Shown here: one piece after another, positions 1 to 48,298 of the stretch
How the letters are laid out: the number at the start of each line of letters is the position of its first letter
Numbering within the stretch: the first letter of the stretch is position 1
IMG/VR virus record: IMGVR_UViG_3300033565_000024
From: a virus
Length of the DNA: 48,298 nucleotides
Reading direction: 5' to 3' (one strand)
Notes under the pieces: generated by a model
What the model saw: the letters and a program-made list of their open reading frames with translations, nothing else
Databases searched by the model: none
Told to the model about the DNA's origin: nothing
Made by a program: the position numbers and the translations under genes

Positions 1-127
1 TGAGCTAAAATTTTCACGCGAAAACTTAGAACTTGAACCAGAAGAATTAGCCGAACAAGCACTCCTCCCATATAGTGTAACCGGCTTCGTTATCGGTGGA
101 AGTAACGAACACCTTGGAGTAACCCTC
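1..127. repeat. Terminal overlap identical to 48172..48298 (circular assembly overlap or terminal redundancy)
   Basis: Base-for-base identity read directly: tgagctaaaattttcacgcg...ggagtaaccctc at both ends. Confidence 0.95.
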
Positions 128-451
128 ATAGGTTCAAAATCTGTTGATTGCGGTACCCTGAATCTGATCAGCCCTTTCACTAAGTACGAAGGCGAATACA
201 AATACGGGATGGAACTATCCATTGCAATCGAAGCCTGTGTGTATGAGGTTGAACAATATCTGTTTGAGGGCAAATGTGCGGTGAAGCAAATGGAACTACC
301 GTTTGATGATGCTATCAATGAGGCCGATTCTGCAACAGTTACATTCATTGATAATGAAGGGAATGAAAGCGAGCCTGTTGACCTTAAAACAGCTAAGAAA
401 AGGCTTAGCAAGAAGCTTGATGGGGTGATGTCATCAGATGTCCCCGTTTAG
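2..451 (+). CDS. Hypothetical protein, 3' part of the wrap-around ORF that starts at 47963 (219 aa when joined)
   Basis: The frame of 47963..48298 continues without a stop through the overlap to the stop at 449-451. The listed ORF 209..451 is its C-terminal part. Confidence 0.6.
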   Translation, partial: ELKFSRENLELEPEELAEQALLPYSVTGFVIGGSNEHLGVTLIGSKSVDCGTLNLISPFTKYEGEYKYGMELSIAIEACVYEVEQYLFEGKCAVKQMELPFDDAINEADSATVTFIDNEGNESEPVDLKTAKKRLSKKLDGVMSSDVPV

Positions 452-494
452 GCAGTACAAGTGGAAGAATGACAGCCGGGAAAGACCGGCACCC

Positions 495-600
495 GACCGG
501 GTAGCTCAGTAGGTAAGAGCATTTTGGTGTATAGGTTGATCTTTCGATTAAACATACTTTGAATAACAAATGTACGCAGGTTCGAATCCTGTCCCGGCCA
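495..600 (+). tRNA. tRNA gene with a 33-nt insertion in the anticodon arm (candidate anticodon GUA, GUU or GAU depending on junction)
   Basis: Canonical acceptor (gaccggg/cccggcc, one A.C mismatch), U8A9, D arm gctc-agtaggtaa-gagc, T arm gcagg-ttcgaat-cctgt, discriminator A. Total 106 nt versus 73 expected. Anticodon stem ttttg(522-526)/caaat(567-571) encloses 40 nt instead of 7. Confidence 0.6.
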
Positions 601-628
601 CAAATTAAACAAAAACCAAACTAACAAT

Positions 629-2350
629 ATGATCAATTTACTCTACATCGACTTGTTTGCCGGCGCCGGCGGAACTTCAACCGGGGTTGAATCAGCAACC
701 GTTCACGGGCATAAATGCGCAAAGGTTATTGCATGTGTGAATCATGATGCAAATGCTATTGCAAGCCATGCGGCCAACCACCCGGATGCGCTCCACTTTA
801 CAGAGGATATTCGCACACTGGACCTTACTGATTTAATTGAGCATACAGCAAGAATGCGCAGGATGTTCCCGGATGCTGAATTGGTGATATGGGCCAGCCT
901 TGAATGCACTAACTTTTCGAAAGCTAAGGGGGGACAGCCCCGCGATGCTGACAGCCGGACACTGGCTGAGCATCTGTTCAGGTATATAGAGGCTTTAAAC
1001 CCTGAATTTGTTCAAATTGAAAATGTAGAAGAGTTTATGAGTTGGGGGCCGCTCGATAATAACGGTAAGCCTTTAAGTAAATCCTGCGGAATTGATTATA
1101 TGAGGTGGCTGAAGCATATTCAGGCTTATGGATACCAGTTTGATTTCAGAATATTGAATTCTGCTGATTTCGGCGCCTATACTTCCAGAAAAAGGTTTTT
1201 CGCTCAATTCGCTAAAAATGGTCTCCCCATTTCCTGGCCTGAACCAACGCATGCCAAAAATCCAACATCGGGAACAATGTTTGAAAACGAAGTACTTGAA
1301 AAGTATAAGCCAGTCCGCGAAGTACTGGACCTGAACGATGAAGGTGAAAGCATTTTTAAGCCAGGCAAAATCAAAAGTGAGAAAACAAGGGAGCGGATAT
1401 ATGCCGGGCTTATAAAGTTCGTGGCCGGTGGAAAGGATGCATTTTTGATAAAATGGAATTCAATGTCGCAATCGGGAAAGTATGTTGCCCCCGATATGGA
1501 TCAGCCTTCACCGGTTGTTAGCACTCAGAACAGACTTGGAATTGCAAAGGTTAATTTCCTGTCAGCTTATTACGGTAATGGCGACAATGTGAGTTCAATT
1601 GACGGACCAGCCCCAACCGTAACCACAAAGGACAGGCTTTCACTTGTACAAACTCAGTTTCTTAACTCATACAACTACAAAGACGAGCCAAAGGATATTA
1701 ATAACCCCTGCCCGACACTTACCACAAAGGACAGATTGAGTTTGGTAAGTCCTCAATTTCTCGATCAGCAGTTCGGGCAAAGCAAACCGGCCAGCATCGA
1801 AGACCCTTGTAACGCTATAACAGCAAATCCTAAGTACGCGCTTGTGAGCTGCGATAATTTCCTGATGAATAATTATTCCGGAGGCGGCCAGCACTCAGAC
1901 ATTGATAAACCGGCACCGGTAATTACATCAGTTCCAAAGCAGAATGTTGTTTCGTGCCAGTATTTTTTGATGAACCCGCAATATTCTAATCCAGGCGGTT
2001 CAGTTGATAACCCATGCTTCACACTTATCGCGCGAATGGACAAAATGCCTCCTTACCTGGTTGTAACCGAAACCGGACAGGCTGCAATTGAGGTGTATGA
2101 ATCGGATACCGAAATGGAGCGAAAAATAAAAGAGTTTATGGCCCTGTATGGTATTGCAGACATCAAAATGCGAATGCTTCGCATACCTGAACTGAAAAGG
2201 ATCATGGGATTTTCCGCAAAATATAAGCTAATCGGTACCCAGGCAGAACAGAAAAAATACATTGGTAATGCTGTTGAAGTCAACACAGCTAAAGCAATAT
2301 GTTCAGCATTGGCAAGTAGATTATTATCACTTAAAACCAGGGTAGCATGA
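629..2350 (+). CDS. DNA (cytosine-5) methyltransferase with expanded, repeated target-recognition region
   Basis: Motif I DLFAGAGG, catalytic-Cys motif SLECTNFSKAKGG (E-C instead of P-C), motif VI QIENVEEF, motif VIII TSRKRFF, motif IX/X RIPELKRIMGF...YIGNAVEV. Confidence 0.88.
   Translation: MINLLYIDLFAGAGGTSTGVESATVHGHKCAKVIACVNHDANAIASHAANHPDALHFTEDIRTLDLTDLIEHTARMRRMFPDAELVIWASLECTNFSKAKGGQPRDADSRTLAEHLFRYIEALNPEFVQIENVEEFMSWGPLDNNGKPLSKSCGIDYMRWLKHIQAYGYQFDFRILNSADFGAYTSRKRFFAQFAKNGLPISWPEPTHAKNPTSGTMFENEVLEKYKPVREVLDLNDEGESIFKPGKIKSEKTRERIYAGLIKFVAGGKDAFLIKWNSMSQSGKYVAPDMDQPSPVVSTQNRLGIAKVNFLSAYYGNGDNVSSIDGPAPTVTTKDRLSLVQTQFLNSYNYKDEPKDINNPCPTLTTKDRLSLVSPQFLDQQFGQSKPASIEDPCNAITANPKYALVSCDNFLMNNYSGGGQHSDIDKPAPVITSVPKQNVVSCQYFLMNPQYSNPGGSVDNPCFTLIARMDKMPPYLVVTETGQAAIEVYESDTEMERKIKEFMALYGIADIKMRMLRIPELKRIMGFSAKYKLIGTQAEQKKYIGNAVEVNTAKAICSALASRLLSLKTRVA
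1499..2068 (+). repeat. Six tandem ~33-aa coding repeats (D-x-P-x-P-T-[VLI]-T...L-V...F-L) inside the C5-MTase variable region
   Basis: DQPSPVVSTQNRLGIAKVNFL / DGPAPTVTTKDRLSLVQTQFL / NNPCPTLTTKDRLSLVSPQFL / EDPCNAITANPKYALVSCDNFL / DKPAPVITSVPKQNVVSCQYFL / DNPCFTLIARMDKMPPYLVV. Confidence 0.8.
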
Positions 2351-3567
2351 CAGATCATTCTTTAAACCTGTTTGGAGTAAAGCGCATTGATTTCAACGAG
2401 CAAATAAGGCTTACATGCGAATCAGTAAATACATATGGGCAATTTCATAAGCACTGGGCCATTGCTTGGAGCATGGGAAAGGATTCCACTGCACTGCTTA
2501 CTCTGATTGTTCAATTAATTGAGACTGGCCAAATAAGGAAACCTGAATCATTAACTGTTTTGAGAGCCGATACCCGCATGGAGCTCCCTCCCCTATGGAT
2601 CGCATCTGAATTCATTATTGAAAAGCTAAAAGGGAAGGGAATTGAAGTAAGGACCGTAATGTCAGATATGGACGACCGGTTTATGACCTACATCCTTGGA
2701 CGTGGTGTTCCGCCCCCATCTAATACCTTCCGGTGGTGTACAGGTCAAATAAAAATTGAACCGATGGAGAAAGCCCTTCGGGATCTTTATAATGAAACTG
2801 GTGAAAAAATATTGATGCTTACAGGTGTGAGGCAGGGTGAAAGCGCAATTCGTGATGGCAAAATACATATGAGCTGTGCTAAGGGTGATGCAGAATGTGG
2901 TCAGGGTTGGTATCAGACAGGTTTAAGTACGGATTTATGCAGCACACTGGCTCCTTTATTGCATTGGCGTGTATGTTCAATCTGGGACTGGTTAAAGGTA
3001 TTTGCGCCATCAAAGAATTATGGAGAATGGCCAACGGCAATACTTGCAGATGCCTACGGTGGAGATAATGCTGGAGATATAGCAGCCAGAACTGGATGCA
3101 TAGGTTGCCCATTGGCCTCAAAAGACAAAGCCCTGATTGAAGTAATAAAAATAACTGCCTGGAAGCATCTTATTCCATTAATGGAACTAAAACCCCTGTA
3201 TAGAGAAATGAGAAAGCCTCAATATAGACACAGAAAATCAGGAGGTGACAGAACTAAAGATGGGAAGTTAAGTAAGAATCAGCAGCGATTAGGCCCATTG
3301 ACTCTTGAGGCAAGAACATACTTTTTGAATAAAATATTAGACATTCAAAACAGGGTTAACGCGAAATCAAAAGACATTGAATTCTTGCTTATAGACAAAG
3401 AAGAAGAATTAAGGATTCGTGAGTTAATTGATCTTAAAACATACCCAAACGGATGGTCAGGCGAAGAGATTACAGGTGATATTACGCTTGACAATGTTTA
3501 TTCCGATGGTTCGGTAATGCCGATATTATTTAGGGATTGGGTGGGACAATCAGCATTAAACAGTTAA
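2347..3567 (+). CDS. PAPS-reductase-fold / DndC-like ATP-pyrophosphatase (putative DNA sulfur- or other base/backbone-modification enzyme)
   Basis: PP-loop WSMGKDST, FRWCTGQIKIEP, GVRQGESAIR, Cys cluster ARTGCIGCPLASKDK, C-terminal QQRLGPLTLEARTYFLNKIL resembling DndC. ATGA overlap with the upstream MTase. Confidence 0.75.
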   Translation: MTDHSLNLFGVKRIDFNEQIRLTCESVNTYGQFHKHWAIAWSMGKDSTALLTLIVQLIETGQIRKPESLTVLRADTRMELPPLWIASEFIIEKLKGKGIEVRTVMSDMDDRFMTYILGRGVPPPSNTFRWCTGQIKIEPMEKALRDLYNETGEKILMLTGVRQGESAIRDGKIHMSCAKGDAECGQGWYQTGLSTDLCSTLAPLLHWRVCSIWDWLKVFAPSKNYGEWPTAILADAYGGDNAGDIAARTGCIGCPLASKDKALIEVIKITAWKHLIPLMELKPLYREMRKPQYRHRKSGGDRTKDGKLSKNQQRLGPLTLEARTYFLNKILDIQNRVNAKSKDIEFLLIDKEEELRIRELIDLKTYPNGWSGEEITGDITLDNVYSDGSVMPILFRDWVGQSALNS

Positions 3568-3571
3568 CAAT

Positions 3572-6190
3572 ATGAAGACATATACAGAATTCCTGAGAAA
3601 CAAAATAAAACTTGCGCCAAAGAACGGGTTCGAACTGGATATCGAAGAAATCAACCCCGCACTCAAACCGCACAACAAAATAATGGTCAAGTGGCTTGTA
3701 GAAGGTGGCCGCAGAGCTTGTTTCGCATCCTTCGGGTTGCATAAGACAGTCACACAACTTGAAGCTGTCAGATGTACGCTATTGAAGGCAGGCGGAGGCA
3801 TGGGATTAATAGTTTGTCCCCTGAACGTAAAGCAAGAATTTTTTGAAGATTCGAAAAACATTTTGGGATGGAAAACACCTCCGAAATTCATCAGGCGAAT
3901 TGAAGAAACAAGCGGAGACGGCATTTATATCACCAACTATGAAAGCATACGCGACGGCAAACTTGACCCTCGACATTTTAAAGCTGCTTCGCTGGATGAA
4001 GCTTCCATACTTCGCGGGCTGGGTGGTTCAAAAACTTTTCGTGAATTTATGAGGTTGTTTACCGGTGATGCTGGACCGATGGGTTCGCGCCGTGGAGCTG
4101 ATATGATAAAATACCGTTTTGTTGCCACGGCCACTCCTTCACCAAACGATTATATTGAGCTTCTTGCTTATGCTGATTTTCTGGGAGTGATGGATGTAAG
4201 TCAGGCTAAAACCAGGTTCTTTAAGCGCGATTCAACTCAGGCTGATAAATTAACGCTTCACGCACACAAGGAAGACGAATTCTGGCTTTGGGTTTCGTCA
4301 TGGGCCTTATTCACCAGCAAGCCTTCAGATATTACGCTCAACGAAGAAGATGATCTTGGTTACATTTTACCGGAACTGGATCTTCGCTGGCACGAACTTC
4401 CAACCGACCACATCAATGCCGGAATGGAAAAGGATGGACAACAGTATAAAATGTTCAAAGATGCCAGCCTTGGAATCCAGGAAGCTGCAAAAGAAAAGCG
4501 CGACAGCCTAAATGAACGTATTGCCAAAATGATGGAATTAAGACTGGAAAATATTGGCGCACACAGGATTATATGGCATGATCTGGAAGCTGAGAGATAT
4601 GCGATTGAAAAAGCAATTCCAACTGCAATTTCAATTTTCGGTTCACAGGATTACGAAAATCGCGAAGAGGCAATTCTGGGATTTACACATGGTGATTTTC
4701 AGGAACTGGCTGCAAAACCTGTTATTGCCGGTTCCGGGTGCAACTTTCAGCGACACTGCAGCTGGGCAATATACCTTGGGATTGGATTCAAGTTCAATGA
4801 CTTCATTCAGTCTGTTCACCGGTTGCAAAGATTTCTGCAAAAGAACACAGTTAGGATTGATTTGATCTATACAGAATCGGAGGTAAACGTTCGTAAATCG
4901 CTTGAAAAGAAATGGGTTAATCACAATAAAATGGTTTTAAAAATGACTGAAATAATTAAAAAGTATGGCCTTTCTCACTCAGAAATGGCACAGGTGTTAA
5001 GCCGTAAAATCGGAGTTGAAAGGGTTGAAATTACAGGGCGCAATTTCGTCGCAGTTAATAATGACAATGTTGAAGAGCTGGCCGATACAAAAAGGATAAA
5101 AGACAATTCAGTTGGATTGATCCTGACATCAATTCCCTTTTCAACTCAATATGAATACTCCCCAAATTATGCCGATTTCGGGCACTCAGAAAGCAATGAA
5201 GAGTTTTTCAGGCAAATGGATTACCTCACTCCAAATCTTTATCGTGTGCTTATGCCTGGCAGAATTGCGGCTATTCATGTAAAAGATCGTATTATTCCAA
5301 TGGGTTTGTCCGGAATGGGGTGCCAGACAGTTTACCCGTTTCACATGGATTGCATTCAGCATTACACAAAACACGGATTCGCATACATGGGAATGAAAAC
5401 CATTGTAACAGATGTAGTAAGGGAGAACAATCAGACTTACCGCCTCGGATGGACCGAGCAATGCAAGGATGGAACAAAGATGGGTGTTGGTATGCCTGAA
5501 TACCTGCTTTATTTCCGTAAGCCACAAACAGACTTAACAAATGCTTATGCAGATGTTCCTGTAATGAAGGCGAAAAAGGATTGGAAGCGTGAAAATCAGG
5601 AGTGGATAAATCCTAATGGTTATTCTCGCGCACGTTGGCAGATGGATGCAGCCGGATACACCCGCAGCTCAGGAAACAGGGGTATAACTCCAGAAGAACT
5701 TGCAAGCATGGAGCCTGACAAGATTTTCAAATGGTTTCGCGATTATACCAAAAATGAAATTTGGGATTTTGAATACATCGTAAAAATCGCCGAAACGCTC
5801 AAAATGCGGGGAAAGCTTCCTTCGGGGTTCATGTTACTTCAACCGGCCAGTTGGACTGATGAAGTATGGACAGATGTTACCCGCATGAGAACGCTGAATG
5901 GTAGCCAGTGGAGCAACGGAAAGGAAATGCACCTATGCCCTATGCAGTTTGATATTGCAGACCGTGTAATTGAGCAAATGAGTAATCCGGGAGATATAGT
6001 ATTGGATCCTTTCGCAGGTCTTTTCACAACACCATACCGGGCATTGTTGAAAGGCCGAAAAGGTTACGGAATTGAGCTCAGTAATCCCTATTTTCTTGAT
6101 GGAGTTGTTTACTGCAAATCAGCTGAACACGAAGCAAGTATGCCTACCCTGTTTGATATGCTCGAAATGCAGGAAAAGATTTCCGCATAA
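3572..6190 (+). CDS. SNF2-like helicase fused to a beta-class N6A/N4C DNA methyltransferase
   Basis: N-terminal half: FGLHKT (degenerate Walker A), LDEASILRG (DEAx box), VATATPSPNDYIELL (motif III), helicase-C-like GSGCNFQ...QSVHRLQRF. C-terminal half: motif IV LTSIPFSTQYEY then motif I VLDPFAGLFTT...GYGIELS. Confidence 0.8.
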   Translation: MKTYTEFLRNKIKLAPKNGFELDIEEINPALKPHNKIMVKWLVEGGRRACFASFGLHKTVTQLEAVRCTLLKAGGGMGLIVCPLNVKQEFFEDSKNILGWKTPPKFIRRIEETSGDGIYITNYESIRDGKLDPRHFKAASLDEASILRGLGGSKTFREFMRLFTGDAGPMGSRRGADMIKYRFVATATPSPNDYIELLAYADFLGVMDVSQAKTRFFKRDSTQADKLTLHAHKEDEFWLWVSSWALFTSKPSDITLNEEDDLGYILPELDLRWHELPTDHINAGMEKDGQQYKMFKDASLGIQEAAKEKRDSLNERIAKMMELRLENIGAHRIIWHDLEAERYAIEKAIPTAISIFGSQDYENREEAILGFTHGDFQELAAKPVIAGSGCNFQRHCSWAIYLGIGFKFNDFIQSVHRLQRFLQKNTVRIDLIYTESEVNVRKSLEKKWVNHNKMVLKMTEIIKKYGLSHSEMAQVLSRKIGVERVEITGRNFVAVNNDNVEELADTKRIKDNSVGLILTSIPFSTQYEYSPNYADFGHSESNEEFFRQMDYLTPNLYRVLMPGRIAAIHVKDRIIPMGLSGMGCQTVYPFHMDCIQHYTKHGFAYMGMKTIVTDVVRENNQTYRLGWTEQCKDGTKMGVGMPEYLLYFRKPQTDLTNAYADVPVMKAKKDWKRENQEWINPNGYSRARWQMDAAGYTRSSGNRGITPEELASMEPDKIFKWFRDYTKNEIWDFEYIVKIAETLKMRGKLPSGFMLLQPASWTDEVWTDVTRMRTLNGSQWSNGKEMHLCPMQFDIADRVIEQMSNPGDIVLDPFAGLFTTPYRALLKGRKGYGIELSNPYFLDGVVYCKSAEHEASMPTLFDMLEMQEKISA

Positions 6191-6196
6191 ACTAAA

Positions 6197-6211
6197 TAGT
6201 CCCATAGACAA
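6197..6211. promoter_or_regulatory. Copy of the phage palindrome (TAGTCCCATAGACAA) without a recognisable -7 box
   Basis: Matches T(A/T)GTC..T.AGACAA. The segment 9 bp downstream is TAACAAAC, not TAnnTTTG. Confidence 0.3.
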
Positions 6212-6232
6212 TAAAACCAATAACAAACATCC

Positions 6233-6466
6233 ATGAGAAACCTAATCAAAACCATCAAAGAAAGAAAAGAGCTTCGAAAATTCAGGAACAATCTGATACG
6301 GGGACAAAGGGTAAAGATCAAAGCCAGTGAGAGCGAAACGATTTGCACACCTATCATTTTTGTGTCGCAACTCGAACGCAAAGTAGTCATTCACACGAAG
6401 GATCACCCTTACGAATCCTTTGAAATTTCAAAAGTATTTCCAATTAACCCAATTAATAACCAATAA
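6233..6466 (+). CDS. Hypothetical small basic protein
   Basis: 77-aa ORF in the same orientation and tight spacing as its neighbours. No recognisable motif. Confidence 0.5.
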   Translation: MRNLIKTIKERKELRKFRNNLIRGQRVKIKASESETICTPIIFVSQLERKVVIHTKDHPYESFEISKVFPINPINNQ

Positions 6467-6477
6467 AAATCAATCTT

Positions 6478-6762
6478 ATGAAATGCACACGAATCTATTA
6501 TGAAAAATGCTTCAACCTGGGCAACTACCAGAATGAGAAAGTAGGCGTTGAAATCGAACTTGCCGAAGGCGAAACGGCGACACAGGCGCTTGATGCGTCC
6601 AAGAAGTTTGTCGAAAAGAGTAATCCAAAATCAGACAAAAAATTGGAGCTGAATAATGCGAAACACATCATTGAACATAAAGATTCTTTCAGCTACAATG
6701 ATGTTGTAAAAGCTCAGTCTATTATTGACAAATCTCCCGAAGAAGACGACCTTCCATTTTAG
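6478..6762 (+). CDS. Hypothetical protein
   Basis: 94-aa ORF, co-oriented, 6 bp before the next gene. Confidence 0.55.
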   Translation: MKCTRIYYEKCFNLGNYQNEKVGVEIELAEGETATQALDASKKFVEKSNPKSDKKLELNNAKHIIEHKDSFSYNDVVKAQSIIDKSPEEDDLPF

Positions 6763-6768
6763 CCCGTT

Positions 6769-8424
6769 ATGCAAATCACTAAATCAGGAAATTATTTCCG
6801 AATTGCTTTTCATTACAATCCTTACCTGGTTGAAAAAGTAAAACAACTTCCGGAGCGCAGGTTCGATGCATTGAACAAATGCTGGATCGTTCCTGCCTCC
6901 CAGGAGGGTGCTGTCAGGAATTTTGCCGACAGGAATAACTTTTCATTCTGTGTGGATGAGGTTGCCGATGAGACTTATGCCGAAATACCTGCCATGCCGG
7001 AACTCACTCAGGCTATTCCTTTGAAGATGGAAATGTTCCCTTTTCAAAAGACAGGGGTTGCCTATGCGATAGAGAAAAAGAGGTTAATAATCGGGGACCA
7101 ACCTGGTTTAGGCAAATCTTGTCAGGCAATTGCAACGGTTATGGCCGGTAATGCCTTCCCTTGCCTGGTAATTGCTCCATCATCATTAAAGACTAACTGG
7201 GAACGTGAATGGGCTATGTGGACCGATAAGAAGTGCATGATCCTGAATGATGCGGTGAAACGCAATTTTAATCTGTTTTGGGATGCCAACCTTGTTCAGG
7301 TGTTCATTGTCAATTACGAATCCCTCAAGAAGTACTTCGTTGAAAAGATTGAAATTCCGAAAGGTCAGAAGCTTCGCATCAATCACATCCATTTCAAGAA
7401 GCAGTTTGTCGGGATGTTCAAATCTGTGATCATCGACGAATCGCATCGTTGCAAATCATCAGCAACACAGCAGTCGAAGTTTGCAAAGGGAATTTGTACA
7501 GGAAAGGAATACATCCTAGCGTTAACAGGAACCCCGGTAATTAACAAGCCGGTTGACTTAATTAGCCAGCTGGGTATCATTGACCAGATGAATGCATTCG
7601 GAGGTTACCAGGCGTTCAAGCAGCGATATTGTGCCGGTCCTGATGAGGCCAGCAACCTGCGGGAATTGAATTACAGGCTGAATATGACTTGCTTTTACAG
7701 GCGTGATAAACAGGACGTGTTGAAGGACCTTCCCGACAAAATGCGGCAGGTGGCCATGTGTGAAATTTCAACCCGCAAAGAATACCAGGATGCTGAGGCA
7801 GACCTTGTTAAGTACTTACGTGAATACAAGGATGCGGATGATGAAAAGATAGCTCGTTCATTGCGTGGTGAAATTATGGTAACGATTGGAATTCTGAAAA
7901 ACATCAGTGCCCGGGGCAAATTGGCTGATGTGTATGAGTTCGTGGATGATATCCTGGAATCAGGTGAAAAGCTTGTTTTGTTTGCCAATCTGCATGAGGT
8001 TATCAATGCAATAAAGGCTCACTATCCGAAGGCTGTCAGCATTACCGGTATGGATGATATGGCCAGCAGGCAGCAGGCCGTTGACAGCTTCCAGAAAGAC
8101 CCGAAATGTCAATTGATAGTTTGCTCAATAAAAGCTGCAGGAGTTGGTTTAACCCTGACAGCTTCTTCCCGGGTTGCATTTATCGAGATACCATGGACAG
8201 CAGCTGACACGGATCAGTGTGAGGACCGGTGCCACAGGATCGGACAGAAGGATTCAGTTACTTGCACCTATTTTCTGGGGCAGAATACAATTGATGAACA
8301 CATCTACAAGATCATTCAACAGAAACGTGAAATCGCCAAAACCATAACCGGGGCAACGGAACAGGTTGAAGAGAACATTGTCGATTTGGTAGCAAATTTA
8401 TTTAATCAGGAAAGGAAACTGTAA
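6769..8424 (+). CDS. SNF2-family helicase with N-terminal HARP-like domain (SMARCAL1-type annealing helicase)
   Basis: N-terminus YFRIAFHYNPYLVEKVKQLPERRFDALNKCWIVP. DQPGLGKSCQAIA (Walker A), IIDESHRCK (DExH), LTGTPVINKP (motif III), C-terminal QCEDRCHRIGQ. Confidence 0.85.
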   Translation: MQITKSGNYFRIAFHYNPYLVEKVKQLPERRFDALNKCWIVPASQEGAVRNFADRNNFSFCVDEVADETYAEIPAMPELTQAIPLKMEMFPFQKTGVAYAIEKKRLIIGDQPGLGKSCQAIATVMAGNAFPCLVIAPSSLKTNWEREWAMWTDKKCMILNDAVKRNFNLFWDANLVQVFIVNYESLKKYFVEKIEIPKGQKLRINHIHFKKQFVGMFKSVIIDESHRCKSSATQQSKFAKGICTGKEYILALTGTPVINKPVDLISQLGIIDQMNAFGGYQAFKQRYCAGPDEASNLRELNYRLNMTCFYRRDKQDVLKDLPDKMRQVAMCEISTRKEYQDAEADLVKYLREYKDADDEKIARSLRGEIMVTIGILKNISARGKLADVYEFVDDILESGEKLVLFANLHEVINAIKAHYPKAVSITGMDDMASRQQAVDSFQKDPKCQLIVCSIKAAGVGLTLTASSRVAFIEIPWTAADTDQCEDRCHRIGQKDSVTCTYFLGQNTIDEHIYKIIQQKREIAKTITGATEQVEENIVDLVANLFNQERKL

Positions 8425-8441
8425 AATAATTCAAACATGAA

Positions 8442-8473
8442 TAGTCTATCAGACAATTTCAACCGTATATTTG
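8442..8473 (+). promoter_or_regulatory. Palindrome TAGTCTATCAGACAA + 9 bp + -7 box TATATTTG (promoter of replication module)
   Basis: Palindrome 8442-8456, TAnnTTTG 8466-8473. Confidence 0.6.
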
Positions 8474-8507
8474 TAATCGGATTCAAACATGGTAGTTTGT
8501 CCGCCTA

Positions 8508-8586
8508 AAACCAAGACATGAAAAGTAATTCACACATTCATTTTCTCGCAGCTAAACGCACCCCTCCACATGAACTGTCTTGGTTT
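8508..8586 (+). repeat. 11-bp perfect inverted repeat (aaaccaagaca / tgtcttggttt) in the long leader of the replication gene
   Basis: 8508-8518 pairs with 8576-8586. 57-nt spacer. Lies between the promoter at 8442-8473 and the ATG at 8643. Confidence 0.5.
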
Positions 8587-8642
8587 CTTTGTGGTTGCAG
8601 CCAGTTGGTGTGTTTGGTTTGCGGGATTTTATTTTTAGCCAT

Positions 8643-9491
8643 ATGATAAAAGACGCGTTCTATTTCACTCACGACAGCAACGCCCGTAACGATGAGAAGA
8701 TTCTCGCCCTGCGGATGAGGCATAAGTCTGCCGGTTATGGCGTTTATTTTATGATTCTTGAAAGGTTAAGGGATTCGAAAGACTACTTGCACATAAAAGA
8801 TTATAATCTCATCGCATTCGATATTAGGGAATCTTCTGAATTGATAAAATCTGTAGTTGAAGATTTTGGATTGTTTGAATTTACAGAAAATGAAGAGGGT
8901 AAATTTTTCTATTCAAAAAGCTTTTGCTCGCGACTTGACGGGCGCGACACGACCCGAGAAAAGGCGAGAATAAGCGGGATGAAAGGTAACCTGATTAAGT
9001 ATAAAATAGTCTCAAAAAATGCCTTAATAAATATGAGTGACGATGATGTTATTAACCTGTATAACAAACAGTTTAATAAAGATGTCGCAACCCGATCGCA
9101 ACCCGATCGCAACCCGATCGCTAAGAAAGGAGAGGATAAGATAGGAGAAGAGAGGATAGGAGATAAAAAAAGCGATCCCCCGCACGATGTTTTTCCAGGA
9201 ATAAAATCAAATCAAAACCTGACTTATGAGGAAACATTATCACAGTTAGAAAATGAATATTCCTGGAAACATGAAATCCAGAAAAATTTTAAATCACTAA
9301 ACGATGATGAATCATTCAAAATTGCAATTAAGCAATTTATGACAGACACAAATATGGATGGAAAATATCCGCGATTGATTTCTGACACGAAGCAGCATTT
9401 TAGGAATTGTTTACAAAAGGGGAAATACCTGAATAGCCCAAAACCAAAGTATGATTCCGGCATTTACGAAGACTGTCCAAGAATAGATTAG
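8643..9491 (+). CDS. DUF4373-type replisome organizer / replication initiator
   Basis: MIKDAFYFTHDSNARNDEKILALRMRHKSAGYGVYFMILERL N-terminus. Sits directly upstream of DnaB. Start moved to ATG 8643, since the longer ORF from 8580 adds a non-protein-like leader. Confidence 0.6.
   Translation: MIKDAFYFTHDSNARNDEKILALRMRHKSAGYGVYFMILERLRDSKDYLHIKDYNLIAFDIRESSELIKSVVEDFGLFEFTENEEGKFFYSKSFCSRLDGRDTTREKARISGMKGNLIKYKIVSKNALINMSDDDVINLYNKQFNKDVATRSQPDRNPIAKKGEDKIGEERIGDKKSDPPHDVFPGIKSNQNLTYEETLSQLENEYSWKHEIQKNFKSLNDDESFKIAIKQFMTDTNMDGKYPRLISDTKQHFRNCLQKGKYLNSPKPKYDSGIYEDCPRID
9085..9121. repeat. Tandem 11-bp repeat tcgcaacccga x3.4 (candidate iterons, putative ori)
   Basis: Copies at 9085, 9096, 9107 plus partial 9118. 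One helical turn periodicity. Inside the organizer gene. Confidence 0.8.
9129..9166. repeat. Purine-rich repeat block (GAGAGGATA x2, ATAGGAGA x2)
   Basis: GAGAGGATA at 9130 and 9150. ATAGGAGA at 9141 and 9156. Immediately follows the 11-bp iterons. Confidence 0.7.
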
Positions 9492-9494
9492 GCC

Positions 9495-10853
9495 ATGATG
9501 AAACAACTTGAAGATAAAGCCCGTGAGAATCAGCAGTATCAAATGGAATTGCTGGCAATGATTCTGAACAATGATGAGGTTTATGTTAAAGCCATTGATT
9601 TCTTACGTCCAGGGCTTTTCACCGGAACAAACCTGATGATTTACGAGGCGTATGTGAAAATGGTAAAGCAATCACAACACCCCGATCCTGTCAGCCTATC
9701 AACAGTAGCGAACATACCGCTCGAAGAGGTTTTAAAAGTAGCCACTTACTACAGCGGAGCACCAATGGATATTAACGCTTTGCTCTATGAGCTTTTTGAT
9801 TATTTTGCCAAAGACAAGCTCACTAAGTTAGGCGCAAACATTAGCCAGCAGATCACGGCAGGAACCCGCTATGAGGATATACTCGAAATCGTTGGCCGCA
9901 CAATCCGAAGCCTTGAGCTTGGAAATAGCAGCTCAGTGATAACCATGCAGGAAGGTGTTAATTCACTGATGGAGCTGATAAATAACAATCGTGCAGTGAA
10001 AGAATTTACCGGAACCCCTACAGGATTTAAACTGATAGATCAACACATGGGCGGGCTTCACCCTGGAAACCTTGTAATTCTTGCCGGTGAAACATCACAC
10101 GGTAAAACAGCCTTTGCACTTTCTATGATGTTCAACAGTGCCGTGTATTTCAACCAACCATCTGCAATCATTTCGCACGAGATGACACATGATGAAATCA
10201 TGAGCCGATTAGCTGCATACGCAACAGAAATCAACGCGAAGCATATTTTAAACGGGAAGCTATCGGATGAAGAAATTTCTATTTTTTCAAACAAAATTAG
10301 TACACTCATTTTTGCGAATATATTTATTCAGGGATTTATAAAACGAGACCTCACAGAGACTGTTTCGGCTATAAGGCTACTTGTCATGCAGCACAGGATA
10401 AAGTACGTTGTGGTTGAAAATGCCGGAAACATAACCGTTAAGGGCGCTTTTAACGATGAGGTAAGGACAGCCGAAATATCAAAAACGCTGAAATCACTGG
10501 CGCTTGAATTAAAAATAACCATTATTCTGATAAGTCACCTTTCGCGCGATAAGGACAATGCGAAGAAACAGCCCGAACTGCACAGACTCAGGCATTCTGG
10601 TCAGTTGGAAGCGGATGCAGATATTGTGATGTTCACATACATGGCGAAACTACACGGGCACGAGTTTTTCCCGGATGACAACGAAATTCCAACACATGGA
10701 AGGGTAAAGACATACATTGCGAAAGGTAGAAGTTACGGCCTAGCTAAAACATATCCAGACTTCATCAAAGAGCTGGTACTGATTCGAGATCATGAAGATG
10801 ATGCAAAGGAAATATACAGCGCAAATAATATTTCACCAAATCTAACATTCTGA
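9495..10853 (+). CDS. dnaB: DnaB-family replicative DNA helicase
   Basis: GFKLIDQHMGGLHPGNLVILAGETSHGKTAFAL (Walker A), VVVENAG (Walker B-like), ILISHLSRD, RHSGQLEADADIV. Confidence 0.85.
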   Translation: MMKQLEDKARENQQYQMELLAMILNNDEVYVKAIDFLRPGLFTGTNLMIYEAYVKMVKQSQHPDPVSLSTVANIPLEEVLKVATYYSGAPMDINALLYELFDYFAKDKLTKLGANISQQITAGTRYEDILEIVGRTIRSLELGNSSSVITMQEGVNSLMELINNNRAVKEFTGTPTGFKLIDQHMGGLHPGNLVILAGETSHGKTAFALSMMFNSAVYFNQPSAIISHEMTHDEIMSRLAAYATEINAKHILNGKLSDEEISIFSNKISTLIFANIFIQGFIKRDLTETVSAIRLLVMQHRIKYVVVENAGNITVKGAFNDEVRTAEISKTLKSLALELKITIILISHLSRDKDNAKKQPELHRLRHSGQLEADADIVMFTYMAKLHGHEFFPDDNEIPTHGRVKTYIAKGRSYGLAKTYPDFIKELVLIRDHEDDAKEIYSANNISPNLTF

Positions 10854-10854
10854 C

Positions 10855-11031
10855 ATGAGCGATTTAATCTTGAAAATAATAGCCCTTGAGCTGGAATCAA
10901 TCAACTTGAAAAAAAAGTTGATCAAAAAATATTCGGGCAATGATGACGCCGTTTCGCAAATAATAGCAAAAGAAGCAAGATGTTCTATCCGACAATCTCA
11001 GGAATCAATTCAATTCTTTTCAAAGCTTTAA
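10855..11031 (+). CDS. Possible small ORF (58 aa), below the ORF-track cutoff
   Basis: ATG 2 bp after the dnaB stop. MSDLILKIIALELESINLKKKL... read by hand. No motif. Confidence 0.3.
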   Translation: MSDLILKIIALELESINLKKKLIKKYSGNDDAVSQIIAKEARCSIRQSQESIQFFSKL

Positions 11032-11080
11032 TTTCTTGTCAAATAAATTCAAAAGCATACAGTAATAAAACTCAATAAAC

Positions 11081-11389
11081 ATGCTACACATTCATTCAAT
11101 CAGAATCACAGACGGCAACAAATGTTACAAGCCTAAAATGATGAAAAACACATTTGTTAAAAACATTGAATGCGTTGAAGCTTTCGAACATGAAGAGCTT
11201 TCCAAATTCATTCAAAAGAAATACCCAAACGGCATACCGTTGTCAAGGGATTTGAAGTTAGTTCCGCTGGTATCAAATGCAACTTATATCAGCATCCCGG
11301 ATCGTGAGTTCTTGCACTACCTGGTTGCAAAGTTGAATTACAAAACTATCCCGCAACAAATTATTAATCTTTTCAGGAAAGTAGGATGA
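11081..11389 (+). CDS. Hypothetical protein
   Basis: 102-aa ORF, ATGA overlap with the next gene. Confidence 0.5.
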   Translation: MLHIHSIRITDGNKCYKPKMMKNTFVKNIECVEAFEHEELSKFIQKKYPNGIPLSRDLKLVPLVSNATYISIPDREFLHYLVAKLNYKTIPQQIINLFRKVG

Positions 11390-11868
11390 AAAACATTATA
11401 GCAATAGACCCCGGAAATATCGAAAGCGCCTATGTTGTGCTCAATGATTCAAAGATTATTGAAAAAGGCAAGGTCCTAAACGGTGACCTGCTGTTTATGA
11501 TAAAAAACAGCCGATTGAGGTCAAAGGATCCATACGATGAACTTCATATCGAAATGGTAGCTTCTTACGGGATGCCGGTCGGGAAAGAAGTATTTGACAC
11601 CTGTGTGTTCATTGGCAGACTTATGCAAGCCTGGGATGATCAGGTTCAGCCTTCGGGATGCCATGCTACTCAGGTATTCAGGAAAGAGATAAAAATGCAC
11701 CACTGCGGGAGCATGAGGGCTAAGGATGGGAATATTATTCAGGCGCTTAAAGATAAGTACGGGGACAAGGGCACAAAGAAGAATCCCGGGTATTTCTTCG
11801 GCATGTCTGCTGATGTATGGCAAGCTTTTGCCCTGGCTTCTTATGTGATGGAAAGGGAGGCATCATGA
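11386..11868 (+). CDS. RuvC-like Holliday junction resolvase
   Basis: IIAIDPGNIESAYVVL (catalytic Asp motif), HIEMVASYG, SADVWQAFALASY (C-terminal acidic motif). Confidence 0.6.
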   Translation: MKNIIAIDPGNIESAYVVLNDSKIIEKGKVLNGDLLFMIKNSRLRSKDPYDELHIEMVASYGMPVGKEVFDTCVFIGRLMQAWDDQVQPSGCHATQVFRKEIKMHHCGSMRAKDGNIIQALKDKYGDKGTKKNPGYFFGMSADVWQAFALASYVMEREAS

Positions 11869-12389
11869 AATTAGCAGATAAAATACAACTTGCATTGATT
11901 CCCTGGTGCCGTGGACATGCTTACGATATCATAATTCCAAATTACTACTTCGGTATGTACGAAATGGATTTATTCAGGCTATTGGATAGTGGATATTCGG
12001 TGGAGTATGAAATCAAAGTGAGCCGATCAGATTTTAAAGCTGATTTCAATAAATCATTTAAAAGCTTTTCAGGAAAACATGATTCTGTAAAGCATAATGA
12101 TTTACAGAATGGAAAGCGGGTTTGCAATAGATTCTTTTTCGTGGTACCGAATGGATTAATTAAAGTTGATGAAGTTCCTGATTATTGTGGATTGATATAC
12201 TATCATCCATCCGGTAGATTGGAAATGGTTAAAAATGCTAAGATGCTTCACAAGAATAAAATCAGCGATCTCAGAAACATGTCTCACAAATTATCAATCA
12301 GATGCCAGATTTTACAATCAAAACTGCGATATGCAAAGGACGATATCCGAGAGATGAGGGAATTGATAAAAAATTTAAATACAAAATAG
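11865..12389 (+). CDS. PD-(D/E)XK nuclease (MmcB-like)
   Basis: YEMDLFRLLDSGYSVEYEIKVSRSDF fits D...E-x-K. Start set at ATG 11865 (ATGA overlap) rather than 11817. Confidence 0.45.
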   Translation: MKLADKIQLALIPWCRGHAYDIIIPNYYFGMYEMDLFRLLDSGYSVEYEIKVSRSDFKADFNKSFKSFSGKHDSVKHNDLQNGKRVCNRFFFVVPNGLIKVDEVPDYCGLIYYHPSGRLEMVKNAKMLHKNKISDLRNMSHKLSIRCQILQSKLRYAKDDIREMRELIKNLNTK

Positions 12390-12418
12390 TCTTTCGGACA
12401 AATAACAACGTAATTTTG
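12387..12418 (+). promoter_or_regulatory. Palindrome TAGTCTTTCGGACAA + 9 bp + TAATTTTG (promoter of packaging genes)
   Basis: 12387-12401 and 12411-12418. The ATG at 12424 is only 5 nt after the -7 box. Confidence 0.6.
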
Positions 12419-12423
12419 TACCC

Positions 12424-12837
12424 ATGCCAGCAAACTTCTATGACCGGTTAGAATTAATTAAACGACAAAAACAAATCGTTGATTGGATTCTAATTGGCTG
12501 GTCAACACGGATGATAACTGATGAGTGTATCAAACTTTGGGGAGTCGGAGAGAGAACCTGCTACAATTATATCAAGAAGGCGCTTGCTATGCTTGAAGAT
12601 AAAGAAGAGCCTGGCCTGAAGATCAAACAGAGGGTCCATACAGAGCGAAGGTTGAAGTTGCTCAGAGATCTCAAAGATAAAGATACTCCATCAGGTGCCA
12701 GAACAGCGCTCAGGATCCTTGACAGCATCGCAAAGATTGACGGTTCCTTGATTGAAAAGGTCGATGTGACATCTGCAGGTGAGCAGATCACCGGAACAGT
12801 GGTAGTACTTCCCGAAAATGGCAGAGAGAGTCAATGA
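12424..12837 (+). CDS. terS: Putative terminase small subunit
   Basis: 137-aa protein immediately upstream of, and overlapping, TerL. HTH-like ITDECIKLWGVGERTCYNYIKKAL. Confidence 0.5.
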   Translation: MPANFYDRLELIKRQKQIVDWILIGWSTRMITDECIKLWGVGERTCYNYIKKALAMLEDKEEPGLKIKQRVHTERRLKLLRDLKDKDTPSGARTALRILDSIAKIDGSLIEKVDVTSAGEQITGTVVVLPENGRESQ

Positions 12838-14353
12838 GATAAAGCCACAGCCTGGCTTTCAAACTGAATTCCTTTCTTCACGTGCTGATATAGTCATTGG
12901 GGGTGGAGCTGCAGGTGCCGGGAAAACATTTGCAGAGTTACTGGAACCACTCAGGAACTACCGGGTTAAAAACTTCGGTGCCATATTCTTCAGAAGAACA
13001 GTCCCTCAGATCAAATCAATCGGGGGACTTCTCGACGAATCAAAAAACATTTATTACAAATTCGGCGCAAAGCTTAATCAATCCAACCTGAGTTGGGAGT
13101 TCCCATCTGGTGCATTGGTGAAATTCCGGAGCCTTGAGCACGAAAAGAATATTTATGATCACCAGGGTGCCCAATACCCGCTGATTATTTTTGACGAGCT
13201 AACTCACTTCACTAAAAAGCAGTTTCTGTATCTGTTATCCAGGAACCGGTCTACCTGCGGAGTTCCGCCTTATGTACGGGCTACTTGTAACCCCGATCCG
13301 GATAGCTGGGTTGCGGAATTGATAAAGTGGTGGATCGACCAGGAGAGTGGATTTCCAATACCGGAACGTGCCGGTAAGATCAGGTATTTTGTCGCTGAAA
13401 AAGATAATTACATCTGGGGCGATACCAGAGAGGAAGTAATTGAAAAAGCCCCATACCTTTTTGATAGTCCGGCGTTTGATGATATTGACAAAAGCCGCCT
13501 GGTAAAATCACTCACATTCATACCCGGATCAATCTATGGCAACAAAATGCTGCTTGAAAAGGATCCTGGATACCTCGCCAACTTGCTTTCTCAGGACGAA
13601 AGTGAGCGGGCCAGACTCTTGGAGGGAAACTGGAAAGTAAGCATGGATGGAAGTGCCTTGTTTGAATTCTCTGCTACATTCAACATTTTCTCAAACTTTG
13701 TTGAAAAGAGTGATACCAGGGTTATAACATGTGATGCCGCAAGGTTCGGGGCGAACCTTGCAATAATCATGGTTTGGAAAGGATGGGAAGTTGTTGCTAT
13801 GCATATATTCACTACTTCAGCACTGGATAAGCTCAGAGATACCATTGAATTTGAACGCGAACGATGGAAAGTACCTAGCTCGGGTGTTCTGGTCGATCAG
13901 GATGGACTTGGAGGTGGATTAGTTGACTTTGGTGGATATGTAGGCTTCTCAGGAGGGGAAACGGCCATGGATGATCCGAAAACAGGGATCAAGGAAAACT
14001 TCTACAACAAAAAGACTCAGTTGTTTTACCGGCTGGCAGAAAAGGTGAATGCCTGCAGGATACTGATCAAGCTGGAAAGAGATAACTGCTTTGTTGATGG
14101 AGTGAACACAACCAAAGTGAAGGTGAAGGGCACAACCTATGAGATTTCAGACCTGATCAGAAAACACCTAAGGTGCATAAAGAAAAAGATCACTGACGGT
14201 GATGGCAAGCTACGAATTAACAGCAAAGAAGAACAGAAAGCTATCCTTGGCGCTGATGAAAGCCCTGATTTTGCGGACACTTTGATGATGAGAATGCAAT
14301 TTGAATACAATCCTGTAACTACCAACAAGGATCTGTCAGGATTATTTTTTTAA
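12818..14353 (+). CDS. terL: Terminase large subunit
   Basis: Walker A GGGAAGAGKT, Walker B LIIFDELTHF, C-terminal nuclease half. 511 aa. Confidence 0.9.
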   Translation: MAERVNEIKPQPGFQTEFLSSRADIVIGGGAAGAGKTFAELLEPLRNYRVKNFGAIFFRRTVPQIKSIGGLLDESKNIYYKFGAKLNQSNLSWEFPSGALVKFRSLEHEKNIYDHQGAQYPLIIFDELTHFTKKQFLYLLSRNRSTCGVPPYVRATCNPDPDSWVAELIKWWIDQESGFPIPERAGKIRYFVAEKDNYIWGDTREEVIEKAPYLFDSPAFDDIDKSRLVKSLTFIPGSIYGNKMLLEKDPGYLANLLSQDESERARLLEGNWKVSMDGSALFEFSATFNIFSNFVEKSDTRVITCDAARFGANLAIIMVWKGWEVVAMHIFTTSALDKLRDTIEFERERWKVPSSGVLVDQDGLGGGLVDFGGYVGFSGGETAMDDPKTGIKENFYNKKTQLFYRLAEKVNACRILIKLERDNCFVDGVNTTKVKVKGTTYEISDLIRKHLRCIKKKITDGDGKLRINSKEEQKAILGADESPDFADTLMMRMQFEYNPVTTNKDLSGLFF

Positions 14354-14360
14354 CACTAAT

Positions 14361-14392
14361 TTGTCTATCAGACAATTTTGAATGTAAATTTG
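14361..14392 (+). promoter_or_regulatory. Perfect palindrome TTGTCTATCAGACAA + 9 bp + TAAATTTG (promoter before portal)
   Basis: 14361-14375 and 14385-14392. TTTG at 14360-14363 sits 21 bp upstream of the -7 box. Confidence 0.65.
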
Positions 14393-14408
14393 TCCAAACA
14401 TTTGAGCG

Positions 14409-15812
14409 ATGACAATCCAGGAAATTCTTTCAAAACCTTCTACAAGCGAAATCATTGACGGTCTTAAAAAGCGAATCACACCACTTCCCGATATAAGTGT
14501 GAGTGAAAAGAACTGGAATATTAAATCGCACGATATCAACAATCCCGCGTTACGGGCTGATAAAATTGTAAAAATAGCAAGTGATGAAGGTAAAGTTACA
14601 GGTACACGAATTGAGAAAGTTGCCCGTATAGCTTTATCCCTTCAAAAGCTTATTGTCGGACGGGCTGCTGCATTTGCATTTGGCAATGCTCCTGACATAA
14701 CGACAGAATCTCAAAATAGTGATGAAATAAATGTCTTTAATGCCTGCCTAAAGATACTTTCGGATATAAAATCTGTAAGTCACAACAAGAGTCTGGCTAA
14801 AGCAATGATGAAGTACACCGAAGCGGCTGAATATTGGTTTCCAAGACCTGAAGCACACAACAAATACGGTTTTGATTCAAAGTTTAAAATTAAAGTAAGA
14901 ATATTCAGTGCCGAAAATGGGGATGTCCTTTACCCTCTTTTTGATGAGTACGGTGACCTCATTGCCTTTTCCAGGGAATTTGTTATAAAAGAGAATAATA
15001 TCGAAACTGTTTATTTCGAGACTTATACCAAAGATGATATCATCAAATGGAAGAAAGAAAACTCGAAATGGGTTGAAACGAGCAGAGTTCAGAATACCCT
15101 GGGCAAAATACCTATCGTTTACATTCGGCAGCAGGAAACAGAATGGGCTGATGTTCAGAATTTGATTGATGAACTTGAAAAGCTTTTGAGCCGGTTTAGC
15201 GACACAGTTGCGTATCACGGAAGTCCAAAGATTTTCACTACCGGCGACATTAAGGGGTTTGCAAAGAAAGGCGAAGAGGGGGCGATCATTGAGGGTGGAA
15301 AAGATGCAACTGCGGCATACCTTGCATGGCCGTTTGCGCCCGATGCTGTGAAACTCGAAATTGATACATTGCTTCGATTGATCTATACACTCACTCAAAC
15401 TCCTGATATATCATTTGACAGCCTGAAGGGTTTAGGACAGATAGCTTACAACACTTTGAAACTTATGTTCCTTGATGCGCACCTAAAGGTCGAAGATAAA
15501 AAGGAGATTTATATCGACATGCTGCAGAGAAGGATGAATATCATCAAGGCTTATGTAGGCAAGATCAACACCAAATATGCTGTTGCTGCTGATAACCTCG
15601 AAATTTCAGTAGAGTTATCCCCATACATGCCGGGCGACCTTGCCTCGGATATCCAAAACTTAACAAATGCCACCGGCGGAAAAGCTATACTTTCACAAAA
15701 GACAGCAGTTGCAAAGAGTGGGTTGGTGAAAGATGCCGAAAAGGAATACAAGCAGATTCAGGAAGAGGATTCAGCAAGCAATGTTAAGGATATATTTAAT
15801 CCGACAGCATAG
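14409..15812 (+). CDS. Portal protein (SPP1 Gp6-like size and position)
   Basis: 467 aa, directly after TerL and before MuF. Assigned by gene order and size. Confidence 0.75.
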   Translation: MTIQEILSKPSTSEIIDGLKKRITPLPDISVSEKNWNIKSHDINNPALRADKIVKIASDEGKVTGTRIEKVARIALSLQKLIVGRAAAFAFGNAPDITTESQNSDEINVFNACLKILSDIKSVSHNKSLAKAMMKYTEAAEYWFPRPEAHNKYGFDSKFKIKVRIFSAENGDVLYPLFDEYGDLIAFSREFVIKENNIETVYFETYTKDDIIKWKKENSKWVETSRVQNTLGKIPIVYIRQQETEWADVQNLIDELEKLLSRFSDTVAYHGSPKIFTTGDIKGFAKKGEEGAIIEGGKDATAAYLAWPFAPDAVKLEIDTLLRLIYTLTQTPDISFDSLKGLGQIAYNTLKLMFLDAHLKVEDKKEIYIDMLQRRMNIIKAYVGKINTKYAVAADNLEISVELSPYMPGDLASDIQNLTNATGGKAILSQKTAVAKSGLVKDAEKEYKQIQEEDSASNVKDIFNPTA

Positions 15813-15858
15813 CTTCCAACACCTTCTGTATTAACTTTGCAGTACCAACCACACCACA

Positions 15859-16110
15859 ATGAGAAAGTACAGAGAATTCACCGCCGATTATCCTACTGAA
15901 TGTGATCCAATTTCGGGCAATTCAGAATTTGAATCAGTTCTCACTACAATCGACCTTTACTCTATCGTTTCTTTCAATCCCGGATCCTTCGGCAATCAAA
16001 CCACTATCAGAATGTCAGACGGATGTATATTTGACATCAGAATTGCATACAAAGACTTCAAAAAAATAATGAAGGCCGAAGTACCCGAATTATTCCACAG
16101 CGCGAATTAA
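15859..16110 (+). CDS. Hypothetical protein
   Basis: 83-aa ORF between portal and MuF. Stop overlaps the next ATG. Confidence 0.5.
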   Translation: MRKYREFTADYPTECDPISGNSEFESVLTTIDLYSIVSFNPGSFGNQTTIRMSDGCIFDIRIAYKDFKKIMKAEVPELFHSAN

Positions 16111-17723
16111 TGAAAAACCCGGATGCAGCACATTTCACCAGGATTGAACAATATGCAGGTAGTATTTACCAGCTATACCTGAAAACGCTCAGAGACATTA
16201 CAAGGTTGCTGCACTCACTGCCTATCGACACATCAAAAACTTTCAACTTCAACGATTACCCTACCGTTAAGCATAGGGTTGATTCTTACATTTTTGAACT
16301 GACAAAAAAGGTAAAGGCAATCACCGAAAATGCAATATCTGCGGAATGGCTTCAGGCGAATATAAAGAATGATGAGAACATCCAAAACATACTGAAAGGA
16401 TCCAGTCTGAGTGATGCACAAAAGAAGGTTTACTTTTCCCGGAACCAGGATGGATTAAAAGCATTCATTCAGCGCAAAGAAGACGGGCTCAGCCTGTCGG
16501 ATCGCGTATGGCTTTACACGAACCAGTACAAGAACGAAATTGAAATGGCCGTGGATGTTGCTATTTCGCAAAAGGTAAGTGCTCAGAATCTTTCACAAAC
16601 TGTCAGGCAATACCTTCAGCAGCCTGAAACATTGTTTCGCAGAGTACGTGACAAAAACGGGGTTTTGCAGCTAAGCAAGAAGGCTGCAGATTATCATCCT
16701 GGCCGTGGTGTGTACCGGTCAAGTTATAAGAACGCCATGAGGCTGGCACGCACAGAAATCAATATGGCATACCGCACAGCTGATCATGAAAGGATGAACC
16801 AATTACCTTTCATCACAGGCTTTGAGGTTGTGTTAAGCAACAATCACCCGGTGAAGGATATTTGCGATCACCTGAAGGGTAAATATCCTAAAGAGTTCAA
16901 ATTTGTAGGATGGCACCCGAATTGCAGATGTTCCCTAATAAGTAAAATGGTTTCAGACGAAGAGTATAATAAAATCGAAGATAAGTTATTAAATGGTGAA
17001 GATGTTTCAAATTATCAGCCTTCAACTGCCATAAAGGAAGTGCCCAAAGGATTTTCAAACTGGACTGCTGACAACAAAGACCGGGTGAAAGGTTGGAGTT
17101 CGGTACCGTATTTTATGCGGGACAATCCGGAGTTTGTGAAGGGTGTCAAGGCTATAAAAACACCTGTTGAAATTGACATACCAAAAAGCTCTGGCTTGTC
17201 TGTCCGTGAAAAAATAGAAGCCGAAGAGTTTAAAATCAGAAGAAACAAATCCTTTGAGACTGCAAAATTGTTTAACAGTAATGGCGAAACAATATTTGTT
17301 AAAAAGGGAGGCTCTCATTCGGTTGGGTTTACAGCCAATGAATTATCACTTTTTAAGGATCAAATTTTTACACATAATCACCCATCCGGGGCAAAGCACC
17401 CTGTTGGTGACATGCGAAGGATAGGGAATTCATTCAGTATTAATGACATTGTAACAGCAATAAAAACAGATCTTTCTGAAATGCGAGCTGTCACTCCTGA
17501 ATTCACGTTTATCATGAAGCGGCCAGCTGCGGGATGGGGAAAATTAGAAGACTTAAAAAGCGCTTATATAAAAGCCGATAGGGAGGTTTCTATTGAAAAT
17601 ATGATTGATATAAATCGGGGAATCACCACGGTTAAAAAAGCATCAACAGTACACTATCATGCTATTTGGAAAAAAGTTTCGAAAGAACTGGGATATGACT
17701 ACTCCAAACAAAGAATTAAATAG
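16110..17723 (+). CDS. Head morphogenesis protein (Mu F / SPP1 gp7 family) with C-terminal RadC/JAB-like domain
   Basis: NAMRLARTEINMAYRTADHERM and GWHPNCRCSL (MuF core). C-terminal ~165 aa contain IFTHNHPSG...SFSINDIVT. Confidence 0.85.
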   Translation: MKNPDAAHFTRIEQYAGSIYQLYLKTLRDITRLLHSLPIDTSKTFNFNDYPTVKHRVDSYIFELTKKVKAITENAISAEWLQANIKNDENIQNILKGSSLSDAQKKVYFSRNQDGLKAFIQRKEDGLSLSDRVWLYTNQYKNEIEMAVDVAISQKVSAQNLSQTVRQYLQQPETLFRRVRDKNGVLQLSKKAADYHPGRGVYRSSYKNAMRLARTEINMAYRTADHERMNQLPFITGFEVVLSNNHPVKDICDHLKGKYPKEFKFVGWHPNCRCSLISKMVSDEEYNKIEDKLLNGEDVSNYQPSTAIKEVPKGFSNWTADNKDRVKGWSSVPYFMRDNPEFVKGVKAIKTPVEIDIPKSSGLSVREKIEAEEFKIRRNKSFETAKLFNSNGETIFVKKGGSHSVGFTANELSLFKDQIFTHNHPSGAKHPVGDMRRIGNSFSINDIVTAIKTDLSEMRAVTPEFTFIMKRPAAGWGKLEDLKSAYIKADREVSIENMIDINRGITTVKKASTVHYHAIWKKVSKELGYDYSKQRIK

Positions 17724-17922
17724 CAGGCTCAAATACAATTGTGTTGCCCTGGTTTGGAAGCGGGACAAGGTGTTTGTTTTCTCCAGAAAGAATTTCGTAT
17801 GGAATATCTTCAAAAGCCTTGCAGGACAAATCAATCCTGTTTAGGTGTTTGCAATTTGCACAACTGGAAACATACGGATTGTATATTTCGTGCCTGTCAT
17901 CAATTTGATATATATCACTCAT
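17716..17922 (-). CDS. Hypothetical Cys-containing protein
   Basis: 68 aa. Last gene of the minus-strand cassette. Convergent 8-bp overlap with MuF. Confidence 0.5.
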   Translation of the reverse strand: MSDIYQIDDRHEIYNPYVSSCANCKHLNRIDLSCKAFEDIPYEILSGENKHLVPLPNQGNTIVFEPAI

Positions 17923-17940
17923 CTTACTGCGTTGTTTTAG

Positions 17941-18042
17941 TTAATTAAAAATCCATTTCACCAGCTCTATCAATCCAATTATCACCAGGATGATAAGCCC
18001 AAGGATCAGGTTTGCTTTGTGTCGCTGTTTGATTGTTTGCAT
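17941..18042 (-). CDS. Possible 33-aa single-TM peptide
   Basis: Hand-translated MQTIKQRHKANLILGLIILVIIGLIELVKWIFN. Fills a gap in the minus-strand cassette. Confidence 0.3.
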   Translation of the reverse strand: MQTIKQRHKANLILGLIILVIIGLIELVKWIFN

Positions 18043-18065
18043 GTTACTATCTGTTAGCCACAATT

Positions 18066-18257
18066 CTATTCTTCATCTATAACTACAACCTTATCGCGTG
18101 ATAAAACTTCACCTCCGAGTTCCTCTATGAAATTTATTTCTTTAATGTATGCGCTATTTACAAGGCCGTAGGAAAAGTCTGTAACTCTTTCAGAAACGAA
18201 CACATCCATGTTATCGGGAAATTCGTTTAATTTTTCTTTTAGTTGCTTAGCTGTCAT
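18066..18257 (-). CDS. Hypothetical protein
   Basis: 63-aa acidic ORF, co-oriented in the cassette. Confidence 0.55.
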   Translation of the reverse strand: MTAKQLKEKLNEFPDNMDVFVSERVTDFSYGLVNSAYIKEINFIEELGGEVLSRDKVVVIDEE

Positions 18258-18284
18258 GTTGTGATTGTTTGCATAAAAATCAAC

Positions 18285-18527
18285 CTATAGGTTTATTCTC
18301 TGCTTTGCCCTCAGCACCTCTACCCTTTTAAGTGTGAATTTCTGATTTACAAATTTACCTGTTTTTTTGAAGGTTTCTTCATGCCGGTAAAAATCATGGA
18401 GTGTTATCCCCAACTGTTCGGGTGTTAAAAGGCGATACATGGCTACAAGAGAACCAAAATAAAACTGCTGGCCGGTCTTGAGCGTGACTTGAAGGATGTT
18501 GATTGTAGTGAGGTTCTCTGGGGTCAT
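18285..18527 (-). CDS. Hypothetical protein
   Basis: 80-aa ORF, 1 bp from the upstream gene. Confidence 0.55.
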   Translation of the reverse strand: MTPENLTTINILQVTLKTGQQFYFGSLVAMYRLLTPEQLGITLHDFYRHEETFKKTGKFVNQKFTLKRVEVLRAKQRINL

Positions 18528-18528
18528 A

Positions 18529-18969
18529 TCAAACTTGTATGTGATCTGTAATATCCGGAAAGTCCCAAAAGCTCAGTTTGCCTTTGGCCGGGATTGGATT
18601 ATCAAATAGGATTGGATTGGCAAGTACCCAGTTGTAGATTATTTGCTCCGAAATTGGTTTCTTTTGCTCTTCAGCAAAATGTTGGTAAGATTTTTCAGCC
18701 CAAATGCTCGAATGATTAATCACACAGTCAACTATTTCGACTGAGCCGATAATTGCCGAATTTGGAAGTAAATTGCTTTCTACCAACATTCTTTGGCCGT
18801 AGCTGAGCTTTCTCCACTGCACGTATAAAGGATTTAGTTTAACGGGTTTTGCGCTGGCATGAATTAATACCCGCCCCCGGAATTTAGTTGGCCAGGTTCG
18901 GTTCTCGATGTCTTTCAATCCTGAGCATATAAGATATGCATATGGCTGTTTTATGGTGATTGTTTTCAT
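18529..18969 (-). CDS. ASCH-domain protein
   Basis: MKTITIKQPYAYLICSGLKDIENRTW N-terminus, typical of the ASCH / PUA-like fold. Confidence 0.6.
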   Translation of the reverse strand: MKTITIKQPYAYLICSGLKDIENRTWPTKFRGRVLIHASAKPVKLNPLYVQWRKLSYGQRMLVESNLLPNSAIIGSVEIVDCVINHSSIWAEKSYQHFAEEQKKPISEQIIYNWVLANPILFDNPIPAKGKLSFWDFPDITDHIQV

Positions 18970-18973
18970 AATT

Positions 18974-19087
18974 TCAGCATGTAAATTTTAAAATCAACAT
19001 AACAACAAAGAATGCAATTGCAGCAGCCGTACTGGTTGCGATAACGGCACAGATGCCGGTGGGTTTAAAATTGGTTTGTGTTTTCAT
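18974..19087 (-). CDS. Possible 37-aa hydrophobic peptide
   Basis: Hand-translated MKTQTNFKPTGICAVIATSTAAAIAFFVVMLILKFTC. Confidence 0.3.
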   Translation of the reverse strand: MKTQTNFKPTGICAVIATSTAAAIAFFVVMLILKFTC

Positions 19088-19093
19088 AATTGA

Positions 19094-19471
19094 TTATTTA
19101 AAAATTTCTAACTGATCTCTCTTCCATTTTCGGCCATACTTCCGATTATTGACATGCTGGTGTATGTCAAGCTTTAAATGGCATCGCTGACAAAGTGCTG
19201 CAAGGTTGTTATCAGCACTATTATTGTGATCATGGTCCAGGTGTGCGACCGTAAGTACAATTTTGAAAAACTTAACCCCATCCAGCGCCATAGCATCAGC
19301 TTCATGTCCTTTCGGTGCAAGTAGCCAGGCTGAGCTGTTTTTATAAGGCCTGTATATCAAAGCATGGTTTGGAACATGGCACTCAACACAGCGGTTACGA
19401 TCCCGCTCAAGGATTCGCGGCCGTATTTCTGTAAACCAGTTTTTGGGATATTCGGAATAATCAATCGGCAT
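19094..19471 (-). CDS. HNH endonuclease
   Basis: CVECH...HLDHDHNNSADNNLAALCQRCHLKLD. Start placed at Met-13 (19471) because the longer ORF would run through the palindrome at 19481-19495. Confidence 0.85.
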   Translation of the reverse strand: MPIDYSEYPKNWFTEIRPRILERDRNRCVECHVPNHALIYRPYKNSSAWLLAPKGHEADAMALDGVKFFKIVLTVAHLDHDHNNSADNNLAALCQRCHLKLDIHQHVNNRKYGRKWKRDQLEIFK

Positions 19472-19480
19472 AACATTAAT

Positions 19481-19495
19481 TTGTCTATTGGACAA
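19481..19495. promoter_or_regulatory. Palindrome copy TTGTCTATTGGACAA 10 bp upstream of the HNH start
   Basis: Same 15-mer family, in the divergent intergenic region 19472-19662. Confidence 0.45.
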
Positions 19496-19608
19496 ATTTA
19501 CAAACAATATTCACAAATAGTGTATAGGAATGTAAATATATTTCTTTTACCATCAATCAATTAACGTAAATATGTGGCGCACACATAAATAGAGTTATGT
19601 TTTTCGTA

Positions 19609-19640
19609 TTGTCTATCAGACAAATTACACGCTAATTTTG
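19609..19640 (+). promoter_or_regulatory. Perfect palindrome TTGTCTATCAGACAA + 9 bp + TAATTTTG (promoter of head genes)
   Basis: 19609-19623 and 19633-19640. ATG at 19663. Confidence 0.65.
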
Positions 19641-19662
19641 TCACAACCAATACAAAATACAC

Positions 19663-20343
19663 ATGAAAGTTAAAATTTTAGCACAACTGAAAAAACAATT
19701 CCCAGGGGTGCCTAACAACTTACTCGACAGGGTTGCTTCGGTTCTCGAAAAAACTGTCACAAAAGAAGAAGACATCGAAACGGCGGTAAATGCTTCAGCC
19801 GGGTTGGTGCAGGAATTCAGCGCTTTCCATCAAAGTGAGGCAGACAGGCGGGTAACCGAAGCTGTTCTGAAACGCGAAGCTGAGTTAAAGGCAGAACTCG
19901 AAAAAAAAGGAACCCCCAAACCGGGGGAGCAAAAACCCGATGTTCCCGAATGGGCGCAAGCTCTCATTGATTCAAACAAAGCTCTTGCTGAGAAAGTAGC
20001 AAATTATGAAAGTGCCAACTCGCAAAAGACCCTTTCTGAAAAGCTTGTTGCAATGCTCAATGAAAAGAAGATACCTGCAACATTTTTCGTAAACTCTATC
20101 GAGGGAAAAACATTTAAAGATGAGGCAGAAATGCTCTCATTCGCCGCTAAAATCGAAACCAACTTTAATGAGTTCAATCAGGAACTAATTGAAAAGGGGT
20201 TGATGCAGGTAAGCACACCTATACTTGGCGGCCAAAATAAAGACGGACTTTCAACTCCGGTTCAGTCCTTTGTTGAGTCAAAGAAAGCTGAAGCAGAGGG
20301 GAAAGCATCACCAACAAGCTCACTTGGGGGTAAGCAATTGTAA
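19663..20343 (+). CDS. Putative scaffolding protein
   Basis: 226 aa, charged and helical (EAELKAELEKK). Position upstream of the capsid genes. Confidence 0.5.
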   Translation: MKVKILAQLKKQFPGVPNNLLDRVASVLEKTVTKEEDIETAVNASAGLVQEFSAFHQSEADRRVTEAVLKREAELKAELEKKGTPKPGEQKPDVPEWAQALIDSNKALAEKVANYESANSQKTLSEKLVAMLNEKKIPATFFVNSIEGKTFKDEAEMLSFAAKIETNFNEFNQELIEKGLMQVSTPILGGQNKDGLSTPVQSFVESKKAEAEGKASPTSSLGGKQL

Positions 20344-20376
20344 TTCTCACATTCATTAACCAACTCATTCAAAAAA

Positions 20377-20952
20377 ATGCAAAACTCACAAACCTCAGAC
20401 ACTCGCGGATTAGTGGTTTTCGTAAAGAAAATCGAAGATATCCCCGGTGGAGTTACACTGGCTGCTGCTGATGTAACACAGGCGATTGTGGCTGCTGGCA
20501 CCCCCGTTGGAAAGGATGCAAATGGTTTGTTTCATGTAGTCAAAACCGCTAAGGCTCAGGCTAATGCTGCAAACAATGCAACCGCTTACAAAGTGCTGAA
20601 AGGTCACAATTTCAAAGTTGGGAATTTCCTGACTACAGGATTGCTGAAAATAGCTTATGCCATTACAGCAATTGACACTTCAAACGCTGATTACGACACG
20701 CTCACCGTTGGGACTACCCTGGGAGTAGCTGTAGCAGCCGGTGATGTATTGATCGAAGCCGCTGCTGAAGCAACCGGCAACACTTCCGCATGGAAGGTAA
20801 CCCCTTACGGTCTGACCGGATCCGGTCTTGATATCGTTTCAGGAAACAACCACCTGGTTGATGTAATTGTACGCGGAAGTGTTCGCGAAAGCGCTATCGT
20901 TCCGATTCATGCAGACATCAAGACTGTTCTCACTCACATTCGTTTCGTTTAA
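20377..20952 (+). CDS. Putative head decoration / accessory capsid protein
   Basis: 191 aa, Ala/Gly/Thr-rich, directly precedes the capsid gene as D precedes E in lambda. Assigned by position only. Confidence 0.35.
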   Translation: MQNSQTSDTRGLVVFVKKIEDIPGGVTLAAADVTQAIVAAGTPVGKDANGLFHVVKTAKAQANAANNATAYKVLKGHNFKVGNFLTTGLLKIAYAITAIDTSNADYDTLTVGTTLGVAVAAGDVLIEAAAEATGNTSAWKVTPYGLTGSGLDIVSGNNHLVDVIVRGSVRESAIVPIHADIKTVLTHIRFV

Positions 20953-20971
20953 TCCTTAAAAGAAAGAAAAA

Positions 20972-22057
20972 ATGAAAAGCTTAATGGTACATCTTTCCGA
21001 CAAGGAAATAATTGCTTTGGTTCAGACCTTGAATTTCAATCAATACCTGTGGCCTACATTGTGCCCTCTGAAATTCACCCCTCACCTCACATGGAGAGCA
21101 TTGCAGGCAGAAATCGGGGTACCGGTAGCTGCTGATGTTGTTTCGTACAACGCAACTGCACCGCGTAAAACCCGCAGGGTTGTTTCAAAAGCAACCGGAG
21201 ATATTCCTAAAATCAGCATCGCCCGTGAAAAAACCGAAAACGAATTGAATGAGTATAACAGCTTGCTGCAGTATGCTCAGACAACCGAAGGCGGCCAGGC
21301 TCTGATTGACTATGTGTATGATGACCTGAAATTCGTATGGGACGGTGTTTCCGCACGTTTGGAATGGCTCATGCTTCGCGGATTATCAACCGGTAAAGTT
21401 TCCCTGGATGCTGCAAACAATAACGGTATCGTCACAGAAACCGCTGTTGACTTCCTGATTCCTTCAGCTCAGAAAGCTGGCGTTTCAGTTGTATGGAGCC
21501 TGGCAAACAAAGCAACCGCACTGCCTATTTCAAACATCAAAGCTGCTGTTGCAGCAATGAAGAAAAAAGGCAAGAAAGTAAATTACATGCTGATGGATCA
21601 GACCACATTCGACATCCTTGCCGTTTGTGACGAGACTGTGAAGTTTGCAAGCTCATGGGTACTTTCGGCTACCAGCCTGACACAAACCCCCAGCCTTGCA
21701 TCTGTAAATGCAGCTTTATCCGGAGCCGGTCTGCCTATGATCAAGATCGTGGACACCTACGTTACAATCGAGAAAAATGACGGAACACAAACCGTTGTAT
21801 CTCCTTTCGAAACCGGTGCAGTATGTTTCCTTCCTTCGCTGACCCCTGGCCGTACTTACAACGCTCCTCTTGCTGATGAGAACATCAACTCAAGCCAGGC
21901 GTTCAGAGTAAAACAGGGCCCAGTGCTTATCAAAAAGTATGCAGTTGAAGAGCCGCTGACAGAGGTTACCATTGGCATGGCCAATGCATTCCCTGTTATC
22001 AGCGAAGCTATGAACATGTATCTTCTTGACACTCTTCACGGCACATTCACATTCTAA
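20972..22057 (+). CDS. Major capsid protein (lambda gpE-like family by size and position)
   Basis: 361 aa. Followed by a strong GC hairpin. Gene order scaffold, decoration, capsid. Confidence 0.75.
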   Translation: MKSLMVHLSDKEIIALVQTLNFNQYLWPTLCPLKFTPHLTWRALQAEIGVPVAADVVSYNATAPRKTRRVVSKATGDIPKISIAREKTENELNEYNSLLQYAQTTEGGQALIDYVYDDLKFVWDGVSARLEWLMLRGLSTGKVSLDAANNNGIVTETAVDFLIPSAQKAGVSVVWSLANKATALPISNIKAAVAAMKKKGKKVNYMLMDQTTFDILAVCDETVKFASSWVLSATSLTQTPSLASVNAALSGAGLPMIKIVDTYVTIEKNDGTQTVVSPFETGAVCFLPSLTPGRTYNAPLADENINSSQAFRVKQGPVLIKKYAVEEPLTEVTIGMANAFPVISEAMNMYLLDTLHGTFTF

Positions 22058-22064
22058 CATTGAG

Positions 22065-22082
22065 GGGCCGGGCAACCGGCCC
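22065..22082 (+). terminator. GC-rich hairpin gggccgg-gcaa-ccggccc after the capsid gene (no T tract)
   Basis: 7-bp G/C stem with GNRA loop, 8 bp after the stop. Confidence 0.45.
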
Positions 22083-22102
22083 TACAATAACTCTCCAGTC
22101 AC

Positions 22103-22417
22103 ATGACAAACTACGAAGCGGTAAAAGCACAAATTGCGCCTTTCACAGCGGACAAGCTGACAATCGAAAAGGAAATGATTGATGCAGGGATTAATTCTGC
22201 TGATAGTTATTCCGCTTCTGGAAAAACAGCCATTGCCCAGATTTCTGTGAATGTACTTAACGGCTTTCTTGCACTTGCTTCTGAGAGTGAGGGGGGGTTT
22301 TCGCGGTCTTTTGATAAAGAAGGATTACGATCAAAGATTGACAGCATTTCAAGGGCAAACAATCTTTCTGTAAGTGATGTATCCAATATAATTCGTGATA
22401 AATCAGACATGTGGTGA
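22103..22417 (+). CDS. Putative head-tail connector protein
   Basis: 104 aa. Position after the capsid gene. Confidence 0.4.
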   Translation: MTNYEAVKAQIAPFTADKLTIEKEMIDAGINSADSYSASGKTAIAQISVNVLNGFLALASESEGGFSRSFDKEGLRSKIDSISRANNLSVSDVSNIIRDKSDMW

Positions 22418-22740
22418 TGAGCAGGTACCCGCACACTTTATATGTTGCTGAGAACTCAACTGATACCGTTCAGAATCAGGATGGTAACTGGGAGCCAACA
22501 GCCGCGCCATATGCCGTTGTGTCGGAGTGCCGCGAGGAACCAAATGGATCGGGAAGGATGGTAATACTTGCAGACGGTAAAGCTTTTCAGTACTCCTCAA
22601 TCATTTACTTGCCTGACTTCGATTCCGATTTGAATTCGGAGTTTACAGTAAAGGTTGTAGATGAAACTGGTAATACCAGGATTGAAGGTAAAGTTGCAAG
22701 GGTTGTGAAAGACCGTAAAAATTGCAGGATATGGGTATAA
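22411..22740 (+). CDS. Putative head closure / head-tail adaptor
   Basis: 109 aa. Overlapping start and stop with neighbours. Confidence 0.4.
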   Translation: MVMSRYPHTLYVAENSTDTVQNQDGNWEPTAAPYAVVSECREEPNGSGRMVILADGKAFQYSSIIYLPDFDSDLNSEFTVKVVDETGNTRIEGKVARVVKDRKNCRIWV

Positions 22741-23177
22741 AGGCAAATTTCACATCAGTTGATGTTGCCAACATGTTAAAGGCAAGGTCAAAAAGCATTG
22801 AGCAGGCTATCCTTATGAGGCTCACAATGCTGGGGGAAAGATGTGTAAATACAGCCCGTTCCAGTTCAGATTATACGGACCGTACCGGGAACCTTCGCAG
22901 CTCAATCGGATATGTAGTGATGGCAAATGGGAAGCAGGTGAAAGGCAATTTCCTATCCTCCATTAAAGGAGAAGAAGGTGAACATGCAGCAAGGTCATTG
23001 GCAGAATTGATCTCAAGTCGTTTTGCAACCGGTTATGCTCTTATTGTTGTTGCAGGGATGGATTACGCTTATTATGTTGAATCGACTGGCCGCGATGTGC
23101 TGTCAAGCGCTGAACACTATGCAGAAACACACCTTCCAACTATGTTACGACAGCTCACTAAAAAACTCAAATCATGA
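22722..23177 (+). CDS. HK97 gp10-like tail completion protein
   Basis: TDRTGNLRSSIGY motif. 151 aa. Confidence 0.5.
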   Translation: MQDMGIKANFTSVDVANMLKARSKSIEQAILMRLTMLGERCVNTARSSSDYTDRTGNLRSSIGYVVMANGKQVKGNFLSSIKGEEGEHAARSLAELISSRFATGYALIVVAGMDYAYYVESTGRDVLSSAEHYAETHLPTMLRQLTKKLKS

Positions 23178-23581
23178 TTACCACTTTGGAAATACTCGAT
23201 CTGATTTACGGTGAACTGAAAGGATCAGAACTGGACATTGCTGCAAACGGAGGTCTTTACAAAATGCAAAGTCCATTTGATTCTAACAAGGAAGACATTG
23301 TAATTAATTGCCTGCCTGTTACGAATGAGCAAATTCAAAAGGCTACTGTCAATGTGAATATCTATGTCCCTGACTTGAAGGTGCGAATCTCTGGCAAACA
23401 ACAAACTGTTCCCGATATAGAAAGGCTACAGTTTCTGGCTGCAAAAGCAGTACAAAAGCTCGAATCGATCTACTATGCAGGATACAGCATTGAAGTTTCT
23501 CATCAGGGTTTACTCAAAGAAGAAGCTGTGAATCAGCATTTTGTTAACATCAGAATTGAATTCAGATTCATTAATCTCTAA
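23174..23581 (+). CDS. Putative tail terminator / tail completion protein
   Basis: 135 aa, ATGA overlap. Position before the tail tube gene. Confidence 0.4.
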   Translation: MITTLEILDLIYGELKGSELDIAANGGLYKMQSPFDSNKEDIVINCLPVTNEQIQKATVNVNIYVPDLKVRISGKQQTVPDIERLQFLAAKAVQKLESIYYAGYSIEVSHQGLLKEEAVNQHFVNIRIEFRFINL

Positions 23582-23592
23582 ATTTCAAAAAA

Positions 23593-24078
23593 ATGGCATA
23601 TACTTATGGATTAGCCGGAATATATATCGCCCCTATTGCTGGCGATGGTGGCCCTGGGACCGTGTTCACCCTGTTGGGTAAGACAAACCCTGGTACCACA
23701 AAGATCACTACCGACAAAGGAACCAAAACTGAGAAGTTCTGCGAAGAATCATCGGATCCTCTTGTTTCTATCCCGGGAAACCGGACCAAAACAATCGAGT
23801 TTCAACTCATAGTTGAGGGTGTTGCTACTTTAGAGTCTGTACTGGGCGGAAGTAGCGCTGCCGGAGTATGGTCAGAACCTGACGCAGTACCAGTGATTGA
23901 AAAAACGCTGAAAATGGCACCCCAGGCCGGTGGAACGATTATCTTCAACCGCGTGTCATTCGATTGCGCCCTGAACGCTACCCTTTCTAAAGAAGGCGAT
24001 CTGTTCTATGTCGACTGCGTTGCAACGGTGCTTCAACCCACCAAGGTGGGAGTTAAAAAGATGACTTTCACGGAGTAA
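23593..24078 (+). CDS. Major tail (tube) protein
   Basis: 161 aa. Precedes the chaperone and tape measure genes. Followed by a terminator-like hairpin. Confidence 0.6.
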   Translation: MAYTYGLAGIYIAPIAGDGGPGTVFTLLGKTNPGTTKITTDKGTKTEKFCEESSDPLVSIPGNRTKTIEFQLIVEGVATLESVLGGSSAAGVWSEPDAVPVIEKTLKMAPQAGGTIIFNRVSFDCALNATLSKEGDLFYVDCVATVLQPTKVGVKKMTFTE

Positions 24079-24095
24079 AATCTCAGGTTAAAACA

Positions 24096-24126
24096 GGGGG
24101 ATTCAGTTCCCCCTTTACTTTTTTTA
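24096..24126 (+). terminator. Intrinsic terminator/attenuator ggggga-ttcagt-tccccc + T tract
   Basis: Stem 24096-24113, then tttactttttttac. Confidence 0.55.
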
Positions 24127-24132
24127 CACGAT

Positions 24133-24612
24133 ATGAAAAACACCGAAGAAAAAGCAACTGACATACTTCAGAACAAGGGCATACAATTCACTGTTCCCCG
24201 AAAATCTATTTTCAGGCACTTGAAGAAAAACAGGGAGTTGACAATAAGACCCAGCTATTTGGGTACGCTTTACGAAATAAGCCGGCTTGCAATTAAATTA
24301 AATTTCGATGAAAAGCTTATCGAAAATGATCCATTTTATGAATCAAGGGTGCTGATAGAAAAGCACGTAAAAAGCATGGCCTTGATTGTGGCCATTGCCG
24401 CTCTAAACTCTCAGTTCAAAATAAAGCTTTTCAAAGGAATTTTAAGCTGGTACCTGTATTGGCATCTCACGCCTGAAACGTTGTTTTCCCTTTCATTGCA
24501 GGTTGTTGAACTTAATAACCTTCAGGATTTTATGAGTTCTATCAGATCAATAAGGGGCTGGAGGATAACTCAGCCCAAAAGCGATCTGAGCCCGACAGGA
24601 AACGGGGGTTAA
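24133..24612 (+). CDS. Tail assembly chaperone (G-like)
   Basis: 159 aa between the tube and tape measure genes. Its -1 frame stays open to the tape measure start. Confidence 0.6.
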   Translation: MKNTEEKATDILQNKGIQFTVPRKSIFRHLKKNRELTIRPSYLGTLYEISRLAIKLNFDEKLIENDPFYESRVLIEKHVKSMALIVAIAALNSQFKIKLFKGILSWYLYWHLTPETLFSLSLQVVELNNLQDFMSSIRSIRGWRITQPKSDLSPTGNGG

Positions 24613-24836
24613 ATAGCCCGTTTGGACTTGAGGCTTCCATATGCTCTCAGTTTCATTTAACACCTGAATATCTGCACTGGAATATCACATGGGTACGGAT
24701 TCAATTGATGCTTGCAGATATGCCGTGGTACGACTATTCAGGTGAAGCAAAAAATACAGATAAAGAATCAAAGTCATTTGATGATTTTGAAAGACCGGAA
24801 GACCTCAGAAAGTATTTAGAATCAATGAACGAATAA
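24609..24836 (+). CDS. -1 frame extension of the tail chaperone (T part of a G-T fusion)
   Basis: The frame one base back is open from at least 24540 to the stop at 24834-24836 (hand translated ...LNSPFGLEASICSQFHLTPEYLHWNITWVRIQLMLADMPWYDYSGEAKN...). Candidate slip at c-ggg-ggt-taa, 24603-24612. Confidence 0.5.
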   Translation, partial: LNSPFGLEASICSQFHLTPEYLHWNITWVRIQLMLADMPWYDYSGEAKNTDKESKSFDDFERPEDLRKYLESMNE

Positions 24837-24837
24837 G

Positions 24838-27800
24838 ATGGATGAGATAAACGGAGCACTTGCATTTTCCAGCACCCTCGATAATAAAGATATTTTAAGG
24901 CGGATCGAAGAGATAAAGCAAAAAATTAAGGGCACTACCGAGTTTGCCGAATCAGAATCGGGAAGGATTGACGGCACTTTCAAATCTATTGCCGCTGGCA
25001 TGGCCGGGGCGTTCACATTCGCCGCTGCTGCACAATTCAGGCAAAAGCTGATTGATGTGCGGGGGGAGTTTCAAAAGTTTGAAGCCATTCTTGCAAACAG
25101 CCTTGGTTCACAGCGCGAAGCTGCTGCAAGTATGGAAATGCTATCAGACGTTGCATCAAAAACACCCTTTCAGCTGGATCAGCTCACAGGCAGCTATGTA
25201 AAACTTGTGAATCAGGGATTCAAGCCTACGCGCGAAGAGCTTATCAAATTAGGTGATCTGGCAAGTTCTACAGGCAAAGGATTTGATCAGCTTGTCGAAG
25301 CCGTTCTGGATGCTCAAACCGGCCAGTTTGAAAGGCTAAAAGAGTTTGGAATCAAAGCCAGTGCATCAGGCGATCAAATTGCATTCTCATTTAAAGGCGT
25401 TACAACTACGGTTCAGAACTCGGGCGCCGCTATCCGGGATTACATGCTTTCATTAGGCGACATGCAGGGGGTAAAAGGATCCATGCAGGCTATCAGCAAA
25501 ACCCTTGTAGGGCAAGTTTCCAACCTTGAAGATGCCATCACTGCAATGTTCAACAAGATCGGAAGCCAGTCTGAAGGATTCCTTTCGGGGTCTATTTCGG
25601 CAACTAAATACCTGGTTGATAATTATACCGAAATAGGAAAAGCTGTTGAAATGTTGGTTATCACATACGGGGCATACAAGGCAGCAGTTGTTACAACTAC
25701 AGTAGTTGAGTCTGTAGCCATTTCGATGTCAAAAGGATGGACTGCATCCATGGCTCTTCAGTTTAAGTGGTTGCAAATTACAACAGCTGCTCAGAACCTG
25801 CTTAACAAAACCATGCTTGCAAATCCTTATGTTCTGGTAGCAACAGCGATTGCTGGGGTTGTAGCCTCATTGGTTATTTACGGGAATAAGCTTACTGCTG
25901 CCGAAAAGCTTGAGAAACAGCATTTAGAAATCAGACAACAATACACCGAAACATTAGACGAGGAAAAAGCCAAAACAGATGCGCTAATCTCTACTGTCAA
26001 CAACGAATCGCTGTCTAAAAAAACAAGGCTCAAAGCACTGCAGGACTTAAAGCAGGAGGCAGACGGGTACCTGGATAATTTAACTATTGAGAATTCAAGA
26101 ACCGCTGAAGGTGCCCGGCTGCTAAATGAATACAACAAAGCATTTGAGCGCAAAATATACTTGCAGGCGAATCAGGAAGAAAAGATCAAGCTCATCAAAG
26201 AAAAGAGGGAGCTTGAAAAGCAAAAGAACGAACTGCAGGATCAGATAGATGCGTTGGACAAACAGAAAAATAGCCCTCAGCTTACTCAGGGTAGCACTCT
26301 GGCGCCGGCATCATCATCAGATGTTGCTGATAATGCAAAGAGCCAGGCTCAGAATCAAAGAACAAAATTACTACAGCAGCAGACAGCAATTGCCTTACAA
26401 TTATCAAAGCTTGATAAAGAGGAAGCTGACCTGCAGGCTAAGACAATCGAAACGACAAAAAAAGCTGTCAAAGGTTACGAATCAGTTGGGGATAAAATTG
26501 CCGAAATTGATATTAAATTAAAAGGGTTGCAAAAGCAGCGCAATGATTTGAATGCGAATGATGCAAATTCAATCAACGCTATAGACCGGCAAATTGATGC
26601 TCTAAACAAGCAAAAGCAAAAGCTAGAAAATTCTGGCAAGTCATCAAACGCAACCGAAAAGGAAGACTTCAGCAAGCTGCTCGAAGATAAAAAAAGCATG
26701 TATGAGAGATATTATCTCATGTTGCGCACGATGGGAAAGTCTACTGCTAATGCCGAATTCAAGACTCTGATCGATAACGGTAAAACTTTTGAAGACTATC
26801 TCAAATCCAGCATTGATAAAATAGAAAGCAAAAAGGATGCAATTTCAGCAAAAGATAAAACAAGGCTTTCGCTGCTAAAAACCTATTATGCTGAAGTTTT
26901 GTACGAAAAAAGCAAAGCCGAGATTGATTTTGTAAATCCTAAGCCTTCAAAAACAGTGAAATCAAACGAGGGTGTAAAGGGAATCATGAACTCCTTTGAA
27001 ATGGCATCCAATCACGAAATGCAAGTGATAAGGCAAAACTCCGCTGATATTATTGAGATGGGCAGGAATGAGCTGAGAGCGTTTATGTCGAAGGTCAAAA
27101 CTAAAATTGACCTGATGAAAGCTGAAGGTAAGAATGTAGAGGAGCTTGAGTCTATCTATGCTCGTGCTAGCGCATCGCTCAAAACGATTAATGACAGAAG
27201 CAGTCAGATGTGGGCCGACCCATCCGCCTCTTTTGTAAAGCTCACACAATCAGTTAAAGAATTTGATAACGCATCCACTTTAGCCGAGCAAAATTCAGCC
27301 GCAAAAGACCTACTTAGTAGTGCATCTTCAGCTGCCATTGAATTACAAAACGACCTGACTGGAGTTATTGATATCATGTATAAACTTGGTGCTTTAACAG
27401 GAGAACAGGCCGATAGTTCAGTACAAGCTCTTAATTCTATAATGGGCATATCTAAGGCGATGGTGGATGTGTCTTTAGGCATTATATCAGGCAACATTGA
27501 CCAAGTGATTAAGGGGGCAATATCATACATTTCTAACGTGATAAGCTTACTAGATCGAAAGACTACAAAAATAGCTTCGCGACAGCGCGAGGTCACCAAC
27601 GAAATCGACAAAATGTCGAAAGCATATCAGTCTCTTGGCTATTACATGAAATTTGCCCTAGGCACAGATGCTTATAAAACGCAGCTTGAGCAATACAAGA
27701 TCAATGTTGCCGAAATGGCAAAATATGACGAATTGATCAATCTTGAAAGAAGCAAGAAGCGCAAAAAACAGAATCAGGATGACATTGATAGCTGGAATGA

Positions 27801-28434
27801 TGCAAAACAGCAGCTCGTGCAGCAGAACCTTGACATCCAGCAGAACATTACAGATAGCCTTGCCCAAACAAACGCACGTGATTTGGCTGGCAGGCTTGCC
27901 GATTCAATAACCGAAGCCTTTTACAACGGTACCGATGCTGCACTTGCCTGGGGAGCCGTCACAGATCAAGTTTTGGCTAATGCTGTTAAAAATGCGCTGA
28001 AATTGCAGTTACTTGAAAAACCCATGGGCGAAGCTGTTGCAAAGTTGGCCGGGGACATGCAGGATGGCATACTTTCGGAAACCGAACAAAAGGATTTTCG
28101 CGCGAAGATAGACAAGGCTGCGCAAGACTTTAACCTTGCTCTTTCAACCTATAAGGATTTGTTTGATACAGCCTCTACCCCATCAGCAAAAACCGGGTCC
28201 GATTTAACCGGGGCAATAAAGGGGATTCAGGAAGAAACTGCTGGGCTGATTGCCGGCCAGATGAACGCAATGCGGATGAACCAGGCTGAGGCGCTTGACA
28301 TTACCCGGAAAAGCCTGATGCACCTGGCGAATATCGATGCGAATACGTACAAGCTGCATGCAATTGAAAGTACGCTGGGGAAAATCGAAAGAAATACAAC
28401 ACCGAAAACTAACATTGGAACTATAGGAGGGTAA
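24838..28434 (+). CDS. Tape measure protein
   Basis: 1198 aa with long coiled-coil segments and internal hydrophobic helices. Canonical position. Confidence 0.9.
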   Translation: MDEINGALAFSSTLDNKDILRRIEEIKQKIKGTTEFAESESGRIDGTFKSIAAGMAGAFTFAAAAQFRQKLIDVRGEFQKFEAILANSLGSQREAAASMEMLSDVASKTPFQLDQLTGSYVKLVNQGFKPTREELIKLGDLASSTGKGFDQLVEAVLDAQTGQFERLKEFGIKASASGDQIAFSFKGVTTTVQNSGAAIRDYMLSLGDMQGVKGSMQAISKTLVGQVSNLEDAITAMFNKIGSQSEGFLSGSISATKYLVDNYTEIGKAVEMLVITYGAYKAAVVTTTVVESVAISMSKGWTASMALQFKWLQITTAAQNLLNKTMLANPYVLVATAIAGVVASLVIYGNKLTAAEKLEKQHLEIRQQYTETLDEEKAKTDALISTVNNESLSKKTRLKALQDLKQEADGYLDNLTIENSRTAEGARLLNEYNKAFERKIYLQANQEEKIKLIKEKRELEKQKNELQDQIDALDKQKNSPQLTQGSTLAPASSSDVADNAKSQAQNQRTKLLQQQTAIALQLSKLDKEEADLQAKTIETTKKAVKGYESVGDKIAEIDIKLKGLQKQRNDLNANDANSINAIDRQIDALNKQKQKLENSGKSSNATEKEDFSKLLEDKKSMYERYYLMLRTMGKSTANAEFKTLIDNGKTFEDYLKSSIDKIESKKDAISAKDKTRLSLLKTYYAEVLYEKSKAEIDFVNPKPSKTVKSNEGVKGIMNSFEMASNHEMQVIRQNSADIIEMGRNELRAFMSKVKTKIDLMKAEGKNVEELESIYARASASLKTINDRSSQMWADPSASFVKLTQSVKEFDNASTLAEQNSAAKDLLSSASSAAIELQNDLTGVIDIMYKLGALTGEQADSSVQALNSIMGISKAMVDVSLGIISGNIDQVIKGAISYISNVISLLDRKTTKIASRQREVTNEIDKMSKAYQSLGYYMKFALGTDAYKTQLEQYKINVAEMAKYDELINLERSKKRKKQNQDDIDSWNDAKQQLVQQNLDIQQNITDSLAQTNARDLAGRLADSITEAFYNGTDAALAWGAVTDQVLANAVKNALKLQLLEKPMGEAVAKLAGDMQDGILSETEQKDFRAKIDKAAQDFNLALSTYKDLFDTASTPSAKTGSDLTGAIKGIQEETAGLIAGQMNAMRMNQAEALDITRKSLMHLANIDANTYKLHAIESTLGKIERNTTPKTNIGTIGG

Positions 28435-28437
28435 AAT

Positions 28438-29175
28438 ATGTCAGTCTCATTGCCGAACTCATTCGCAAATTACCCGCAGCCAATAAAATACTTTATTGAT
28501 GGAATCAATATTTTCAGTCAATACGGGGTAGCTATATCTTCCAGCAGGGGAATAATAAGCGCCCCGGCAATTAAGCAACCTTTCGTGCAAAGTTGGGAAT
28601 CAGCGCATGGGGAGGCAGTTGACACATCAAAGATATTTTATGAAGCAAAGGAATTCAGCCTTGATTGCTGGATGCTGGCAACATCAAACATTCAGTTGTC
28701 GGAAAAGCTCAACACCTTATTTCAGTTCTTGAGCCGTCCTGGTTTACGCAGGATAATGCTATTTCTGGATAACGATAAACCGCTTATCTATCAGGTGTAT
28801 GTTAAAGGAGGGATTGAAGTTACAAAGAAATGGAAAGTCGATCAGCTTGTTCATGCTGATTTTACACTAACATTCAGAGAGCCAGAACCTCTTAAATTGG
28901 TGCTCAAAGGATTTGTTGAAGATTCTGCAACTGTGGGAATAACATTTTCCAGCACTAAACCAGTATCAATCAGATGGGGGTATGCTTACAGTAGTCTAAA
29001 TGTAGTCAATGGAGCTTTTCCTGACCAGATAGATGTAATTGGTGATCAAAGCCTATTTGCTCAAACATGGATAACAGATGCATCGTATGTGTTCCCGGTA
29101 ATAACGGGTGACATTGATTCAATTTCAGATTTACAACTGACAGGACTGACATTGTTATGGAACAAATTACTGTAA
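28438..29175 (+). CDS. Distal tail protein (Dit-like)
   Basis: 245 aa, immediately after the tape measure gene. Confidence 0.55.
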   Translation: MSVSLPNSFANYPQPIKYFIDGINIFSQYGVAISSSRGIISAPAIKQPFVQSWESAHGEAVDTSKIFYEAKEFSLDCWMLATSNIQLSEKLNTLFQFLSRPGLRRIMLFLDNDKPLIYQVYVKGGIEVTKKWKVDQLVHADFTLTFREPEPLKLVLKGFVEDSATVGITFSSTKPVSIRWGYAYSSLNVVNGAFPDQIDVIGDQSLFAQTWITDASYVFPVITGDIDSISDLQLTGLTLLWNKLL

Positions 29176-30488
29176 TAAAACCAGATGCATCTACCTACAC
29201 GGTAGGGTCTTCATTGCCGGCGGTGGTTATTCTTAAAGCAGAACAGAGCACAACTCTGATGGGGGAGGACAATGTAAGCCTTGATATTGAAAGCGCTATT
29301 AGCCTTTCATTTGAAATCGGAGACAGCATCATTGTTTACGGCAGGAAATATACTTTGTTTGAAATTCCTGAAGTAGAAAAGATCAGCGACAACAGGTTTA
29401 GATATAGCCTTCAATTCAAGGGTGCAATTCACGAACTGCAATTCAAACTTTTTAAGCTTGATGGCTCGACAGGATCATCTGGCATTGGCGATTTTTCATT
29501 GATGGGAAACCTTGACAGGTTTGCAGGGCTTGTTATTGATAACATGGATTCTGCAGCTTCGGCCTGGGTAAAAGGTAATATCATGGAAACAGGTGTAAAA
29601 AACCTTACTTTCTCAAATGAAAGCTGTCAAACTGTGATATCAAAATTGTGTGATGAGTTTTCAGTGGAGTTCAACATCCAGTATGTTGCCGGGCAATTTG
29701 TTTTAAACATGGATTCGAAAATTACCCGCGACCTTCCCGATACGCTCAAATATGGAAAAGGATCCGGGCTAACTTCGATCAAAAGAAAATACATCCCAGA
29801 TGAAAATTTTGTAACTCTGCTTTACGGGTTTGGTAGTACAAGAAACCTGCCGGCGGGGTACCGCAATTACAGCACAAGGCTTAAAATGCCGGCAATACTC
29901 CCATCTGACTTTGAGCCGCCAACAGCACCTCAGAATCCGTCTATCAGCTATATCAGCGGGTCAACATTCAGACTATCGTGGGAGGCAAGCACCGACAATG
30001 TAGGAGTTGTTAGCTATCAGGTGTATAGTTCTAATAACGGTGCTGCATTTACCTTGCTTGATACCGTTGCCGGACTTTACAAGGATATTTATTACCCAAA
30101 CGGAAGCCAGTTCAGATTCAAAGTTTATGCGCTGGATGCAGCAGGTAACAGAAGCCGTGCAAGCAATACTGTTTATCTATCATCCTCTTCAACGGACATT
30201 GATCCACCGATTCTCACATCGCTTACACAGTTGTTGCCGGGACTGCGTGTAAACTTCATCAAGCCAGTTAAGGACTATGATAACATCGAGATATACAGGC
30301 ATACAGGTGATCTTGGGAGCGGGCAAGGCTATGATCTTATTGCAACGATTAACAACTCGGTCGATTATTACTCAGACACCGATGTAACTGTAGGAGAAAG
30401 ATACTTTTACTATGCACGCAGCAAGCGATCAGGCTACTTGTATTCCGTATTTTCAAACAATTTAGATGCAACTGTAATAATCGACTGA
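29157..30488 (+). CDS. Tail-associated / baseplate hub protein with fibronectin type III domains
   Basis: PTAPQNPSISYISGSTFRLSWEASTDNVGVVSYQVY...FRFKVYALDAAGNRS (FN3), then a second FN3-like repeat. Confidence 0.6.
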   Translation: MEQITVIKPDASTYTVGSSLPAVVILKAEQSTTLMGEDNVSLDIESAISLSFEIGDSIIVYGRKYTLFEIPEVEKISDNRFRYSLQFKGAIHELQFKLFKLDGSTGSSGIGDFSLMGNLDRFAGLVIDNMDSAASAWVKGNIMETGVKNLTFSNESCQTVISKLCDEFSVEFNIQYVAGQFVLNMDSKITRDLPDTLKYGKGSGLTSIKRKYIPDENFVTLLYGFGSTRNLPAGYRNYSTRLKMPAILPSDFEPPTAPQNPSISYISGSTFRLSWEASTDNVGVVSYQVYSSNNGAAFTLLDTVAGLYKDIYYPNGSQFRFKVYALDAAGNRSRASNTVYLSSSSTDIDPPILTSLTQLLPGLRVNFIKPVKDYDNIEIYRHTGDLGSGQGYDLIATINNSVDYYSDTDVTVGERYFYYARSKRSGYLYSVFSNNLDATVIID

Positions 30489-30489
30489 T

Positions 30490-31317
30490 ATGACAACTTA
30501 TAACTACAACGGTGACTTATCATTCCTGCAGAAAATTGCAGAAGCGGAATCTTACGGTACCCGGGAAGGTGTTAAGATATTTGAGGACATATATCCGACA
30601 TGGTCCGGTGTAGCTTCCATCATTGGCGCTACTGATATTTTTACCTTTTTCGACAACTCTATCGAATTTGACATAAATGACCATTTGGTTGCCGGAACTA
30701 CTCCGAAAATTCACTTTCAGACAGGTAACCTGGCCGGGTACGAATTCAACCTGAAAAGATTTGATGCGGGTAACGGAAAGTTTGTAATATCTCCGGCAAT
30801 GAATAGTGATAATTTCGAGATACCAAATTCAAACAATGCTTTTAAAATTGCAGAGGGGGACACGTTTGTCATCCTTGATATTACATTACCGCAATCCTAC
30901 ATCGACTTTGCAGAGCGCAAATTGTTCCAAGCCGTAAAGGAGCAACTTGATAAGAACTGCCTGCCCACCATATTACTTGAAGCTGAATTAGACAGGATAT
31001 ATCTTAAAAACAATCCTGTTTCACGGGATATTATTTTTGAGGTTGGGGACACGCTGAAAATAGTTGATCAGGATTTAATCGGAGGCGAAATGGAACTTCG
31101 CATACTTGCAATAAAAAGAGATGTATTCAACCCTGAAAAGATCAGCCTTACATTTGCAAATAATTCCTTTAGCAGTGCAATCACAAATATTTCAAAACGA
31201 TCAAGGCAATCTGCAGCTATTATTAACAATACTGTTTTCAGCGATCCGGCCGGGAGAAGGATAGCAAATCAAAAGCTTAAATCTAATATTCTTGACGGAG
31301 GGCAGCTCTATGGATAA
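30490..31317 (+). CDS. Putative baseplate / tail fiber-associated protein
   Basis: 275 aa. Assigned by position. Confidence 0.4.
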   Translation: MTTYNYNGDLSFLQKIAEAESYGTREGVKIFEDIYPTWSGVASIIGATDIFTFFDNSIEFDINDHLVAGTTPKIHFQTGNLAGYEFNLKRFDAGNGKFVISPAMNSDNFEIPNSNNAFKIAEGDTFVILDITLPQSYIDFAERKLFQAVKEQLDKNCLPTILLEAELDRIYLKNNPVSRDIIFEVGDTLKIVDQDLIGGEMELRILAIKRDVFNPEKISLTFANNSFSSAITNISKRSRQSAAIINNTVFSDPAGRRIANQKLKSNILDGGQLYG

Positions 31318-32587
31318 AATAAAACTCAGAGGCGAAACCGAAGCAAACTGGATTCTTTATGATCCTATTCTTGCTGAGAGGGAAACTGTTCTCACTCTCA
31401 ATGCTCAGGGTGTACCTACAGGCATAAAGGCCGGGGACGGTGTGCATAAGTGGAGTGAACTTGCTTATTTAGGGGGATTCTCGAACGCTGAGAGCGATCC
31501 TATTTTTACTGCATGGCTATCTGAATTTGTAGAGACATCACAAGTAAATGCTGACTGGAATGCAACAAGCGGCAAGGCGCTGATACTAAATAAACCTGTT
31601 ATTCCTCCGGCAGGCGCTCAACCAGTCGGTAACGATGGAACATTGCAATTTAAGAGCGGAACAAACCTGGAAGCGGATAACGGACTGATTTGGGACAATT
31701 CGTTAAAAAGTTTGGGTGTTGGAGTTGGACACCCGTTCACCCCATTTGCAGCCTTACATGTTGGAAGCTCCGATTCTGGGAAGTCGGCATATATATCGGC
31801 AACAAGGGGAAGCGAAATATTACCGGCTTTAGTAGCTGGTAGCTGGGCAACTGGAAGTGGATGGTCGTTTCTCACAGGTCCTGAAAGAATTGTTAAAACA
31901 GCTGGCAGCAGCAGTGATTTGACGGCCAACACAGGTACAATAGCTGCAAAAAATCTTTACCTGGTAATATTGACTATTAATTCTACTGTTGCAAATGATA
32001 CGATTAAGATAAATTTGGGGGGCCAGAATGCGTTTTTAAAATTACCGAATGGGCAATTAACCTTTATGATGTATATCAAAACGATCAGCACCACTAAGTT
32101 AAAGATTGTACCAAATAGCGTGTCTGCATTTACTATTTCGCTGGCCTCAGTAACACAACTTACGACTGGTGGACAACTAAGCACAGAAAAAGAAATCATC
32201 ACAACAGCAATCGGCAGCCTATTTGGCACATCTGACCTTATTAAGCTGCAACAAAAAAATGTAATAATTGGAGATTTGCTGGCCAATCAGTTTGCGGGCG
32301 CTCTGCTAAGCCTGGGTGGTGCATTTTTTACAGAGTTTAATACCCTGGACGGGTTATGGGCAATTAAAACTACCGGAGATATCGGCTTAAGAAACCTGGT
32401 CGTTAGCGGCAGTTCTGAAATTGTTCGAGGTAACTATCGTTACGATTCGCAAAATTTTGGAGTTGATACGACGGGTGATTGGCGTACATATTCTGATGCC
32501 AACGGGTTTTATACTCAATATTGCACCGCTGGATCATCCACAAAAGGTGGCGGTACATGGGTTACCAAACAAACAATATTTGTTTAG
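31310..32587 (+). CDS. Tail fiber protein
   Basis: MDKIKLRGETEANW N-terminus, typical of fiber proteins. Gly/Ser/Thr-rich body. Start set at ATG 31310. Confidence 0.55.
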   Translation: MDKIKLRGETEANWILYDPILAERETVLTLNAQGVPTGIKAGDGVHKWSELAYLGGFSNAESDPIFTAWLSEFVETSQVNADWNATSGKALILNKPVIPPAGAQPVGNDGTLQFKSGTNLEADNGLIWDNSLKSLGVGVGHPFTPFAALHVGSSDSGKSAYISATRGSEILPALVAGSWATGSGWSFLTGPERIVKTAGSSSDLTANTGTIAAKNLYLVILTINSTVANDTIKINLGGQNAFLKLPNGQLTFMMYIKTISTTKLKIVPNSVSAFTISLASVTQLTTGGQLSTEKEIITTAIGSLFGTSDLIKLQQKNVIIGDLLANQFAGALLSLGGAFFTEFNTLDGLWAIKTTGDIGLRNLVVSGSSEIVRGNYRYDSQNFGVDTTGDWRTYSDANGFYTQYCTAGSSTKGGGTWVTKQTIFV

Positions 32588-32610
32588 TCAAATATTTTTT
32601 AACACTCAAA

Positions 32611-32642
32611 TAGTCTTTTAGACAATTTTGTAATTAACTTTA
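32611..32642 (+). promoter_or_regulatory. Palindrome TAGTCTTTTAGACAA + 9 bp + TAACTTTA (7/8 -7 box)
   Basis: 32611-32625 and 32635-32642. The upstream ttttttaacact is shared with the 14346 copy. Confidence 0.5.
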
Positions 32643-32663
32643 CATCAAATTAAAACAAGCAAC

Positions 32664-32771
32664 ATGATCGACTTGAATTTCACACTTATCATTGCCGGGA
32701 TGGTAGTTGTAATACTGCTGGCAAATTCAGGAAATAACATTGGCTTGATCAAAAAAATGTTACATAAATGA
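32664..32771 (+). CDS. Possible 35-aa single-TM peptide
   Basis: Hand-translated MIDLNFTLIIAGMVVVILLANSGNNIGLIKKMLHK. ATGA overlap with the next gene. Confidence 0.35.
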   Translation: MIDLNFTLIIAGMVVVILLANSGNNIGLIKKMLHK

Positions 32772-33124
32772 GAAAGCTGTTTGTAATTATATTATTTGTT
32801 CCCCTGTTAAGCTTCACTCAAACATTCTGGGGAAAATATGAATATGTTGCAACGCTTCATGCTCACGATAATGACAATGGAGGTAGTGAGTTATACTGGA
32901 CCATTACAGCCGGAAATGCAGATAAAACTTTCATCATTACCCCCTGCTCCGGCCAGCTCAAAGCAGATACAAATATTTACAGCTCATTCCAGCGATCAAA
33001 AACTATTTACCTGACTTGCCGGGCAACAGATCAGGGCGGTTTGTATTCTGTCCAGAAAGTAAAGGTCATTTTAACAAAAACCAATAACAGGCGAAATCCT
33101 GCCCAATGCTATGCTGTACAATGA
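32768..33124 (+). CDS. Secreted cadherin-like / Ig-like domain protein
   Basis: Signal peptide MRKLFVIILFVPLLSFTQ. HDNDNGGSELYWTITAGNADKTF...CRATDQGGLYSVQKVKVIL resembles a cadherin repeat. Confidence 0.5.
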   Translation: MRKLFVIILFVPLLSFTQTFWGKYEYVATLHAHDNDNGGSELYWTITAGNADKTFIITPCSGQLKADTNIYSSFQRSKTIYLTCRATDQGGLYSVQKVKVILTKTNNRRNPAQCYAVQ

Positions 33125-33605
33125 CACGAGTAATGTTAAAGACGTGATAGAAGCTCTTCCCAAAATTGAGCGATTTGTACGGTACTATGCCGGTACAAAC
33201 TATTCATCCGACATCATGTCTGAAATCAAGGTCAAAGCATTAGAGTTGGGTTTTGAACAAAGAGGGGTAAAGATTGAAAGTTGGCTCATTGAAATTGCAA
33301 AAAACGTCTGCAAATGTCAATTTAAGAAGCAAAAAAGAAACCCGGTAGCAGAATATGTACCGGATGATATCGGTATCGAATTTCAGCCTTGCCTGCTTGA
33401 AGAAAAGGAAATGATTAGAATTATTAAATCACTACCTACAACTCAAAATAAAGTTCTTTTATTAACCATTGCCGGATACAAGTGCCGGGAAATAGCGAAG
33501 AAACTAAACCACAAACCAGAATCTGTTAAATCAAAATTGTGGATCGCAAGAAATACCCTTAAAAACAAACTGAAAGCCCAGGATGCTCAATTACTTGTCT
33601 GCTAA
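33111..33605 (+). CDS. Sigma-70 family (ECF-like) RNA polymerase sigma factor
   Basis: Region-2-like ESWLIEIAKNVCKCQFKK. Region 4 HTH LLLTIAGYKCREIAKKLNHKPESVKSKLWIARNTLKNKL. Confidence 0.6.
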   Translation: MLYNDTSNVKDVIEALPKIERFVRYYAGTNYSSDIMSEIKVKALELGFEQRGVKIESWLIEIAKNVCKCQFKKQKRNPVAEYVPDDIGIEFQPCLLEEKEMIRIIKSLPTTQNKVLLLTIAGYKCREIAKKLNHKPESVKSKLWIARNTLKNKLKAQDAQLLVC

Positions 33606-33633
33606 TAACCTTGTATGCTCCCTGGGCTTTTTT
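33573..33633 (+). terminator. Long-range hairpin aaagcccagg/cctgggcttt + T6 spanning the sigma gene stop
   Basis: 10-bp stem 33573-33582 / 33621-33630, 38-nt loop, tttttt. Confidence 0.4.
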
Positions 33634-33645
33634 AACTTGTAAGCT

Positions 33646-33900
33646 ATGAAAACTGTCAAAATCCTGCTTAAAAGATTCAAGGCCGAAACCCCGGCCATCC
33701 TAAAAAAGACAAGAAATGCTTGTCTGGCCGTATCTGCCTTTTGCGCAAGCTTAACGGGTACGCTGATTGCTTCAGGGAAGTATGAAAAGCTGTCAACGAT
33801 CTTAATGATAATTGGAGGTGTGACTACCGCACTGGCAGCTGGTATTGCAGTAGGGCTTCAATTATCGACTTCGGATACCGGTGTACAACAATTAAACTAA
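33646..33900 (+). CDS. Small two-TM membrane protein (holin-like)
   Basis: 84 aa with two hydrophobic helices. Heads the lysis block. Confidence 0.45.
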   Translation: MKTVKILLKRFKAETPAILKKTRNACLAVSAFCASLTGTLIASGKYEKLSTILMIIGGVTTALAAGIAVGLQLSTSDTGVQQLN

Positions 33901-33906
33901 GTGTGT

Positions 33907-34362
33907 ATGCCGCAGCGTGTTTTAATTATAGCCAACTGGTTTACAACTCACATTTGGAATGTTGTATGCGGGATTTTCTTTGCATTCATAAGTTACTTCG
34001 CTGAAATGAAAGGTGCTTTTCATGTGATGTTTGCCGCTTTCATGGTTGATCTGATTCTTGGCATAATGGCCTCTAAAATTGTGAGGAATGAAAAGTTTTC
34101 AATGCATAAGTTCTTTGTTGCCTGGTATAGGATGCTGATATCATATGCGCTGGTAATGCTGCTTTATGCAATGAATAAGGAAATGCACCAGGATACCGTA
34201 AGCATTGAAAATATTGTCAGTTGGACAATAACCGGATTCTTGATTTACAGTGCGGCAGAAAACGGATATGAATTGACCGGTGGCCGGATACTTCTGAACA
34301 TAAAATCTATGATCAGGAATAAGGTTCAGGAAAATACGGGAATTGACCTCGATAAAGATTAG
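33907..34362 (+). CDS. Holin-family membrane protein
   Basis: Multiple TM helices. FMVDLILGIMASKIVRNEKFSMHKF resembles the phage holin 4 family. ATG 33907 preferred over GTG 33901. Confidence 0.55.
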   Translation: MPQRVLIIANWFTTHIWNVVCGIFFAFISYFAEMKGAFHVMFAAFMVDLILGIMASKIVRNEKFSMHKFFVAWYRMLISYALVMLLYAMNKEMHQDTVSIENIVSWTITGFLIYSAAENGYELTGGRILLNIKSMIRNKVQENTGIDLDKD

Positions 34363-34364
34363 CC

Positions 34365-34871
34365 ATGACAGCAAAAAACTATTATCCAAATCTGCCTGAA
34401 TTACCGTACAAAAGAACGGTTGTTTCGATGGATGCAATCGTGAAATATGCGAATTCAAACCGGGCTTACAGCACTGAGGTTAAAAGAATGGCATACATGA
34501 TGTTTCGCAATGAAAGCGCAAACGGCACAAAGGGAGTGAATAATAATTATGCCGGAATTCAGGCTGATTGCGGGGTGTGGTCTGGACTGAAGGGTGCTAT
34601 AGGTACATGCGTTCGGGTTGATTCTGGAAATGCACTAAGAAGGTTCATTTGCTTTAAAGACGAAACCGGACATCAGGATACTTTTGACTTCCTGTGTTTT
34701 AAAATCAGGCAGCGCGGCATGTTTATCGGGGCCCCGGATGTTAATAACATAAATGGATTAGTAGCTATCTACCTTCAAAAGTGGGTAGGTAGAATAAATT
34801 ATATTCCAACCACACAAGAACTGACCAACTGGACGAGTTTTTATAATTCTGCTAAAAAATACATTATATGA
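34365..34871 (+). CDS. Putative endolysin (lytic-transglycosylase-like motifs)
   Basis: Position after the holins. FRNES...NNNYAGIQAD is reminiscent of the E-S...G-L-M-Q motifs of the SLT fold. Weak. Confidence 0.35.
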   Translation: MTAKNYYPNLPELPYKRTVVSMDAIVKYANSNRAYSTEVKRMAYMMFRNESANGTKGVNNNYAGIQADCGVWSGLKGAIGTCVRVDSGNALRRFICFKDETGHQDTFDFLCFKIRQRGMFIGAPDVNNINGLVAIYLQKWVGRINYIPTTQELTNWTSFYNSAKKYII

Positions 34872-35602
34872 ATGTTATGAATATCTTGAACAGACTTCCA
34901 AACAAAAAAGAAACGCTTGTGCTTACGGTCATTGTAATATTGGCCGCTTTACTACTATTTGTTTCGCAATGCTCTCGAACAAAACAGGAAGTCGCAACTA
35001 ATAATGATCAAATCGCCCAAAATAGGATTGAAGCACTTCAAGACAACATTGCGCTTCTTGAAAAAAGGGAAATTGCCTATGTCGCTGCACAGGATAGTAT
35101 GAGTAGAATCAACGCAGCTCTAAACAGGCTGATCGCTCAAAAGGATGCAAAGTACGCTCATATCGCCTCTATTGCAGCCGAAGAAAAAAACAGGGTCAGG
35201 GAATTACCAGATGACAGTGCAGCAGGCTTGTTCCTGGACCGGGCTGATTGTTCAGAATTTCCGGTACTGGCTTATGATTCAAATTACATTATTCCTATTG
35301 AGCCAATCAGGTTTTATAATTTAATGGCTGTTGATTTTGATGAGCTAAAAGCGATACATCATAATTTACAGGACCAATACTCAATCCGGGTGCTTCAAGT
35401 AAGAAACCTTAACGGAATTATTGATAAGCAGAGCCAGCGCATTGATAATTTGAGCGAAGCGATTAACGAAAAAGACGGCATAATAATTCAAAAGGACAAG
35501 CAGATAGTTAGCGGAAAGAAGTTGTTAAAGCAGCAAAAAATAAAAACATTCACAGCTGGGGCCGCTGGCATATTGCTTTGCGCTGCTGGTATTTTGTTGT
35601 AA
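34868..35602 (+). CDS. Membrane-anchored coiled-coil protein (spanin-like)
   Basis: N-terminal TM LVLTVIVILAALLLFV, coiled-coil body, C-terminal TM AGAAGILLCAAGILL. Confidence 0.35.
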   Translation: MNVMNILNRLPNKKETLVLTVIVILAALLLFVSQCSRTKQEVATNNDQIAQNRIEALQDNIALLEKREIAYVAAQDSMSRINAALNRLIAQKDAKYAHIASIAAEEKNRVRELPDDSAAGLFLDRADCSEFPVLAYDSNYIIPIEPIRFYNLMAVDFDELKAIHHNLQDQYSIRVLQVRNLNGIIDKQSQRIDNLSEAINEKDGIIIQKDKQIVSGKKLLKQQKIKTFTAGAAGILLCAAGILL

Positions 35603-35615
35603 TTTTTAGCCCAAT

Positions 35616-35647
35616 AGACTAATCGGATAATAAATGAGTTAATTTTG
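35616..35647 (+). promoter_or_regulatory. Degenerate palindrome (right half TCGGATAA) + 9 bp + TAATTTTG
   Basis: -7 box 35640-35647. Only the right half-site is conserved. Confidence 0.4.
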
Positions 35648-35669
35648 TATCAAAATAACACTTAAAGCT

Positions 35670-35954
35670 ATGTCAGACAGCATTCAAATGATATCAGGGG
35701 CTTATGGAAATAGGCCTATTACATCAGGAGCAGGTGTAAAGACTTTCACGAAACCAGCATACGGTTGCAGGTTCACCGAAAATACAGTTATTACAGCATT
35801 CAAAGATGATGCAGGTAAAACAGTCGACATTGGTTGGGCTGGTGTATCGATAACTCCTGACGATGGACTGATTCTATTTGGGACACAGATAAAATCAATT
35901 ACCGTTACTCAGGGCGGCAAAGGATGTTACTATTTGTGCGATTCAGACCTTTAA
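35670..35954 (+). CDS. Hypothetical protein
   Basis: 94-aa ORF preceding the esterase fiber gene. Confidence 0.5.
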   Translation: MSDSIQMISGAYGNRPITSGAGVKTFTKPAYGCRFTENTVITAFKDDAGKTVDIGWAGVSITPDDGLILFGTQIKSITVTQGGKGCYYLCDSDL

Positions 35955-35964
35955 TATTACCGTC

Positions 35965-37473
35965 ATGTTAGATACATTAATTGGGGTATCTCCTTTCGCG
36001 CGCCTTGGGACAAATTTGAACTATCCGGTTTCTGCTATTGTGGAAGATAATCAACCGGATAAAGTGGTTGTTACATTTACAAATGCAGATACATCACTTT
36101 TGGCTTCGGATTTTACTATTGCAGGATTTACGGTTAGTTCCCTTGCAAGGGATGTAACTAATAAGATACTTACGTTAAGCCTATCAACTCAATTTGAATA
36201 TGGTAGGGTTGCTACACTTGTGTTGAAGGGTAAATCCTATTCAATAACTAACAATGTCGAATATCTTACAGCCCTTAAAAACGCTGTTGTTGCCTCAAAT
36301 ATAGTATCATATTTCCCGATGAATGAAGTTTCGGGAACAACAATGGTTGATTCAGTTAACGCTCGTAATGGTGAATTTGTTGATGTAACGCTTAATCAAG
36401 CAGGTTTCATAAAGGGAAAATCAATACTGTTTCCTGGATTAGATTCAGCAGGTGATTTATATGCAGCCATAGCAGCCATGAATAAAAACGAGGGTGCTAT
36501 AATTATTAACGTGAAGCACACACAAACACCTAATGTTTCAGTTTCGTATAGGGCAACTGATATAAACGACTGGCCTTCATTAAGCTATAACCCAACAGAT
36601 AAGAAAATGTACTTCAATTCTGTTTATGGTGGTGTTGGAGCGTTGGCAGGATTTCACTATTATGGGAATACCGAATGGATGCAAATATGCATTACATGGT
36701 CTGTTAGTGCTAATACTGCAAAGGTTTTTGTCAATGGATTACCGGCTGATCCTATTCCAAGCGTTTCACTGGCTGGTAGATCATGGAGTGGAACATTAAG
36801 AAATGATCTTTGTGCAATAGGTAACGAAAGAAAATCGGGTTCACAAAACAAAGCGTCAAGAGGGTATTATTCACACGTTGCAGTTATTAATAAATATGTA
36901 ACTGAAAGCGATTTGCGCAAAATATATCCTTACAATCAGGTAATATTTGCAGGCGACAGCAGGACAGAGGGCGAAATTTACCCCACAAAGGCAGTTGCCG
37001 ATTCCCTTGTAGCATTCAGAAACAAGGCAGTTGCAGGAATATCAACTGCAACATCTATAACCGCAGCGGCAGTAAATGTCGATGCTTTTTATCGTGCTGA
37101 TGTGAAAAACATATGTGTAATGTGGTGCGGTGTAAATGATGGCACAAGTGCAGCACAGACTTATGCAGATTTAAGAACATATTGTTTAGCCCGCAAGGCG
37201 GTTGGTTTTAAAACTATCATCTGTACTGAAATAGATGCTCAGGATGCTTCAAGAAATTCAGTAAACTGGAATTCAACATACATGCCTGCCCTTAATGTAC
37301 TTTTAAAAGCAGATCATTCTTTTGCTGATGGATTTGCAGATTTAAGCGCAAATGCAAATTTGATGGATGCGAATAATACCACCTACTTTAATGTAGATAA
37401 AGTACACTTAACCGATGCCGGATACAGTGAAGTTGCGGCAGTTGTAAAGCCTGTAATTGCTTCACTGCTTTAG
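35965..37473 (+). CDS. Tail fiber/spike with LamG-like lectin domain and C-terminal SGNH/GDSL esterase
   Basis: FPMNEVSGTTMVDSVNARNG (LamG-type). Block I VIFAGDSRTEG, block III MWCGVNDG, block V DKVHLTDAGY. Confidence 0.7.
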   Translation: MLDTLIGVSPFARLGTNLNYPVSAIVEDNQPDKVVVTFTNADTSLLASDFTIAGFTVSSLARDVTNKILTLSLSTQFEYGRVATLVLKGKSYSITNNVEYLTALKNAVVASNIVSYFPMNEVSGTTMVDSVNARNGEFVDVTLNQAGFIKGKSILFPGLDSAGDLYAAIAAMNKNEGAIIINVKHTQTPNVSVSYRATDINDWPSLSYNPTDKKMYFNSVYGGVGALAGFHYYGNTEWMQICITWSVSANTAKVFVNGLPADPIPSVSLAGRSWSGTLRNDLCAIGNERKSGSQNKASRGYYSHVAVINKYVTESDLRKIYPYNQVIFAGDSRTEGEIYPTKAVADSLVAFRNKAVAGISTATSITAAAVNVDAFYRADVKNICVMWCGVNDGTSAAQTYADLRTYCLARKAVGFKTIICTEIDAQDASRNSVNWNSTYMPALNVLLKADHSFADGFADLSANANLMDANNTTYFNVDKVHLTDAGYSEVAAVVKPVIASLL

Positions 37474-37491
37474 TTCCAATTTGGAACTTTT
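37473..37491 (+). terminator. Short palindromic hairpin gttccaa/ttggaac + tttt
   Basis: Directly overlaps the stop of the esterase gene. Confidence 0.35.
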
Positions 37492-37512
37492 CATGCATTT
37501 AAAAACTGAAAC

Positions 37513-37878
37513 ATGACAGAATTATTTGAACAAATAGCCTTTATCTTTTTGATTCTGATTTCATTTTTGGTGAAAGAAGGAGCTGAAAGGGCATTCGACC
37601 GTAAAGACAAAACACCACGAAGCAAGTGGAGTAGGTTATATCACATCATGAGTCTATTTGTCCGAATCGGATTATTTCTGTTGCTCGGTTTATTGACTAA
37701 GCATATACCAGGAATTATGAAATTTATTTACCTGGCGACTTTTGCATTTTTGGCATGGCCAGGGTACAATATTACTATCAATCTATTCAGAGGTGATAAA
37801 TGGTACTATGTCGGAACTGATGGAATTGACAGAGTGATCAGGAAAATTTTATTCTTTGTGAACTTCGATAAAAAATAA
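37513..37878 (+). CDS. Integral membrane protein, unknown function
   Basis: 121 aa, 3-4 hydrophobic helices. Confidence 0.5.
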   Translation: MTELFEQIAFIFLILISFLVKEGAERAFDRKDKTPRSKWSRLYHIMSLFVRIGLFLLLGLLTKHIPGIMKFIYLATFAFLAWPGYNITINLFRGDKWYYVGTDGIDRVIRKILFFVNFDKK

Positions 37879-37888
37879 TTATTTCAAA

Positions 37889-37918
37889 TTGTCCTTTAGA
37901 CAATATATTGTATATTTG
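37889..37918 (+). promoter_or_regulatory. Palindrome TTGTCCTTTAGACAA + 7 bp + TATATTTG (promoter of recombinase leader)
   Basis: 37889-37903 and 37911-37918. Confidence 0.55.
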
Positions 37919-37963
37919 TGACGTTCAACTTTCGAAATAAAATCTTCCTATTTAATCAGAGCT

Positions 37964-38031
37964 TAGCCCTGAGTGTGCTGTAACCCGTAAGGAACAGACG
38001 GTCTCGAAAGCCGGAACAACACTCAGGGCTA
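37964..38031 (+). ncRNA. Structured 5' leader element: 13-bp closing stem around two GNRA-capped hairpins
   Basis: tagccctgagtgt (37964-37976) pairs perfectly with acactcagggcta (38019-38031). Inside: ctgt..cc-GTAA-gg..acag and cgg...c-GAAA-g.ccg. Flanked by direct GCTTAG repeats. Confidence 0.45.
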
Positions 38032-38054
38032 TTGCTTAGGGGGGAATTACAAAC

Positions 38055-39047
38055 ATGAATACCGCTTTAAGATTGGTGCCATCCGGAATACAGGTTTCCG
38101 GGAAACGAGATTATGTAAACAAGCTTAACAGCTTAGAACCTAAATATGGGGTTCAGTTCTCAGACTTCATAGAAATTACGATAAACAGGAAAGCAAGGCG
38201 GATGGGTGAAAACTACAAAGCCAACTACATAACCCTGATTAATCACTTGACGAAATTTGCAGAAATTAACGATGCTGTCATTTATACAAATAGCATCAAT
38301 GAGGAGTTCCTTGATGATTTCATTATTTACCTGCAGGATCAAAACTTGAAACAGGCATATATAAAGAACCTTGTCTCCCTGGTTAAATCCATGGCTAAAA
38401 AAGCCGGCATATCTGGATACGCAGTTGACATTTCTTATGATGATGTGATGGTGGATGATGAGGAATCGTTCTCTGTTTATTTGTCGCTCAATGAAATAGC
38501 AAGAATATACTTTTTTAAGGGTCTTACCAAAAAACAAGAAAGGATCCGTGATTTATTTATTGTTGGATGCCTTACAGCTTTGAGGTTTTCAGACTACTCT
38601 ACGCTTACAAAGGATAATTTCTCTAAAGATTTTATTACTAAGGTTACTAAGAAAACCGGCAAAAAGGTGATTATTCCAATTCATGATTATGTGCGTGAAA
38701 TTTACGAAAAGTATGACGGCCAGATAAGCCCGGGTATAACAAACCAGCATTTTAACAGGTATGTTAAAAAGATTTGCAAGCTGGTCGGGTTAAATGATAG
38801 TGTGACTTTCAATTATACCCGTGGCGGGAACCTGATCACTGAAACAAAACAAAAATGGGAAATGATTTCAAGCCATACAGCACGAAGAAGCGCTGCAACA
38901 AACATGTACCTGACAGGACGGATGAAAACATACGAAATAATGTCGATAACCGGACATACTACAGAGAAAAGCTTTTTCAGGTACATAAAAATTACAGGCG
39001 AAGACATATCAAAGCATATTGCCGGGGATACATTTTTTAAAAAGTAA
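38055..39047 (+). CDS. Tyrosine recombinase (short, no arm-binding N-terminal domain)
   Basis: LTALRFSD (Arg I), SSHTARRSAATNM (H-x-x-R), ITGHTTEKSFFRYIK (His...Tyr). Confidence 0.85.
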   Translation: MNTALRLVPSGIQVSGKRDYVNKLNSLEPKYGVQFSDFIEITINRKARRMGENYKANYITLINHLTKFAEINDAVIYTNSINEEFLDDFIIYLQDQNLKQAYIKNLVSLVKSMAKKAGISGYAVDISYDDVMVDDEESFSVYLSLNEIARIYFFKGLTKKQERIRDLFIVGCLTALRFSDYSTLTKDNFSKDFITKVTKKTGKKVIIPIHDYVREIYEKYDGQISPGITNQHFNRYVKKICKLVGLNDSVTFNYTRGGNLITETKQKWEMISSHTARRSAATNMYLTGRMKTYEIMSITGHTTEKSFFRYIKITGEDISKHIAGDTFFKK

Positions 39048-39048
39048 G

Positions 39049-39080
39049 GTATCTGTCAGACAATTTTATATTTAACTTTG
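39049..39080 (+). promoter_or_regulatory. Imperfect palindrome GTATCTGTCAGACAA + 9 bp + TAACTTTG
   Basis: 39049-39063 and 39073-39080. Followed about 30 nt later by a terminator. Confidence 0.45.
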
Positions 39081-39107
39081 TTAGGTGGTTAGTTTTTGGT
39101 TAGGTTG

Positions 39108-39138
39108 AAACCGGGGCAATAAAATGTTCCGGTTTTTT
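39108..39138 (+). terminator. Intrinsic terminator aaaccgg-(14 nt)-ccggttt + tttt
   Basis: Stem 39108-39114 / 39129-39135, then a T run to 39138. Confidence 0.55.
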
Positions 39139-39139
39139 A

Positions 39140-39180
39140 TTGTCTATTAGACTAATTTGGCAAATTCATACTTACATTTG
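39140..39180 (+). promoter_or_regulatory. Palindrome TTGTCTATTAGACTA + 18 bp + TACATTTG (promoter of secreted-protein gene)
   Basis: 39140-39154 and 39173-39180. Paralogous to the 39712 copy. Confidence 0.5.
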
Positions 39181-39224
39181 TATTCTCTTTTCAATTCACT
39201 ATTTATTAATCAATTCAAAACACA

Positions 39225-39647
39225 ATGAAAAAAGAATTATTTGCTTTGTGCTCGATCATGCTTATGATGATCGCATTCGCCCCACCGGGGCAATCGAATA
39301 CCCAGCCTGTTCAGCAGGATTATTCGTATTGCATTCCCGATTTTACCTCTGTTTCTGCTCAGGCAGCAATTGAGGTGCAGGTTTATGATTACTCATACAA
39401 CCAGGAAACCGGGACAATTGAATTTGCCGAAATCGCAAGTTGTGATGTATCACCTGGTAACGGCTTACTATGCGGGTCAGCGCGAAATGCAGTATTATTT
39501 TATGATCTTTCTTTTGATAACAATGCACTGCCAGTGAAGCATTTTCGAACGTGCCACAATAGTATGGGTGTTCAAAATATGTTAACTTTAAATATGCCGG
39601 ATATCTATTATGAGCCCCGTGACGGGCTGACGCCGGCAGCAGCGTAA
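39225..39647 (+). CDS. Secreted protein (signal peptide), moron-like
   Basis: MKKELFALCSIMLMMIAFAPPGQS. Own promoter and own terminator. Confidence 0.6.
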   Translation: MKKELFALCSIMLMMIAFAPPGQSNTQPVQQDYSYCIPDFTSVSAQAAIEVQVYDYSYNQETGTIEFAEIASCDVSPGNGLLCGSARNAVLFYDLSFDNNALPVKHFRTCHNSMGVQNMLTLNMPDIYYEPRDGLTPAAA

Positions 39648-39681
39648 TTATTTTCGATAGAAAAAAATAGCCAATCAGCTA

Positions 39682-39710
39682 AAAGCCTTGCAGACGTGTA
39701 AGGCTTTTTT
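39682..39710 (+). terminator. Intrinsic terminator aaagcctt-(10 nt)-aaggcttt + ttt
   Basis: 8-bp stem followed by a T run. Confidence 0.7.
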
Positions 39711-39711
39711 A

Positions 39712-39751
39712 TTGTCCAATGAACAATTTAATCAAATTGTATCTATCTTTG
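39712..39751 (+). promoter_or_regulatory. Palindrome-like TTGTCCAATGAACAA + 17 bp + TATCTTTG (promoter of tRNA)
   Basis: 39712-39726 and 39744-39751. The tRNA starts 11 nt downstream. Confidence 0.5.
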
Positions 39752-39761
39752 TAGAGCAAAT

Positions 39762-39833
39762 TGCGAGGTGGAGCAGAGGTAGCTCGTTGGACTCATAATC
39801 CGAAGGTCGTAGGTTCGAATCCTGCCTTCGCTA
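39762..39833 (+). tRNA. tRNA(CAT), initiator-like (fMet-type) scaffold
   Basis: Anticodon loop ctCATaa (CAT 39794-39796). 1:72 mismatch (U.U). A11:U24 in the D stem. Runs TGGAGCAG..GGTAGCTCGT and CTCATAA.CCGAAGGTCGT.GGTTCGAATCC closely resemble E. coli tRNA-fMet. Anticodon stem has GGA/UCC instead of GGG/CCC. Confidence 0.85.
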
Positions 39834-39954
39834 CAAATTTTTAAATAGAGGATCGGCACCATTGGTGTAACCCGATCAGGACAGCGGGGCAATTCCTACC
39901 CAGCAAAGAGTGAGGGATTATCCAGGACTCACAAGCAGACGAAAGAGAACCCGG

Positions 39955-41244
39955 TTATTGTGCTGGGTTTTCGCTTTTAAAGAAAGGATGATCTTTTGCT
40001 TTCATTGCAAACTGCAGGCTACTTGCTTTAATGTATTTCCTGAATTGCTTTTCGGTTGTATGCCCGGAAAACGACATGATTACAGGTACCTCAATACCGG
40101 CAAGAAACATATTTGTACATCCTGAGCGCCTGGCCGTGTGCGTTGAAATCAGCTCCCACTTTTCATAAACATTCCTTTCCTTACCGCTGATCATGGAGGT
40201 GGTGATCTCAATCTTTTGATTAAGCTTTGCCATTTTTCCCAGTACCTTCAGCTGCTTGTTCATCTTTTGATTGGATACCGGCCCCGGCAATACATTGTTT
40301 CGCCTGGTCAATATTTCACGTATAACCGGATGCATGGGGATGGTGGTTTTAATCCCAGTCTTTTCACTTATATGCGAAATGTACTGATCATCATTTTTCA
40401 ATCCTTTCAAAACTGAATAGTCACCAAACCTCAGAGCTGTATATGCACCGACCATAAACCGGTCCCGGCAATCAATTAATGATTTTATTGCGCGGTCAAC
40501 ATTTCCTGTAACATTCAAAATCACAAGCTTGTAATGCTCCAGAATTAGCTTTTCATCAATCACAAGGTCTGAAATCTTTTTCAGTTCGATTTCATCCAGA
40601 TAAATTGAATCGCTATCGGCCGATACATTTGTGAAATCATCAGGAAGAAATAAATTGTGTATCCCGTTTGAACGGCCGGCTTTAAAAAACACCTTCAAAT
40701 TTTTGATCAGATCACCGTGAGTGTTTGTCGAATAACCCTTTGCGCCAGACCACTTCAACAGCTCGTTGTATAACTCCATATTTACATCTGAAAACAGGAT
40801 CCTTTGCTTACTATATTTTTCAAACTCCTTTAATGTGTTCAGGGTGGTCAGGTATCTTTTTACTGTGTTTTTTGCCCTTGTCAGGGTAGGGTAGTATCTT
40901 TCTATGAAATCAGTTAGATATTCGCTCTGTGGGGCAGATTTGCTCGGATTCAGATAATTTTCGACAGCTGCAGAGAACTCTTTTGGGGTTGGAATTTTGG
41001 CACATGAAATAAACTGTTCTGAAATTTCCTGAATTGCCTTTTCTAATGTGTCCAGCCGCCCGTTTATAATGAACGCATCCTCATAGCCTTTGATCTCCCT
41101 GGCACGTTGTGATTTCTGATTCCAGTATTTCTCCTTTACAGATATCCCTGCAGGAAATTTATATCGGTTCCCTGAAAAGCGGACAATTGCATCAATTGAG
41201 CTTACATCCCTTTTGTTTGCAAGGTAAAAACCGACTTTGATCAT
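39955..41244 (-). CDS. int: Tyrosine integrase with N-terminal arm-binding and SAM-like domains (Bacteroidota phage/CTn type)
   Basis: 429 aa. YTALRFGD (Arg I), STHTARRSGCTNM (H-x-x-R), FSGHTTEKQFRKYIK (His...Tyr). Adjacent to a tRNA gene. Confidence 0.9.
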   Translation of the reverse strand: MIKVGFYLANKRDVSSIDAIVRFSGNRYKFPAGISVKEKYWNQKSQRAREIKGYEDAFIINGRLDTLEKAIQEISEQFISCAKIPTPKEFSAAVENYLNPSKSAPQSEYLTDFIERYYPTLTRAKNTVKRYLTTLNTLKEFEKYSKQRILFSDVNMELYNELLKWSGAKGYSTNTHGDLIKNLKVFFKAGRSNGIHNLFLPDDFTNVSADSDSIYLDEIELKKISDLVIDEKLILEHYKLVILNVTGNVDRAIKSLIDCRDRFMVGAYTALRFGDYSVLKGLKNDDQYISHISEKTGIKTTIPMHPVIREILTRRNNVLPGPVSNQKMNKQLKVLGKMAKLNQKIEITTSMISGKERNVYEKWELISTHTARRSGCTNMFLAGIEVPVIMSFSGHTTEKQFRKYIKASSLQFAMKAKDHPFFKSENPAQ

Positions 41245-41245
41245 T

Positions 41246-41266
41246 AGGAACGAATTTAGGAACTTT
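41246..41266. repeat. 21-bp direct repeat AGGAACGAATTTAGGAACTTT (two AGGAAC boxes 13 bp apart start-to-start), copy 1
   Basis: Immediately upstream of the int start. Second copy at 41433 with one mismatch. Confidence 0.7.
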
Positions 41267-41387
41267 AGATGCTATTTTTGACATTTTGAGCGGTTGCAAA
41301 TATATGAGAAATATTGATAATACTCAGTTTTTGCAATGGTTCATAGCGGATGTAATAATTTGTAGGTATTCCGGCTTCGGGTACACC

Positions 41388-41420
41388 AAACCCTCTGTAT
41401 CGATTGATAACAGAGGGTTT
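41388..41420. terminator. Bidirectional hairpin aaaccctctg-(13 nt)-cagagggttt
   Basis: 10-bp stem (an 11th t-a pair possible). T run on the plus side. Lies just downstream of the minus-strand gene ending at 41427. Confidence 0.55.
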
Positions 41421-41426
41421 TTCATT

Positions 41427-41726
41427 TTATGCAGGAACGGATTTAGGAACTTTGGAGTTTGGAGCTTCGGGTTTAATCACCTTGAACATGGCACCCCGGC
41501 CAGTCAGCAGCCAGTCAGCAGATATGCCATAATCTTCAACCAAATAATTCAGGTAGGCCAATTCAAATTGCCTGTGGGGTTCCCTCATTAACCGGTTCAA
41601 ATTCCCGGGGTCGATGTTGTACTTAACACAAAATTCTTTTTTCGTTTCAATAGCACCTATCTGTTTTAGGGTATCAATTGCTGAAAAGAATCTCGTATTT
41701 ATCTGGATTGACTTTTGACTTTTCAT
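41427..41726 (-). CDS. Phage CI-type HTH regulator
   Basis: KKEFCVKYNIDPGNLNRLM...ISADWLLTGRGAMF (the W-L-L-T-G ending is typical of phage repressor HTH domains). Confidence 0.6.
   Translation of the reverse strand: MKSQKSIQINTRFFSAIDTLKQIGAIETKKEFCVKYNIDPGNLNRLMREPHRQFELAYLNYLVEDYGISADWLLTGRGAMFKVIKPEAPNSKVPKSVPA
41433..41453. repeat. 21-bp direct repeat AGGAACGGATTTAGGAACTTT, copy 2
   Basis: 20/21 identical to 41246-41266. Overlaps the 3' end of the HTH gene. Confidence 0.7.
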
Positions 41727-42022
41727 GTGAAGTTTAAAAGTATTATTGTTCCAATTACAACTACAATTAAAATCAGGATTATTCCTGCCGTGTGATTTAT
41801 AGGTTTTGCAACCTCTTTTTCTGGTACCTGAATACCAGGAGAAAACTTATGCCCGCACTTTAAGCATGTGATGTCAATTTTGTTGCTCCCATGCACCCCT
41901 GCCAATAATCCAACCCCACCTGTTACAACAAACCCGGCAGCAGCCTTCTTCAAATTATAACCATGCTTCCCAGCGGCAATCTGTTCTGATCCGCACTTAG
42001 GACATTTGATCTTCTCTTCCAT
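41723..42022 (-). CDS. Zinc-ribbon membrane protein with glycine-zipper segment
   Basis: CPKCG...CLKCG. AAAGFVVTGGVGLLAGV. C-terminal TM GIILILIVVVIGTIILL. Confidence 0.6.
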   Translation of the reverse strand: MEEKIKCPKCGSEQIAAGKHGYNLKKAAAGFVVTGGVGLLAGVHGSNKIDITCLKCGHKFSPGIQVPEKEVAKPINHTAGIILILIVVVIGTIILLNFT

Positions 42023-42027
42023 AGTTT

Positions 42028-42348
42028 CTATTTTACGGTTCCAAAAGTTATTGCCACATATAAAAAGCCTGCAAGTATCGCAACTACAAGATTTACTATA
42101 AAAATTAACTCTATTGTTCGTAGACTTTTTCTTGCAAGCCTCATTTCCCTGTATAGGTTCCCATTTTGTATAAGGTTGAGAATAGTTCCAAATTTTGACT
42201 GAAATTCAGACACATACATTTCATAGGGTAAGTCCTTATTTGTTTCATGAAATCTATTCATTTCTTCCATCACATCATCAATCATGATAGAAGGATACAG
42301 GTCATAAGTAACCCTTTTAATTGCGCTAAAATATTTTTCTGTTTCCAT
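42028..42348 (-). CDS. C-terminally anchored membrane protein
   Basis: 106 aa. Soluble N-terminus plus TM IELIFIVNLVVAILAGFLYVAI. Co-transcribed with the repressor. Confidence 0.6.
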   Translation of the reverse strand: METEKYFSAIKRVTYDLYPSIMIDDVMEEMNRFHETNKDLPYEMYVSEFQSKFGTILNLIQNGNLYREMRLARKSLRTIELIFIVNLVVAILAGFLYVAITFGTVK

Positions 42349-42395
42349 GAATTAAGTTATTTGATTTTTTTGATCCAATCAGTTTTACAAGTACG

Positions 42396-42409
42396 GGGCA
42401 AATTTGCCC
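42396..42409. promoter_or_regulatory. Perfect 14-bp palindrome GGGCAAATTTGCCC
   Basis: Between the repressor gene and the downstream membrane-protein genes. Contains CAAATTTG (7/8 of TAnnTTTG) on both strands. Confidence 0.45.
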
Positions 42410-42430
42410 TCAGTTATTATTTATAATATA

Positions 42431-42442
42431 CAAATTTGCCCC
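42431..42442. promoter_or_regulatory. Second copy (CAAATTTGCCCC) of the 42395 element
   Basis: Reverse complement equals GGGGCAAATTTG of 42395-42406. Its last base (42442) overlaps the first base of the repressor stop codon (42442-42444). Confidence 0.4.
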
Positions 42443-42885
42443 TATACTTTTTTTGGCTCCTTAATTTTTGCAATTCCGGTGTTTCTGGCAGATAAGTTCT
42501 CAATAGTTATAGAATGTCTTTCAATAATCTGAATCAACTTTTCATTCTGCAATACAAGCCTACTTATGATCTCGTGGTCTGATAGTATGTTTGGCCCCTT
42601 GTCATAACCTGATTGTTCGGGTTCACGAACCTCTGAAATATCTAGAGAATGATCAATCTGTTTTGCCTCACTACTTACCATTTCTCCCCGACCGTATAGA
42701 ATCCACTCGGGGTTAATATTCAGATTTCGTTTCAGTTTTTTCAGAAAATTATCGTTTATTTTATCTGAACCAGCCTCAATGTTTCTATAAGATCGCTCAG
42801 ACATAGGTATTTTTTCTGCAAATTCTTTCACAGAATACCCGAGCCTCTCTCTTACAATTATCAGTCTTTCTGTTTGTTCGCTCAT
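42442..42885 (-). CDS. XRE-family (CI-like) repressor
   Basis: IVRERLGYSVKEFAEKIPMSERSYRNIEAG (HTH), NPEWILYGRGEM. Divergent from the early operon. Confidence 0.8.
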   Translation of the reverse strand: MSEQTERLIIVRERLGYSVKEFAEKIPMSERSYRNIEAGSDKINDNFLKKLKRNLNINPEWILYGRGEMVSSEAKQIDHSLDISEVREPEQSGYDKGPNILSDHEIISRLVLQNEKLIQIIERHSITIENLSARNTGIAKIKEPKKV

Positions 42886-42912
42886 TATTTTAAATTGATC
42901 TAAATAATAATT

Positions 42913-42975
42913 ATCAGTTTTCTGATATTTATTTTGCAGAAAATGCAGATTATTCAGTTTTCTGCTTTATATTTG
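42913..42975. promoter_or_regulatory. Switch region: three related operator-like sites and rightward -7 box TATATTTG
   Basis: ATCAGTTTTCTGAT 42913-42926, TGCAGAAAATGCAGA 42935-42949, TTCAGTTTTCTGC 42953-42965, TATATTTG 42968-42975. Confidence 0.55.
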
Positions 42976-43036
42976 CCTTGTCATTTACAAAGATAGTTTA
43001 CAAAAACAAAGAAAACAATACTAAAAAACGGGTATA

Positions 43037-43273
43037 ATGAAAATCAGACAAGAGGTTCTTGAACGCATGAAAGGCCGGGCAAAGGATATTAAGCCCAGGA
43101 TCATGGATGAAATGGGAGTAACAAAGCAGGCAGTTGACTATTGGTTTGCACAAAACAAAGAAAACGGCTGGCTTACCTGTAAACCGGTTCTCATCATAAT
43201 CGGGGAAACGCTCAATCTTACGGATGAAGAAATTTTAACAGAATCAGAAACATGCGAAACAGCATCGAGGTAA
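43037..43273 (+). CDS. Cro-like small HTH protein
   Basis: 78 aa. IMDEMGVTKQAVDYWF. First gene of the rightward operon. Confidence 0.55.
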   Translation: MKIRQEVLERMKGRAKDIKPRIMDEMGVTKQAVDYWFAQNKENGWLTCKPVLIIIGETLNLTDEEILTESETCETASR

Positions 43274-43794
43274 CATATTCCATAGAATCCGGATTGAGCA
43301 TTGCAATCATTATCCCGTACAAGGATATTGACAAATCACTGCTATCTGAATTCATGGAAGAGCTTCAGTCATTGCCAAATGTAGTTCAAAGGCTGAAAGC
43401 TCGCGGACTTGTTTCGGATGAAGACATGCTCCGTGATTATCTCATTTGTCGCTATGGAGGTTCAGATAATATTCTTGATCTGCTTAACGGTGTAACTAAA
43501 TCTGATTATTGCCATTGCGGCAACCGCGGCCACTGCCCGGATGAGGGCTTTACCGGGCTTTGCAGCCAACCCCCAACAGTTGAGGATGTGAAGCTAAGCA
43601 GTACGGAAATCGAATTACTGTCACTCATTGGTAAAGACAGGTCTATTAAGGAAATAGCCAGTATCAGGAACCGAAGCATTCACACAATTGAAACACAAGC
43701 TAAATCCATTAGGGCCAAATTATCAGCTCACAGCATGGCATGTGTTCTTGCTAAAACATCCGCTTTGGGAATTACTAATCCATTTAAGGTATGA
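43252..43794 (+). CDS. LuxR/GerE-type transcriptional regulator with N-terminal Cys/His cluster
   Basis: SSTEIELLSLIGKDRSIKEIASIRNRSIHTIETQAKSIRAKL. DYCHCGNRGHCPDEGFTGLC. Confidence 0.7.
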   Translation: MRNSIEVTYSIESGLSIAIIIPYKDIDKSLLSEFMEELQSLPNVVQRLKARGLVSDEDMLRDYLICRYGGSDNILDLLNGVTKSDYCHCGNRGHCPDEGFTGLCSQPPTVEDVKLSSTEIELLSLIGKDRSIKEIASIRNRSIHTIETQAKSIRAKLSAHSMACVLAKTSALGITNPFKV

Positions 43795-44138
43795 CAACGA
43801 AACAAGTATTTGAAGTTTCCGCTGAGGACTTTGAAAAGGCTATTGATAACAAGCTTTCTCAATTGGTAAAAGATAATGTCCTTGCAAAATATGAAGACCG
43901 AATCATTACCGCATCAGCAGCAAGTGAAATACTTGGTATTCATATAACCACACTATACCGGTACATAGGATCCGGACTGATCACCCCTATTGATCACAGG
44001 GCAAAGGCTGACTACAAATTCAACCTGAGAATGATTCTTGAATTCGACATGAATGTAAAACATAAAAGCATCAGGAAGTGGAAAAGCTCACAAAACTTAT
44101 CAAAGAACTGTATCCAGGATACTGCATCTCATGTATAG
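43791..44138 (+). CDS. HTH DNA-binding protein (excisionase-like)
   Basis: ASEILGIHITTLYRYIGSGLITP (MerR/Xis-type HTH). Confidence 0.5.
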   Translation: MTTKQVFEVSAEDFEKAIDNKLSQLVKDNVLAKYEDRIITASAASEILGIHITTLYRYIGSGLITPIDHRAKADYKFNLRMILEFDMNVKHKSIRKWKSSQNLSKNCIQDTASHV

Positions 44139-44338
44139 AGCAGTTCTACCGGCCATCAAGGGGCTGGCAAACAAGAGTTAACAGAAAAGATATTTCAACC
44201 TTTAAACCTCCTATCGCGTACAAGAAAACCATTGAATTAGGGTCAACCCGCATTTGTGTGAGGCTGCTAAACAAGGAAAGCGGAGAGGTAAGAAGGCCAG
44301 ATATTTTGATCTGCGGAACGGAACCACAATTCATTTAA
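44078..44338 (+). CDS. Hypothetical protein (61-nt overlap with upstream gene)
   Basis: 86-aa ORF that fills an otherwise 215-bp gap. Natural-looking N-terminus MEKLTKLIKEL. Confidence 0.35.
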   Translation: MEKLTKLIKELYPGYCISCIEQFYRPSRGWQTRVNRKDISTFKPPIAYKKTIELGSTRICVRLLNKESGEVRRPDILICGTEPQFI

Positions 44339-44352
44339 CCAAAACCAAAGCT

Positions 44353-44640
44353 ATGACAAACCAAACTGCATCCCAATTCACAATGTCGCCAATCGACAAT
44401 CTATTGAGCTGGTCAATCGAATCACTCAAGAAGTTAACAAAACACGCTAAAACTCTTAGTGAAGTCCTTGAGGATAACCTTACCGATGATGAGTTGAAAC
44501 GCATTTACAAGTACATCACAGTTTCGGAATCTACAAAAGAATGTTCTTCCATCAGGCAGGCGCTCTGTGTATTTCGTTGGTCTGAAACAATGGAGGGCCG
44601 CGAATACTGGGCGAAAGTTTATTCACGCTTTGAAGACTAA
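44353..44640 (+). CDS. Hypothetical protein
   Basis: Start moved to ATG 44353 (MTNQTASQF), because the longer ORF overlaps the previous one. Confidence 0.5.
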   Translation: MTNQTASQFTMSPIDNLLSWSIESLKKLTKHAKTLSEVLEDNLTDDELKRIYKYITVSESTKECSSIRQALCVFRWSETMEGREYWAKVYSRFED

Positions 44641-44645
44641 AAGCC

Positions 44646-44933
44646 ATGGAACACCATTTTTCTCCTGAATTCAACGGCTTCCGCGAATGCAATTACTGCG
44701 GTGATGTGCATTTCATTGATGATCTCGATACCGATTTGCTGTGTATGAATTGCGCTACAGGTCCATGTTACCGGTGCGAATACGTTTTCAAAAAAGCAGA
44801 GCTTGTTTCTGATCACCAATACGGGGAACTGTGTGAATGTTGCGCTGCTGAAGTGACAGAAGAAAGAGCTAATAGGTTCCTTCACAAATTGCAAGCCTCA
44901 CAAATTGCCATTGAAACCATACAAGAATTATAA
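44646..44933 (+). CDS. Cys-rich zinc-finger protein
   Basis: CNYCG...CMNCATGPCYRC...CECC. Confidence 0.55.
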   Translation: MEHHFSPEFNGFRECNYCGDVHFIDDLDTDLLCMNCATGPCYRCEYVFKKAELVSDHQYGELCECCAAEVTEERANRFLHKLQASQIAIETIQEL

Positions 44934-44953
44934 TAACCAAAACACCACACACC

Positions 44954-45835
44954 ATGAACACACCACAATTGGACTGGCTTGAACAGTTGGACCCGGTAAG
45001 ACTACCGGAACACGAAAAGATCAAATCACAATGGATTTCAACCTTTTCGAAAATTCACAGGGTTGATGAATCACATGCAGCTACCGTTTTTGAAAAGGAA
45101 GCCCTTTACTGGAGAAAGGCCGTATCTGCTGATGAGAAACTGAAGGCGTGTACAAAACTGACACTGTATTCAGCTTTTATGGAACTGGCCGTTAACGGGC
45201 TATCACTGCAGCCTGGCAGCAAATCCGAATGTTTCCTTGAAAGCCGTGGCACAAAAGCCGGCAAAGACACGCAAGGCAATGACACCTACATAAATCTGTG
45301 CTATGTCAGAATCACAGCGTATGGAGAGCTGAACCTTCGTATCATGTCCGGCCAGATCATCAGGATGAAAAATCCTATAGTCCTATACGAGGGTGATCAC
45401 TTTCAACCATTGACTAATGAGCGCGGGGAACTGATCATTGACTACAAACCTATTATACCTCGCAAATCTTCAAAGATTTTCGGCTGCTGGGTGTGTATTG
45501 AATTGCCCGGCGGAAGCCTTGACTTCAAATGGCTTCTGGTTGATGATATTGAGAGGCTTAAAAAATACAGTACTCCTAAATATGCCAATGCAAAACCAAA
45601 TGCATTGTATCAGTCAGAAAACGGAGGTATTGACCCAGGTTTCCTTGAAGCTAAAACAATCAAACACGCTATGCGGTCCTACACAAAATTACGTGTTGGT
45701 GAAAACGTGGCCATGGATGATGAGGCCGAAGAAGTTGAAACCATGGATGCCGATGCAAAAGAGCCTTACGGAAACCCGCTACAAAACAACGCCGAAACAG
45801 TAAAATTTGAATTAAACCCTAACGAATCATTCTGA
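44954..45835 (+). CDS. recT: RecT-family single-strand annealing protein
   Basis: LYSAFMELAVNGLSLQPGSKSECFL, ITAYGELNLRIMSGQI, VLYEGDHF, AKTIKHAMRS. 293 aa. Confidence 0.65.
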   Translation: MNTPQLDWLEQLDPVRLPEHEKIKSQWISTFSKIHRVDESHAATVFEKEALYWRKAVSADEKLKACTKLTLYSAFMELAVNGLSLQPGSKSECFLESRGTKAGKDTQGNDTYINLCYVRITAYGELNLRIMSGQIIRMKNPIVLYEGDHFQPLTNERGELIIDYKPIIPRKSSKIFGCWVCIELPGGSLDFKWLLVDDIERLKKYSTPKYANAKPNALYQSENGGIDPGFLEAKTIKHAMRSYTKLRVGENVAMDDEAEEVETMDADAKEPYGNPLQNNAETVKFELNPNESF

Positions 45836-47037
45836 TGGAAACCACAACCGCACTGGCACCTGTAATTGATACAGCTGCTTTAGTAACAATCATCGATCAG
45901 GCTCCAGCTATCCTGAATGAAAACATTAATAGTCACGACAAAGCTGTTCAGGCAGGTGAAAAGTATATCAGCCTTGTACAGCAATCAGGCATGAATGATG
46001 AGCTTGACAAGCTGTTGGCAGCATACCTGGACAAAGTGAGAACTACTCACAAAACGATGAATGAAAGGCGCAAACCATTCACTCAGATCGTTTCGGAAGT
46101 TGCAAGACGATTCACATCACTTGAGGGTGATCTTGACCCCGCAGGCAAATCAAATATCTTTTTCAAAATTCAGAGTTTGCGGAATGAGTTCGCTGCTGCA
46201 AAAATCGCAGAACAGCAAAAGCGTGAACGCGAAGCCCGGGAAAAGCTCGAAAAGGAAAAGGAAAAGATCAGTATTCAGTCCTTCGCTGAATCATCATTGC
46301 GACAGGCAGTTGCAAGCTATACAGCATCATTCAAGGCAAAGATGAATGATATATTTGAGAGCCTTACCCTCGAAAATGTTGATCATGGTGCTGAACAGTT
46401 TGCAGGCATAGAGCAGATCAACCCGGTATTACTCCCAATGCCTCAAACCCCGATGTACCTGTACACCAAACCCGAAGAGGTTACAAGTATCCTGGTAGAG
46501 GTTCGCAACAGTGAAATGCTCCTTGCTGAACTGAAAGATCAGTACAAAAAAGAGGTTGTTGCCTTACGTGCTGAGCTGATCGACAAACTCCCAAGCAAGA
46601 AAGCCGAACTGCAAGCCATTGCAAAGGCCGGCGAAGCTGAAAAAGCACGGCTTCAGCTTGAGGCCGACAAACGCAAAAAAGAGGCAGAAATAAAACTTGC
46701 ACAGGAAACTGAAGCAAAGGCAAAACAAGCCATTGAAGATGCACTTGCAAAGGAACAGGCTGCACAGTTGGATGCAACAGTAAATGTGCAGGCTGAACTC
46801 TTCCAGGAAGCTCCAAAGGTGAAAGAAGGATGCGAGATCATCATCAAGAACCAGGCGGCATGGCAGTTAATATTCTCTTTCTGGTGGGAACGTGAAGGCA
46901 AGACACTACCGGTTGAAAAGATCGAAAAGAAAACCATGCTGCAGATGAAAGCTTTCTGCGAAGCTTTCTACATCAAGACCGGGGAAGAAATCACCTCTAC
47001 TTTGATCGAATACAAAATCACTTACAAAGCGAAGTAG
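45835..47037 (+). CDS. Coiled-coil protein of unknown function
   Basis: 400 aa. EQQKREREAREKLEKEKEK and EAEKARLQLEADKRKKEAEIK. Lies between recT and the nuclease gene. Confidence 0.55.
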   Translation: METTTALAPVIDTAALVTIIDQAPAILNENINSHDKAVQAGEKYISLVQQSGMNDELDKLLAAYLDKVRTTHKTMNERRKPFTQIVSEVARRFTSLEGDLDPAGKSNIFFKIQSLRNEFAAAKIAEQQKREREAREKLEKEKEKISIQSFAESSLRQAVASYTASFKAKMNDIFESLTLENVDHGAEQFAGIEQINPVLLPMPQTPMYLYTKPEEVTSILVEVRNSEMLLAELKDQYKKEVVALRAELIDKLPSKKAELQAIAKAGEAEKARLQLEADKRKKEAEIKLAQETEAKAKQAIEDALAKEQAAQLDATVNVQAELFQEAPKVKEGCEIIIKNQAAWQLIFSFWWEREGKTLPVEKIEKKTMLQMKAFCEAFYIKTGEEITSTLIEYKITYKAK

Positions 47038-47705
47038 TGCAAAATCCTGACACATATTACGACCGGACAGAAGTCAGCAACAGCTCCCTGAGCTGGCTTA
47101 AACTTCAGCTCTTCCCAAGAGAAATGCCAGACCCAACCATGGCATATCTCTTCGGGAACCTGGTCGATGCTGTTATCACCGAAAATGGCCGCGTTGATTA
47201 TTTCAGAAAGACAATTGACGGCCAGCAGGTACCGGCTGAATGGTTTGAAAAAGCTGAAGCTATGAAGCGCTCATTCTTTGCGGATGATATGTGCAGGGCT
47301 TTGATTCAGGGTGCCGGTACCCAAACGGTAATGAGCTGTGAACGGACTTTCAATTATCAGGGAGTTGAATTCAGTCTTCCGGTTCGCTGTAAGTGGGATT
47401 TATTCAAAGAGAATTTAGGCTTCGGGGGAGACATTAAAAGCACTACAGCGACCACACAGGCACAATTTGAGGCAGCGGTTAAGTATTTCGACTACGACCG
47501 GCAAAGAGCCTGGTATATGGATATCGCACAGACATTAGGCTACAAGGCTGACAAAGATGTGCTGATAGGTATCAGTAAAGTTAATTTCAAAGTATTTAAA
47601 GTTTACATCAATAGGCAGTCACCGCTTTACACATCAGGAGTTGACAAATATAATTTCCTTGCATTCAGGTGGCACTTGCTTTTTGGTGAAAATAATGCAG
47701 CGTGA
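47037..47705 (+). CDS. PD-(D/E)XK exonuclease (recombination partner of RecT)
   Basis: GTG start overlapping the upstream stop. LFGNLVDAVITE and CKWDLFKENLGFGGDIKST fit D...D/E-x-K. Confidence 0.55.
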   Translation: MQNPDTYYDRTEVSNSSLSWLKLQLFPREMPDPTMAYLFGNLVDAVITENGRVDYFRKTIDGQQVPAEWFEKAEAMKRSFFADDMCRALIQGAGTQTVMSCERTFNYQGVEFSLPVRCKWDLFKENLGFGGDIKSTTATTQAQFEAAVKYFDYDRQRAWYMDIAQTLGYKADKDVLIGISKVNFKVFKVYINRQSPLYTSGVDKYNFLAFRWHLLFGENNAA

Positions 47706-47944
47706 TGGATAAAAATAAAACAGACGGTAACGACCCGGTGCATGCGGCTTTCAGCATTAATGACAAAGGAGATGGAAGAGAACAAGCAGGTATCACTATT
47801 CGTGAACAATTTGCAATAGCAGCAATGCAAGGCATATTAGCAAGCAGGCCAGAGGGTGATTTGCCGGGTCAGTATGGAATCGAGAAAACGGCAGAGGCAG
47901 CCGTAAAATGTGCGGATGCTCTTATCAAAGAACTTAACAAATAA
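47702..47944 (+). CDS. Hypothetical protein
   Basis: 80 aa, ATGA-type overlap. Confidence 0.55.
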   Translation: MMDKNKTDGNDPVHAAFSINDKGDGREQAGITIREQFAIAAMQGILASRPEGDLPGQYGIEKTAEAAVKCADALIKELNK

Positions 47945-47962
47945 TTAATCAAATCAAATCCC

Positions 47963-48298
47963 ATGCAATACATAATCAAAAAAGCAAAAATCAAAGACAT
48001 GACCCTTACGGTCGAAATGGAAGAAATCATTTATCCTGAAAACGCAAGTCCCATCACAAATGATGTGACAAAGAAATCAGATCAGCTGATTCATGAAGAT
48101 CTGAGAGCTGCATTTGATAAGCTTATACCCCACCTGGTGCATATCTGCGAACAGAAAGAGGCTGGAGTGGCTGAGCTAAAATTTTCACGCGAAAACTTAG
48201 AACTTGAACCAGAAGAATTAGCCGAACAAGCACTCCTCCCATATAGTGTAACCGGCTTCGTTATCGGTGGAAGTAACGAACACCTTGGAGTAACCCTC
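47963..48298 (+). CDS. Hypothetical protein, 5' part of the wrap-around ORF (continues at 2..451)
   Basis: ATG 47963 (MQYIIKKAKIKDMTL...), open to the window end. Same frame as 2..451 through the 127-bp overlap. Confidence 0.6.
   Translation, partial: MQYIIKKAKIKDMTLTVEMEEIIYPENASPITNDVTKKSDQLIHEDLRAAFDKLIPHLVHICEQKEAGVAELKFSRENLELEPEELAEQALLPYSVTGFVIGGSNEHLGVTL
48172..48298. repeat. Terminal overlap identical to 1..127
   Basis: Direct comparison of both ends. Confidence 0.95.

What the first reader, a model, noticed from the sequence alone, without database searches (positions are those of the whole stretch)
495..600. Phage tRNA gene interrupted by a 33-nt insertion in the anticodon arm
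The acceptor, D and T arms are textbook, but the gene is 106 nt long. The anticodon stem (522-526/567-571) encloses 40 nt instead of a 7-nt loop. The extra RNA folds on itself. gtat (529-532) pairs with atac (554-557), so a potential GUA anticodon pairs with the insert, as in archaeal/eukaryal pre-tRNAs. ttgatc (536-541) pairs with gattaa (546-551) around a tttc loop. Removing 33 nt at slightly different junctions gives the loops GU-GUA-AA (Tyr), GU-GUU-AA (Asn) or GU-GAU-AA (Ile). The insert is far too short for a group I intron. Short protein-spliced introns are not expected in Bacteroidota or their phages. It could be a new kind of intron, a tRNA-like regulatory or decoy RNA, or a tRNA inactivated by insertion.
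Basis: partly seen in the sequence, partly recalled or inferred. Interest (0 to 1): 0.62.

Follow-up and report, generated by a model that had tools for sequence, protein, structure and literature searches.

The report
Phage tRNA look-alike, oversized anticodon arm
This phage gene has the outer shape of a lysine tRNA but no usable anticodon loop; it sits behind a small RNA hairpin found in phages of many bacterial phyla, so it is more likely a tRNA-shaped RNA with another job than a tRNA split by an intron.

Summary
Window 495-600 is a 106-nt tRNA-like gene (Rfam tRNA model, 45 bits) with about 32-33 extra bases between the D and T arms. The intron reading is not supported. The insert folds no better than shuffled sequence, there is no bulge-helix-bulge, and any "restored" anticodon arm would be weak and atypical. 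No insert-free copy was found.

Two new facts change the picture:
- The gene begins 4 nt after a 22-nt hairpin, UGACAG-stem-GAAAGA-stem-CA (470-491). This hairpin is present in hundreds of phage and prophage contigs across bacterial phyla. Its stem covaries, and it is absent from Rfam.
- About 30% of these hairpins are followed at once by an acceptor plus T-arm module, and more than half of those modules are not normal tRNAs.

The window's scaffold matches phage tRNA-Lys(UUU) genes. The same scaffold also occurs with no anticodon arm (61 nt) and with a different large insert (115 nt).

Best reading (about 0.5): a non-decoding, unspliced tRNA-shaped RNA, probably trimmed by RNase P. Rivals are a decaying pseudogene (0.25), a new kind of intron (0.1) and a processing signal (0.1).

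This scan had already noted the hairpin and similar tRNA-like genes on other DNA.

The parts
470..491 (+). Leader hairpin: UGACAG, then a CCGG/CCGG stem (G474-C490 can extend it to 5 bp) with a GAAAGA loop, then CA. It ends 3 nt before the tRNA-like gene.
   Evidence: Sequence. It is the only copy in the window. The 17-nt core is found in at least 119 viral, 120 metagenome and 120 genome contigs. The flanks are conserved. The stem covaries: 60 of 82 hits to TGACAGN4GAAAGAN4CA have fully complementary arms, in about 18 different arm pairs. There is no Rfam match.
495..600 (+). tRNA-like gene, 106 nt, on a Lys(UUU)-type scaffold. Discriminator is A600. No CCA is encoded.
   Evidence: Rfam RF00005 at 45.1 bits. 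The alignment to phage tRNA-Lys(UUU) L550 and to E. coli lysT shows positions 1-15, the D stem, the T arm and the 3' acceptor strand are shared.
495..520 (+). 5' acceptor strand (495-501), U8-A9 (502-503), and the D arm: stem 504-507/517-520 with loop AGUAGGUAA, which holds G18 G19.
   Evidence: cmscan alignment and sequence.
521..575 (+). Central domain of 55 nt, where a class I tRNA has about 22. It is A+U-rich and weakly structured, and has no 7-nt anticodon loop on a 5-bp stem. The two possible foldings use the same CAAA 567-570 and cannot both form. In one, closing stem 523-526/567-570 encloses helix 529-532/554-557. In the other, the hairpin 558-561/567-570 forms instead.
   Evidence: Fold results (z = -0.14). 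ARAGORN results.
536..551 (+). Inner hairpin UUGAUC-UUUC-GAUUAA.
   Evidence: Sequence. It is present in both the minimum-energy and the centroid folds.
576..599 (+). T arm (GCAGG-UUCGAAU-CCUGU, 576-592) and 3' acceptor strand (593-599).
   Evidence: cmscan alignment. The T arm, with the next 14 nt and trailer ACAAAUU, is 81% identical to that of the window's tRNA-Met at 39808-39839 (repeat D8).
601..628 (+). A-rich 28-nt spacer between the tRNA-like gene and the start codon of the C5 DNA methylase gene (629-2350).
2..451 (+). 3' part of the upstream 219-aa ORF. It starts at 47963 and runs across the junction of the circular contig. Its stop codon lies 18 nt before the hairpin.
   Evidence: Relatives are listed.

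Best explanation
Window 495-600 is a tRNA-shaped RNA gene built on a lysine-tRNA scaffold. Its anticodon arm has been replaced by a 55-nt, A+U-rich, weakly folded domain. It cannot read codons and is not spliced.

It is part of a widespread phage cassette. A short conserved hairpin (UGACAG, stem, GAAAGA loop, stem, CA; 470-491) lies a few nucleotides upstream of an acceptor plus T-arm module.

Inferred mechanism: the unit is transcribed with the early genes. The intact acceptor stem and the D/T-loop 'elbow' make it a substrate for RNase P at G495 and for 3' trimming and CCA addition after A600. This releases a stable tRNA-like RNA and leaves the hairpin at the 3' end of the upstream transcript.

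Shown here: the anatomy, the cassette, the covarying hairpin, the scaffold series and the lack of a decoding loop. Inferred only: transcription, RNase P processing and any function as a decoy or regulator.
For: 1. The tRNA scaffold is intact while the centre is not. The gene scores 45 bits on RF00005, and U8, G18 G19 and the UUCGAAU T-loop are kept. Uniform decay would not spare exactly the parts that processing enzymes recognise.

2. The same scaffold, GACCGGGTAGCTCAG...CCCGGYCA, occurs in four other forms:
- a normal tRNA-Lys(UUU) (L550);
- a Lys gene with A33 (L552);
- a 61-nt form with no anticodon arm, behind the same hairpin, in three contigs (L153, L549, L551; RF00005 at 48.6 bits);
- a 115-nt form with an unrelated insert (L553).

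3. Of 338 unique hairpins with the CCGG stem, 99 are followed within 12 nt by an acceptor plus T-arm module. Controls gave 11 (anchor shifted) and 2 (shuffled). Only 42 of the 99 are tRNAs that ARAGORN calls. The other 57 range from 59 to 268 nt. RF00005 reports several other over-long ones: L178, L220, L491, L412, L206 and L499.

4. The two syntenic relatives that keep the cassette also carry non-standard tRNA-likes. L093 has an 8-nt anticodon loop and L090 is an odd CAU-loop RNA.

5. The features expected of an intron are missing.
Against: - No close homologue of this particular insert was found, so there is no evidence of selection on the 55-nt domain.
- That domain folds no better than shuffles and is A+U-rich, as a decaying or junk insertion would be.
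- The acceptor stem has an A2-C71 mismatch.
- No function could be assigned. No antisense target stands out in the phage genome: the best match is 11 nt, as expected by chance.
- Many hairpins are not followed by tRNA-like modules at all, so the hairpin and the tRNA-like gene may be functionally independent.
Confidence: 0.5

Rival explanations
1. Decaying pseudogene. A phage tRNA-Lys-type gene was inactivated by an insertion or scrambling of its anticodon arm. It persists without function, and the hairpin is the only selected element at the locus.
For: - The insert is A+U-rich and folds no better than shuffles.
- The acceptor stem has an A-C mismatch.
- The three syntenic cassettes (window, L090, L093) all differ and all look defective, while the hairpin is identical in them.
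- Other relatives of the upstream gene lack the cassette altogether.
Against: - The damage is confined to the centre. The acceptor, D and T arms and the elbow nucleotides still give 45 bits.
- Non-canonical modules make up more than half (57 of 99) of hairpin-led modules, and some form families of several members. That is hard to explain as decay alone.
- The arm-less 61-nt form keeps a perfect scaffold.
Confidence: 0.25
2. True intron of an undescribed kind. About 29-33 nt are cut out and the ends joined by host or phage enzymes. This would restore a working tRNA: Tyr, Asn or Ile, or a CUUUGAA loop (anticodon UUG) if 528-556 were removed.
For: - Lak megaphages of Prevotella carry conserved 'enigmatic' tRNA introns, including one in tRNA-Tyr(GTA) (PMC6784885).
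- A 4-bp helix joins a possible GUA to the insert.
- Removing 528-556 would leave a loop with C32, U33 and A37 (reading of the alignment).
Against: - There is no bulge-helix-bulge: the loops flanking the 4-bp helix are 2x9 and 3x2.
- 33 nt is far too short for a group I intron, and Rfam finds no intron family.
- The restored stem would have U-U plus three A-U pairs, with either G32 or a 2-nt bulge.
- No insert-free allele was found in IMG/VR for this scaffold.
- None of the 14 ORFs scanned matched an RNA ligase or splicing endonuclease family.
- The Lak Tyr intron read here is 93 nt with a T-arm of its own, unlike this insert.
- The same scaffold exists with no anticodon arm at all.
Confidence: 0.1
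3. Processing signal ('tRNA punctuation'). The tRNA-like fold exists only to attract RNase P and 3' trimming enzymes. They would separate the upstream recombination-gene message, which would end in the hairpin, from the methylase message, which would start about 28 nt before its AUG. The released tRNA-like RNA would be a by-product.
For: - The cassette sits between two co-oriented genes, 18 nt after a stop codon and 28 nt before a start codon.
- L153, L090 and L093 show similar spacing of 20-30 nt to the next ATG.
- The centre of the molecule is free to vary or vanish.
Against: - Across 98 modules, the distance to the next ORF is no different from random anchor positions: 24% against 21% fall in the 15-45 nt class.
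- This idea does not explain why the hairpin's flanks and loop are invariant across phyla.
Confidence: 0.1

Closest known systems
'Enigmatic' tRNA introns of Lak megaphages (Devoto et al. 2019, Nat Microbiol; PMC6784885)
   Same: These are over-long tRNA genes in phages of Bacteroidota (Prevotella). They are missed by bacterial-mode tRNA finders, have extra sequence in the anticodon region, and include a Tyr(GTA) case.
   Different: - The Lak Tyr insert read here is 93 nt and holds its own T-arm-like element.
- It sits after position 37 of an otherwise good anticodon stem.
- Lak inserts are identical across cohorts, and an intron-free allele exists for the Thr gene.
- The insert here is 29-33 nt with no T-arm, sits on a poor stem, and has no insert-free allele or conserved copy.
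Canonical tRNA-Lys(UUU) genes of phages and bacteria (L550; E. coli lysT)
   Same: The first 15 nt, the D stem, the T arm and the 3' acceptor strand match phage tRNA-Lys(UUU) L550. The T arm matches E. coli lysT.
   Different: There is no 5-bp stem with a 7-nt CUUUUAA loop. 55 nt lie between the D and T arms. Similarity of 556-572 to the lysT anticodon arm is not significant (p about 0.1).
Archaeal and eukaryal protein-spliced pre-tRNA introns (bulge-helix-bulge)
   Same: A short insert lies in the anticodon arm, and a 4-bp helix joins a candidate anticodon to the insert.
   Different: The two 3-nt bulges are absent. The host is bacterial. None of the ORFs scanned matched a splicing endonuclease or RNA ligase family.
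boxB hairpins of lambda and P22 nut sites
   Same: The leader hairpin is a short phage RNA hairpin with a purine-rich GAAAGA loop, a covarying stem and invariant loop letters.
   Different: It has a six-base loop and invariant UGACAG and CA flanks, and no boxA. It occurs in phages of many phyla with no shared N-like protein in the neighbourhood. It often lies directly 5' of tRNA-like modules.
RNase P-processed non-tRNA phage RNAs, such as the c4 antisense RNA of P1/P7 (from my own knowledge; not tested here)
   Same: A phage small RNA whose ends would be set by a tRNA-like acceptor module rather than by a promoter and terminator.
   Different: No Rfam C4 match was found in the window or in the related loci scanned. 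No antisense target was found.

Membership tests
tRNA (Rfam RF00005), as a structural family | Score above the gathering threshold over the full model, with acceptor, D and T arms | tested here: met
   45.1 bits against a threshold of 29, covering model positions 1-71.
Decoding (functional) tRNA | A 5-bp anticodon stem closing a 7-nt loop with U33 and a purine at position 37 | tested here: not met
   43 nt lie where the model has 11. ARAGORN default mode makes no call. No register gives such a loop without removing sequence.
Decoding (functional) tRNA | Aminoacylation and use on the ribosome | not testable with these tools
   This needs charging assays or ribosome-associated RNA data.
Bulge-helix-bulge (protein-spliced) tRNA intron | Two 3-nt bulges on opposite strands separated by a 4-bp helix, each bulge holding a splice site | tested here: not met
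   The 4-bp helix 529-532/554-557 is flanked by a 2x9 internal loop (527-528 / 558-566) and a 3x2 internal loop (533-535 / 552-553).
Bulge-helix-bulge (protein-spliced) tRNA intron | Splicing endonuclease and RNA ligase available | tested here: inconclusive
   Pfam scans of 14 ORFs (the upstream ORF fragment and 13 ORFs of 170 aa or more outside the structural block) found no match to either kind of enzyme. Smaller ORFs and the structural ORFs were not scanned, and the host genome is unknown.
Group I intron in a tRNA anticodon loop | A ribozyme core (P3-P8) of roughly 200 nt or more | tested here: not met
   Only about 33 extra nt are present. No Rfam intron family matches, even at E up to 10.
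Lak-type 'enigmatic' phage tRNA intron | An insert conserved between phages, with insert-free alleles of the same tRNA | tested here: not met
   No homologue of the insert and no insert-free allele were found. Scans for the same scaffold gave only L550, L552, L153-type and L553.
Hairpin-led phage tRNA-like cassette (defined here; not a published family) | UGACAG-stem-GAAAGA-stem-CA hairpin ending 2-12 nt before an acceptor plus T-arm module on the same strand | tested here: met
   The hairpin lies at 470-491 and the module starts at 495. It is one of 99 such modules among 338 hairpins.

The most novel reading that the evidence does not exclude
The hairpin plus tRNA-scaffold unit is a general phage device, present across bacterial phyla. 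It would make non-decoding tRNA-shaped RNAs whose centre is a swappable working part, such as a decoy or regulator aimed at host tRNA-directed defences or enzymes. The invariant UGACAG/GAAAGA hairpin would be bound by a universal host factor, for example the RNase P holoenzyme or RNA polymerase. The window's gene would be a Lys-scaffold member of this system.
Probability: 0.2. Interest if true: 0.8.

Novelty: new variant of a known kind. Interest (0 to 1): 0.55.

Why it matters
Phage tRNA genes are usually read as aids to codon usage or as replacements for tRNAs cut by host defences. This case suggests that many phages keep only the outer shell of a tRNA, the parts that processing enzymes recognise, and vary or delete the decoding arm.

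It also shows that these genes share a 22-nt leader hairpin found in phages of Pseudomonadota, Bacteroidota, Clostridia, Spirochaetes and other phyla. That hairpin is absent from Rfam, and sequence searches of the paper library did not find it.

If the RNAs are expressed, they define an unstudied class of phage small RNAs. The hairpin would then be a handle for finding them, since standard tRNA finders skip most of them. For genome annotation, such genes should not be called tRNA-Tyr, tRNA-Asn or tRNA-Ile 'with intron'.

Tried and rejected
- **ARAGORN with intron search.** It gave only a poor Glu(UUC) model. Rejected.
- **Related loci via the downstream methylase.** 80 loci were fetched and none carries the cassette; the methylase is a shuffled module.
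- **Related loci via the upstream ORF.** IMG/VR gave none. The protein search gave 12 relatives, and only L090 and L093 keep the cassette.
- **Megablast of 20 kb against GenBank phages.** No match.
- **HDV-like ribozyme idea for the hairpin** (P1 pairing of UGACAG with an upstream CUGUCA). There is no enrichment of that sequence upstream. Rejected.
- **Sigma-70 promoter idea** (TGACA as the -35 box). The transcription start would fall inside the tRNA (offsets). Rejected.
- **Mimic of the RNase P RNA P4 / CR-I / CR-V region.** The CCGG version of the hairpin resembles E. coli rnpB GACAGAACCCGG and GGAAAGUCCGG. However, the stem covaries freely, so the likeness lies mostly in the stem and is probably chance. 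Kept only as a weak idea.
- **A shared neighbouring protein as hairpin partner.** No ORF family occurs in more than 14 of 240 loci.
- **Fixed distance from the module to the next ORF.** Not different from control.
- **Flanking-ORF strand test.** Uninformative because of spurious ORFs in GC-rich DNA.
- **Antisense target within the phage.** None beyond chance (the first attempt, timed out).
- **Tandem duplication of the anticodon arm.** Tandem Repeats Finder found nothing. The Lys-arm likeness of 556-572 has p about 0.1.
- **Covariation in a 123-131-nt Bacteroidales tRNA-like family.** The six sequences are too similar for RNAalifold to show any.
- **Literature search by sequence and by keywords.** Nothing relevant.
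- **Blastn of the gene against E. coli genomes.** No match.

Full report
**Setting.** The window is a circular phage contig: bases 1-127 repeat at 48172-48298. No whole genome is held for it, and it has no near relative among GenBank phages. The finding lies in the early region. Upstream is a 219-aa ORF of unknown function that runs across the contig junction and stops at 451. Downstream is a C5 DNA methylase gene that starts at 629. Earlier notes of this scan describe the contig as a temperate phage of a Bacteroidota-type host.

**Check of the observation.** Rfam's tRNA model matches 495-600 end to end at 45.1 bits (threshold 29). It places 43 nt where the model has 11. Three points need correcting:
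- The enclosing stem has four standard pairs, three of them A-U, plus a U-U.
- The acceptor stem has an A2-C71 mismatch.
- The insert does not fold better than chance. Region 521-575 gives -6.1 kcal/mol and z = -0.14. The whole gene gives z = -0.69.

ARAGORN misses the gene in default mode. With intron search it offers only a poor Glu(UUC) model.

**Is it an intron?**
- Thirty-three bases cannot hold a group I core, and no Rfam family other than tRNA matches 380-640 even at E up to 10.
- The archaeal and eukaryal signal is two 3-nt bulges around a 4-bp helix. Here the 4-bp helix 529-532/554-557 is flanked by a 2x9 and a 3x2 internal loop.
- Bacterial tRNA-Tyr has a long variable arm (textbook knowledge), and this gene has a 4-5-nt variable loop.
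- An alternative removal of 528-556 would give a loop CUUUGAA, but with a 2-nt bulge in the stem (read from the alignment).
- Pfam scans of 14 ORFs found no match to an RNA ligase or splicing endonuclease family. These were the upstream ORF fragment and 13 ORFs of 170 aa or more outside the structural block.
- Published short 'enigmatic' introns do exist in tRNAs of Prevotella megaphages. The Tyr(GTA) example is 93 nt, contains a T-arm, and is conserved between cohorts. An intron-free allele is known for the Thr gene (PMC6784885).
- Nothing comparable was found here. Two scans of IMG/VR for this scaffold with any spacer returned no insert-free or insert-bearing homologue of the window's gene.

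**The leader hairpin.** Syntenic relatives of the upstream ORF share with the window a perfectly conserved stretch just before the tRNA-like gene: TGACAGCCGGGAAAGACCGGCA (470-491).
The genome hits include Yersinia, Pseudomonas, Serratia, Prevotella, Sphingobacterium, Clostridia, Treponema, Planctomycetes, Omnitrophota and Patescibacteria.
- *Cultured phages.* It also occurs in mEp390, Cronobacter phage ESP2949-1 and Pseudomonas phage Medea1, mostly in unannotated spacers.
- *Conserved flanks.* Among 211 unique copies, the bases outside the searched core are conserved: T at -3 in 183, G at -2 in 202, C at +17 in 198 and A at +18 in 158.
- *Covarying stem.* A scan with the stem left free (TGACAGN4GAAAGAN4CA) gave 82 new hits. 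Sixty of them have four complementary pairs, against about 2% expected by chance. About 18 different arm pairs occur, such as CCCG/CGGG, CTTG/CAAG, CTCG/CGAG and GCCG/CGGC.

So this is a folded single-strand hairpin, most simply read as RNA, with a free stem sequence and an invariant loop and flanks. Its orientation tracks the tRNA that follows: 56 same-strand against 3 opposite-strand ARAGORN calls. It is not in Rfam, and the sequence searches of the paper library did not find it. No protein family is shared by more than 14 of 240 hairpin loci. Its partner is therefore unlikely to be a neighbouring phage gene.

**What follows the hairpin.** Of 338 unique CCGG-type hairpins, 99 are followed within 12 nt by a 7-bp acceptor stem joined to a T arm. 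Controls gave 11 when the anchor was shifted by 60 nt and 2 after shuffling. ARAGORN calls only 42 of the 99. These are ordinary tRNAs such as Leu, Pro, Gln, Trp, Ser and Met, plus six that ARAGORN could not assign to an amino acid. The other 57 range from 59 to 268 nt. They have missing, shortened or greatly enlarged centres, and several form recurrent families. RF00005 itself reports further over-long examples behind the hairpin: L178 (93 nt), L220 (95 nt), L491 (108 nt), L412 (103 nt), L206 (130 nt) and L499 (123 nt). The remaining hairpins are followed by long stem-loops, terminators or ribosome-binding sites.

**The scaffold series.** The window's first 15 bases, D stem, T arm and 3' acceptor strand match bona fide phage tRNA-Lys(UUU) genes. 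Those are L550, and L552 with A33. The T arm also matches E. coli lysT. The same scaffold, behind the same hairpin, occurs as a 61-nt RNA with no anticodon arm at all (L153, L549, L551). It still scores 48.6 bits on RF00005. It also occurs as a 115-nt RNA with an unrelated GC-rich insert (L553). At the window's own locus, the two relatives that keep the cassette carry other non-standard forms. L093 has an 8-nt loop that ARAGORN reads as a 4-base anticodon tcat. L090 is an odd CAU-loop RNA that neither tool calls.

**Interpretation.** The parts that survive are the parts that RNase P, 3' trimming enzymes and the CCA-adding enzyme read: acceptor stem, D-loop G18 G19 and T loop. This is general knowledge of tRNA processing and was not tested here. 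The decoding arm is variable. I therefore read 495-600 as a non-decoding tRNA-shaped RNA made from a Lys scaffold. It would be cut from the early transcript at G495, just after the hairpin, and would not be spliced (confidence about 0.5).

What it does is unknown. No antisense target stands out in the phage. Because the centre is A+U-rich and barely folded, a decaying pseudogene remains a serious rival (0.25). A pure processing-signal role is possible (0.1), but a fixed distance to the next gene is not a general feature. A new kind of intron keeps about 0.1.

**Relation to earlier notes of this scan.** After I had found the hairpin independently, a look-up showed that it had been noted before on other DNA. 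Earlier notes describe three copies in a Clostridia phage RNA, six copies before capsid genes, and an array of tRNA-like genes each preceded by it. They also describe other over-long phage tRNA-like genes. Those are unchecked AI notes. The counts, controls and covariation given above were made here.

**Limits.** My module detector is a simple rule set (7-bp acceptor stem with at most one mismatch, 5-bp T stem, T-loop pattern). Processing by RNase P is inferred, not shown.

Noticed in passing
window 470-491; also loci L096-L454 and L465-L548: A 22-nt hairpin, UGACAG-stem-GAAAGA-stem-CA, occurs in hundreds of phage and prophage contigs from many bacterial phyla. Its loop and flanks are invariant and its stem covaries. 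It is absent from Rfam 15, and sequence searches of the paper library did not find it. Its partner and function are unknown.
   Followed up: yes
L135, L261, L341, L349, L378, L388 (sequences listed): A family of 123-131-nt RNAs from Bacteroidales follows the hairpin. They start CCCCGGAAAGGGCAGG and end with a T arm and acceptor stem. A long-range helix seems to covary (GCAGAC/GTCTGC, GCGGCC/GGCCGC, GGCGG/CCGCC), but RNAalifold on six close sequences did not capture it. Only L135 was scanned with Rfam, and it gave no match.
   Followed up: partly
L170, L174, L180, L184, L194, L266, L223: A family of 87-108-nt hairpin-led RNAs has acceptor GCTGCAT/GTGCAGT, an unusual T loop UGCAAGR and, in most members, an encoded ACCA. 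In the four loci scanned with Rfam (L170, L174, L180, L184), a D12-methyl RNA (RF02950) lies on the same locus, about 250-600 nt from the hairpin.
   Followed up: no
L455 2500-2620 (phage mEp390); L457 1480-1664 (E. coli prophage): In the lambdoid phage mEp390, the hairpin lies downstream of the repressor gene and a small ORF, and is followed by a roughly 75-nt long stem-loop. In an E. coli prophage, a degenerate hairpin and the same stem-loop lie directly in front of an annotated tRNA-Arg(UCU).
   Followed up: partly
L093 3715-3789: The syntenic tRNA in a related phage has an 8-nt anticodon loop. ARAGORN reads it as a 4-base anticodon tcat. Its T stem is poor, and it did not appear among the RF00005 matches at the gathering score.
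   Followed up: partly
L552 2672-2904: A phage tRNA cluster holds a Lys(UUU) gene with A at position 33 and two neighbouring tRNAs that ARAGORN reads with 4-base anticodons (aatg).
   Followed up: no
window 575-606 and 39808-39839: The T arm, 3' acceptor strand and trailer ACAAATT of the tRNA-like gene are 81% identical over 32 nt to those of the phage's tRNA-Met(CAU) next to the integrase gene (repeat D8). This could be a shared 3' processing context or chance.
   Followed up: no
L459 890-1110; L463 750-915: Two relatives that lack the tRNA-like cassette share a conserved non-coding stretch of about 150 nt at the same position (AATGCCGTGGAT...GGAGTTCAAAG). It may be another small RNA.
   Followed up: no
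L328 (143-nt module): A hairpin-led tRNA-like gene keeps an intact anticodon stem-loop (GCGGC-UUGUUAA-GCCGC, anticodon GUU). That stem-loop is lifted onto a long extra stalk between the D and T arms.
   Followed up: no

Follow-up and report, generated by a model that had tools for sequence, protein, structure and literature searches.

An orphan DndC relative in a probable mosaic of DNA-modification and replication genes of a temperate phage

Introduction

The viral contig IMGVR_UViG_3300033565_000024 (IMG/VR; 48,298 nucleotides, all of which were analyzed and are referred to here as the window) carries four large genes for DNA-acting enzymes at positions 629 to 8424, one of which encodes a relative of DndC. 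A preliminary description had read these genes as one undescribed system, either for a nonmethyl DNA modification or for counter-defense. This locus raises two questions, namely, whether the four genes work together and what a DndC relative might do outside a dnd operon.

Results

Genome and locus organization

The contig is circular, with an exact terminal overlap of 127 bp, and is a complete circularly assembled genome (~48.2 kb) of a temperate phage, whose host probably belongs to Bacteroidota. The features used in the following analyses are listed with coordinates and, where assigned, strand.

495 to 600: tRNA-like element, 29 nt upstream of the operon
629 to 2350, + strand: C5-cytosine DNA methyltransferase (MTase), 573 aa, long phage type (PF00145, E 2.5e-29; phrog_116, E 4.1e-75)
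1505 to 2011, + strand: five tandem ~34-aa TRD-like units inside the C5-MTase (aa 293 to 461; motif scan and unit alignment)
2347 to 3567, + strand: orphan DndC-core homolog, 406 aa (phrog_12882, annotated "PAPS reductase"; E 1.7e-162, full length)
2470 to 2490, + strand: PP-loop motif S-M-G-K-D-S-T of the DndC-like protein (aa 42 to 48), aligning with SGGKDS of DndC
3097 to 3108, + strand: C251-x-x-C254 of the DndC-like protein, invariant in the family and aligned to C280/C283 of Salmonella DndC
3572 to 6190, + strand: fusion of an SNF2-like motor and a beta-class N6A/N4C DNA MTase, 872 aa (phrog_16, E 7.2e-109, aa 5 to 870)
6233 to 6466, + strand: small ORF, 77 aa, without a significant database match
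6478 to 6762, + strand: small ORF, 94 aa, without a significant database match
6769 to 8424, + strand: SNF2-family helicase, 551 aa (SNF2-rel_dom, E 2.6e-24; Helicase_C, E 3.1e-11; phrog_62, E 4.1e-107)
6781 to 6942, + strand: HARP-like domain of the helicase (aa ~5 to 58), with weak matches to Pfam HARP and PDB 4o66
8580 to 9491, + strand: Lin1244-type replication initiator (PF14297, E 1.1e-11; phrog_2562, "replication initiation protein")
9495 to 10853, + strand: DnaB helicase (DnaB_C, E 3.8e-48)
44954 to 45835: RecT, at the end of the window
47037 to 47705: PDDEXK exonuclease, at the end of the window

All four enzyme ORFs were confirmed on the + strand (629 to 2350, 2347 to 3567, 3572 to 6190, and 6769 to 8424), and domain, PHROGs, and profile matches agreed with the identities first given to them, i.e., C5-MTase, orphan DndC-like protein, SNF2::amino-MTase fusion, and HARP-like SNF2 helicase. 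Each enzyme is a member of a large phage family already in PHROGs. The genes had been described as packed back to back. This is accurate for the first three, with an ATGA overlap at the C5-MTase stop and DndC-like start and a gap of 4 bp between the DndC-like and fusion genes, but the helicase gene follows the fusion gene only after 578 bp that hold the two small ORFs. A PADLOC match of the 77-aa ORF to Cas2 (E 0.0017) was at chance level and was rejected. Because the contig is circular and RecT and the exonuclease lie at the end of the window, the segment is downstream of the recombination genes, as previously proposed; a few small ORFs and the tRNA-like element lie between the exonuclease and the C5-MTase. 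The initiator and DnaB genes (8580 to 10853, +) directly follow the helicase gene.

Two methyltransferases and a helicase

The C5-MTase passed the PF00145 gathering score (103.2 bits versus a cutoff of 22), and motifs I (DLFAGAGG), IV (LECTNFS, with the catalytic Cys), VI (ENV), VIII (SRKR), and X (GNAV) were readable in its translation. Motif IV has the form E-C-T, whereas P-C-Q is usual. Each TRD-like unit opens with a P-x-P-T-[VLI]-T-like motif, and the five units are followed by a partial sixth; no repeat among them was detectable at the DNA level, and homologs contained 1 to 4 strict copies of the motif. As a member of this family, the enzyme would methylate phage DNA at cytosine C5, probably in more than one sequence, and this methylation would hide sites from the restriction enzymes of the host.

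The C-terminal half of the fusion contains a PF01555 amino-MTase domain (aa 515 to 840; 63.9 bits versus a cutoff of 26.7), with motif IV (S520-I-P522-F523) ahead of motif I (D812-P-F-x-G816); both were kept in 26 homologs. The N-terminal half (aa 1 to 480) had no Pfam match even at an E of ≤5, and its SNF2 lobe 1 was matched by profile search only. Against PDB, the family profile matched an MTase (2zie; E 1.3e-19), lobe 1 of the Sulfolobus SNF2 structure (1z63; E 7.6e-13), and, weakly, SNF2 lobe 2 (1z5z; E 0.067). The fusion also matched the SNF2-type helicases of phrog_62 (E 1.9e-30), and its motor motifs (G-L-H-K-T, D-E-A-S, T-A-T-P, and Q..R..R..Q, for helicase motifs I, II, III, and VI) were conserved. 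Matches were present in 308 phage isolate records, 171 of which covered at least 80% of the protein, and some isolates label phrog_16 as "DNA helicase/methylase." The fusion would add N6-adenine or N4-cytosine methylation, and the conserved ATPase motifs suggest translocation along DNA while methylating.

The 551-aa helicase scored above the gathering thresholds of SNF2-rel_dom (86.3 versus 24.9 bits) and Helicase_C (44 versus 23.5 bits) and matched PDB 1z63 (E 8.8e-32). A resemblance of its N terminus to the HARP domain is plausible: Pfam HARP (PF07443) was the sole Pfam match there (E 0.016; 15.2 bits, under the cutoff of 25), and the top PDB match of the family profile in this region was the SMARCAL1 HARP structure 4o66 (E 0.003; 52 aligned residues). 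With the initiator and DnaB genes immediately downstream, the helicase is more likely part of the adjoining replication module than of the modification set. Its position and family suggest a SMARCAL1-type annealing helicase that would serve replication or recombination together with the initiator and DnaB.

Gene neighborhoods of the four enzymes

With MTase profiles restricted to the C5 and beta-class families (so that MTase counts are lower bounds) and with loci that are phylogenetically nonindependent, a C5-MTase was found within 10 kb of the DndC-like gene in 31 of 83 viral loci, a beta-class amino-MTase in 29, either one in 47, and neither in 36. The fusion was present in ~16 to 22 of these loci and all three genes in ~8, in varying order. 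A second, independent set of 80 loci from species-representative genomes gave similarly derived lower bounds: 41 loci had at least one MTase, 19 had one adjoining the DndC-like gene, 12 had the fusion, and 3 had the whole trio; in 39, neither a C5 nor a beta-class MTase was nearby. When gene positions were randomized within the same loci, the DndC-like gene was expected to adjoin an MTase in 4.5 to 5.2 of 73 loci; it did so in 17 (~3 to 4 times chance), a number reached in 0 of 10,000 simulations. An MTase also adjoined it in all four isolates examined, namely, Pseudomonas phages Dobby and phiC725A, Rhizobium phage RR1-A, and Microcystis phage Mae-JY29. The Pfam families of its immediate flanking genes were diverse, and the commonest neighboring protein cluster occurred in at most 13 of 67 loci.

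The reciprocal searches were far poorer in shared loci. The DndC-like gene was nearby in 1 of the 80 nearest C5-MTase relatives and in 2 of the 80 nearest fusion relatives. At 91% identity, the closest homolog of the DndC-like gene resides in a prophage without the other genes, as does that of the fusion (81% identity), and the DndC-like protein matched 18 phage isolate records versus 308 for the fusion. These surveys thus came out against the single system on one of the points that the preliminary description had named beforehand, a lack of co-occurrence in related phages.

A unified system would consist of all four enzymes, or at the minimum of a trio (C5-MTase, DndC-like protein, and fusion), and would install a new nonmethyl hypermodification, with the SNF2 motors delivering the modifying enzymes along DNA. 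Tight packing with the ATGA overlap, the excess of MTase adjacencies (17 versus about 5 expected), and the recurrence of the trio (~8/83 viral loci, 3/80 genome loci, and Rhizobium phage RR1-A) accord with such a system, as does one locus (L013) that holds all four genes. In addition, a PADLOC model labeled MTase_II (PDLC03333) matched the PAPS-reductase domain (E 7.5e-20), which may point to the existence of proteins that join this domain to an MTase. Nevertheless, a single new system is unsupported because the nearest relatives of the genes stand without their partners and because, in the loci that share them, the genes come in varying order. Together with the many DndC-like loci that lack a nearby C5 or beta-class MTase and the unequal isolate records, these observations make it quite improbable.

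We instead favor, with a probability of about 0.7, the interpretation that the segment is the early DNA-modification and replication part of a temperate phage genome, i.e., a mosaic of independently mobile genes and not one multicomponent machine. Considered as a system, it is one more arrangement of freely shuffling phage anti-restriction and replication genes. The earlier suggestion of a multipronged counter-defense fits the data if its parts are independent, but it would not extend to the helicase if, as is more likely, that gene belongs to the replication module. Because tight packing and ATGA coupling of the C5-MTase/DndC-like pair recur across phyla (the window, Dobby, and RR1-A), some functional coupling of this pair is possible.

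Identity of the DndC-like protein

The DndC-like protein belongs to a family of >5,000 clusters at 90% identity. It shared 51 to 58% identity with proteins from phages of Pseudomonas, Rhizobium, and Microcystis, and relatives at ≥52% identity occurred in genomes of at least 7 bacterial phyla. Its best specific models were TIGR03183 DndC (E 2.8e-34) and PADLOC DndC (E 1.7e-36), along with NF005316; the TIGR03183 score (118.8 bits) was under the equivalog cutoff (290.4 bits). Matches to BrxP (E 2.5e-16) and SspD (E 2.2e-10) were also obtained with PADLOC. A comparison by hhalign with a bona fide Salmonella DndC (dndBCDE operon) gave 99.6% over 353 columns, and the AlphaFold2 model (pLDDT, 80.7) had a PP-loop fold.

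Residues S42, G44, K45, D46, and S47 of the PP-loop were invariant among 66 homologs, and so was RWC131T in the family, with C131 equivalent to DndC C146. In Salmonella DndC, the [4Fe-4S] cluster cysteines are C146, C262, C273, C280, and C283, and C280 is reported to be indispensable for the cluster (PMC11662687). C146, C280, and C283 are kept in the DndC-like protein (C131, C251, and C254), while C262 and C273 are absent; the invariant family-specific C177 and C184 could substitute for them. The invariant PP-loop, RWC131T, and C251xxC254, along with the hhalign match, argue for an active DndC-core enzyme. Loss of catalytic residues, an outcome that the preliminary description had allowed for, was not found.

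The gene had also been described as lacking its dnd partners, and for dndB, dndD, and dndE this was borne out: a tblastn search of the window for DndB, DndD, and DndE homologs returned none (best E, >1), and none were near the DndC-like genes at 83 loci from viruses and 80 from genomes.

Possible functions of the DndC-like protein

In recent virome papers, phage "PAPS reductase" is assigned to sulfur metabolism without experiments, and the genes in question may belong to the same family as phrog_12882. Applied here, that interpretation would make the protein a PAPS or APS reductase (CysH), an auxiliary metabolic gene boosting host sulfate assimilation, in keeping with its Pfam PAPS_reduct match (PF01507; E 5e-10) and with APS and PAPS reductases among the top Foldseek matches. 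However, the CysH model NF002537 gave only an E of 0.0037 (16.9 bits versus a cutoff of 154), compared with 1e-34 to 1e-36 for DndC models, and the homology to DndC extends through a C-terminal domain absent from CysH. The C-terminal ECGLH tail of CysH was also absent; the only E-C-G (aa 183 to 185) is upstream of the CxxC. The gene, moreover, sits among DNA-modification and replication genes. We consider the CysH interpretation very improbable. Because MTase adjacency is ~3 to 4 times chance, a nucleic-acid role appears more likely than sulfate assimilation.

The nucleic acid in question might be RNA. Thiolation or other modification of, for example, tRNA, as by TtcA, NcsA, or TilS, could tune translation or shield tRNAs from host anticodon nucleases. 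The PP-loop and conserved cysteines, the absence of DNA-handling partners near the gene, and the tRNA-like element upstream of the operon would suit this role, and the Fe-S tRNA thiolase NcsA and TilS were among the Foldseek neighbors, although these matches were weak (TM, 0.3) and covered only the shared PP-loop core. Over both domains, the closest sequence family is DndC and not TtcA/NcsA, and the enrichment is beside DNA MTases. On these grounds, an RNA target seems unlikely.

In the interpretation that we favor, the protein would act as a PP-loop ATP pyrophosphatase whose cysteines would suit an Fe-S cluster, and it would work without DndB, DndD, or DndE. Most likely, it would adenylate and then thiolate its nucleic-acid substrate, with sulfur mobilized by a host cysteine desulfurase, and thiolation would constitute a third, nonmethyl mark on phage DNA. 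A bolder proposal is one that we advance tentatively, with the odds against it: phrog_12882 may be a self-sufficient nucleic-acid thiolation enzyme that writes a phosphorothioate (PT) or thio-base on phage DNA with only ATP and host sulfur and that has been spread by temperate phages of many phyla as an anti-restriction mark complementing methylation. To our knowledge, every phosphorothioation system described so far depends on an ATPase together with a partner that binds or nicks DNA (DndD/E or SspB/C), and we know of no precedent for a stand-alone PT enzyme. The absence of such partners at the locus therefore counts against stand-alone PT writing.

Discussion

The real question of novelty lies not in the four-gene segment but in a widespread stand-alone DndC relative, i.e., a large, unusually conserved family that is enriched beside DNA MTases and is far closer to DndC than to CysH. 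We found no biochemical work on this family in the literature searched. If it acts on nucleic acids, its study might reveal a modification of DNA or RNA new to phages, and if the thiolation proposal is true, phages would have a DNA modification of a new class. If, in addition, phrog_12882 is the family counted as sulfur auxiliary metabolic genes, it would have been misread in virome studies, and some ecological conclusions would need revisiting. The cultured carriers Dobby, phiC725A, RR1-A, and Mae-JY29 are better test systems than a metagenomic contig.

Comparison with known systems

The nearest known relative of the orphan protein is DndC (TIGR03183), which inserts sulfur in the DndABCDE DNA phosphorothioation system and combines a PP-loop with a [4Fe-4S] cluster. 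Homology spans ~350 residues, comprising the PP-loop domain and the domain that follows, and the SGGKDS-type PP-loop, the RWCT cysteine, and the CxxC corresponding to C280/C283 are all kept. In contrast to DndC, the protein is without the insert that carries C262 and C273 and without the last ~130 residues, and it has its own invariant loop, MSC177...EC184GQGWYQ. Its gene travels with temperate phages rather than in defense islands, and neither the window nor 163 related loci contained dndB, dndD, or dndE. Phosphorothioation by the Ssp and type 4 BREX systems involves the PAPS-reductase proteins SspD and BrxP, respectively, which belong to the same PP-loop/PAPS-reductase superfamily but are farther from the DndC-like protein than DndC is. 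Their partners are SspB/DUF4007 and SspC/BrxC (PMC12839542), none of which is present at the window locus.

Bacillus phages SPR, phi3T, and rho11s encode multispecific C5-MTases. In general description, the window enzyme resembles them: it is phage borne, and its variable region strings together several TRD-like units, all of which include a T-[LVI] motif; its units are ~34 aa long. The helicase shares with SMARCAL1/HARP annealing helicases an SNF2 core preceded by a HARP-like domain at the N terminus, but it has one HARP-like unit with a weak match, is phage encoded, and adjoins a replication initiator and DnaB. The fusion has the same full-length architecture as the phage "DNA helicase/methylase" (phrog_16) of Arthrobacter, Mycobacterium, Pseudomonas (phi297 and F116-like), Flavobacterium, and Rhizobium phages (50 to 72% identity) and, with no difference of note, is an ordinary member of that family.

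Genome organization and early region

Bases 1-127 and 48172-48298 of the window are identical, and this exact terminal overlap of 127 bp identifies the window as a circular assembly of ~48,171 bp. The window is a complete, circularly assembled phage genome. An ORF of ~150 aa spans the circular junction. The nearest homologues of its proteins came from Bacteroidota (among them Draconibacterium, Mariniphaga, and Prolixibacteraceae), and the host is likely a member of the Bacteroidota.

Features of the genome
629-2350 (+), C5-cytosine methyltransferase (C5-MTase; gene 1)
2347-3567 (+), DndC-like protein (gene 2; 406 aa, phrog_12882)
3572-6190 (+), SNF2-like motor fused to a beta-class amino-MTase (gene 3, the fusion; 872 aa, phrog_16)
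6769-8424 (+), HARP-like SNF2 helicase (gene 4; 551 aa)
8580-9491, Lin1244-type replication initiator
9495-10853, DnaB
12818-14353, large terminase
39762-39834 (+), tRNA-Met(CAT) gene, 120 bp from the integrase gene
39955-41244 (-), integrase, followed by regulators and then RecT
44954-45835, RecT
45835-47037 (+), 400-aa ORF between RecT and the exonuclease
47037-47705, PDDEXK exonuclease

The tRNA-Met(CAT) gene beside the integrase may mark the site at which this temperate phage integrates. Given that RecT and the PDDEXK exonuclease lie before the circular junction and genes 1 to 4 after it, the preliminary description was right to place the early-region genes after the recombination genes. 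The 400-aa ORF had no Pfam match and had a relative in only 1 of 83 loci collected with the DndC-like gene. ORF calling recovered all four early genes on the + strand. Their reported back-to-back packing holds for genes 1 and 2, which overlap in an ATGA, and for genes 2 and 3, with a 4-bp gap, but not for gene 4, ahead of which lie small ORFs of 77 and 94 aa with no database match. Scans for sigma-70 promoters and terminators, uninformative in the likely Bacteroidota host, yielded the same counts as shuffled sequence, and a megablast search of the four-gene region against 50,697 phage records matched nothing.

A tRNA-like element (495-600, + strand) is located 29 nt 5' of the C5-MTase start. 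The Rfam tRNA model matched it at 45.1 bits (E = 3.2e-7) against a gathering score of 29. Its acceptor, D, and T arms are good, and 43 nt stand in for the 11 nt expected at the top of the anticodon arm. ARAGORN called no tRNA here by default and an unconvincing tRNA-Glu (13-nt intron, long extra arm) in intron mode; no similar sequence was found in the loci compared (L001 to L247). Possible readings are a tRNA that has been disrupted, one that bears an insert, or an element that only resembles a tRNA.

Methyltransferases and SNF2 proteins

The gene-by-gene annotation of the preliminary description was judged correct. Gene 1 encodes a C5-MTase (PF00145, E = 2.5e-29; phrog_116, E = 4.1e-75) with the full set of catalytic motifs in its translation. 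Its variable region is filled by five ~34-aa tandem units (aa 293 to 461; window 1505-2011, + strand), each opening with a P-x-P-T-[VLI]-T-like motif, and a partial sixth comes after them. The copy number of the motif differs among homologues of 540 to 980 aa; Tandem Repeats Finder detected no DNA-level repeat in this region. Multispecific phage C5-MTases carry stacked target-recognition domains, which the units of gene 1 recall. The repeat pattern suggests that the units are such domains and that methylation is multispecific.

Gene 3 carries a beta-class amino-MTase domain (PF01555) in which motif IV (S-I-P-F) precedes motif I (D-P-F-x-G). No Pfam model matched its N-terminal half, even at E <= 5. 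A profile of 26 family sequences did match 1z63, a Sulfolobus SNF2 ATPase (E = 7.6e-13), and the family keeps helicase motifs I, II, III, and VI; on these grounds, the description of gene 3 as an SNF2::MTase fusion probably holds. The fusion had matches in 308 phage isolate records, with coverage of 80% or more of the protein in 171, under annotations including "DNA helicase/methylase," "SNF2 family helicase," and "DNA methylase N-4."

Domain and structure matches identified gene 4 as a standard SNF2 helicase. Its HARP label derives from two weak, concordant matches (Pfam HARP, E = 0.016; SMARCAL1 HARP structure 4o66, E = 0.003 with the family profile). Gene 4 fits better with the adjacent replication module than with an anti-restriction role.

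Co-occurrence of the early genes

The region had been proposed to form one undescribed DNA modification or anti-restriction system. We surveyed the neighborhoods of the DndC-like gene in 83 viral loci (80 viral contigs and three phage isolates) and in 80 loci from species-representative genomes; the viral loci were searched in six frames with profiles from the window's proteins, and neighbors were taken as same-strand ORFs.

Genes found near the DndC-like gene (number of loci)
Viral loci (±10 kb, n = 83): C5-MTase, 31; beta-class amino-MTase, 29; either MTase, 47; fusion, ~16-22; C5-MTase + DndC-like gene + fusion, ~8 (order variable)
Species-representative genomes (±8 kb, n = 80): C5-MTase, 27; beta-class amino-MTase, 22; either MTase, 41; fusion, 12; C5-MTase + DndC-like gene + fusion, 3

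Neither MTase family was present in 36 of the 83 viral loci. Reciprocally, a DndC-like gene was near only 1 of the 80 nearest C5-MTase relatives and 2 of the 80 nearest fusion relatives; the C5-MTase and fusion were found together in 39 of 80 fusion-seeded loci. A 91%-identical DndC-like gene and an 81%-identical fusion each occur in a prophage without the other genes. Any one neighboring protein cluster was common to at most 13 of 67 loci, and neither neighbor clustering nor a Pfam scan of 144 immediate neighbors revealed a conserved partner of the DndC-like gene; its commonest annotated neighbors were MTases. Sparse reciprocal co-occurrence, lone closest relatives, and the lack of a common neighbor cluster together indicate that the arrangement is a mosaic of independently mobile genes, each from a populous PHROG family, and the single-system proposal was not upheld.

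In the prophage locus with the 91%-identical gene (L085), a reverse transcriptase gene (RVT_1; L085 positions 6949-7902) precedes that gene by ~2 kb, and RVT_1 was also detected in one immediate neighbor in the viral set.

Placement and predicted function of the DndC-like gene

The DndC-like gene directly adjoins an MTase gene in 17 of 73 loci, compared with 4.5 to 5.2 expected when its position among each locus's genes is random. A count of 17 was never reached in 10,000 simulations, although the phylogenetic nonindependence of the loci means that this significance is overstated. The placement is nonrandom. In all four phage isolates examined, the gene abuts an MTase gene, with differing order and side: the C5-MTase is upstream in Pseudomonas phage Dobby (overlapping) and Rhizobium phage RR1-A (with the fusion 3.4 kb further upstream), an amino-MTase is downstream in Microcystis phage Mae-JY29, and a C5-MTase followed by an adenine MTase is downstream in Pseudomonas phage phiC725A.

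Members of the family are numerous and closely similar, forming >5,000 clusters at 90% identity but only 135 representatives at 50% identity (E <= 1e-30). At least 52% identity is kept across Bacteroidota, Pseudomonadota, Actinomycetota, Myxococcota, Acidobacteriota, Gemmatimonadota, and Fibrobacterota, and the window's protein is 56% identical to the homologue of a Microcystis (cyanobacterial) phage. Among longer members, a distant 580-aa protein (P0276) has an N-terminal DUF6884 (E = 1.5e-30) fused to the DndC-like PAPS_reduct domain, and in another (P0313), which may be an assembly artifact, part of an SNF2 protein is linked to the C-terminal half of a DndC-like protein; neither fusion is informative.

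In two 2026 papers, phage "PAPS reductases," possibly including members of this family, are treated as sulfur auxiliary metabolic genes, with experiments acknowledged to be lacking (PMC13369170; 10.64898/2026.02.18.706556), and in another paper, phage PAPS reductase homologues are said to "deserve further investigation" (PMC11437467). No functional study of the phage DndC-like family was found in the literature searched. Pfam assigned only the generic PAPS_reduct domain to the window's protein, and the CysH model reached only an E value of 0.0037; a CysH-type metabolic enzyme is unlikely. MTase adjacency, full-length homology to DndC, and an early DNA metabolism position point to a nucleic acid-directed function over sulfate assimilation.

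Inferring every biochemical step from protein families, we propose that the two MTases would act independently of each other to shield phage DNA at restriction sites, with the SNF2-like motor of the fusion probably supplying translocation. The DndC-core enzyme would most likely adenylate a nucleic acid oxygen via its PP-loop, and an Fe-S cluster or a cysteine persulfide, supplied by a host cysteine desulfurase, would swap the adenylated oxygen for sulfur. An alternative still in play is that the enzyme acts on tRNA or other RNA, as do TtcA, NcsA, and TilS. Foldseek searches with an AlphaFold2 model returned generic PP-loop folds only (APS/PAPS reductase, FAD synthase, GMP synthase, NcsA, TilS, and LarE; TM, ~0.3) and no DndC structure, leaving the C-terminal domain unmatched. 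A PDB sequence search gave no match, and an exact search of assemblies for the protein gave no record. An IbrA-type C-terminal domain (DUF3440) was rejected, as Pfam was empty for aa 260 to 406. The role of orphan phage DndC homologues is a general question rather than one specific to the window, and the cultured phages suit it better.

Comparison with DndC

The best specific models for the DndC-like protein were TIGR03183 DndC (E = 2.8e-34), PADLOC DndC (E = 1.7e-36), and the unnamed NF005316. With hhalign, the family profile aligned to the bona fide DndC of a Salmonella dndBCDE operon with 99.6% probability over 353 columns (DndC residues 17 to 410 of 543). Three features do not vary within the family: the PP-loop SMGKDS, the cysteine of RWCT, and C251xxC254. 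In the alignment, C251 and C254 correspond to C280 and C283 of Salmonella DndC, of which C280 is reported to be indispensable for the [4Fe-4S] cluster (PMC11662687). Unlike DndC, the protein lacks the C262/C273 insert and the last ~130 DndC residues, and its family has its own invariant loop, MSC177xxxxxEC184GQGWYQ. This loop is disordered in the AlphaFold2 model and might be a cofactor-binding loop modeled without its cofactor. The gene had been called an orphan, which is borne out for DndB, DndD, and DndE, all absent from the window and from 163 related loci. Because the protein also scored well below the DndC family cutoff (118.8 versus 290.4 bits) and is missing parts of DndC, its sequence identifies it as a DndC-core homologue and not as a DndC in the family sense.

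Follow-up and report, generated by a model that had tools for sequence, protein, structure and literature searches.

The window analysed here is the 48,298-nt genome of a temperate phage with a Bacteroidota-type host (IMG/VR record IMGVR_UViG_3300033565_000024). Just upstream of the promoter box of nearly every non-early gene block lies a palindrome of 15-19 bp, with the core TTGTC-N5-GACAA and the extended form aATTGTCyNNNrGACAATt. Allowing at most one mismatch, the core occurs at 11 sites in the 48-kb circle (6197, 8442, 12387, 14361, 19481, 19609, 32611, 34214, 37889, 39140 and 39712). Markov models predict 2.0 such sites genome-wide and 0.17 in non-coding-like sequence, and 10 of the 11 touch the 7% of the genome that is non-coding. 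Exact matches to TWGTCTNTNAGACAA are found at 8442, 14361, 19609 and 32611, where none is expected, and TTGTCTATCAGACAA is found with up to three mismatches at 12 loci, against ~2 expected. An exact core should arise by chance ~0.06 times per genome (base-composition estimate), and none was present in a control set of 109 other phage loci (1.42 Mb). The initial annotation had described the palindrome as recurring ahead of many units; the counts against the Markov expectation confirm this, as do the bias towards non-coding DNA and the lack of exact cores in unrelated phage loci.

The two half-sites are 10 bp apart centre to centre, which places both on one face of the helix. The arms are kept as sequence and never covary, and the hairpins they could form are weak (-2.3 to -5 kcal/mol, versus -15.8 kcal/mol for a real terminator). 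This points to a protein site on DNA and not to an RNA structure.

Eight palindromes lie 5' of a plus-strand TAnnTTT[G/A] box, where 0.055 are expected. All eight composites are oriented on the gene strand and none was found in the 109 other phage loci (1.42 Mb). Five of them have a gap of 9 bp between palindrome and box. At 8442-8473, TAGTCTATCAGACAA is followed by the -7 box TATATTTG ahead of the replication block (a Lin1244_N protein, 8580-9491, and a DnaB-like protein, 9495-10853). At 12387-12418, TAGTCTTTCGGACAA and TAATTTTG precede TerS/TerL; a TAG had been seen here in place of the host -33 TTTG, and the first TAG of this copy proves to be the stop codon of gene 11817-12389. The perfect palindrome TTGTCTATCAGACAA is followed by TAAATTTG ahead of the portal gene (14361-14392), and a perfect palindrome is followed by TAATTTTG ahead of the head genes (19609-19640; genes from 19663 onward). 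The fifth, at 32611-32642, combines TAGTCTTTTAGACAA with TAACTTTA ahead of a post-tail operon for a cadherin-like protein, an ECF sigma (33111-33605) and a holin; the gap is as first reported and the box is TAACTTTA, not TAnnTTTG.

The remaining three composites have other gaps. TTGTCCTTTAGACAA and TATATTTG are 7 bp apart ahead of a second tyrosine recombinase gene (composite 37889-37918, gene 38055-39047). TTGTCTATTAGACTA and TACATTTG are separated by 18 bp at 39140-39180, directly 3' of a terminator and ahead of 39225-39647. TTGTCCAATGAACAA and TATCTTTG, with a gap of 17 bp, lie directly 3' of a terminator (39681-39708) and ahead of tRNA-Met(CAT) (39762-39834), the whole unit spanning 39712-39834 on the plus strand. 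On recount, the gaps first given for the eight composites (9 bp five times, 7, 18 and 17 bp) were all correct. Two plus-strand copies are less complete. The weak copy previously placed near 35616 fits better in a register at 35607-35621 by PWM, where TAGCCCAATAGACTA precedes TAATTTTG by 18 bp ahead of 35670-35954 and a GDSL-like gene (35607-35647), the register at 35616 falling below the PWM reporting cut-off. The copy at 39049 (unit 39049-39136) does have the 9-bp gap, to TAACTTTG, and holds the promoter-proximal half of the palindrome only (GTATCTGTCAGACAA); a transcript of ~50 nt would start here and end at a strong terminator (39107-39136). Many units thus carry the element, as originally described, and the estimate of about ten becomes eight firm cases plus two or three weak ones.

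Three core sites lack a plus-strand box. The palindrome TTGTCTATTGGACAA at 19481-19500, listed earlier as a weak copy, has a perfect core and is paired with a box on the minus strand: it overlaps the 3' end of the minus-strand -7 box TAAATTTG (19500 to 19493) as well as the point where transcription of a leftward HNH/ASCH gene cluster should begin, which is, judged by its layout, a repressing position. The copy at 6197-6211 (TAGTCCCATAGACAA) is an orphan, lying in a 42-bp intergenic gap with no -7 box on either strand. A perfect core (TTGTCAGTTGGACAA, 34214-34228) is found inside the holin gene, without a -7 box. Non-coding DNA holds 12 TAnnTTTG boxes on the plus strand, and all but three of them (15832, 41273 and 42968) have a full or partial palindrome. 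The last of these is the early box TATATTTG in the immunity region (42886-43036), between a CI-like gene (42442-42885, minus strand) and a Cro-like gene, and was correctly described at the outset as free of the palindrome. This region has repeats of the form CAG-N4-CTG (ATCAGTTTTCTGAT, TTCAGTTTTCTG) which, by eye, are unlike the palindrome.

The initial annotation had suggested searching related phages for the motif, and the box is indeed present at syntenic promoters of relatives. Those with a TerL at least 80% identical retain it at the TerS, portal and head promoters, the more distant L135 has it in front of the tRNA, the 17-bp gap unchanged, and relatives with a TerL identity of 57-69% lack it. 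The complete 43-kb genome of phage B (L002/L051) has three exact cores, which are precisely at the TerS, portal and head promoters. Syntenic copies of the TerS/TerL promoter box occur in L002, L032 and L033; in L030 the box is further upstream of TerS, ahead of the methyltransferase gene that precedes it. Syntenic copies of the portal promoter box in L030, L002 and L032 have gaps of 9, 7 and 6 bp, and the gap at the head promoter is 9 bp in our phage versus 18 bp at the orthologous promoter of phage B. The core is therefore kept at syntenic or nearby promoters (phage B, L030, L032/L033 and L135) while the flanks, the central 5 bp and the gap vary. L031 and L138 have no box and also no promoter at the TerL-portal junction, so that box and promoter come as one unit. 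When IMG/VR was scanned for the composite, repeated occurrence was seen only in this phage lineage.

Taken with these syntenic copies, the gaps cluster at 9 bp (6-9) and at 17-18 bp. In the main class the palindrome takes the place of the -33 element, its centre ~17 bp upstream of the box; in the second it lies about one helical turn further upstream. A separation of about one helical turn is expected for a polymerase contact that depends on the face of the helix.

Of all the regulators encoded by this phage, only two have homologues in phage B. The first, our main candidate binder, is an early LuxR-type protein of 180 aa (43252-43794, plus strand), and the second is an HTH_17 (excisionase/MerR-like) protein of 115 aa (43791-44138, plus strand), whose gene is co-conserved with that of the LuxR-type protein. 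No homologue of the CI-like, Cro-like, ECF-sigma or leftward-operon genes occurs in the complete phage B genome. The LuxR-type gene begins before the Cro-like gene (43037-43273) has ended, and it is directly 3' of a Cro-like gene in all relatives seen. Its product combines a new N-terminal domain, in which four cysteines are invariant, with a GerE/RcsB/VraR-like HTH of the LuxR/GerE type at the C-terminus; an autoinducer-binding or receiver domain is absent. Proteins with the GerE/LuxR-type HTH fold are commonly dimeric on inverted repeats. The predicted recognition helix keeps T-Q in all four LuxR-type homologues from motif-linked contigs (our phage, P0006, P0005 and P0010), and the L026 homologue has A-E instead. 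L026 alone among the LuxR-bearing relatives showed no box, within 20 kb of searched sequence that does not reach the late region; it also has no HTH_17 protein, and the HTH_17 and LuxR-type proteins are equally well co-conserved with the box. The gene order with a LuxR-type gene recurs in Flavobacterium phage laban6-1 (its protein is a weak partial match to ours, E 0.3), which has no obvious repeated palindrome.

The most likely reading of these sequence patterns is that the palindrome marks a set of promoters under the control of a single regulator, which the phage encodes and produces early in infection. We give about an even chance to the more specific proposal that it is the site of a dimeric early regulator, probably the LuxR-type protein, that activates sigma-A-type middle and late promoters and probably represses the leftward promoter at 19481. 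Upon induction or infection, transcription of the early rightward operon would allow the regulator to accumulate and occupy its sites, which are built into host sigma-A-type promoters with the Bacteroidota -7 box TAnnTTTG. Bound there, it may recruit or stabilise RNA polymerase at promoters with a good -7 box and no proper -33 contact, and so switch on the replication, packaging, head-tail, post-tail/lysis and accessory units, including the tRNA. At 19481, where the palindrome lies over both the -7 box and the start site of a promoter for leftward accessory genes, binding of this protein would instead turn transcription off. From sequence we infer the identity of the binder, the sign and timing of regulation and the transcription start sites. 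The phage-specific, regulator-dependent promoter class with a LuxR-type candidate put forward in the initial annotation is supported, in that it fits all of the in silico tests, and the candidate gains from its gene being common to the motif-bearing relative, which cannot be said of the CI-like, Cro-like or ECF-sigma gene.

With their near-consensus -7 boxes the promoters might fire unaided, and a repressor would then suit them better. A repressor of phage or host origin, bound over -33 or, at 19481, over -7 box and start, could hold all non-early promoters silent until its removal; global silencing of this kind has parallels in the repressor sites of mycobacteriophage L5 and the conserved inverted repeats of phiC31. 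Most palindromes do reach into -33, one lies across a -7 box and a start site, copies are numerous genome-wide, and the gaps of 6-9 bp tolerated in orthologous promoters (the drift at the portal promoter) are looser than typical strict activator geometry. We nonetheless consider a pure operator rather unlikely. The lysogeny-side genes (CI-like, leftward operon) are not common to the motif-bearing phage B, the immunity region has repeats of another type, and all conserved regulators belong to the early lytic operon, a place ill suited to a repressor of late genes. Furthermore, the sites with gaps of 17-18 bp scarcely overlap -33, steric block needs neither a sharp 9-bp peak nor a second peak about one turn away, and the box-free relatives do not have bare promoters at the same places.

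A phage-encoded activator need not be the LuxR-type protein. The HTH_17 protein could be the binder, acting as an upstream activator or as an antiterminator loaded at the promoter, which we judge unlikely. It has homologues in phage B (44%), L029 (65%), L135 and L136, it is absent from L026/L027, the LuxR-bearing relative without a box in the 20 kb seen, and its HTH core TLYRYIG is invariant. It is conserved between this phage and phage B despite their unrelated integrases, and may thus be more than an excision factor. There is also a Bacteroides precedent in small excisionase-type proteins that activate tra/mob promoters (PMC3809561). Its match to the HTH_17 Pfam family is, however, under the family threshold (23.5 versus 27 bits), and most boxes have no leader terminator between them and their genes, so that there is no obvious call for antitermination. 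The usual targets of excisionase-type HTH proteins are direct repeats, bound by monomers or filaments, and not inverted repeats spaced by 10 bp like those of the palindrome.

It is less probable still that a transcription factor of the Bacteroidota host, such as an SOS-type or global regulator, binds the palindrome and wires the phage promoters to host physiology. Phages with differing immunity modules share the motif, and a dyad-N5-dyad is the format of Bacteroidetes LexA-like repressors, of which variants exist, but the palindrome is unlike either described Bacteroidetes SOS motif (GGA-N5-TCC and CTAA-N5-TTAG; PMC8565304). The box also tracks the narrow clade defined by TerL identity of at least 80%, is missing in the nearest sister phages and, in the IMG/VR scan, recurs only within the lineage. 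That one half of the palindrome is a -35-type element for the phage ECF-type sigma is hardly credible: one box is followed by the gene of a sigma with regions 2 and 4, but the reading is close to refuted by its absence from phage B, with homologues elsewhere only on short unrelated contigs, the downstream element is a housekeeping TAnnTTTG box, and a symmetric site is unexpected for a sigma factor. An RNA hairpin or terminator of the upstream units, or a recombination or packaging site, is extremely doubtful, since, although the palindrome is often directly 3' of a stop codon or terminator and could form a 6-bp stem, its folding energies are near those of shuffled sequence in most copies tested, variants (TAGTC...GACAA) lose a base pair without compensation, the terminator scan did not call the palindromes, and the fixed spacing to a strand-specific promoter box would be left unexplained.

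Regulation by an early phage protein at a repeated site has several partial counterparts. Relevant to the HTH_17 candidate is a Bacteroidota mobile element, the Bacteroides CTnDOT, in which the small HTH proteins Xis2c and Xis2d bind closely 5' of sigma-A-type tra/mob promoters and increase transcription; the text consulted does not describe a fixed-spacing palindrome (PMC3809561). CTnDOT also differs in that two promoters are involved and not a genome-wide regulon, and in that the Xis proteins also act in excision. L5 stoperators and the phiC31 inverted repeats resemble our palindrome in that one short regulator site recurs many times across a temperate phage, for the most part where two genes are separated by a short gap. 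In L5 and phiC31 the sites are targets of the immunity repressor, and the L5 stoperators lack symmetry and act by blocking elongation. The present motif is symmetric, stands 5' of a promoter box at set distances and is not co-conserved with the immunity gene.

The candidate LuxR-type binder shares its GerE/LuxR-type HTH with the regulators of lux boxes, tra boxes and GerE sites. Members of the LuxR/TraR/GerE family bind as dimers to inverted repeats of 12-20 bp that often overlap -35, and activate or repress by position. Here, the four-cysteine domain replaces the autoinducer-binding or receiver domain, and the main spacing class is nearer to the start than the classic LuxR-type site at -42.5. 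Lambda CII, P22 C1, Mu C/Mor and P2 Ogr are likewise phage activators that bind a repeat overlapping or adjoining -35 at several promoters, and the Mu C/Mor and P2 Ogr sites have dyad symmetry and serve a small late regulon. These activators belong to other protein families without a LuxR-type HTH, and none is from Bacteroidota; CII binds direct repeats, and the sites in Mu and P2 have their centres farther upstream, at about -43 to -55.

The middle promoters of T4 (MotA box plus AsiA, or "sigma appropriation") differ in having a 9-bp asymmetric box bound by a monomer with AsiA as co-factor, against a 15-19 bp palindrome here, and the present host is of the Bacteroidota, with the -7/-33 promoter type; no MotA or AsiA homologue was seen in our phage. 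The T4 middle box is read by an early-made phage protein, the role that we propose for the binder here. In both phages, a phage box near -30 replaces a -35-type element and stands at a near-fixed distance from a host-type downstream element, at many promoters.

The window is the genome of a temperate tailed phage. Positions 1-130 are identical to 48169-48298, which makes the contig circular (or else terminally redundant as assembled), with a length of ~48.2 kb (48,168 bp). A small Cro-like gene (43037-43273) lies opposite a CI-like HTH_3 gene (42442-42885, minus strand) and is followed by a long rightward block encoding a LuxR-type protein (43252-43794), an HTH_17 protein (43791-44138), and RecT-like, SNF2 helicase, Lin1244_N and DnaB-like proteins. 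Beyond this block are TerS/TerL, portal, head and tail genes and a post-tail operon that encodes an ECF-type sigma factor and a holin, while the rest of the map holds two tyrosine recombinases and a tRNA-Met gene. The named relatives of TerL come from Flavobacteriales, Chitinophagaceae, Sphingobacterium and Chryseobacterium, matches to sigma-70-type promoters in the window do not exceed chance level, and 12 of the 21 plus-strand TAnnTTTG sequences (the Bacteroidota -7 box) fall in the 7% of the sequence that is non-coding, a strong enrichment. Together, these observations support a Bacteroidota host well. No close match to the window was found among the deposited phage genomes searched; a TerL scan of species-representative genomes returned only one distant Chryseobacterium prophage and a tail-protein scan returned unrelated phages only.

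A palindrome with the core TTGTC-N5-GACAA recurs in this genome ahead of -7 boxes. With at most one mismatch the core is present at 11 sites (6197, 8442, 12387, 14361, 19481, 19609, 32611, 34214, 37889, 39140 and 39712), and 10 of these touch non-coding DNA, compared with 0.17 expected under a composition-matched model. As a 15-mer with up to three mismatches it occupies 12 loci (~2 expected), and the exact pattern proposed in the initial annotation has four matches against an expectation of 0. Downstream of eight sites a TAnnTTT[G/A] box lies on the plus strand (boxes at 8466, 12411, 14385, 19633, 32635, 37911, 39173 and 39744), with gaps of 9 bp (five sites), 7, 18 and 17 bp, as had been described, where 0.055 would be expected; no such composite lies on the opposite strand of the window. 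Each firm palindrome precedes a -7 box on the gene strand, the placement expected of the -7 element of a Bacteroidota sigma-A promoter. We used 109 other phage loci (1.42 Mb) as a control, including 80 unrelated ones returned by a tail-fibre query that matched a common repeat, and found neither exact cores nor composites. The palindrome is therefore a real and highly non-random feature, conserved within a narrow phage clade.

Several individual copies differ from their first description. The sequence behind 32611 is TAACTTTA and not TAnnTTTG, and the copy at 19481, listed as weak, has a perfect core but lacks a plus-strand box. The 6197 copy does match the core within one mismatch but has no -7 box; the weak copy near 35616 exists but scores better in the register 35607-35621, with an 18-bp gap; and the 39049 copy retains the promoter-proximal half but not the other. 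The stretch from 39049 to 39136 (plus strand) consists of this half-box promoter, TAACTTTG at 39073 and a strong terminator (-15.8 kcal/mol) ~30 nt further on. Its predicted transcript of ~50 nt has no reading frame and might represent a small RNA or else a short leader that is terminated, and the next box-promoter begins 4 nt past the terminator. A perfect core also lies inside the holin gene (34214-34228) with no promoter box nearby, where chance is an unlikely explanation (~0.06 exact cores per genome by our own estimate).

In a weight matrix of 17 sites, drawn from the window and related phages, G3, T4, C5, A12 and C13 are invariant, G11 is nearly so, and A-rich and T-rich flanks stretch the symmetry to ~19 bp. 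Where the gap is 6-9 bp, the TTG of the left half-site is 18-21 bp upstream of the -7 box, compared with ~19-21 bp for a -33 TTTG/TTG element; where it is 17-18 bp, this TTG falls far outside that range. The copies at 8442, 12387 and 32611 have TAG in place of the left TTG, as was noticed initially. The TAG at 12387-12389, in the palindrome of the TerS promoter, doubles as stop codon for the gene ahead of it (11817-12389), so coding constraint may explain the variant there. The only plus-strand non-coding boxes without any palindrome are at 15832, 41273 and the early promoter at 42968, the last of which had rightly been singled out and has neither a full nor a partial copy. Taken as a set, the eight composites have the architecture of a regulator box (over or instead of the -35-equivalent element, at a set distance, at several promoters) that is typical of activator-dependent phage promoters of the T4 MotA, lambda CII and Mu C types, and the relatives are alike. 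Many of the -7 boxes (14385 and 19633 in the window, 11567 and 17209 in locus L002 of a sister phage) run on as TTTGTC or TTTGTA, so that the end of the box resembles the half-site TTGTC.

This sister phage, here called phage B, is represented in IMG/VR (contig of 43,128 bp) and in ENA (43,140 bp) and is complete from the overlapping loci L025, L002, L051 and L132 (L025-L002 overlap, 99.96%). Its TerL is 80% identical to that of the window, and its three exact cores precede TerS (gap 9), portal (gap 7) and head genes (gap 18), the rest of the complete genome having none. Locus L030 (TerL 90% identical) has two perfect copies, both with gap 9, before the portal gene and before a methyltransferase-TerS block, and L032 and L033 (TerL 81% identical) have copies before TerS (gap 9) and portal (gap 6). 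In L135 (LuxR homologue 47% and integrase 52% identical), ATGTCTTGAGGACAG, a 17-bp gap and TACATTTG lie just past a terminator and before a tRNA, the same layout as at 39712 in the window. The search of related phages suggested by the initial annotation found the box kept at or near corresponding promoters. Across these relatives the half-sites are constant, while flanks, the central five bases and the gap vary.

More distant relatives, at 57-69% TerL identity (L003-L008, L031 and L138), have no such motif, and the TerL-portal junction of L031 and L138 has no promoter either. Box and promoter therefore come and go together, which argues that the box works within the promoter and not as an operator on a free-standing one. 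A scan for palindrome families in L004, L007, L008, L026 and L031 found none. Two possible co-evolved palindromes were discarded, ACTAT-N5-ATAGT at the TerL-portal junction of L003/L004/L007 because it does not recur and TTGTA-N5-TACAA in L008 because its frequency is at chance level. In composite scans of IMG/VR, all matches except the phage B contig were single-copy, on contigs without proteins in common with the window, and are probably due to chance. A scan of JGI metagenomes with a profile of the LuxR family recovered phage B again and nothing more, and Flavobacterium phage laban6-1, which has an annotated LuxR-type gene, shows no obvious repeated palindrome.

Other features were noted in these genomes. 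Rfam calls a tRNA at 495-600 (plus strand, 106 nt, 45 bits) that ARAGORN does not, and by eye it resembles a tRNA gene with a ~35-nt insert. Similar tRNA-like sequences are visible by eye in the early operons of relatives, most clearly in L026 (14492-14634) and L029 (9737-9878) and also in L025 (6081-6343); a motif with the window form GGCAGCCGGGAAAGACCGGCACCC is common to the tRNA-like intergenic stretch of the window, L029 and L025. The SNF2-type helicase of phage B (L025 9328-11558) has an annotated intein-splicing domain between helicase motifs, which the window homologue (6769-8424) lacks. The ECF-type sigma gene (33111-33605, regions 2 and 4) is directly 3' of a small cadherin-like gene (32768-33124) in the post-tail operon. 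Microcystis phage Mea-Yong924-1 (L049, MZ447863) has a 30%-identical LuxR-type homologue in the same place, after a small gene facing a divergent gene. Its genome contains an asymmetric 16-bp motif, ACACGCTGTCCTTTTT, which is unlike the palindrome and occurs five times (13082, 17591, 19626, 23763 and 28683; 0.56 expected), each time between genes and in gene orientation. All but one of these copies are ~30 nt ahead of a start codon.

When every protein of the window was compared with the full genome of phage B, the LuxR-type (51% identical) and HTH_17 (44% identical) proteins were the only DNA-binding or regulatory ones with a homologue, which strengthens the initial nomination of the LuxR-type protein. 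Phage B has no counterpart of the CI-like, Cro-like and ECF sigma proteins, of the three small leftward genes or of anything else in the 31.3-42.9 kb region. In all relatives seen, the LuxR-type gene directly follows and overlaps the Cro-like gene.

We give about even chances to the reading that the palindrome is a regulator box within sigma-A-type promoters and that a phage protein made early, with the LuxR-type one as the likeliest candidate, reads it, activating at most sites and repressing at one. The regulator would activate from the -33 position or just upstream of it and would repress where it covers the start site; one regulator with two position-dependent effects is the simplest account. 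As the only conserved candidates are in the early lytic operon, an early protein switching on later units would make a sensible cascade. Gap lengths concentrate sharply at 9 bp, another group at 17-18 bp is displaced by roughly one turn of the helix, and the head promoter has a gap of 9 in the window and 18 in phage B. These points, together with the TAG copies and the loss of promoters along with the box, favour activation.

The same early location, gap peaks and joint absence of box and promoter stand against pure repression, in which the palindrome would simply be an operator and which we consider unlikely. It would account for the near-consensus -7 boxes and for a portal promoter that tolerates gaps of 9, 7 and 6 bp. 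It also draws on the 19481 copy, whose overlap with a minus-strand box, TAAATTTG (19500 to 19493), and with the point where transcription of the leftward HNH/ASCH cluster is expected to begin would put it in a classic operator position. Phage B has a similar-looking copy at 17060, which was not counted as conserved because it keeps only the half coinciding with the -7 box.

The two conserved proteins are the candidate readers of the box. The C-terminal 60 residues of the LuxR-type protein are an HTH of the GerE/RcsB/VraR type with the four helices of a GerE-type domain. Its Pfam GerE score of 23.5 bits is exactly at the family threshold, the family profile matches the RcsB and VraR DNA-binding domains (E 7e-6), and the modelled domain superposes on VraR, LiaR and GerE at ~1 Å rmsd. 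Pfam finds neither the autoinducer-binding domain of quorum-sensing LuxR proteins nor the phosphoreceiver domain of the NarL type, and nothing in the PDB matches the structure of the N-terminal half with confidence. Four cysteines in this half (C66, C89, C95 and C104) are invariant and are kept in the 30%-identical Microcystis phage homologue. They fall in residues 66-104, within a conserved DYCHCGNRGHCPDEGFxGLC stretch where the AlphaFold model is poor, and are probably a metal or redox site. The family comprises 161 cluster representatives at E below 1e-10, mostly of 175-200 aa. All four LuxR-type homologues from motif-linked contigs have T-Q in the predicted recognition helix, counting L029, which probably pairs with L030 (both are from one sample and similar to the window; no overlap joins them). 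The LuxR-type protein of the L026/L027 phage has A-E instead, and the 20 kb of this phage examined yielded no box.

The GerE/LuxR-type HTH fold typically reads inverted repeats as a dimer, and excisionase-type proteins such as HTH_17 usually read direct repeats; on this general knowledge we rank the LuxR-type protein first and regard HTH_17 as a rather improbable reader of the palindrome. HTH_17 is nevertheless also conserved in phage B, with an invariant helix TLYRYIG, and its gene is missing from the L026/L027 phage. Locus L026 (from a 69-kb ENA contig, ERZ28593310 scaffold_144) is the only relative with a LuxR-type gene and no HTH_17 gene, so presence and absence cannot separate the two candidates. 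There is also a precedent in the phylum, as the small excisionase-type proteins Xis2c and Xis2d bind upstream of the CTnDOT tra and mob promoters and activate both (PMC3809561).

The remaining candidates were rejected. Conservation of the motif does not extend to the CI-like and Cro-like proteins, and the repeats around 42886-43036 differ from it: the immunity region (42886-42967) contains three related CAG-N4-CTG repeats (ATCAGTTTTCTGAT, TGCAGAAAATGCAG and TTCAGTTTTCTGCT) that are unrelated to the palindrome and are probably the CI/Cro operators. Indirect evidence also speaks against an immunity-repressor site, as phage B lacks homologues of both the CI-like gene and the leftward operon and the immunity region has no copy. 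The ECF sigma factor has no homologue in the complete phage B genome, and its relatives are on short contigs only, with none on any long contig. A host LexA-like box shares the dyad-N5-dyad format but not the half-sites, Bacteroidetes SOS boxes being GGA-N5-TCC or CTAA-N5-TTAG (PMC8565304). An RNA hairpin or intrinsic terminator is made very unlikely by weak folding energy (4-6 bp stems of -2.3 to -5 kcal/mol, near shuffled sequence in most copies tested, compared with -15.8 kcal/mol for the true terminator at 39107-39136), and a terminator scan of the window did not call the palindromes. The arms are conserved as sequence across the 17 sites, the variant TAGTC...GACAA loses a base pair without compensation, and the half-site centres are 10 bp apart, on the same helix face. 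Together with the weak hairpins, such a pattern is characteristic of a DNA site read by a dimeric protein, and judging from the sequence the geometry would fit a dimer of the LuxR/FixJ/GerE-type candidate on an inverted repeat.

To our knowledge, very little is known about the timing of gene expression in temperate Bacteroidota phages, and our literature search found no description of this motif or of any late/middle promoter class or master regulator in them. The palindrome defines a concrete, testable regulon (a single 15-19 bp box at eight to eleven sites, with two proteins as candidates), and opens a first way to test directly when lytic genes are expressed in these phages and what their widespread 'LuxR' genes do. 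A regulator-dependent promoter class as such would not surprise a specialist. The motif could aid the calling of transcription units in related metagenomic phages, and the box-plus-promoter cassette could become an inducible promoter part for Bacteroidota genetics. A broader reading, which we put forward tentatively and with some doubt, is that the 180-aa post-cro 'LuxR' proteins of many temperate Bacteroidota phages are master regulators of the lytic programme acting at -33 and not quorum-sensing receptors. Such a protein would couple a four-Cys (metal- or redox-sensing) N-terminal domain to a sigma-region-4-like HTH, would replace or re-position sigma region 4 at the -33 place, and would turn ~10 promoters on and an antisense accessory promoter off. 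If true, this would be a phage-private promoter class in a phylum where phage transcription control is essentially unknown. It also offers an alternative for flavophage 'LuxR' genes, hitherto read as quorum-sensing sensors (PMC8776804); the family described here lacks an autoinducer-binding or receiver domain.

Among known systems, the nearest functional parallels are the T4 MotA middle promoters, in which a box at ~-30 stands in for the -35 element, lambda CII, the late activators Mu C/Mor and P2 Ogr, and position-dependent regulators of the LuxR/GerE type, while the L5 stoperators and phiC31 inverted repeats, as genome-wide repressor sites, parallel the repression alternative. The phage system does not share descent with any of these: its promoter is of the Bacteroidota type, its site is palindromic and, in its candidate protein, a LuxR-type HTH is combined with a new Cys-bearing domain.

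Follow-up and report, generated by a model that had tools for sequence, protein, structure and literature searches.

The IsrK RNA of the Salmonella prophage Gifsy-1 is a member of the C4 family. In this group of phage RNAs, c4 acts by blocking the ant mRNA at its ribosome site and is the basis of the heteroimmunity of P1 and P7 (PMC12197685). The CI RNA of phage P4 pairs with seqA upstream and with seqC downstream of itself and is processed from an untranslated leader, and IsrK belongs to a read-through mRNA that is translationally silent and has a buried ribosome site, and activates its own mRNA (PMC4825925). As for c4-2 (Rfam RF02944; Weinberg et al. 2017, PMC5737381), it is known, as far as found, as a computational motif only, with no assigned target.

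The locus analysed here belongs to a stretch of viral DNA of 48,298 nt (hereafter the window), which represents a circular genome of 48,171 bp (bases 1-127 equal 48172-48298) and whose host is apparently a member of the Bacteroidota, as judged only by its promoter type and by the domain families of the integrase. On its + strand, a gene for a short tyrosine recombinase (38055..39047) is preceded by a leader, 37919-38054, containing a three-way-junction RNA (37959..38037). This RNA is probably a divergent member of c4-2, in a Bacteroidota-phage branch of the c4/CI antisense RNAs, that most likely controls the gene located behind its leader. Unless otherwise stated, all features described below are on the + strand.

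The two strands of the closing helix P1, TAGCCCTGAGTGT (37964-37976) and ACACTCAGGGCTA (38019-38031), are exact reverse complements over 13 bp and enclose 42 nt that form two hairpins, CTGT-AAC-CC[GTAA]GG-A-ACAG (P2, with its GTAA loop; 37978-37997) and CGG-TCTCGAAAG-CCG (P3; 37999-38013). The junction RNA further comprises a P1 extension (37959-37962/38034-38037) and the junction strand J3/1 (38014-38018). The minimum-energy fold of 37919-38054 corresponds to this three-way junction (-41.2 kcal/mol, RNAfold; z = -3.19), with one of 200 dinucleotide shuffles being equally stable. Sequence and minimum-energy fold thus bear out the initial annotation, made from the letters of the window, in which a perfect 13-bp helix closed a 42-nt insert with two hairpins. 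Both hairpins had been credited with GNRA loops; this holds for the GTAA loop of P2, while the second, C-GAAA-G, is better read as a 9-nt antisense loop (TCTCGAAAG; 38002-38010), the relatives described below having loops of 7-10 nt at this place with no GNRA constraint. The direct GCTTAG repeats noticed around the helix are present in the window (37961-37966 and 38034-38039), though they are not conserved in the relatives examined, and the G-rich tract reported 10 nt before the ATG corresponds to a G-run at 38039-38044, the ATG being at 38055.

Loci with close relatives of the recombinase were collected from IMG/VR and JGI metagenomes, and further versions of the RNA came from two DNA-pattern scans blind to gene context. 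These type-A loci provided nine distinct versions of the fold, each located before a recombinase 61-72% identical to that of the window, and a later exact-protein look-up provided two more (L238 and L239). The structured leader RNA proposed initially does therefore have homologs with compensatory changes, about 11 distinct type-A relatives keeping the fold by means of such changes and of G-U pairs. In all loci the junction RNA lies on the sense strand and ends 17-23 nt before the start codon, with one copy per locus searched. The element is absent from many relatives of the recombinase, in which the gene occurs directly 3' of its upstream neighbour.

RNAalifold recovered P1 with a 4-bp extension, P2 and P3 from a MAFFT alignment of nine type-A sequences that was built without structure information. 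In this alignment 95.7% of the cells are paired, as compared with 36-47% when the partners are slid; double (compensatory) changes occur in seven pairs, and the covariation score was reached by none of 500 shuffles. A second set of leaders, type B (see below), gave 97.1% of paired cells and double changes in 14 pairs (22 leaders). Covariation backs all three helices, and the structured RNA of the recombinase leader is both genuine and conserved. In sequence, P1 is well conserved among the relatives and P2 varies freely. An additional helix of type B, P0 (GUAUCUGC/GCAGAUAC), is paired in 88% of cells with little covariation and has been kept as a prediction only.

The fold contains many G-U pairs, which would be A-C mismatches on the opposite strand, and a covariance model built from the type-A sequences alone (R1) scored 72.9 bits on the + strand of the window versus 26.0 bits on the - strand. 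Taken together, these two observations indicate that the fold is that of an RNA on the recombinase-sense strand. They also bear on the idea of a DNA-level element, i.e. an inverted repeat to which the recombinase or a regulator would bind (att site, operator or invertible segment), which a perfect 13-bp inverted repeat with a well conserved P1 sequence beside a recombinase gene could suggest. Besides the A-C mismatches and the strong strand asymmetry of the model scores, the co-variation of non-palindromic helices and the occurrence of the same cassette before non-recombinase genes (see below) make such an element extremely improbable, and a spacer of 42 bp does not suffice for a recombination substrate.

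The relationship with c4-2 was detected in several ways. When a 96-nt stretch (37950-38045) was searched, RF02944 aligned end to end (model positions 1-79) on 37964-38033 with 33.9 bits (E 3.7e-6), a score below the curated gathering threshold of this family (41 bits). Accordingly, the gathering-threshold scan of the whole window had no Rfam match at the site; neither had a scan of 601 nt at E<=10, presumably because of the search speed filters, and the match surfaced only after the relatives had been scanned and the 96-nt stretch then searched. RF02944 scored 32.6 bits on the type-A locus L013 and, among type-B leaders, 44.2 bits on L187, 41.2 on L167 and 40.7 on L190. The initial annotation had seen no Rfam class in this RNA and had named Infernal as the way to find one; that search was run and points to c4-2, with a sub-threshold match in the window and sister type-B leaders reaching 41.2-44.2 bits. 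In Rfam, RF02944 is of the sRNA type and belongs to clan CL00128, which is the clan of c4, the antisense RNA of P1 and P7.

A link that is independent of the Rfam model was provided by R1, which, though built from type A only, matches type-B leaders at the same pre-gene position with 16-23 bits (E 0.01-0.4). The first of these matches, at locus L034 (21.8 bits), is located just upstream of a recombinase 28% identical to that of the window, and relatives of this gene led to about 25 distinct type-B leaders. Types A and B are alike in layout (promoter, boxes a1-b1, junction); together with the R1 matches, this relates the window to bona fide c4-2 members. Its RNA also has the architecture of c4-2, namely a closing stem, a bulged P2 with a GNRA loop and a P3 with a loop of ca. 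9 nt.

Searches were also conducted outside these loci. R1 had no match in 151 Bacteroidales genomes and 3 MAGs, and a pattern scan of genome contigs listed at least 120 matches, of which 100 were checked with R1 and none was true. GenBank phages contained no DNA similar to the window region except short pieces of the recombinase, and none similar to a type-B leader used as query. These absences are results for the genomes and phages sampled and not a proof of absence.

Upstream of the leader, a palindrome ATTGTC-N4-GACAAT (37889..37904), which is a putative operator or activator site, precedes a -7 promoter box TATATTTG (37911..37918) that is found in the same place in L239 and in type-B leaders. 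The box follows TAnnTTTG, the -7 consensus of Bacteroides promoters. At least six further copies of the D1/D2 promoter families (TTGTCTnnnAGACAA then the -7 box; TTGTC-N5-GACAA with TAnnTTTG) occur in the window, and 37889-37918 belongs to this type as a variant, its palindrome having a 4-nt gap and lying closer to the box. The promoter initially placed at 37889-37918 is thus plausible, having a -7 box and the palindrome of the window's own promoter family, and transcription is predicted to start at ca. 37923. TAnnTTTG ends 4-5 nt before box a1 (see below) in all type-B leaders examined as well as in L239 and the window, and a -33 TTTG is also present in L239 and type B. With the -7 box just before the boxes, a1-b1 would form the extreme 5' end of the transcript; should the true start lie 3' of the predicted 37923, box a1 would fall outside the RNA. 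In most type-A relatives another TAnnTTTG ends 5-6 nt before P1; this "proximal promoter" was considered and not adopted, since no -33 TTTG accompanies it, it overlaps with the P1 extension (GGGGCG/YGCYUY) and its copy in the window is degenerate.

Two stretches at the 5' end of the leader are complementary to unpaired elements of the junction RNA, in the manner of the upstream boxes of c4 (a1 b1) and CI (seqA). Box a1, GTTC (37923..37926), matches a', GAAC (38014-38017), in J3/1, and box b1, CTTTCGA (37929..37935), matches b', TCGAAAG (38004..38010), in the P3 loop, with seven Watson-Crick pairs. RNAduplex predicts a bipartite duplex of 37923-37935 with 38004-38017 at -12.4 kcal/mol, in which the a1/a' contact is of 4 bp only; when the 50-nt target region was shuffled 1000 times, six shuffles equalled the b1/b' match of the window. 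Every leader contains a Watson-Crick complement of 6-10 nt to its P3 loop, placed upstream at a fixed distance (type A, about -125 to -133; type B, -173 to -177), and a box of 4-6 nt located 2-5 nt 5' of b1 pairs with J3/1. Type-A versions of the latter contact (a1/a') comprise GUUC/GAAC (window), GGGA/UCCC, UGGAG/CUCCA, GUGCUA/UAGCAC, GAUA/UAUC, GGCA/UGCC and GCUA/UAGC. J3/1 itself occurs as at least eight variants (GAACA, CUCCC, CUCCA, UAGCAC, UAUCG, UGCCG, AACCG and UACCAA) that track box a1. Co-variation of the two contacts, a1/a' and b1/b', extends to all the relatives.

The geometry of this bipartite contact is identical in all eight type-A leaders tested with RNAduplex, for which the mean duplex energy is -13.2 kcal/mol with the own leader versus -5.8 kcal/mol in cross-pairs. 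Type-B duplexes range from -18 to -24 kcal/mol, and the own leader was the best partner for 9 of the 11 loops tested, the two exceptions being a loop for which a close relative came out almost equal and an extraction error (L217). Two loci fetched later by protein identity, after the contacts had been defined, also match: L239 with GGUU/AACC and UUUUCGA/UCGAAAA, and L238 with UGGUA/UACCA and UUUUCGAA/UUCGAAAA. In the 22-sequence alignment of type B, the b1/b' helix is changed on both sides in 7 of its 10 pairs with 98.6% of the cells paired, and seven distinct matched box/loop pairs occur. Column entropy amounts to 1.07-1.08 bits in the variable cores of b1 and b', the most variable positions of these leaders, as compared with 0.29 for the rest of the leader. 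The type-B set would represent at least seven natural orthogonal RNA/target pairs within nearly identical leaders. Over the window, 14 sites match the P3 loop with no more than two mismatches, one being the complement of the loop itself, versus 9.8 expected by chance; of the sites examined, none is located at a gene start.

The behaviour of J3/1 weighs on the proposal, made initially, of a riboswitch- or ribozyme-like RNA giving ligand- or protein-dependent control of the recombinase. An aptamer sensing a ligand, or bound by a protein, for control of the recombinase would be in keeping with a three-way junction in a 5' leader and with an expression-platform-like helix hiding the Shine-Dalgarno sequence (see below). 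In such an RNA, the junction strands would be expected to form a conserved pocket; here they are not conserved, at least eight J3/1 variants tracking a1, the P2 sequence is free to vary and the best Rfam match is an sRNA family and not a riboswitch. We therefore hold an aptamer to be very improbable. Since J3/1 varies with the 5' box and one of the supposed GNRA loops is antisense, control most likely involves RNA-RNA pairing rather than ligand sensing. Likewise, the core of a hammerhead or other ribozyme was searched for and dismissed, with no Rfam match and with the CUGAG stretch being paired within P1.

Between the boxes and the junction, the leader of the window contains an anti-Shine-Dalgarno stretch, TCTTCCT (37943..37949), which is predicted to pair with GGGGGGA (38039-38045) in minimum-energy folds. 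The latter is part of a Shine-Dalgarno-like sequence GGGGGGAA (38039..38046), located 8 nt before the start codon, that aligns with AGGAGGA of the relatives. Equivalent pairings are predicted in relatives (AUCCUUA/UAGGAGGAU and UCUUCCUA/UAGGAGGAA), and the ribosome-binding region would thus be paired beneath P1.

Four relatives (L004, L019, L217 and L235) have a second copy of the boxes, a2-b2, over the Shine-Dalgarno sequence and the bases before the AUG, with duplexes of -11.5 to -15.1 kcal/mol. No downstream a2-b2 (or seqC) of the c4/CI kind was found in the window, where the best duplex reaches -8.0 kcal/mol with a different geometry, nor in the other type-A and recombinase-linked type-B leaders tested. 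The direct repeats that flank the promoter and the junction in L004 and L019 were at one point taken as traces of a mobile-cassette insertion, and have been reread as a1b1/a2b2 target duplicates.

Because a1-b1 and a'-b' are in one transcript, their contacts could be purely intramolecular. In this main rival to the antisense model, the leader would act only in cis: a1-b1 would fold back on the P3 loop and the junction as a pseudoknot and, together with the anti-Shine-Dalgarno/Shine-Dalgarno helix, set translation or mRNA stability with no trans-acting sRNA. The predicted transcript contains all the partners, with a1-b1 at its extreme 5' end, its Shine-Dalgarno sequence is predicted to be paired, and the window and most type-A leaders have no second target. 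Against this, the contact bases of type B greatly exceed the remainder of the leader in variability, which suggests that distinct specificities are selected for, a-b is present twice in several relatives, with one copy over the start site as in the trans-acting c4 and CI, and Rfam classes the family as an sRNA gene. A leader acting purely in cis is, on balance, unlikely, and the variability of the contact bases together with the a2-b2 duplicates favours a trans-acting, phage-specific regulator.

After P1, the window reads GGGCUA-UUGCUUAGGGGGG and has no U tract (UAUUGCUUAGGGGGG), which confirms for this sequence the initial remark that no T tract follows the helix and that it is not a simple terminator. 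A branched intrinsic terminator or attenuator before the recombinase gene would be easier to conceive for type B, in which P1 is followed by AUAUUUAUU or AUAUUUUUUU and in which a second hairpin with a U-run occurs earlier in the leader, between the boxes and the junction. Type A has neither U-run: its pyrimidines after P1 pair with GGGGCG as the P1 extension. In relatives, a canonical terminator located further upstream serves the upstream operon, and for this reason the junction was also rejected as the terminator of that operon. That the RNA of the window acts as a terminator or attenuator before the recombinase gene is most doubtful.

The product of the gene at 38055..39047 matches Phage_int_SAM_5 (PF13102; 1.9e-10), Phage_integrase (PF00589; 1.9e-08) and PHROG 1 "integrase" (1.6e-24), and has 1455 relatives at E <= 1e-20. 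Its 330 aa leave no room for an arm-binding N-domain, in agreement with the arm-less tyrosine recombinase initially assigned to this place. The window also encodes a long integrase (39955-41244, minus strand), and in all five related phage records examined a long integrase (open frame of 412-441 aa) and a short recombinase occur together. In prophage L237, carried by a chromosome of 4.59 Mb, a long, arm-binding integrase gene borders host genes and the short gene is located 1.6 kb further inside, with no room for the RNA before it. An attP site between the two convergent recombinase genes was not supported by this prophage, in which both genes are at the same end, beside host genes.

A pattern scan blind to gene content found the type-B cassette in front of three other genes, which encode a 151-aa protein of no known function, a protein with an IS605 OrfB/TnpB-like N-terminus (PF12323, 5.6e-07) and a repeat-containing protein of 556 aa that weakly matches GIY-YIG. 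Because this cassette precedes non-recombinase genes in related phages, a function of the RNA as a cofactor of the recombinase, one of the possibilities first raised, is unlikely.

These data can be combined into a model in which the recombinase mRNA carries, as part of its leader, an antisense RNA of the c4 type that exerts phage-specific control, which we consider likely. Transcription would begin just after the -7 box (37911-37918), and the RNA would start with boxes a1 (37923-37926) and b1 (37929-37935), followed by the anti-Shine-Dalgarno stretch (37943-37949), the junction of ca. 80 nt (37959-38037), the Shine-Dalgarno sequence (38039-38046) and the recombinase start (38055). The junction RNA would accumulate after being cut from the leader, possibly by RNase P, which in the c4/CI type releases an RNA of ca. 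77 nt from its precursor, or, in type B, after ending at the U-run behind P1. It could then pair, in a phage-specific manner, with a1-b1 on leader transcripts and, in relatives having a2-b2, also over the Shine-Dalgarno sequence and the bases before the AUG. Presence of the RNA would keep the recombinase off, and the enzyme would be made only in a short burst. Since the window has no a2-b2, the classical block of the ribosome site by c4 cannot apply directly, and any effect would have to run through a1-b1 and the helix hiding the Shine-Dalgarno sequence. By analogy with P1/P7 c4, P4 CI and IsrK, we infer the release and accumulation of a small RNA, its action in trans and repression. The sign of the control could be either way, IsrK, a c4 relative, activating its own read-through mRNA (PMC4825925).

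In most cases, the genes behind c4-2 at these loci encode a conserved short tyrosine recombinase that accompanies an ordinary integrase. A broader and rather speculative proposal, which we put forward as possible more than as probable, is that c4-2 RNAs are phage-specific "immunity" RNAs gating enzymes that cut or rearrange DNA (short recombinase, TnpB/OrfB-like, GIY-YIG-like), each lineage having its own a/b address. The recombinase could then be a switch enzyme, acting for instance in excision or commitment, and licensed solely in the absence of the RNA. If so, the lysis-lysogeny decision of Bacteroidota phages would include a layer of RNA control that is distinct from the antirepressor system of P1. 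The likely targets of c4-2 can be read from the sequence as two co-varying 5' boxes, with a second copy over the ribosome site in some phages, and a testable model becomes available for the restriction of recombinases in temperate Bacteroidota phages. Divergent copies such as the present one fall below the Rfam threshold and are missed by standard annotation scans.

Overall, the RNA of the window most resembles the c4-2 motif (Weinberg et al. 2017; PMC5737381): in both, the closing stem is long, P2 is bulged on its 5' side and capped by a GNRA loop, the P3 loop consists of ca. 9 nt, and J3/1 is rich in A and G. It differs from that family in that its P1 is a continuous 13-bp helix with no internal loop (UAU/UAA in the family), its P2 has an AAC/A internal loop, and the junction is flanked by a Shine-Dalgarno and an anti-Shine-Dalgarno stretch. 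The likeness to IsrK relates to a ribosome site that is buried in structure, as predicted here, and to an RNA that is part of the mRNA on which it acts, or would act here; IsrK activates translation and has its partners downstream, in orf45. With P4 CI, type-B leaders share terminator-like hairpins and U-runs before and after the RNA; the outcome in P4 is premature transcription termination before the replication genes, while the leader of the window has no terminator-like U-run.

Finally, in comparison with c4 of P1 and P7 (Rfam C4, RF01695; a1 b1 - c4 - a2 b2 - icd/ant), the window has upstream boxes only, one of its antisense elements lies in a junction strand and not in a hairpin loop, the gene presumed to be controlled is a tyrosine recombinase instead of an antirepressor, and the host is apparently a member of the Bacteroidota and not of the Enterobacteria. 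What the two have in common is an RNA that occurs on the same strand in the leader of the operon it controls, or would control here, as does CI, with two antisense elements and upstream boxes. In L004, L019, L217 and L235 the likeness extends to downstream boxes over the ribosome-binding site (a1b1-c4-a2b2, and also seqA-CI-seqC of P4), and the variable contact bases are consistent with a phage-specific immunity as occurs between P1 and P7 (PMC12197685).

The short recombinase, which lacks an arm-binding domain (38055-39047), and a long integrase (39955-41244) occur together in the window, in each of the five records of related phages that were examined (G154-G158), and also in the prophage L237 and the locus L239. 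In type A, the close relatives of the leader fold found in the window, the two genes are convergent neighbours, and in L237 both are located at the same end of the prophage. In the recombinase gene of L007 / L012 (IMGVR_UViG_3300021166_000099), codon 13 reads TGA in frame, against GGA (Gly) in relatives, and the frame is otherwise intact; the gene could be a pseudogene, or the TGA could reflect a sequencing error or be recoded.

Where the late operon ends, upstream of the short recombinase gene, there is a GTTC-N7-GAAC palindrome (37473-37487); a single such match in the window is not above chance (0.58 expected). It is conserved upstream of the recombinase leader in seven relatives (L002, L005, L021, L026, L032, L033 and L239; e.g. 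TTAGTTCACCTTTGGAAC), and it occurs with or without c4-2, the antisense-type RNA of Rfam family RF02944, at the locus. Its shape is that of a tyrosine-recombinase core site, and the short recombinase could use it as its substrate.

The recombinase leader is preceded at 37889 by a variant, with a 4-nt gap and tighter spacing, of a phage-specific promoter family in which the palindrome TTGTCT-N3-AGACAA is followed by a TAnnTTTG box (copies at 8442, 12387, 14361, 19609, 32611 and 39049), whereas the recombinase leaders of relatives have plain -33/-7 promoters.

An exact terminal repeat of 127 bp (1-127 and 48172-48298) is present at both ends of the window; the genome is therefore closed into a circle and 48,171 bp long. 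At 495-600 (+ strand), a tRNA-like gene matches the Rfam tRNA model (45.1 bits) with intact acceptor, D and T arms, its anticodon arm being replaced by ca. 43-54 nt; ARAGORN made no call for it. Its 3' part is similar to that of tRNA-Met (39762-39834; repeat D9). An interrupted tRNA and a tRNA-like att remnant are two possible identities for this gene, among others.

In type B, the sister group of c4-2 leaders, cassettes were also found before other genes (L234, reverse complement 5815-5883; L235, reverse complement 825-891; L217, 9757-9825). The genes behind them are an IS605 OrfB/TnpB-like gene, one for a repeat protein of 556 aa that matches GIY-YIG weakly (PHROG 20046) and one encoding a 151-aa protein without assigned function. 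Full copies of a2-b2, the second set of boxes complementary to the c4-2 RNA, adjoin the start codon in L217 and L235.

Type-B leaders further carry a hairpin between the a1-b1 boxes at their 5' end and the c4-2 RNA (e.g. L167 1330-1370), consisting of GAUGCCGCC...GGUGGCAU and followed by UUUGUUGUAU, or by UAUUUUUGUAU in L217, L234 and L235. This hairpin resembles a leader terminator, and antisense pairing could decide whether it is used, as in phage P4, where pairing of the CI antisense RNA with the leader leads to premature transcription termination.
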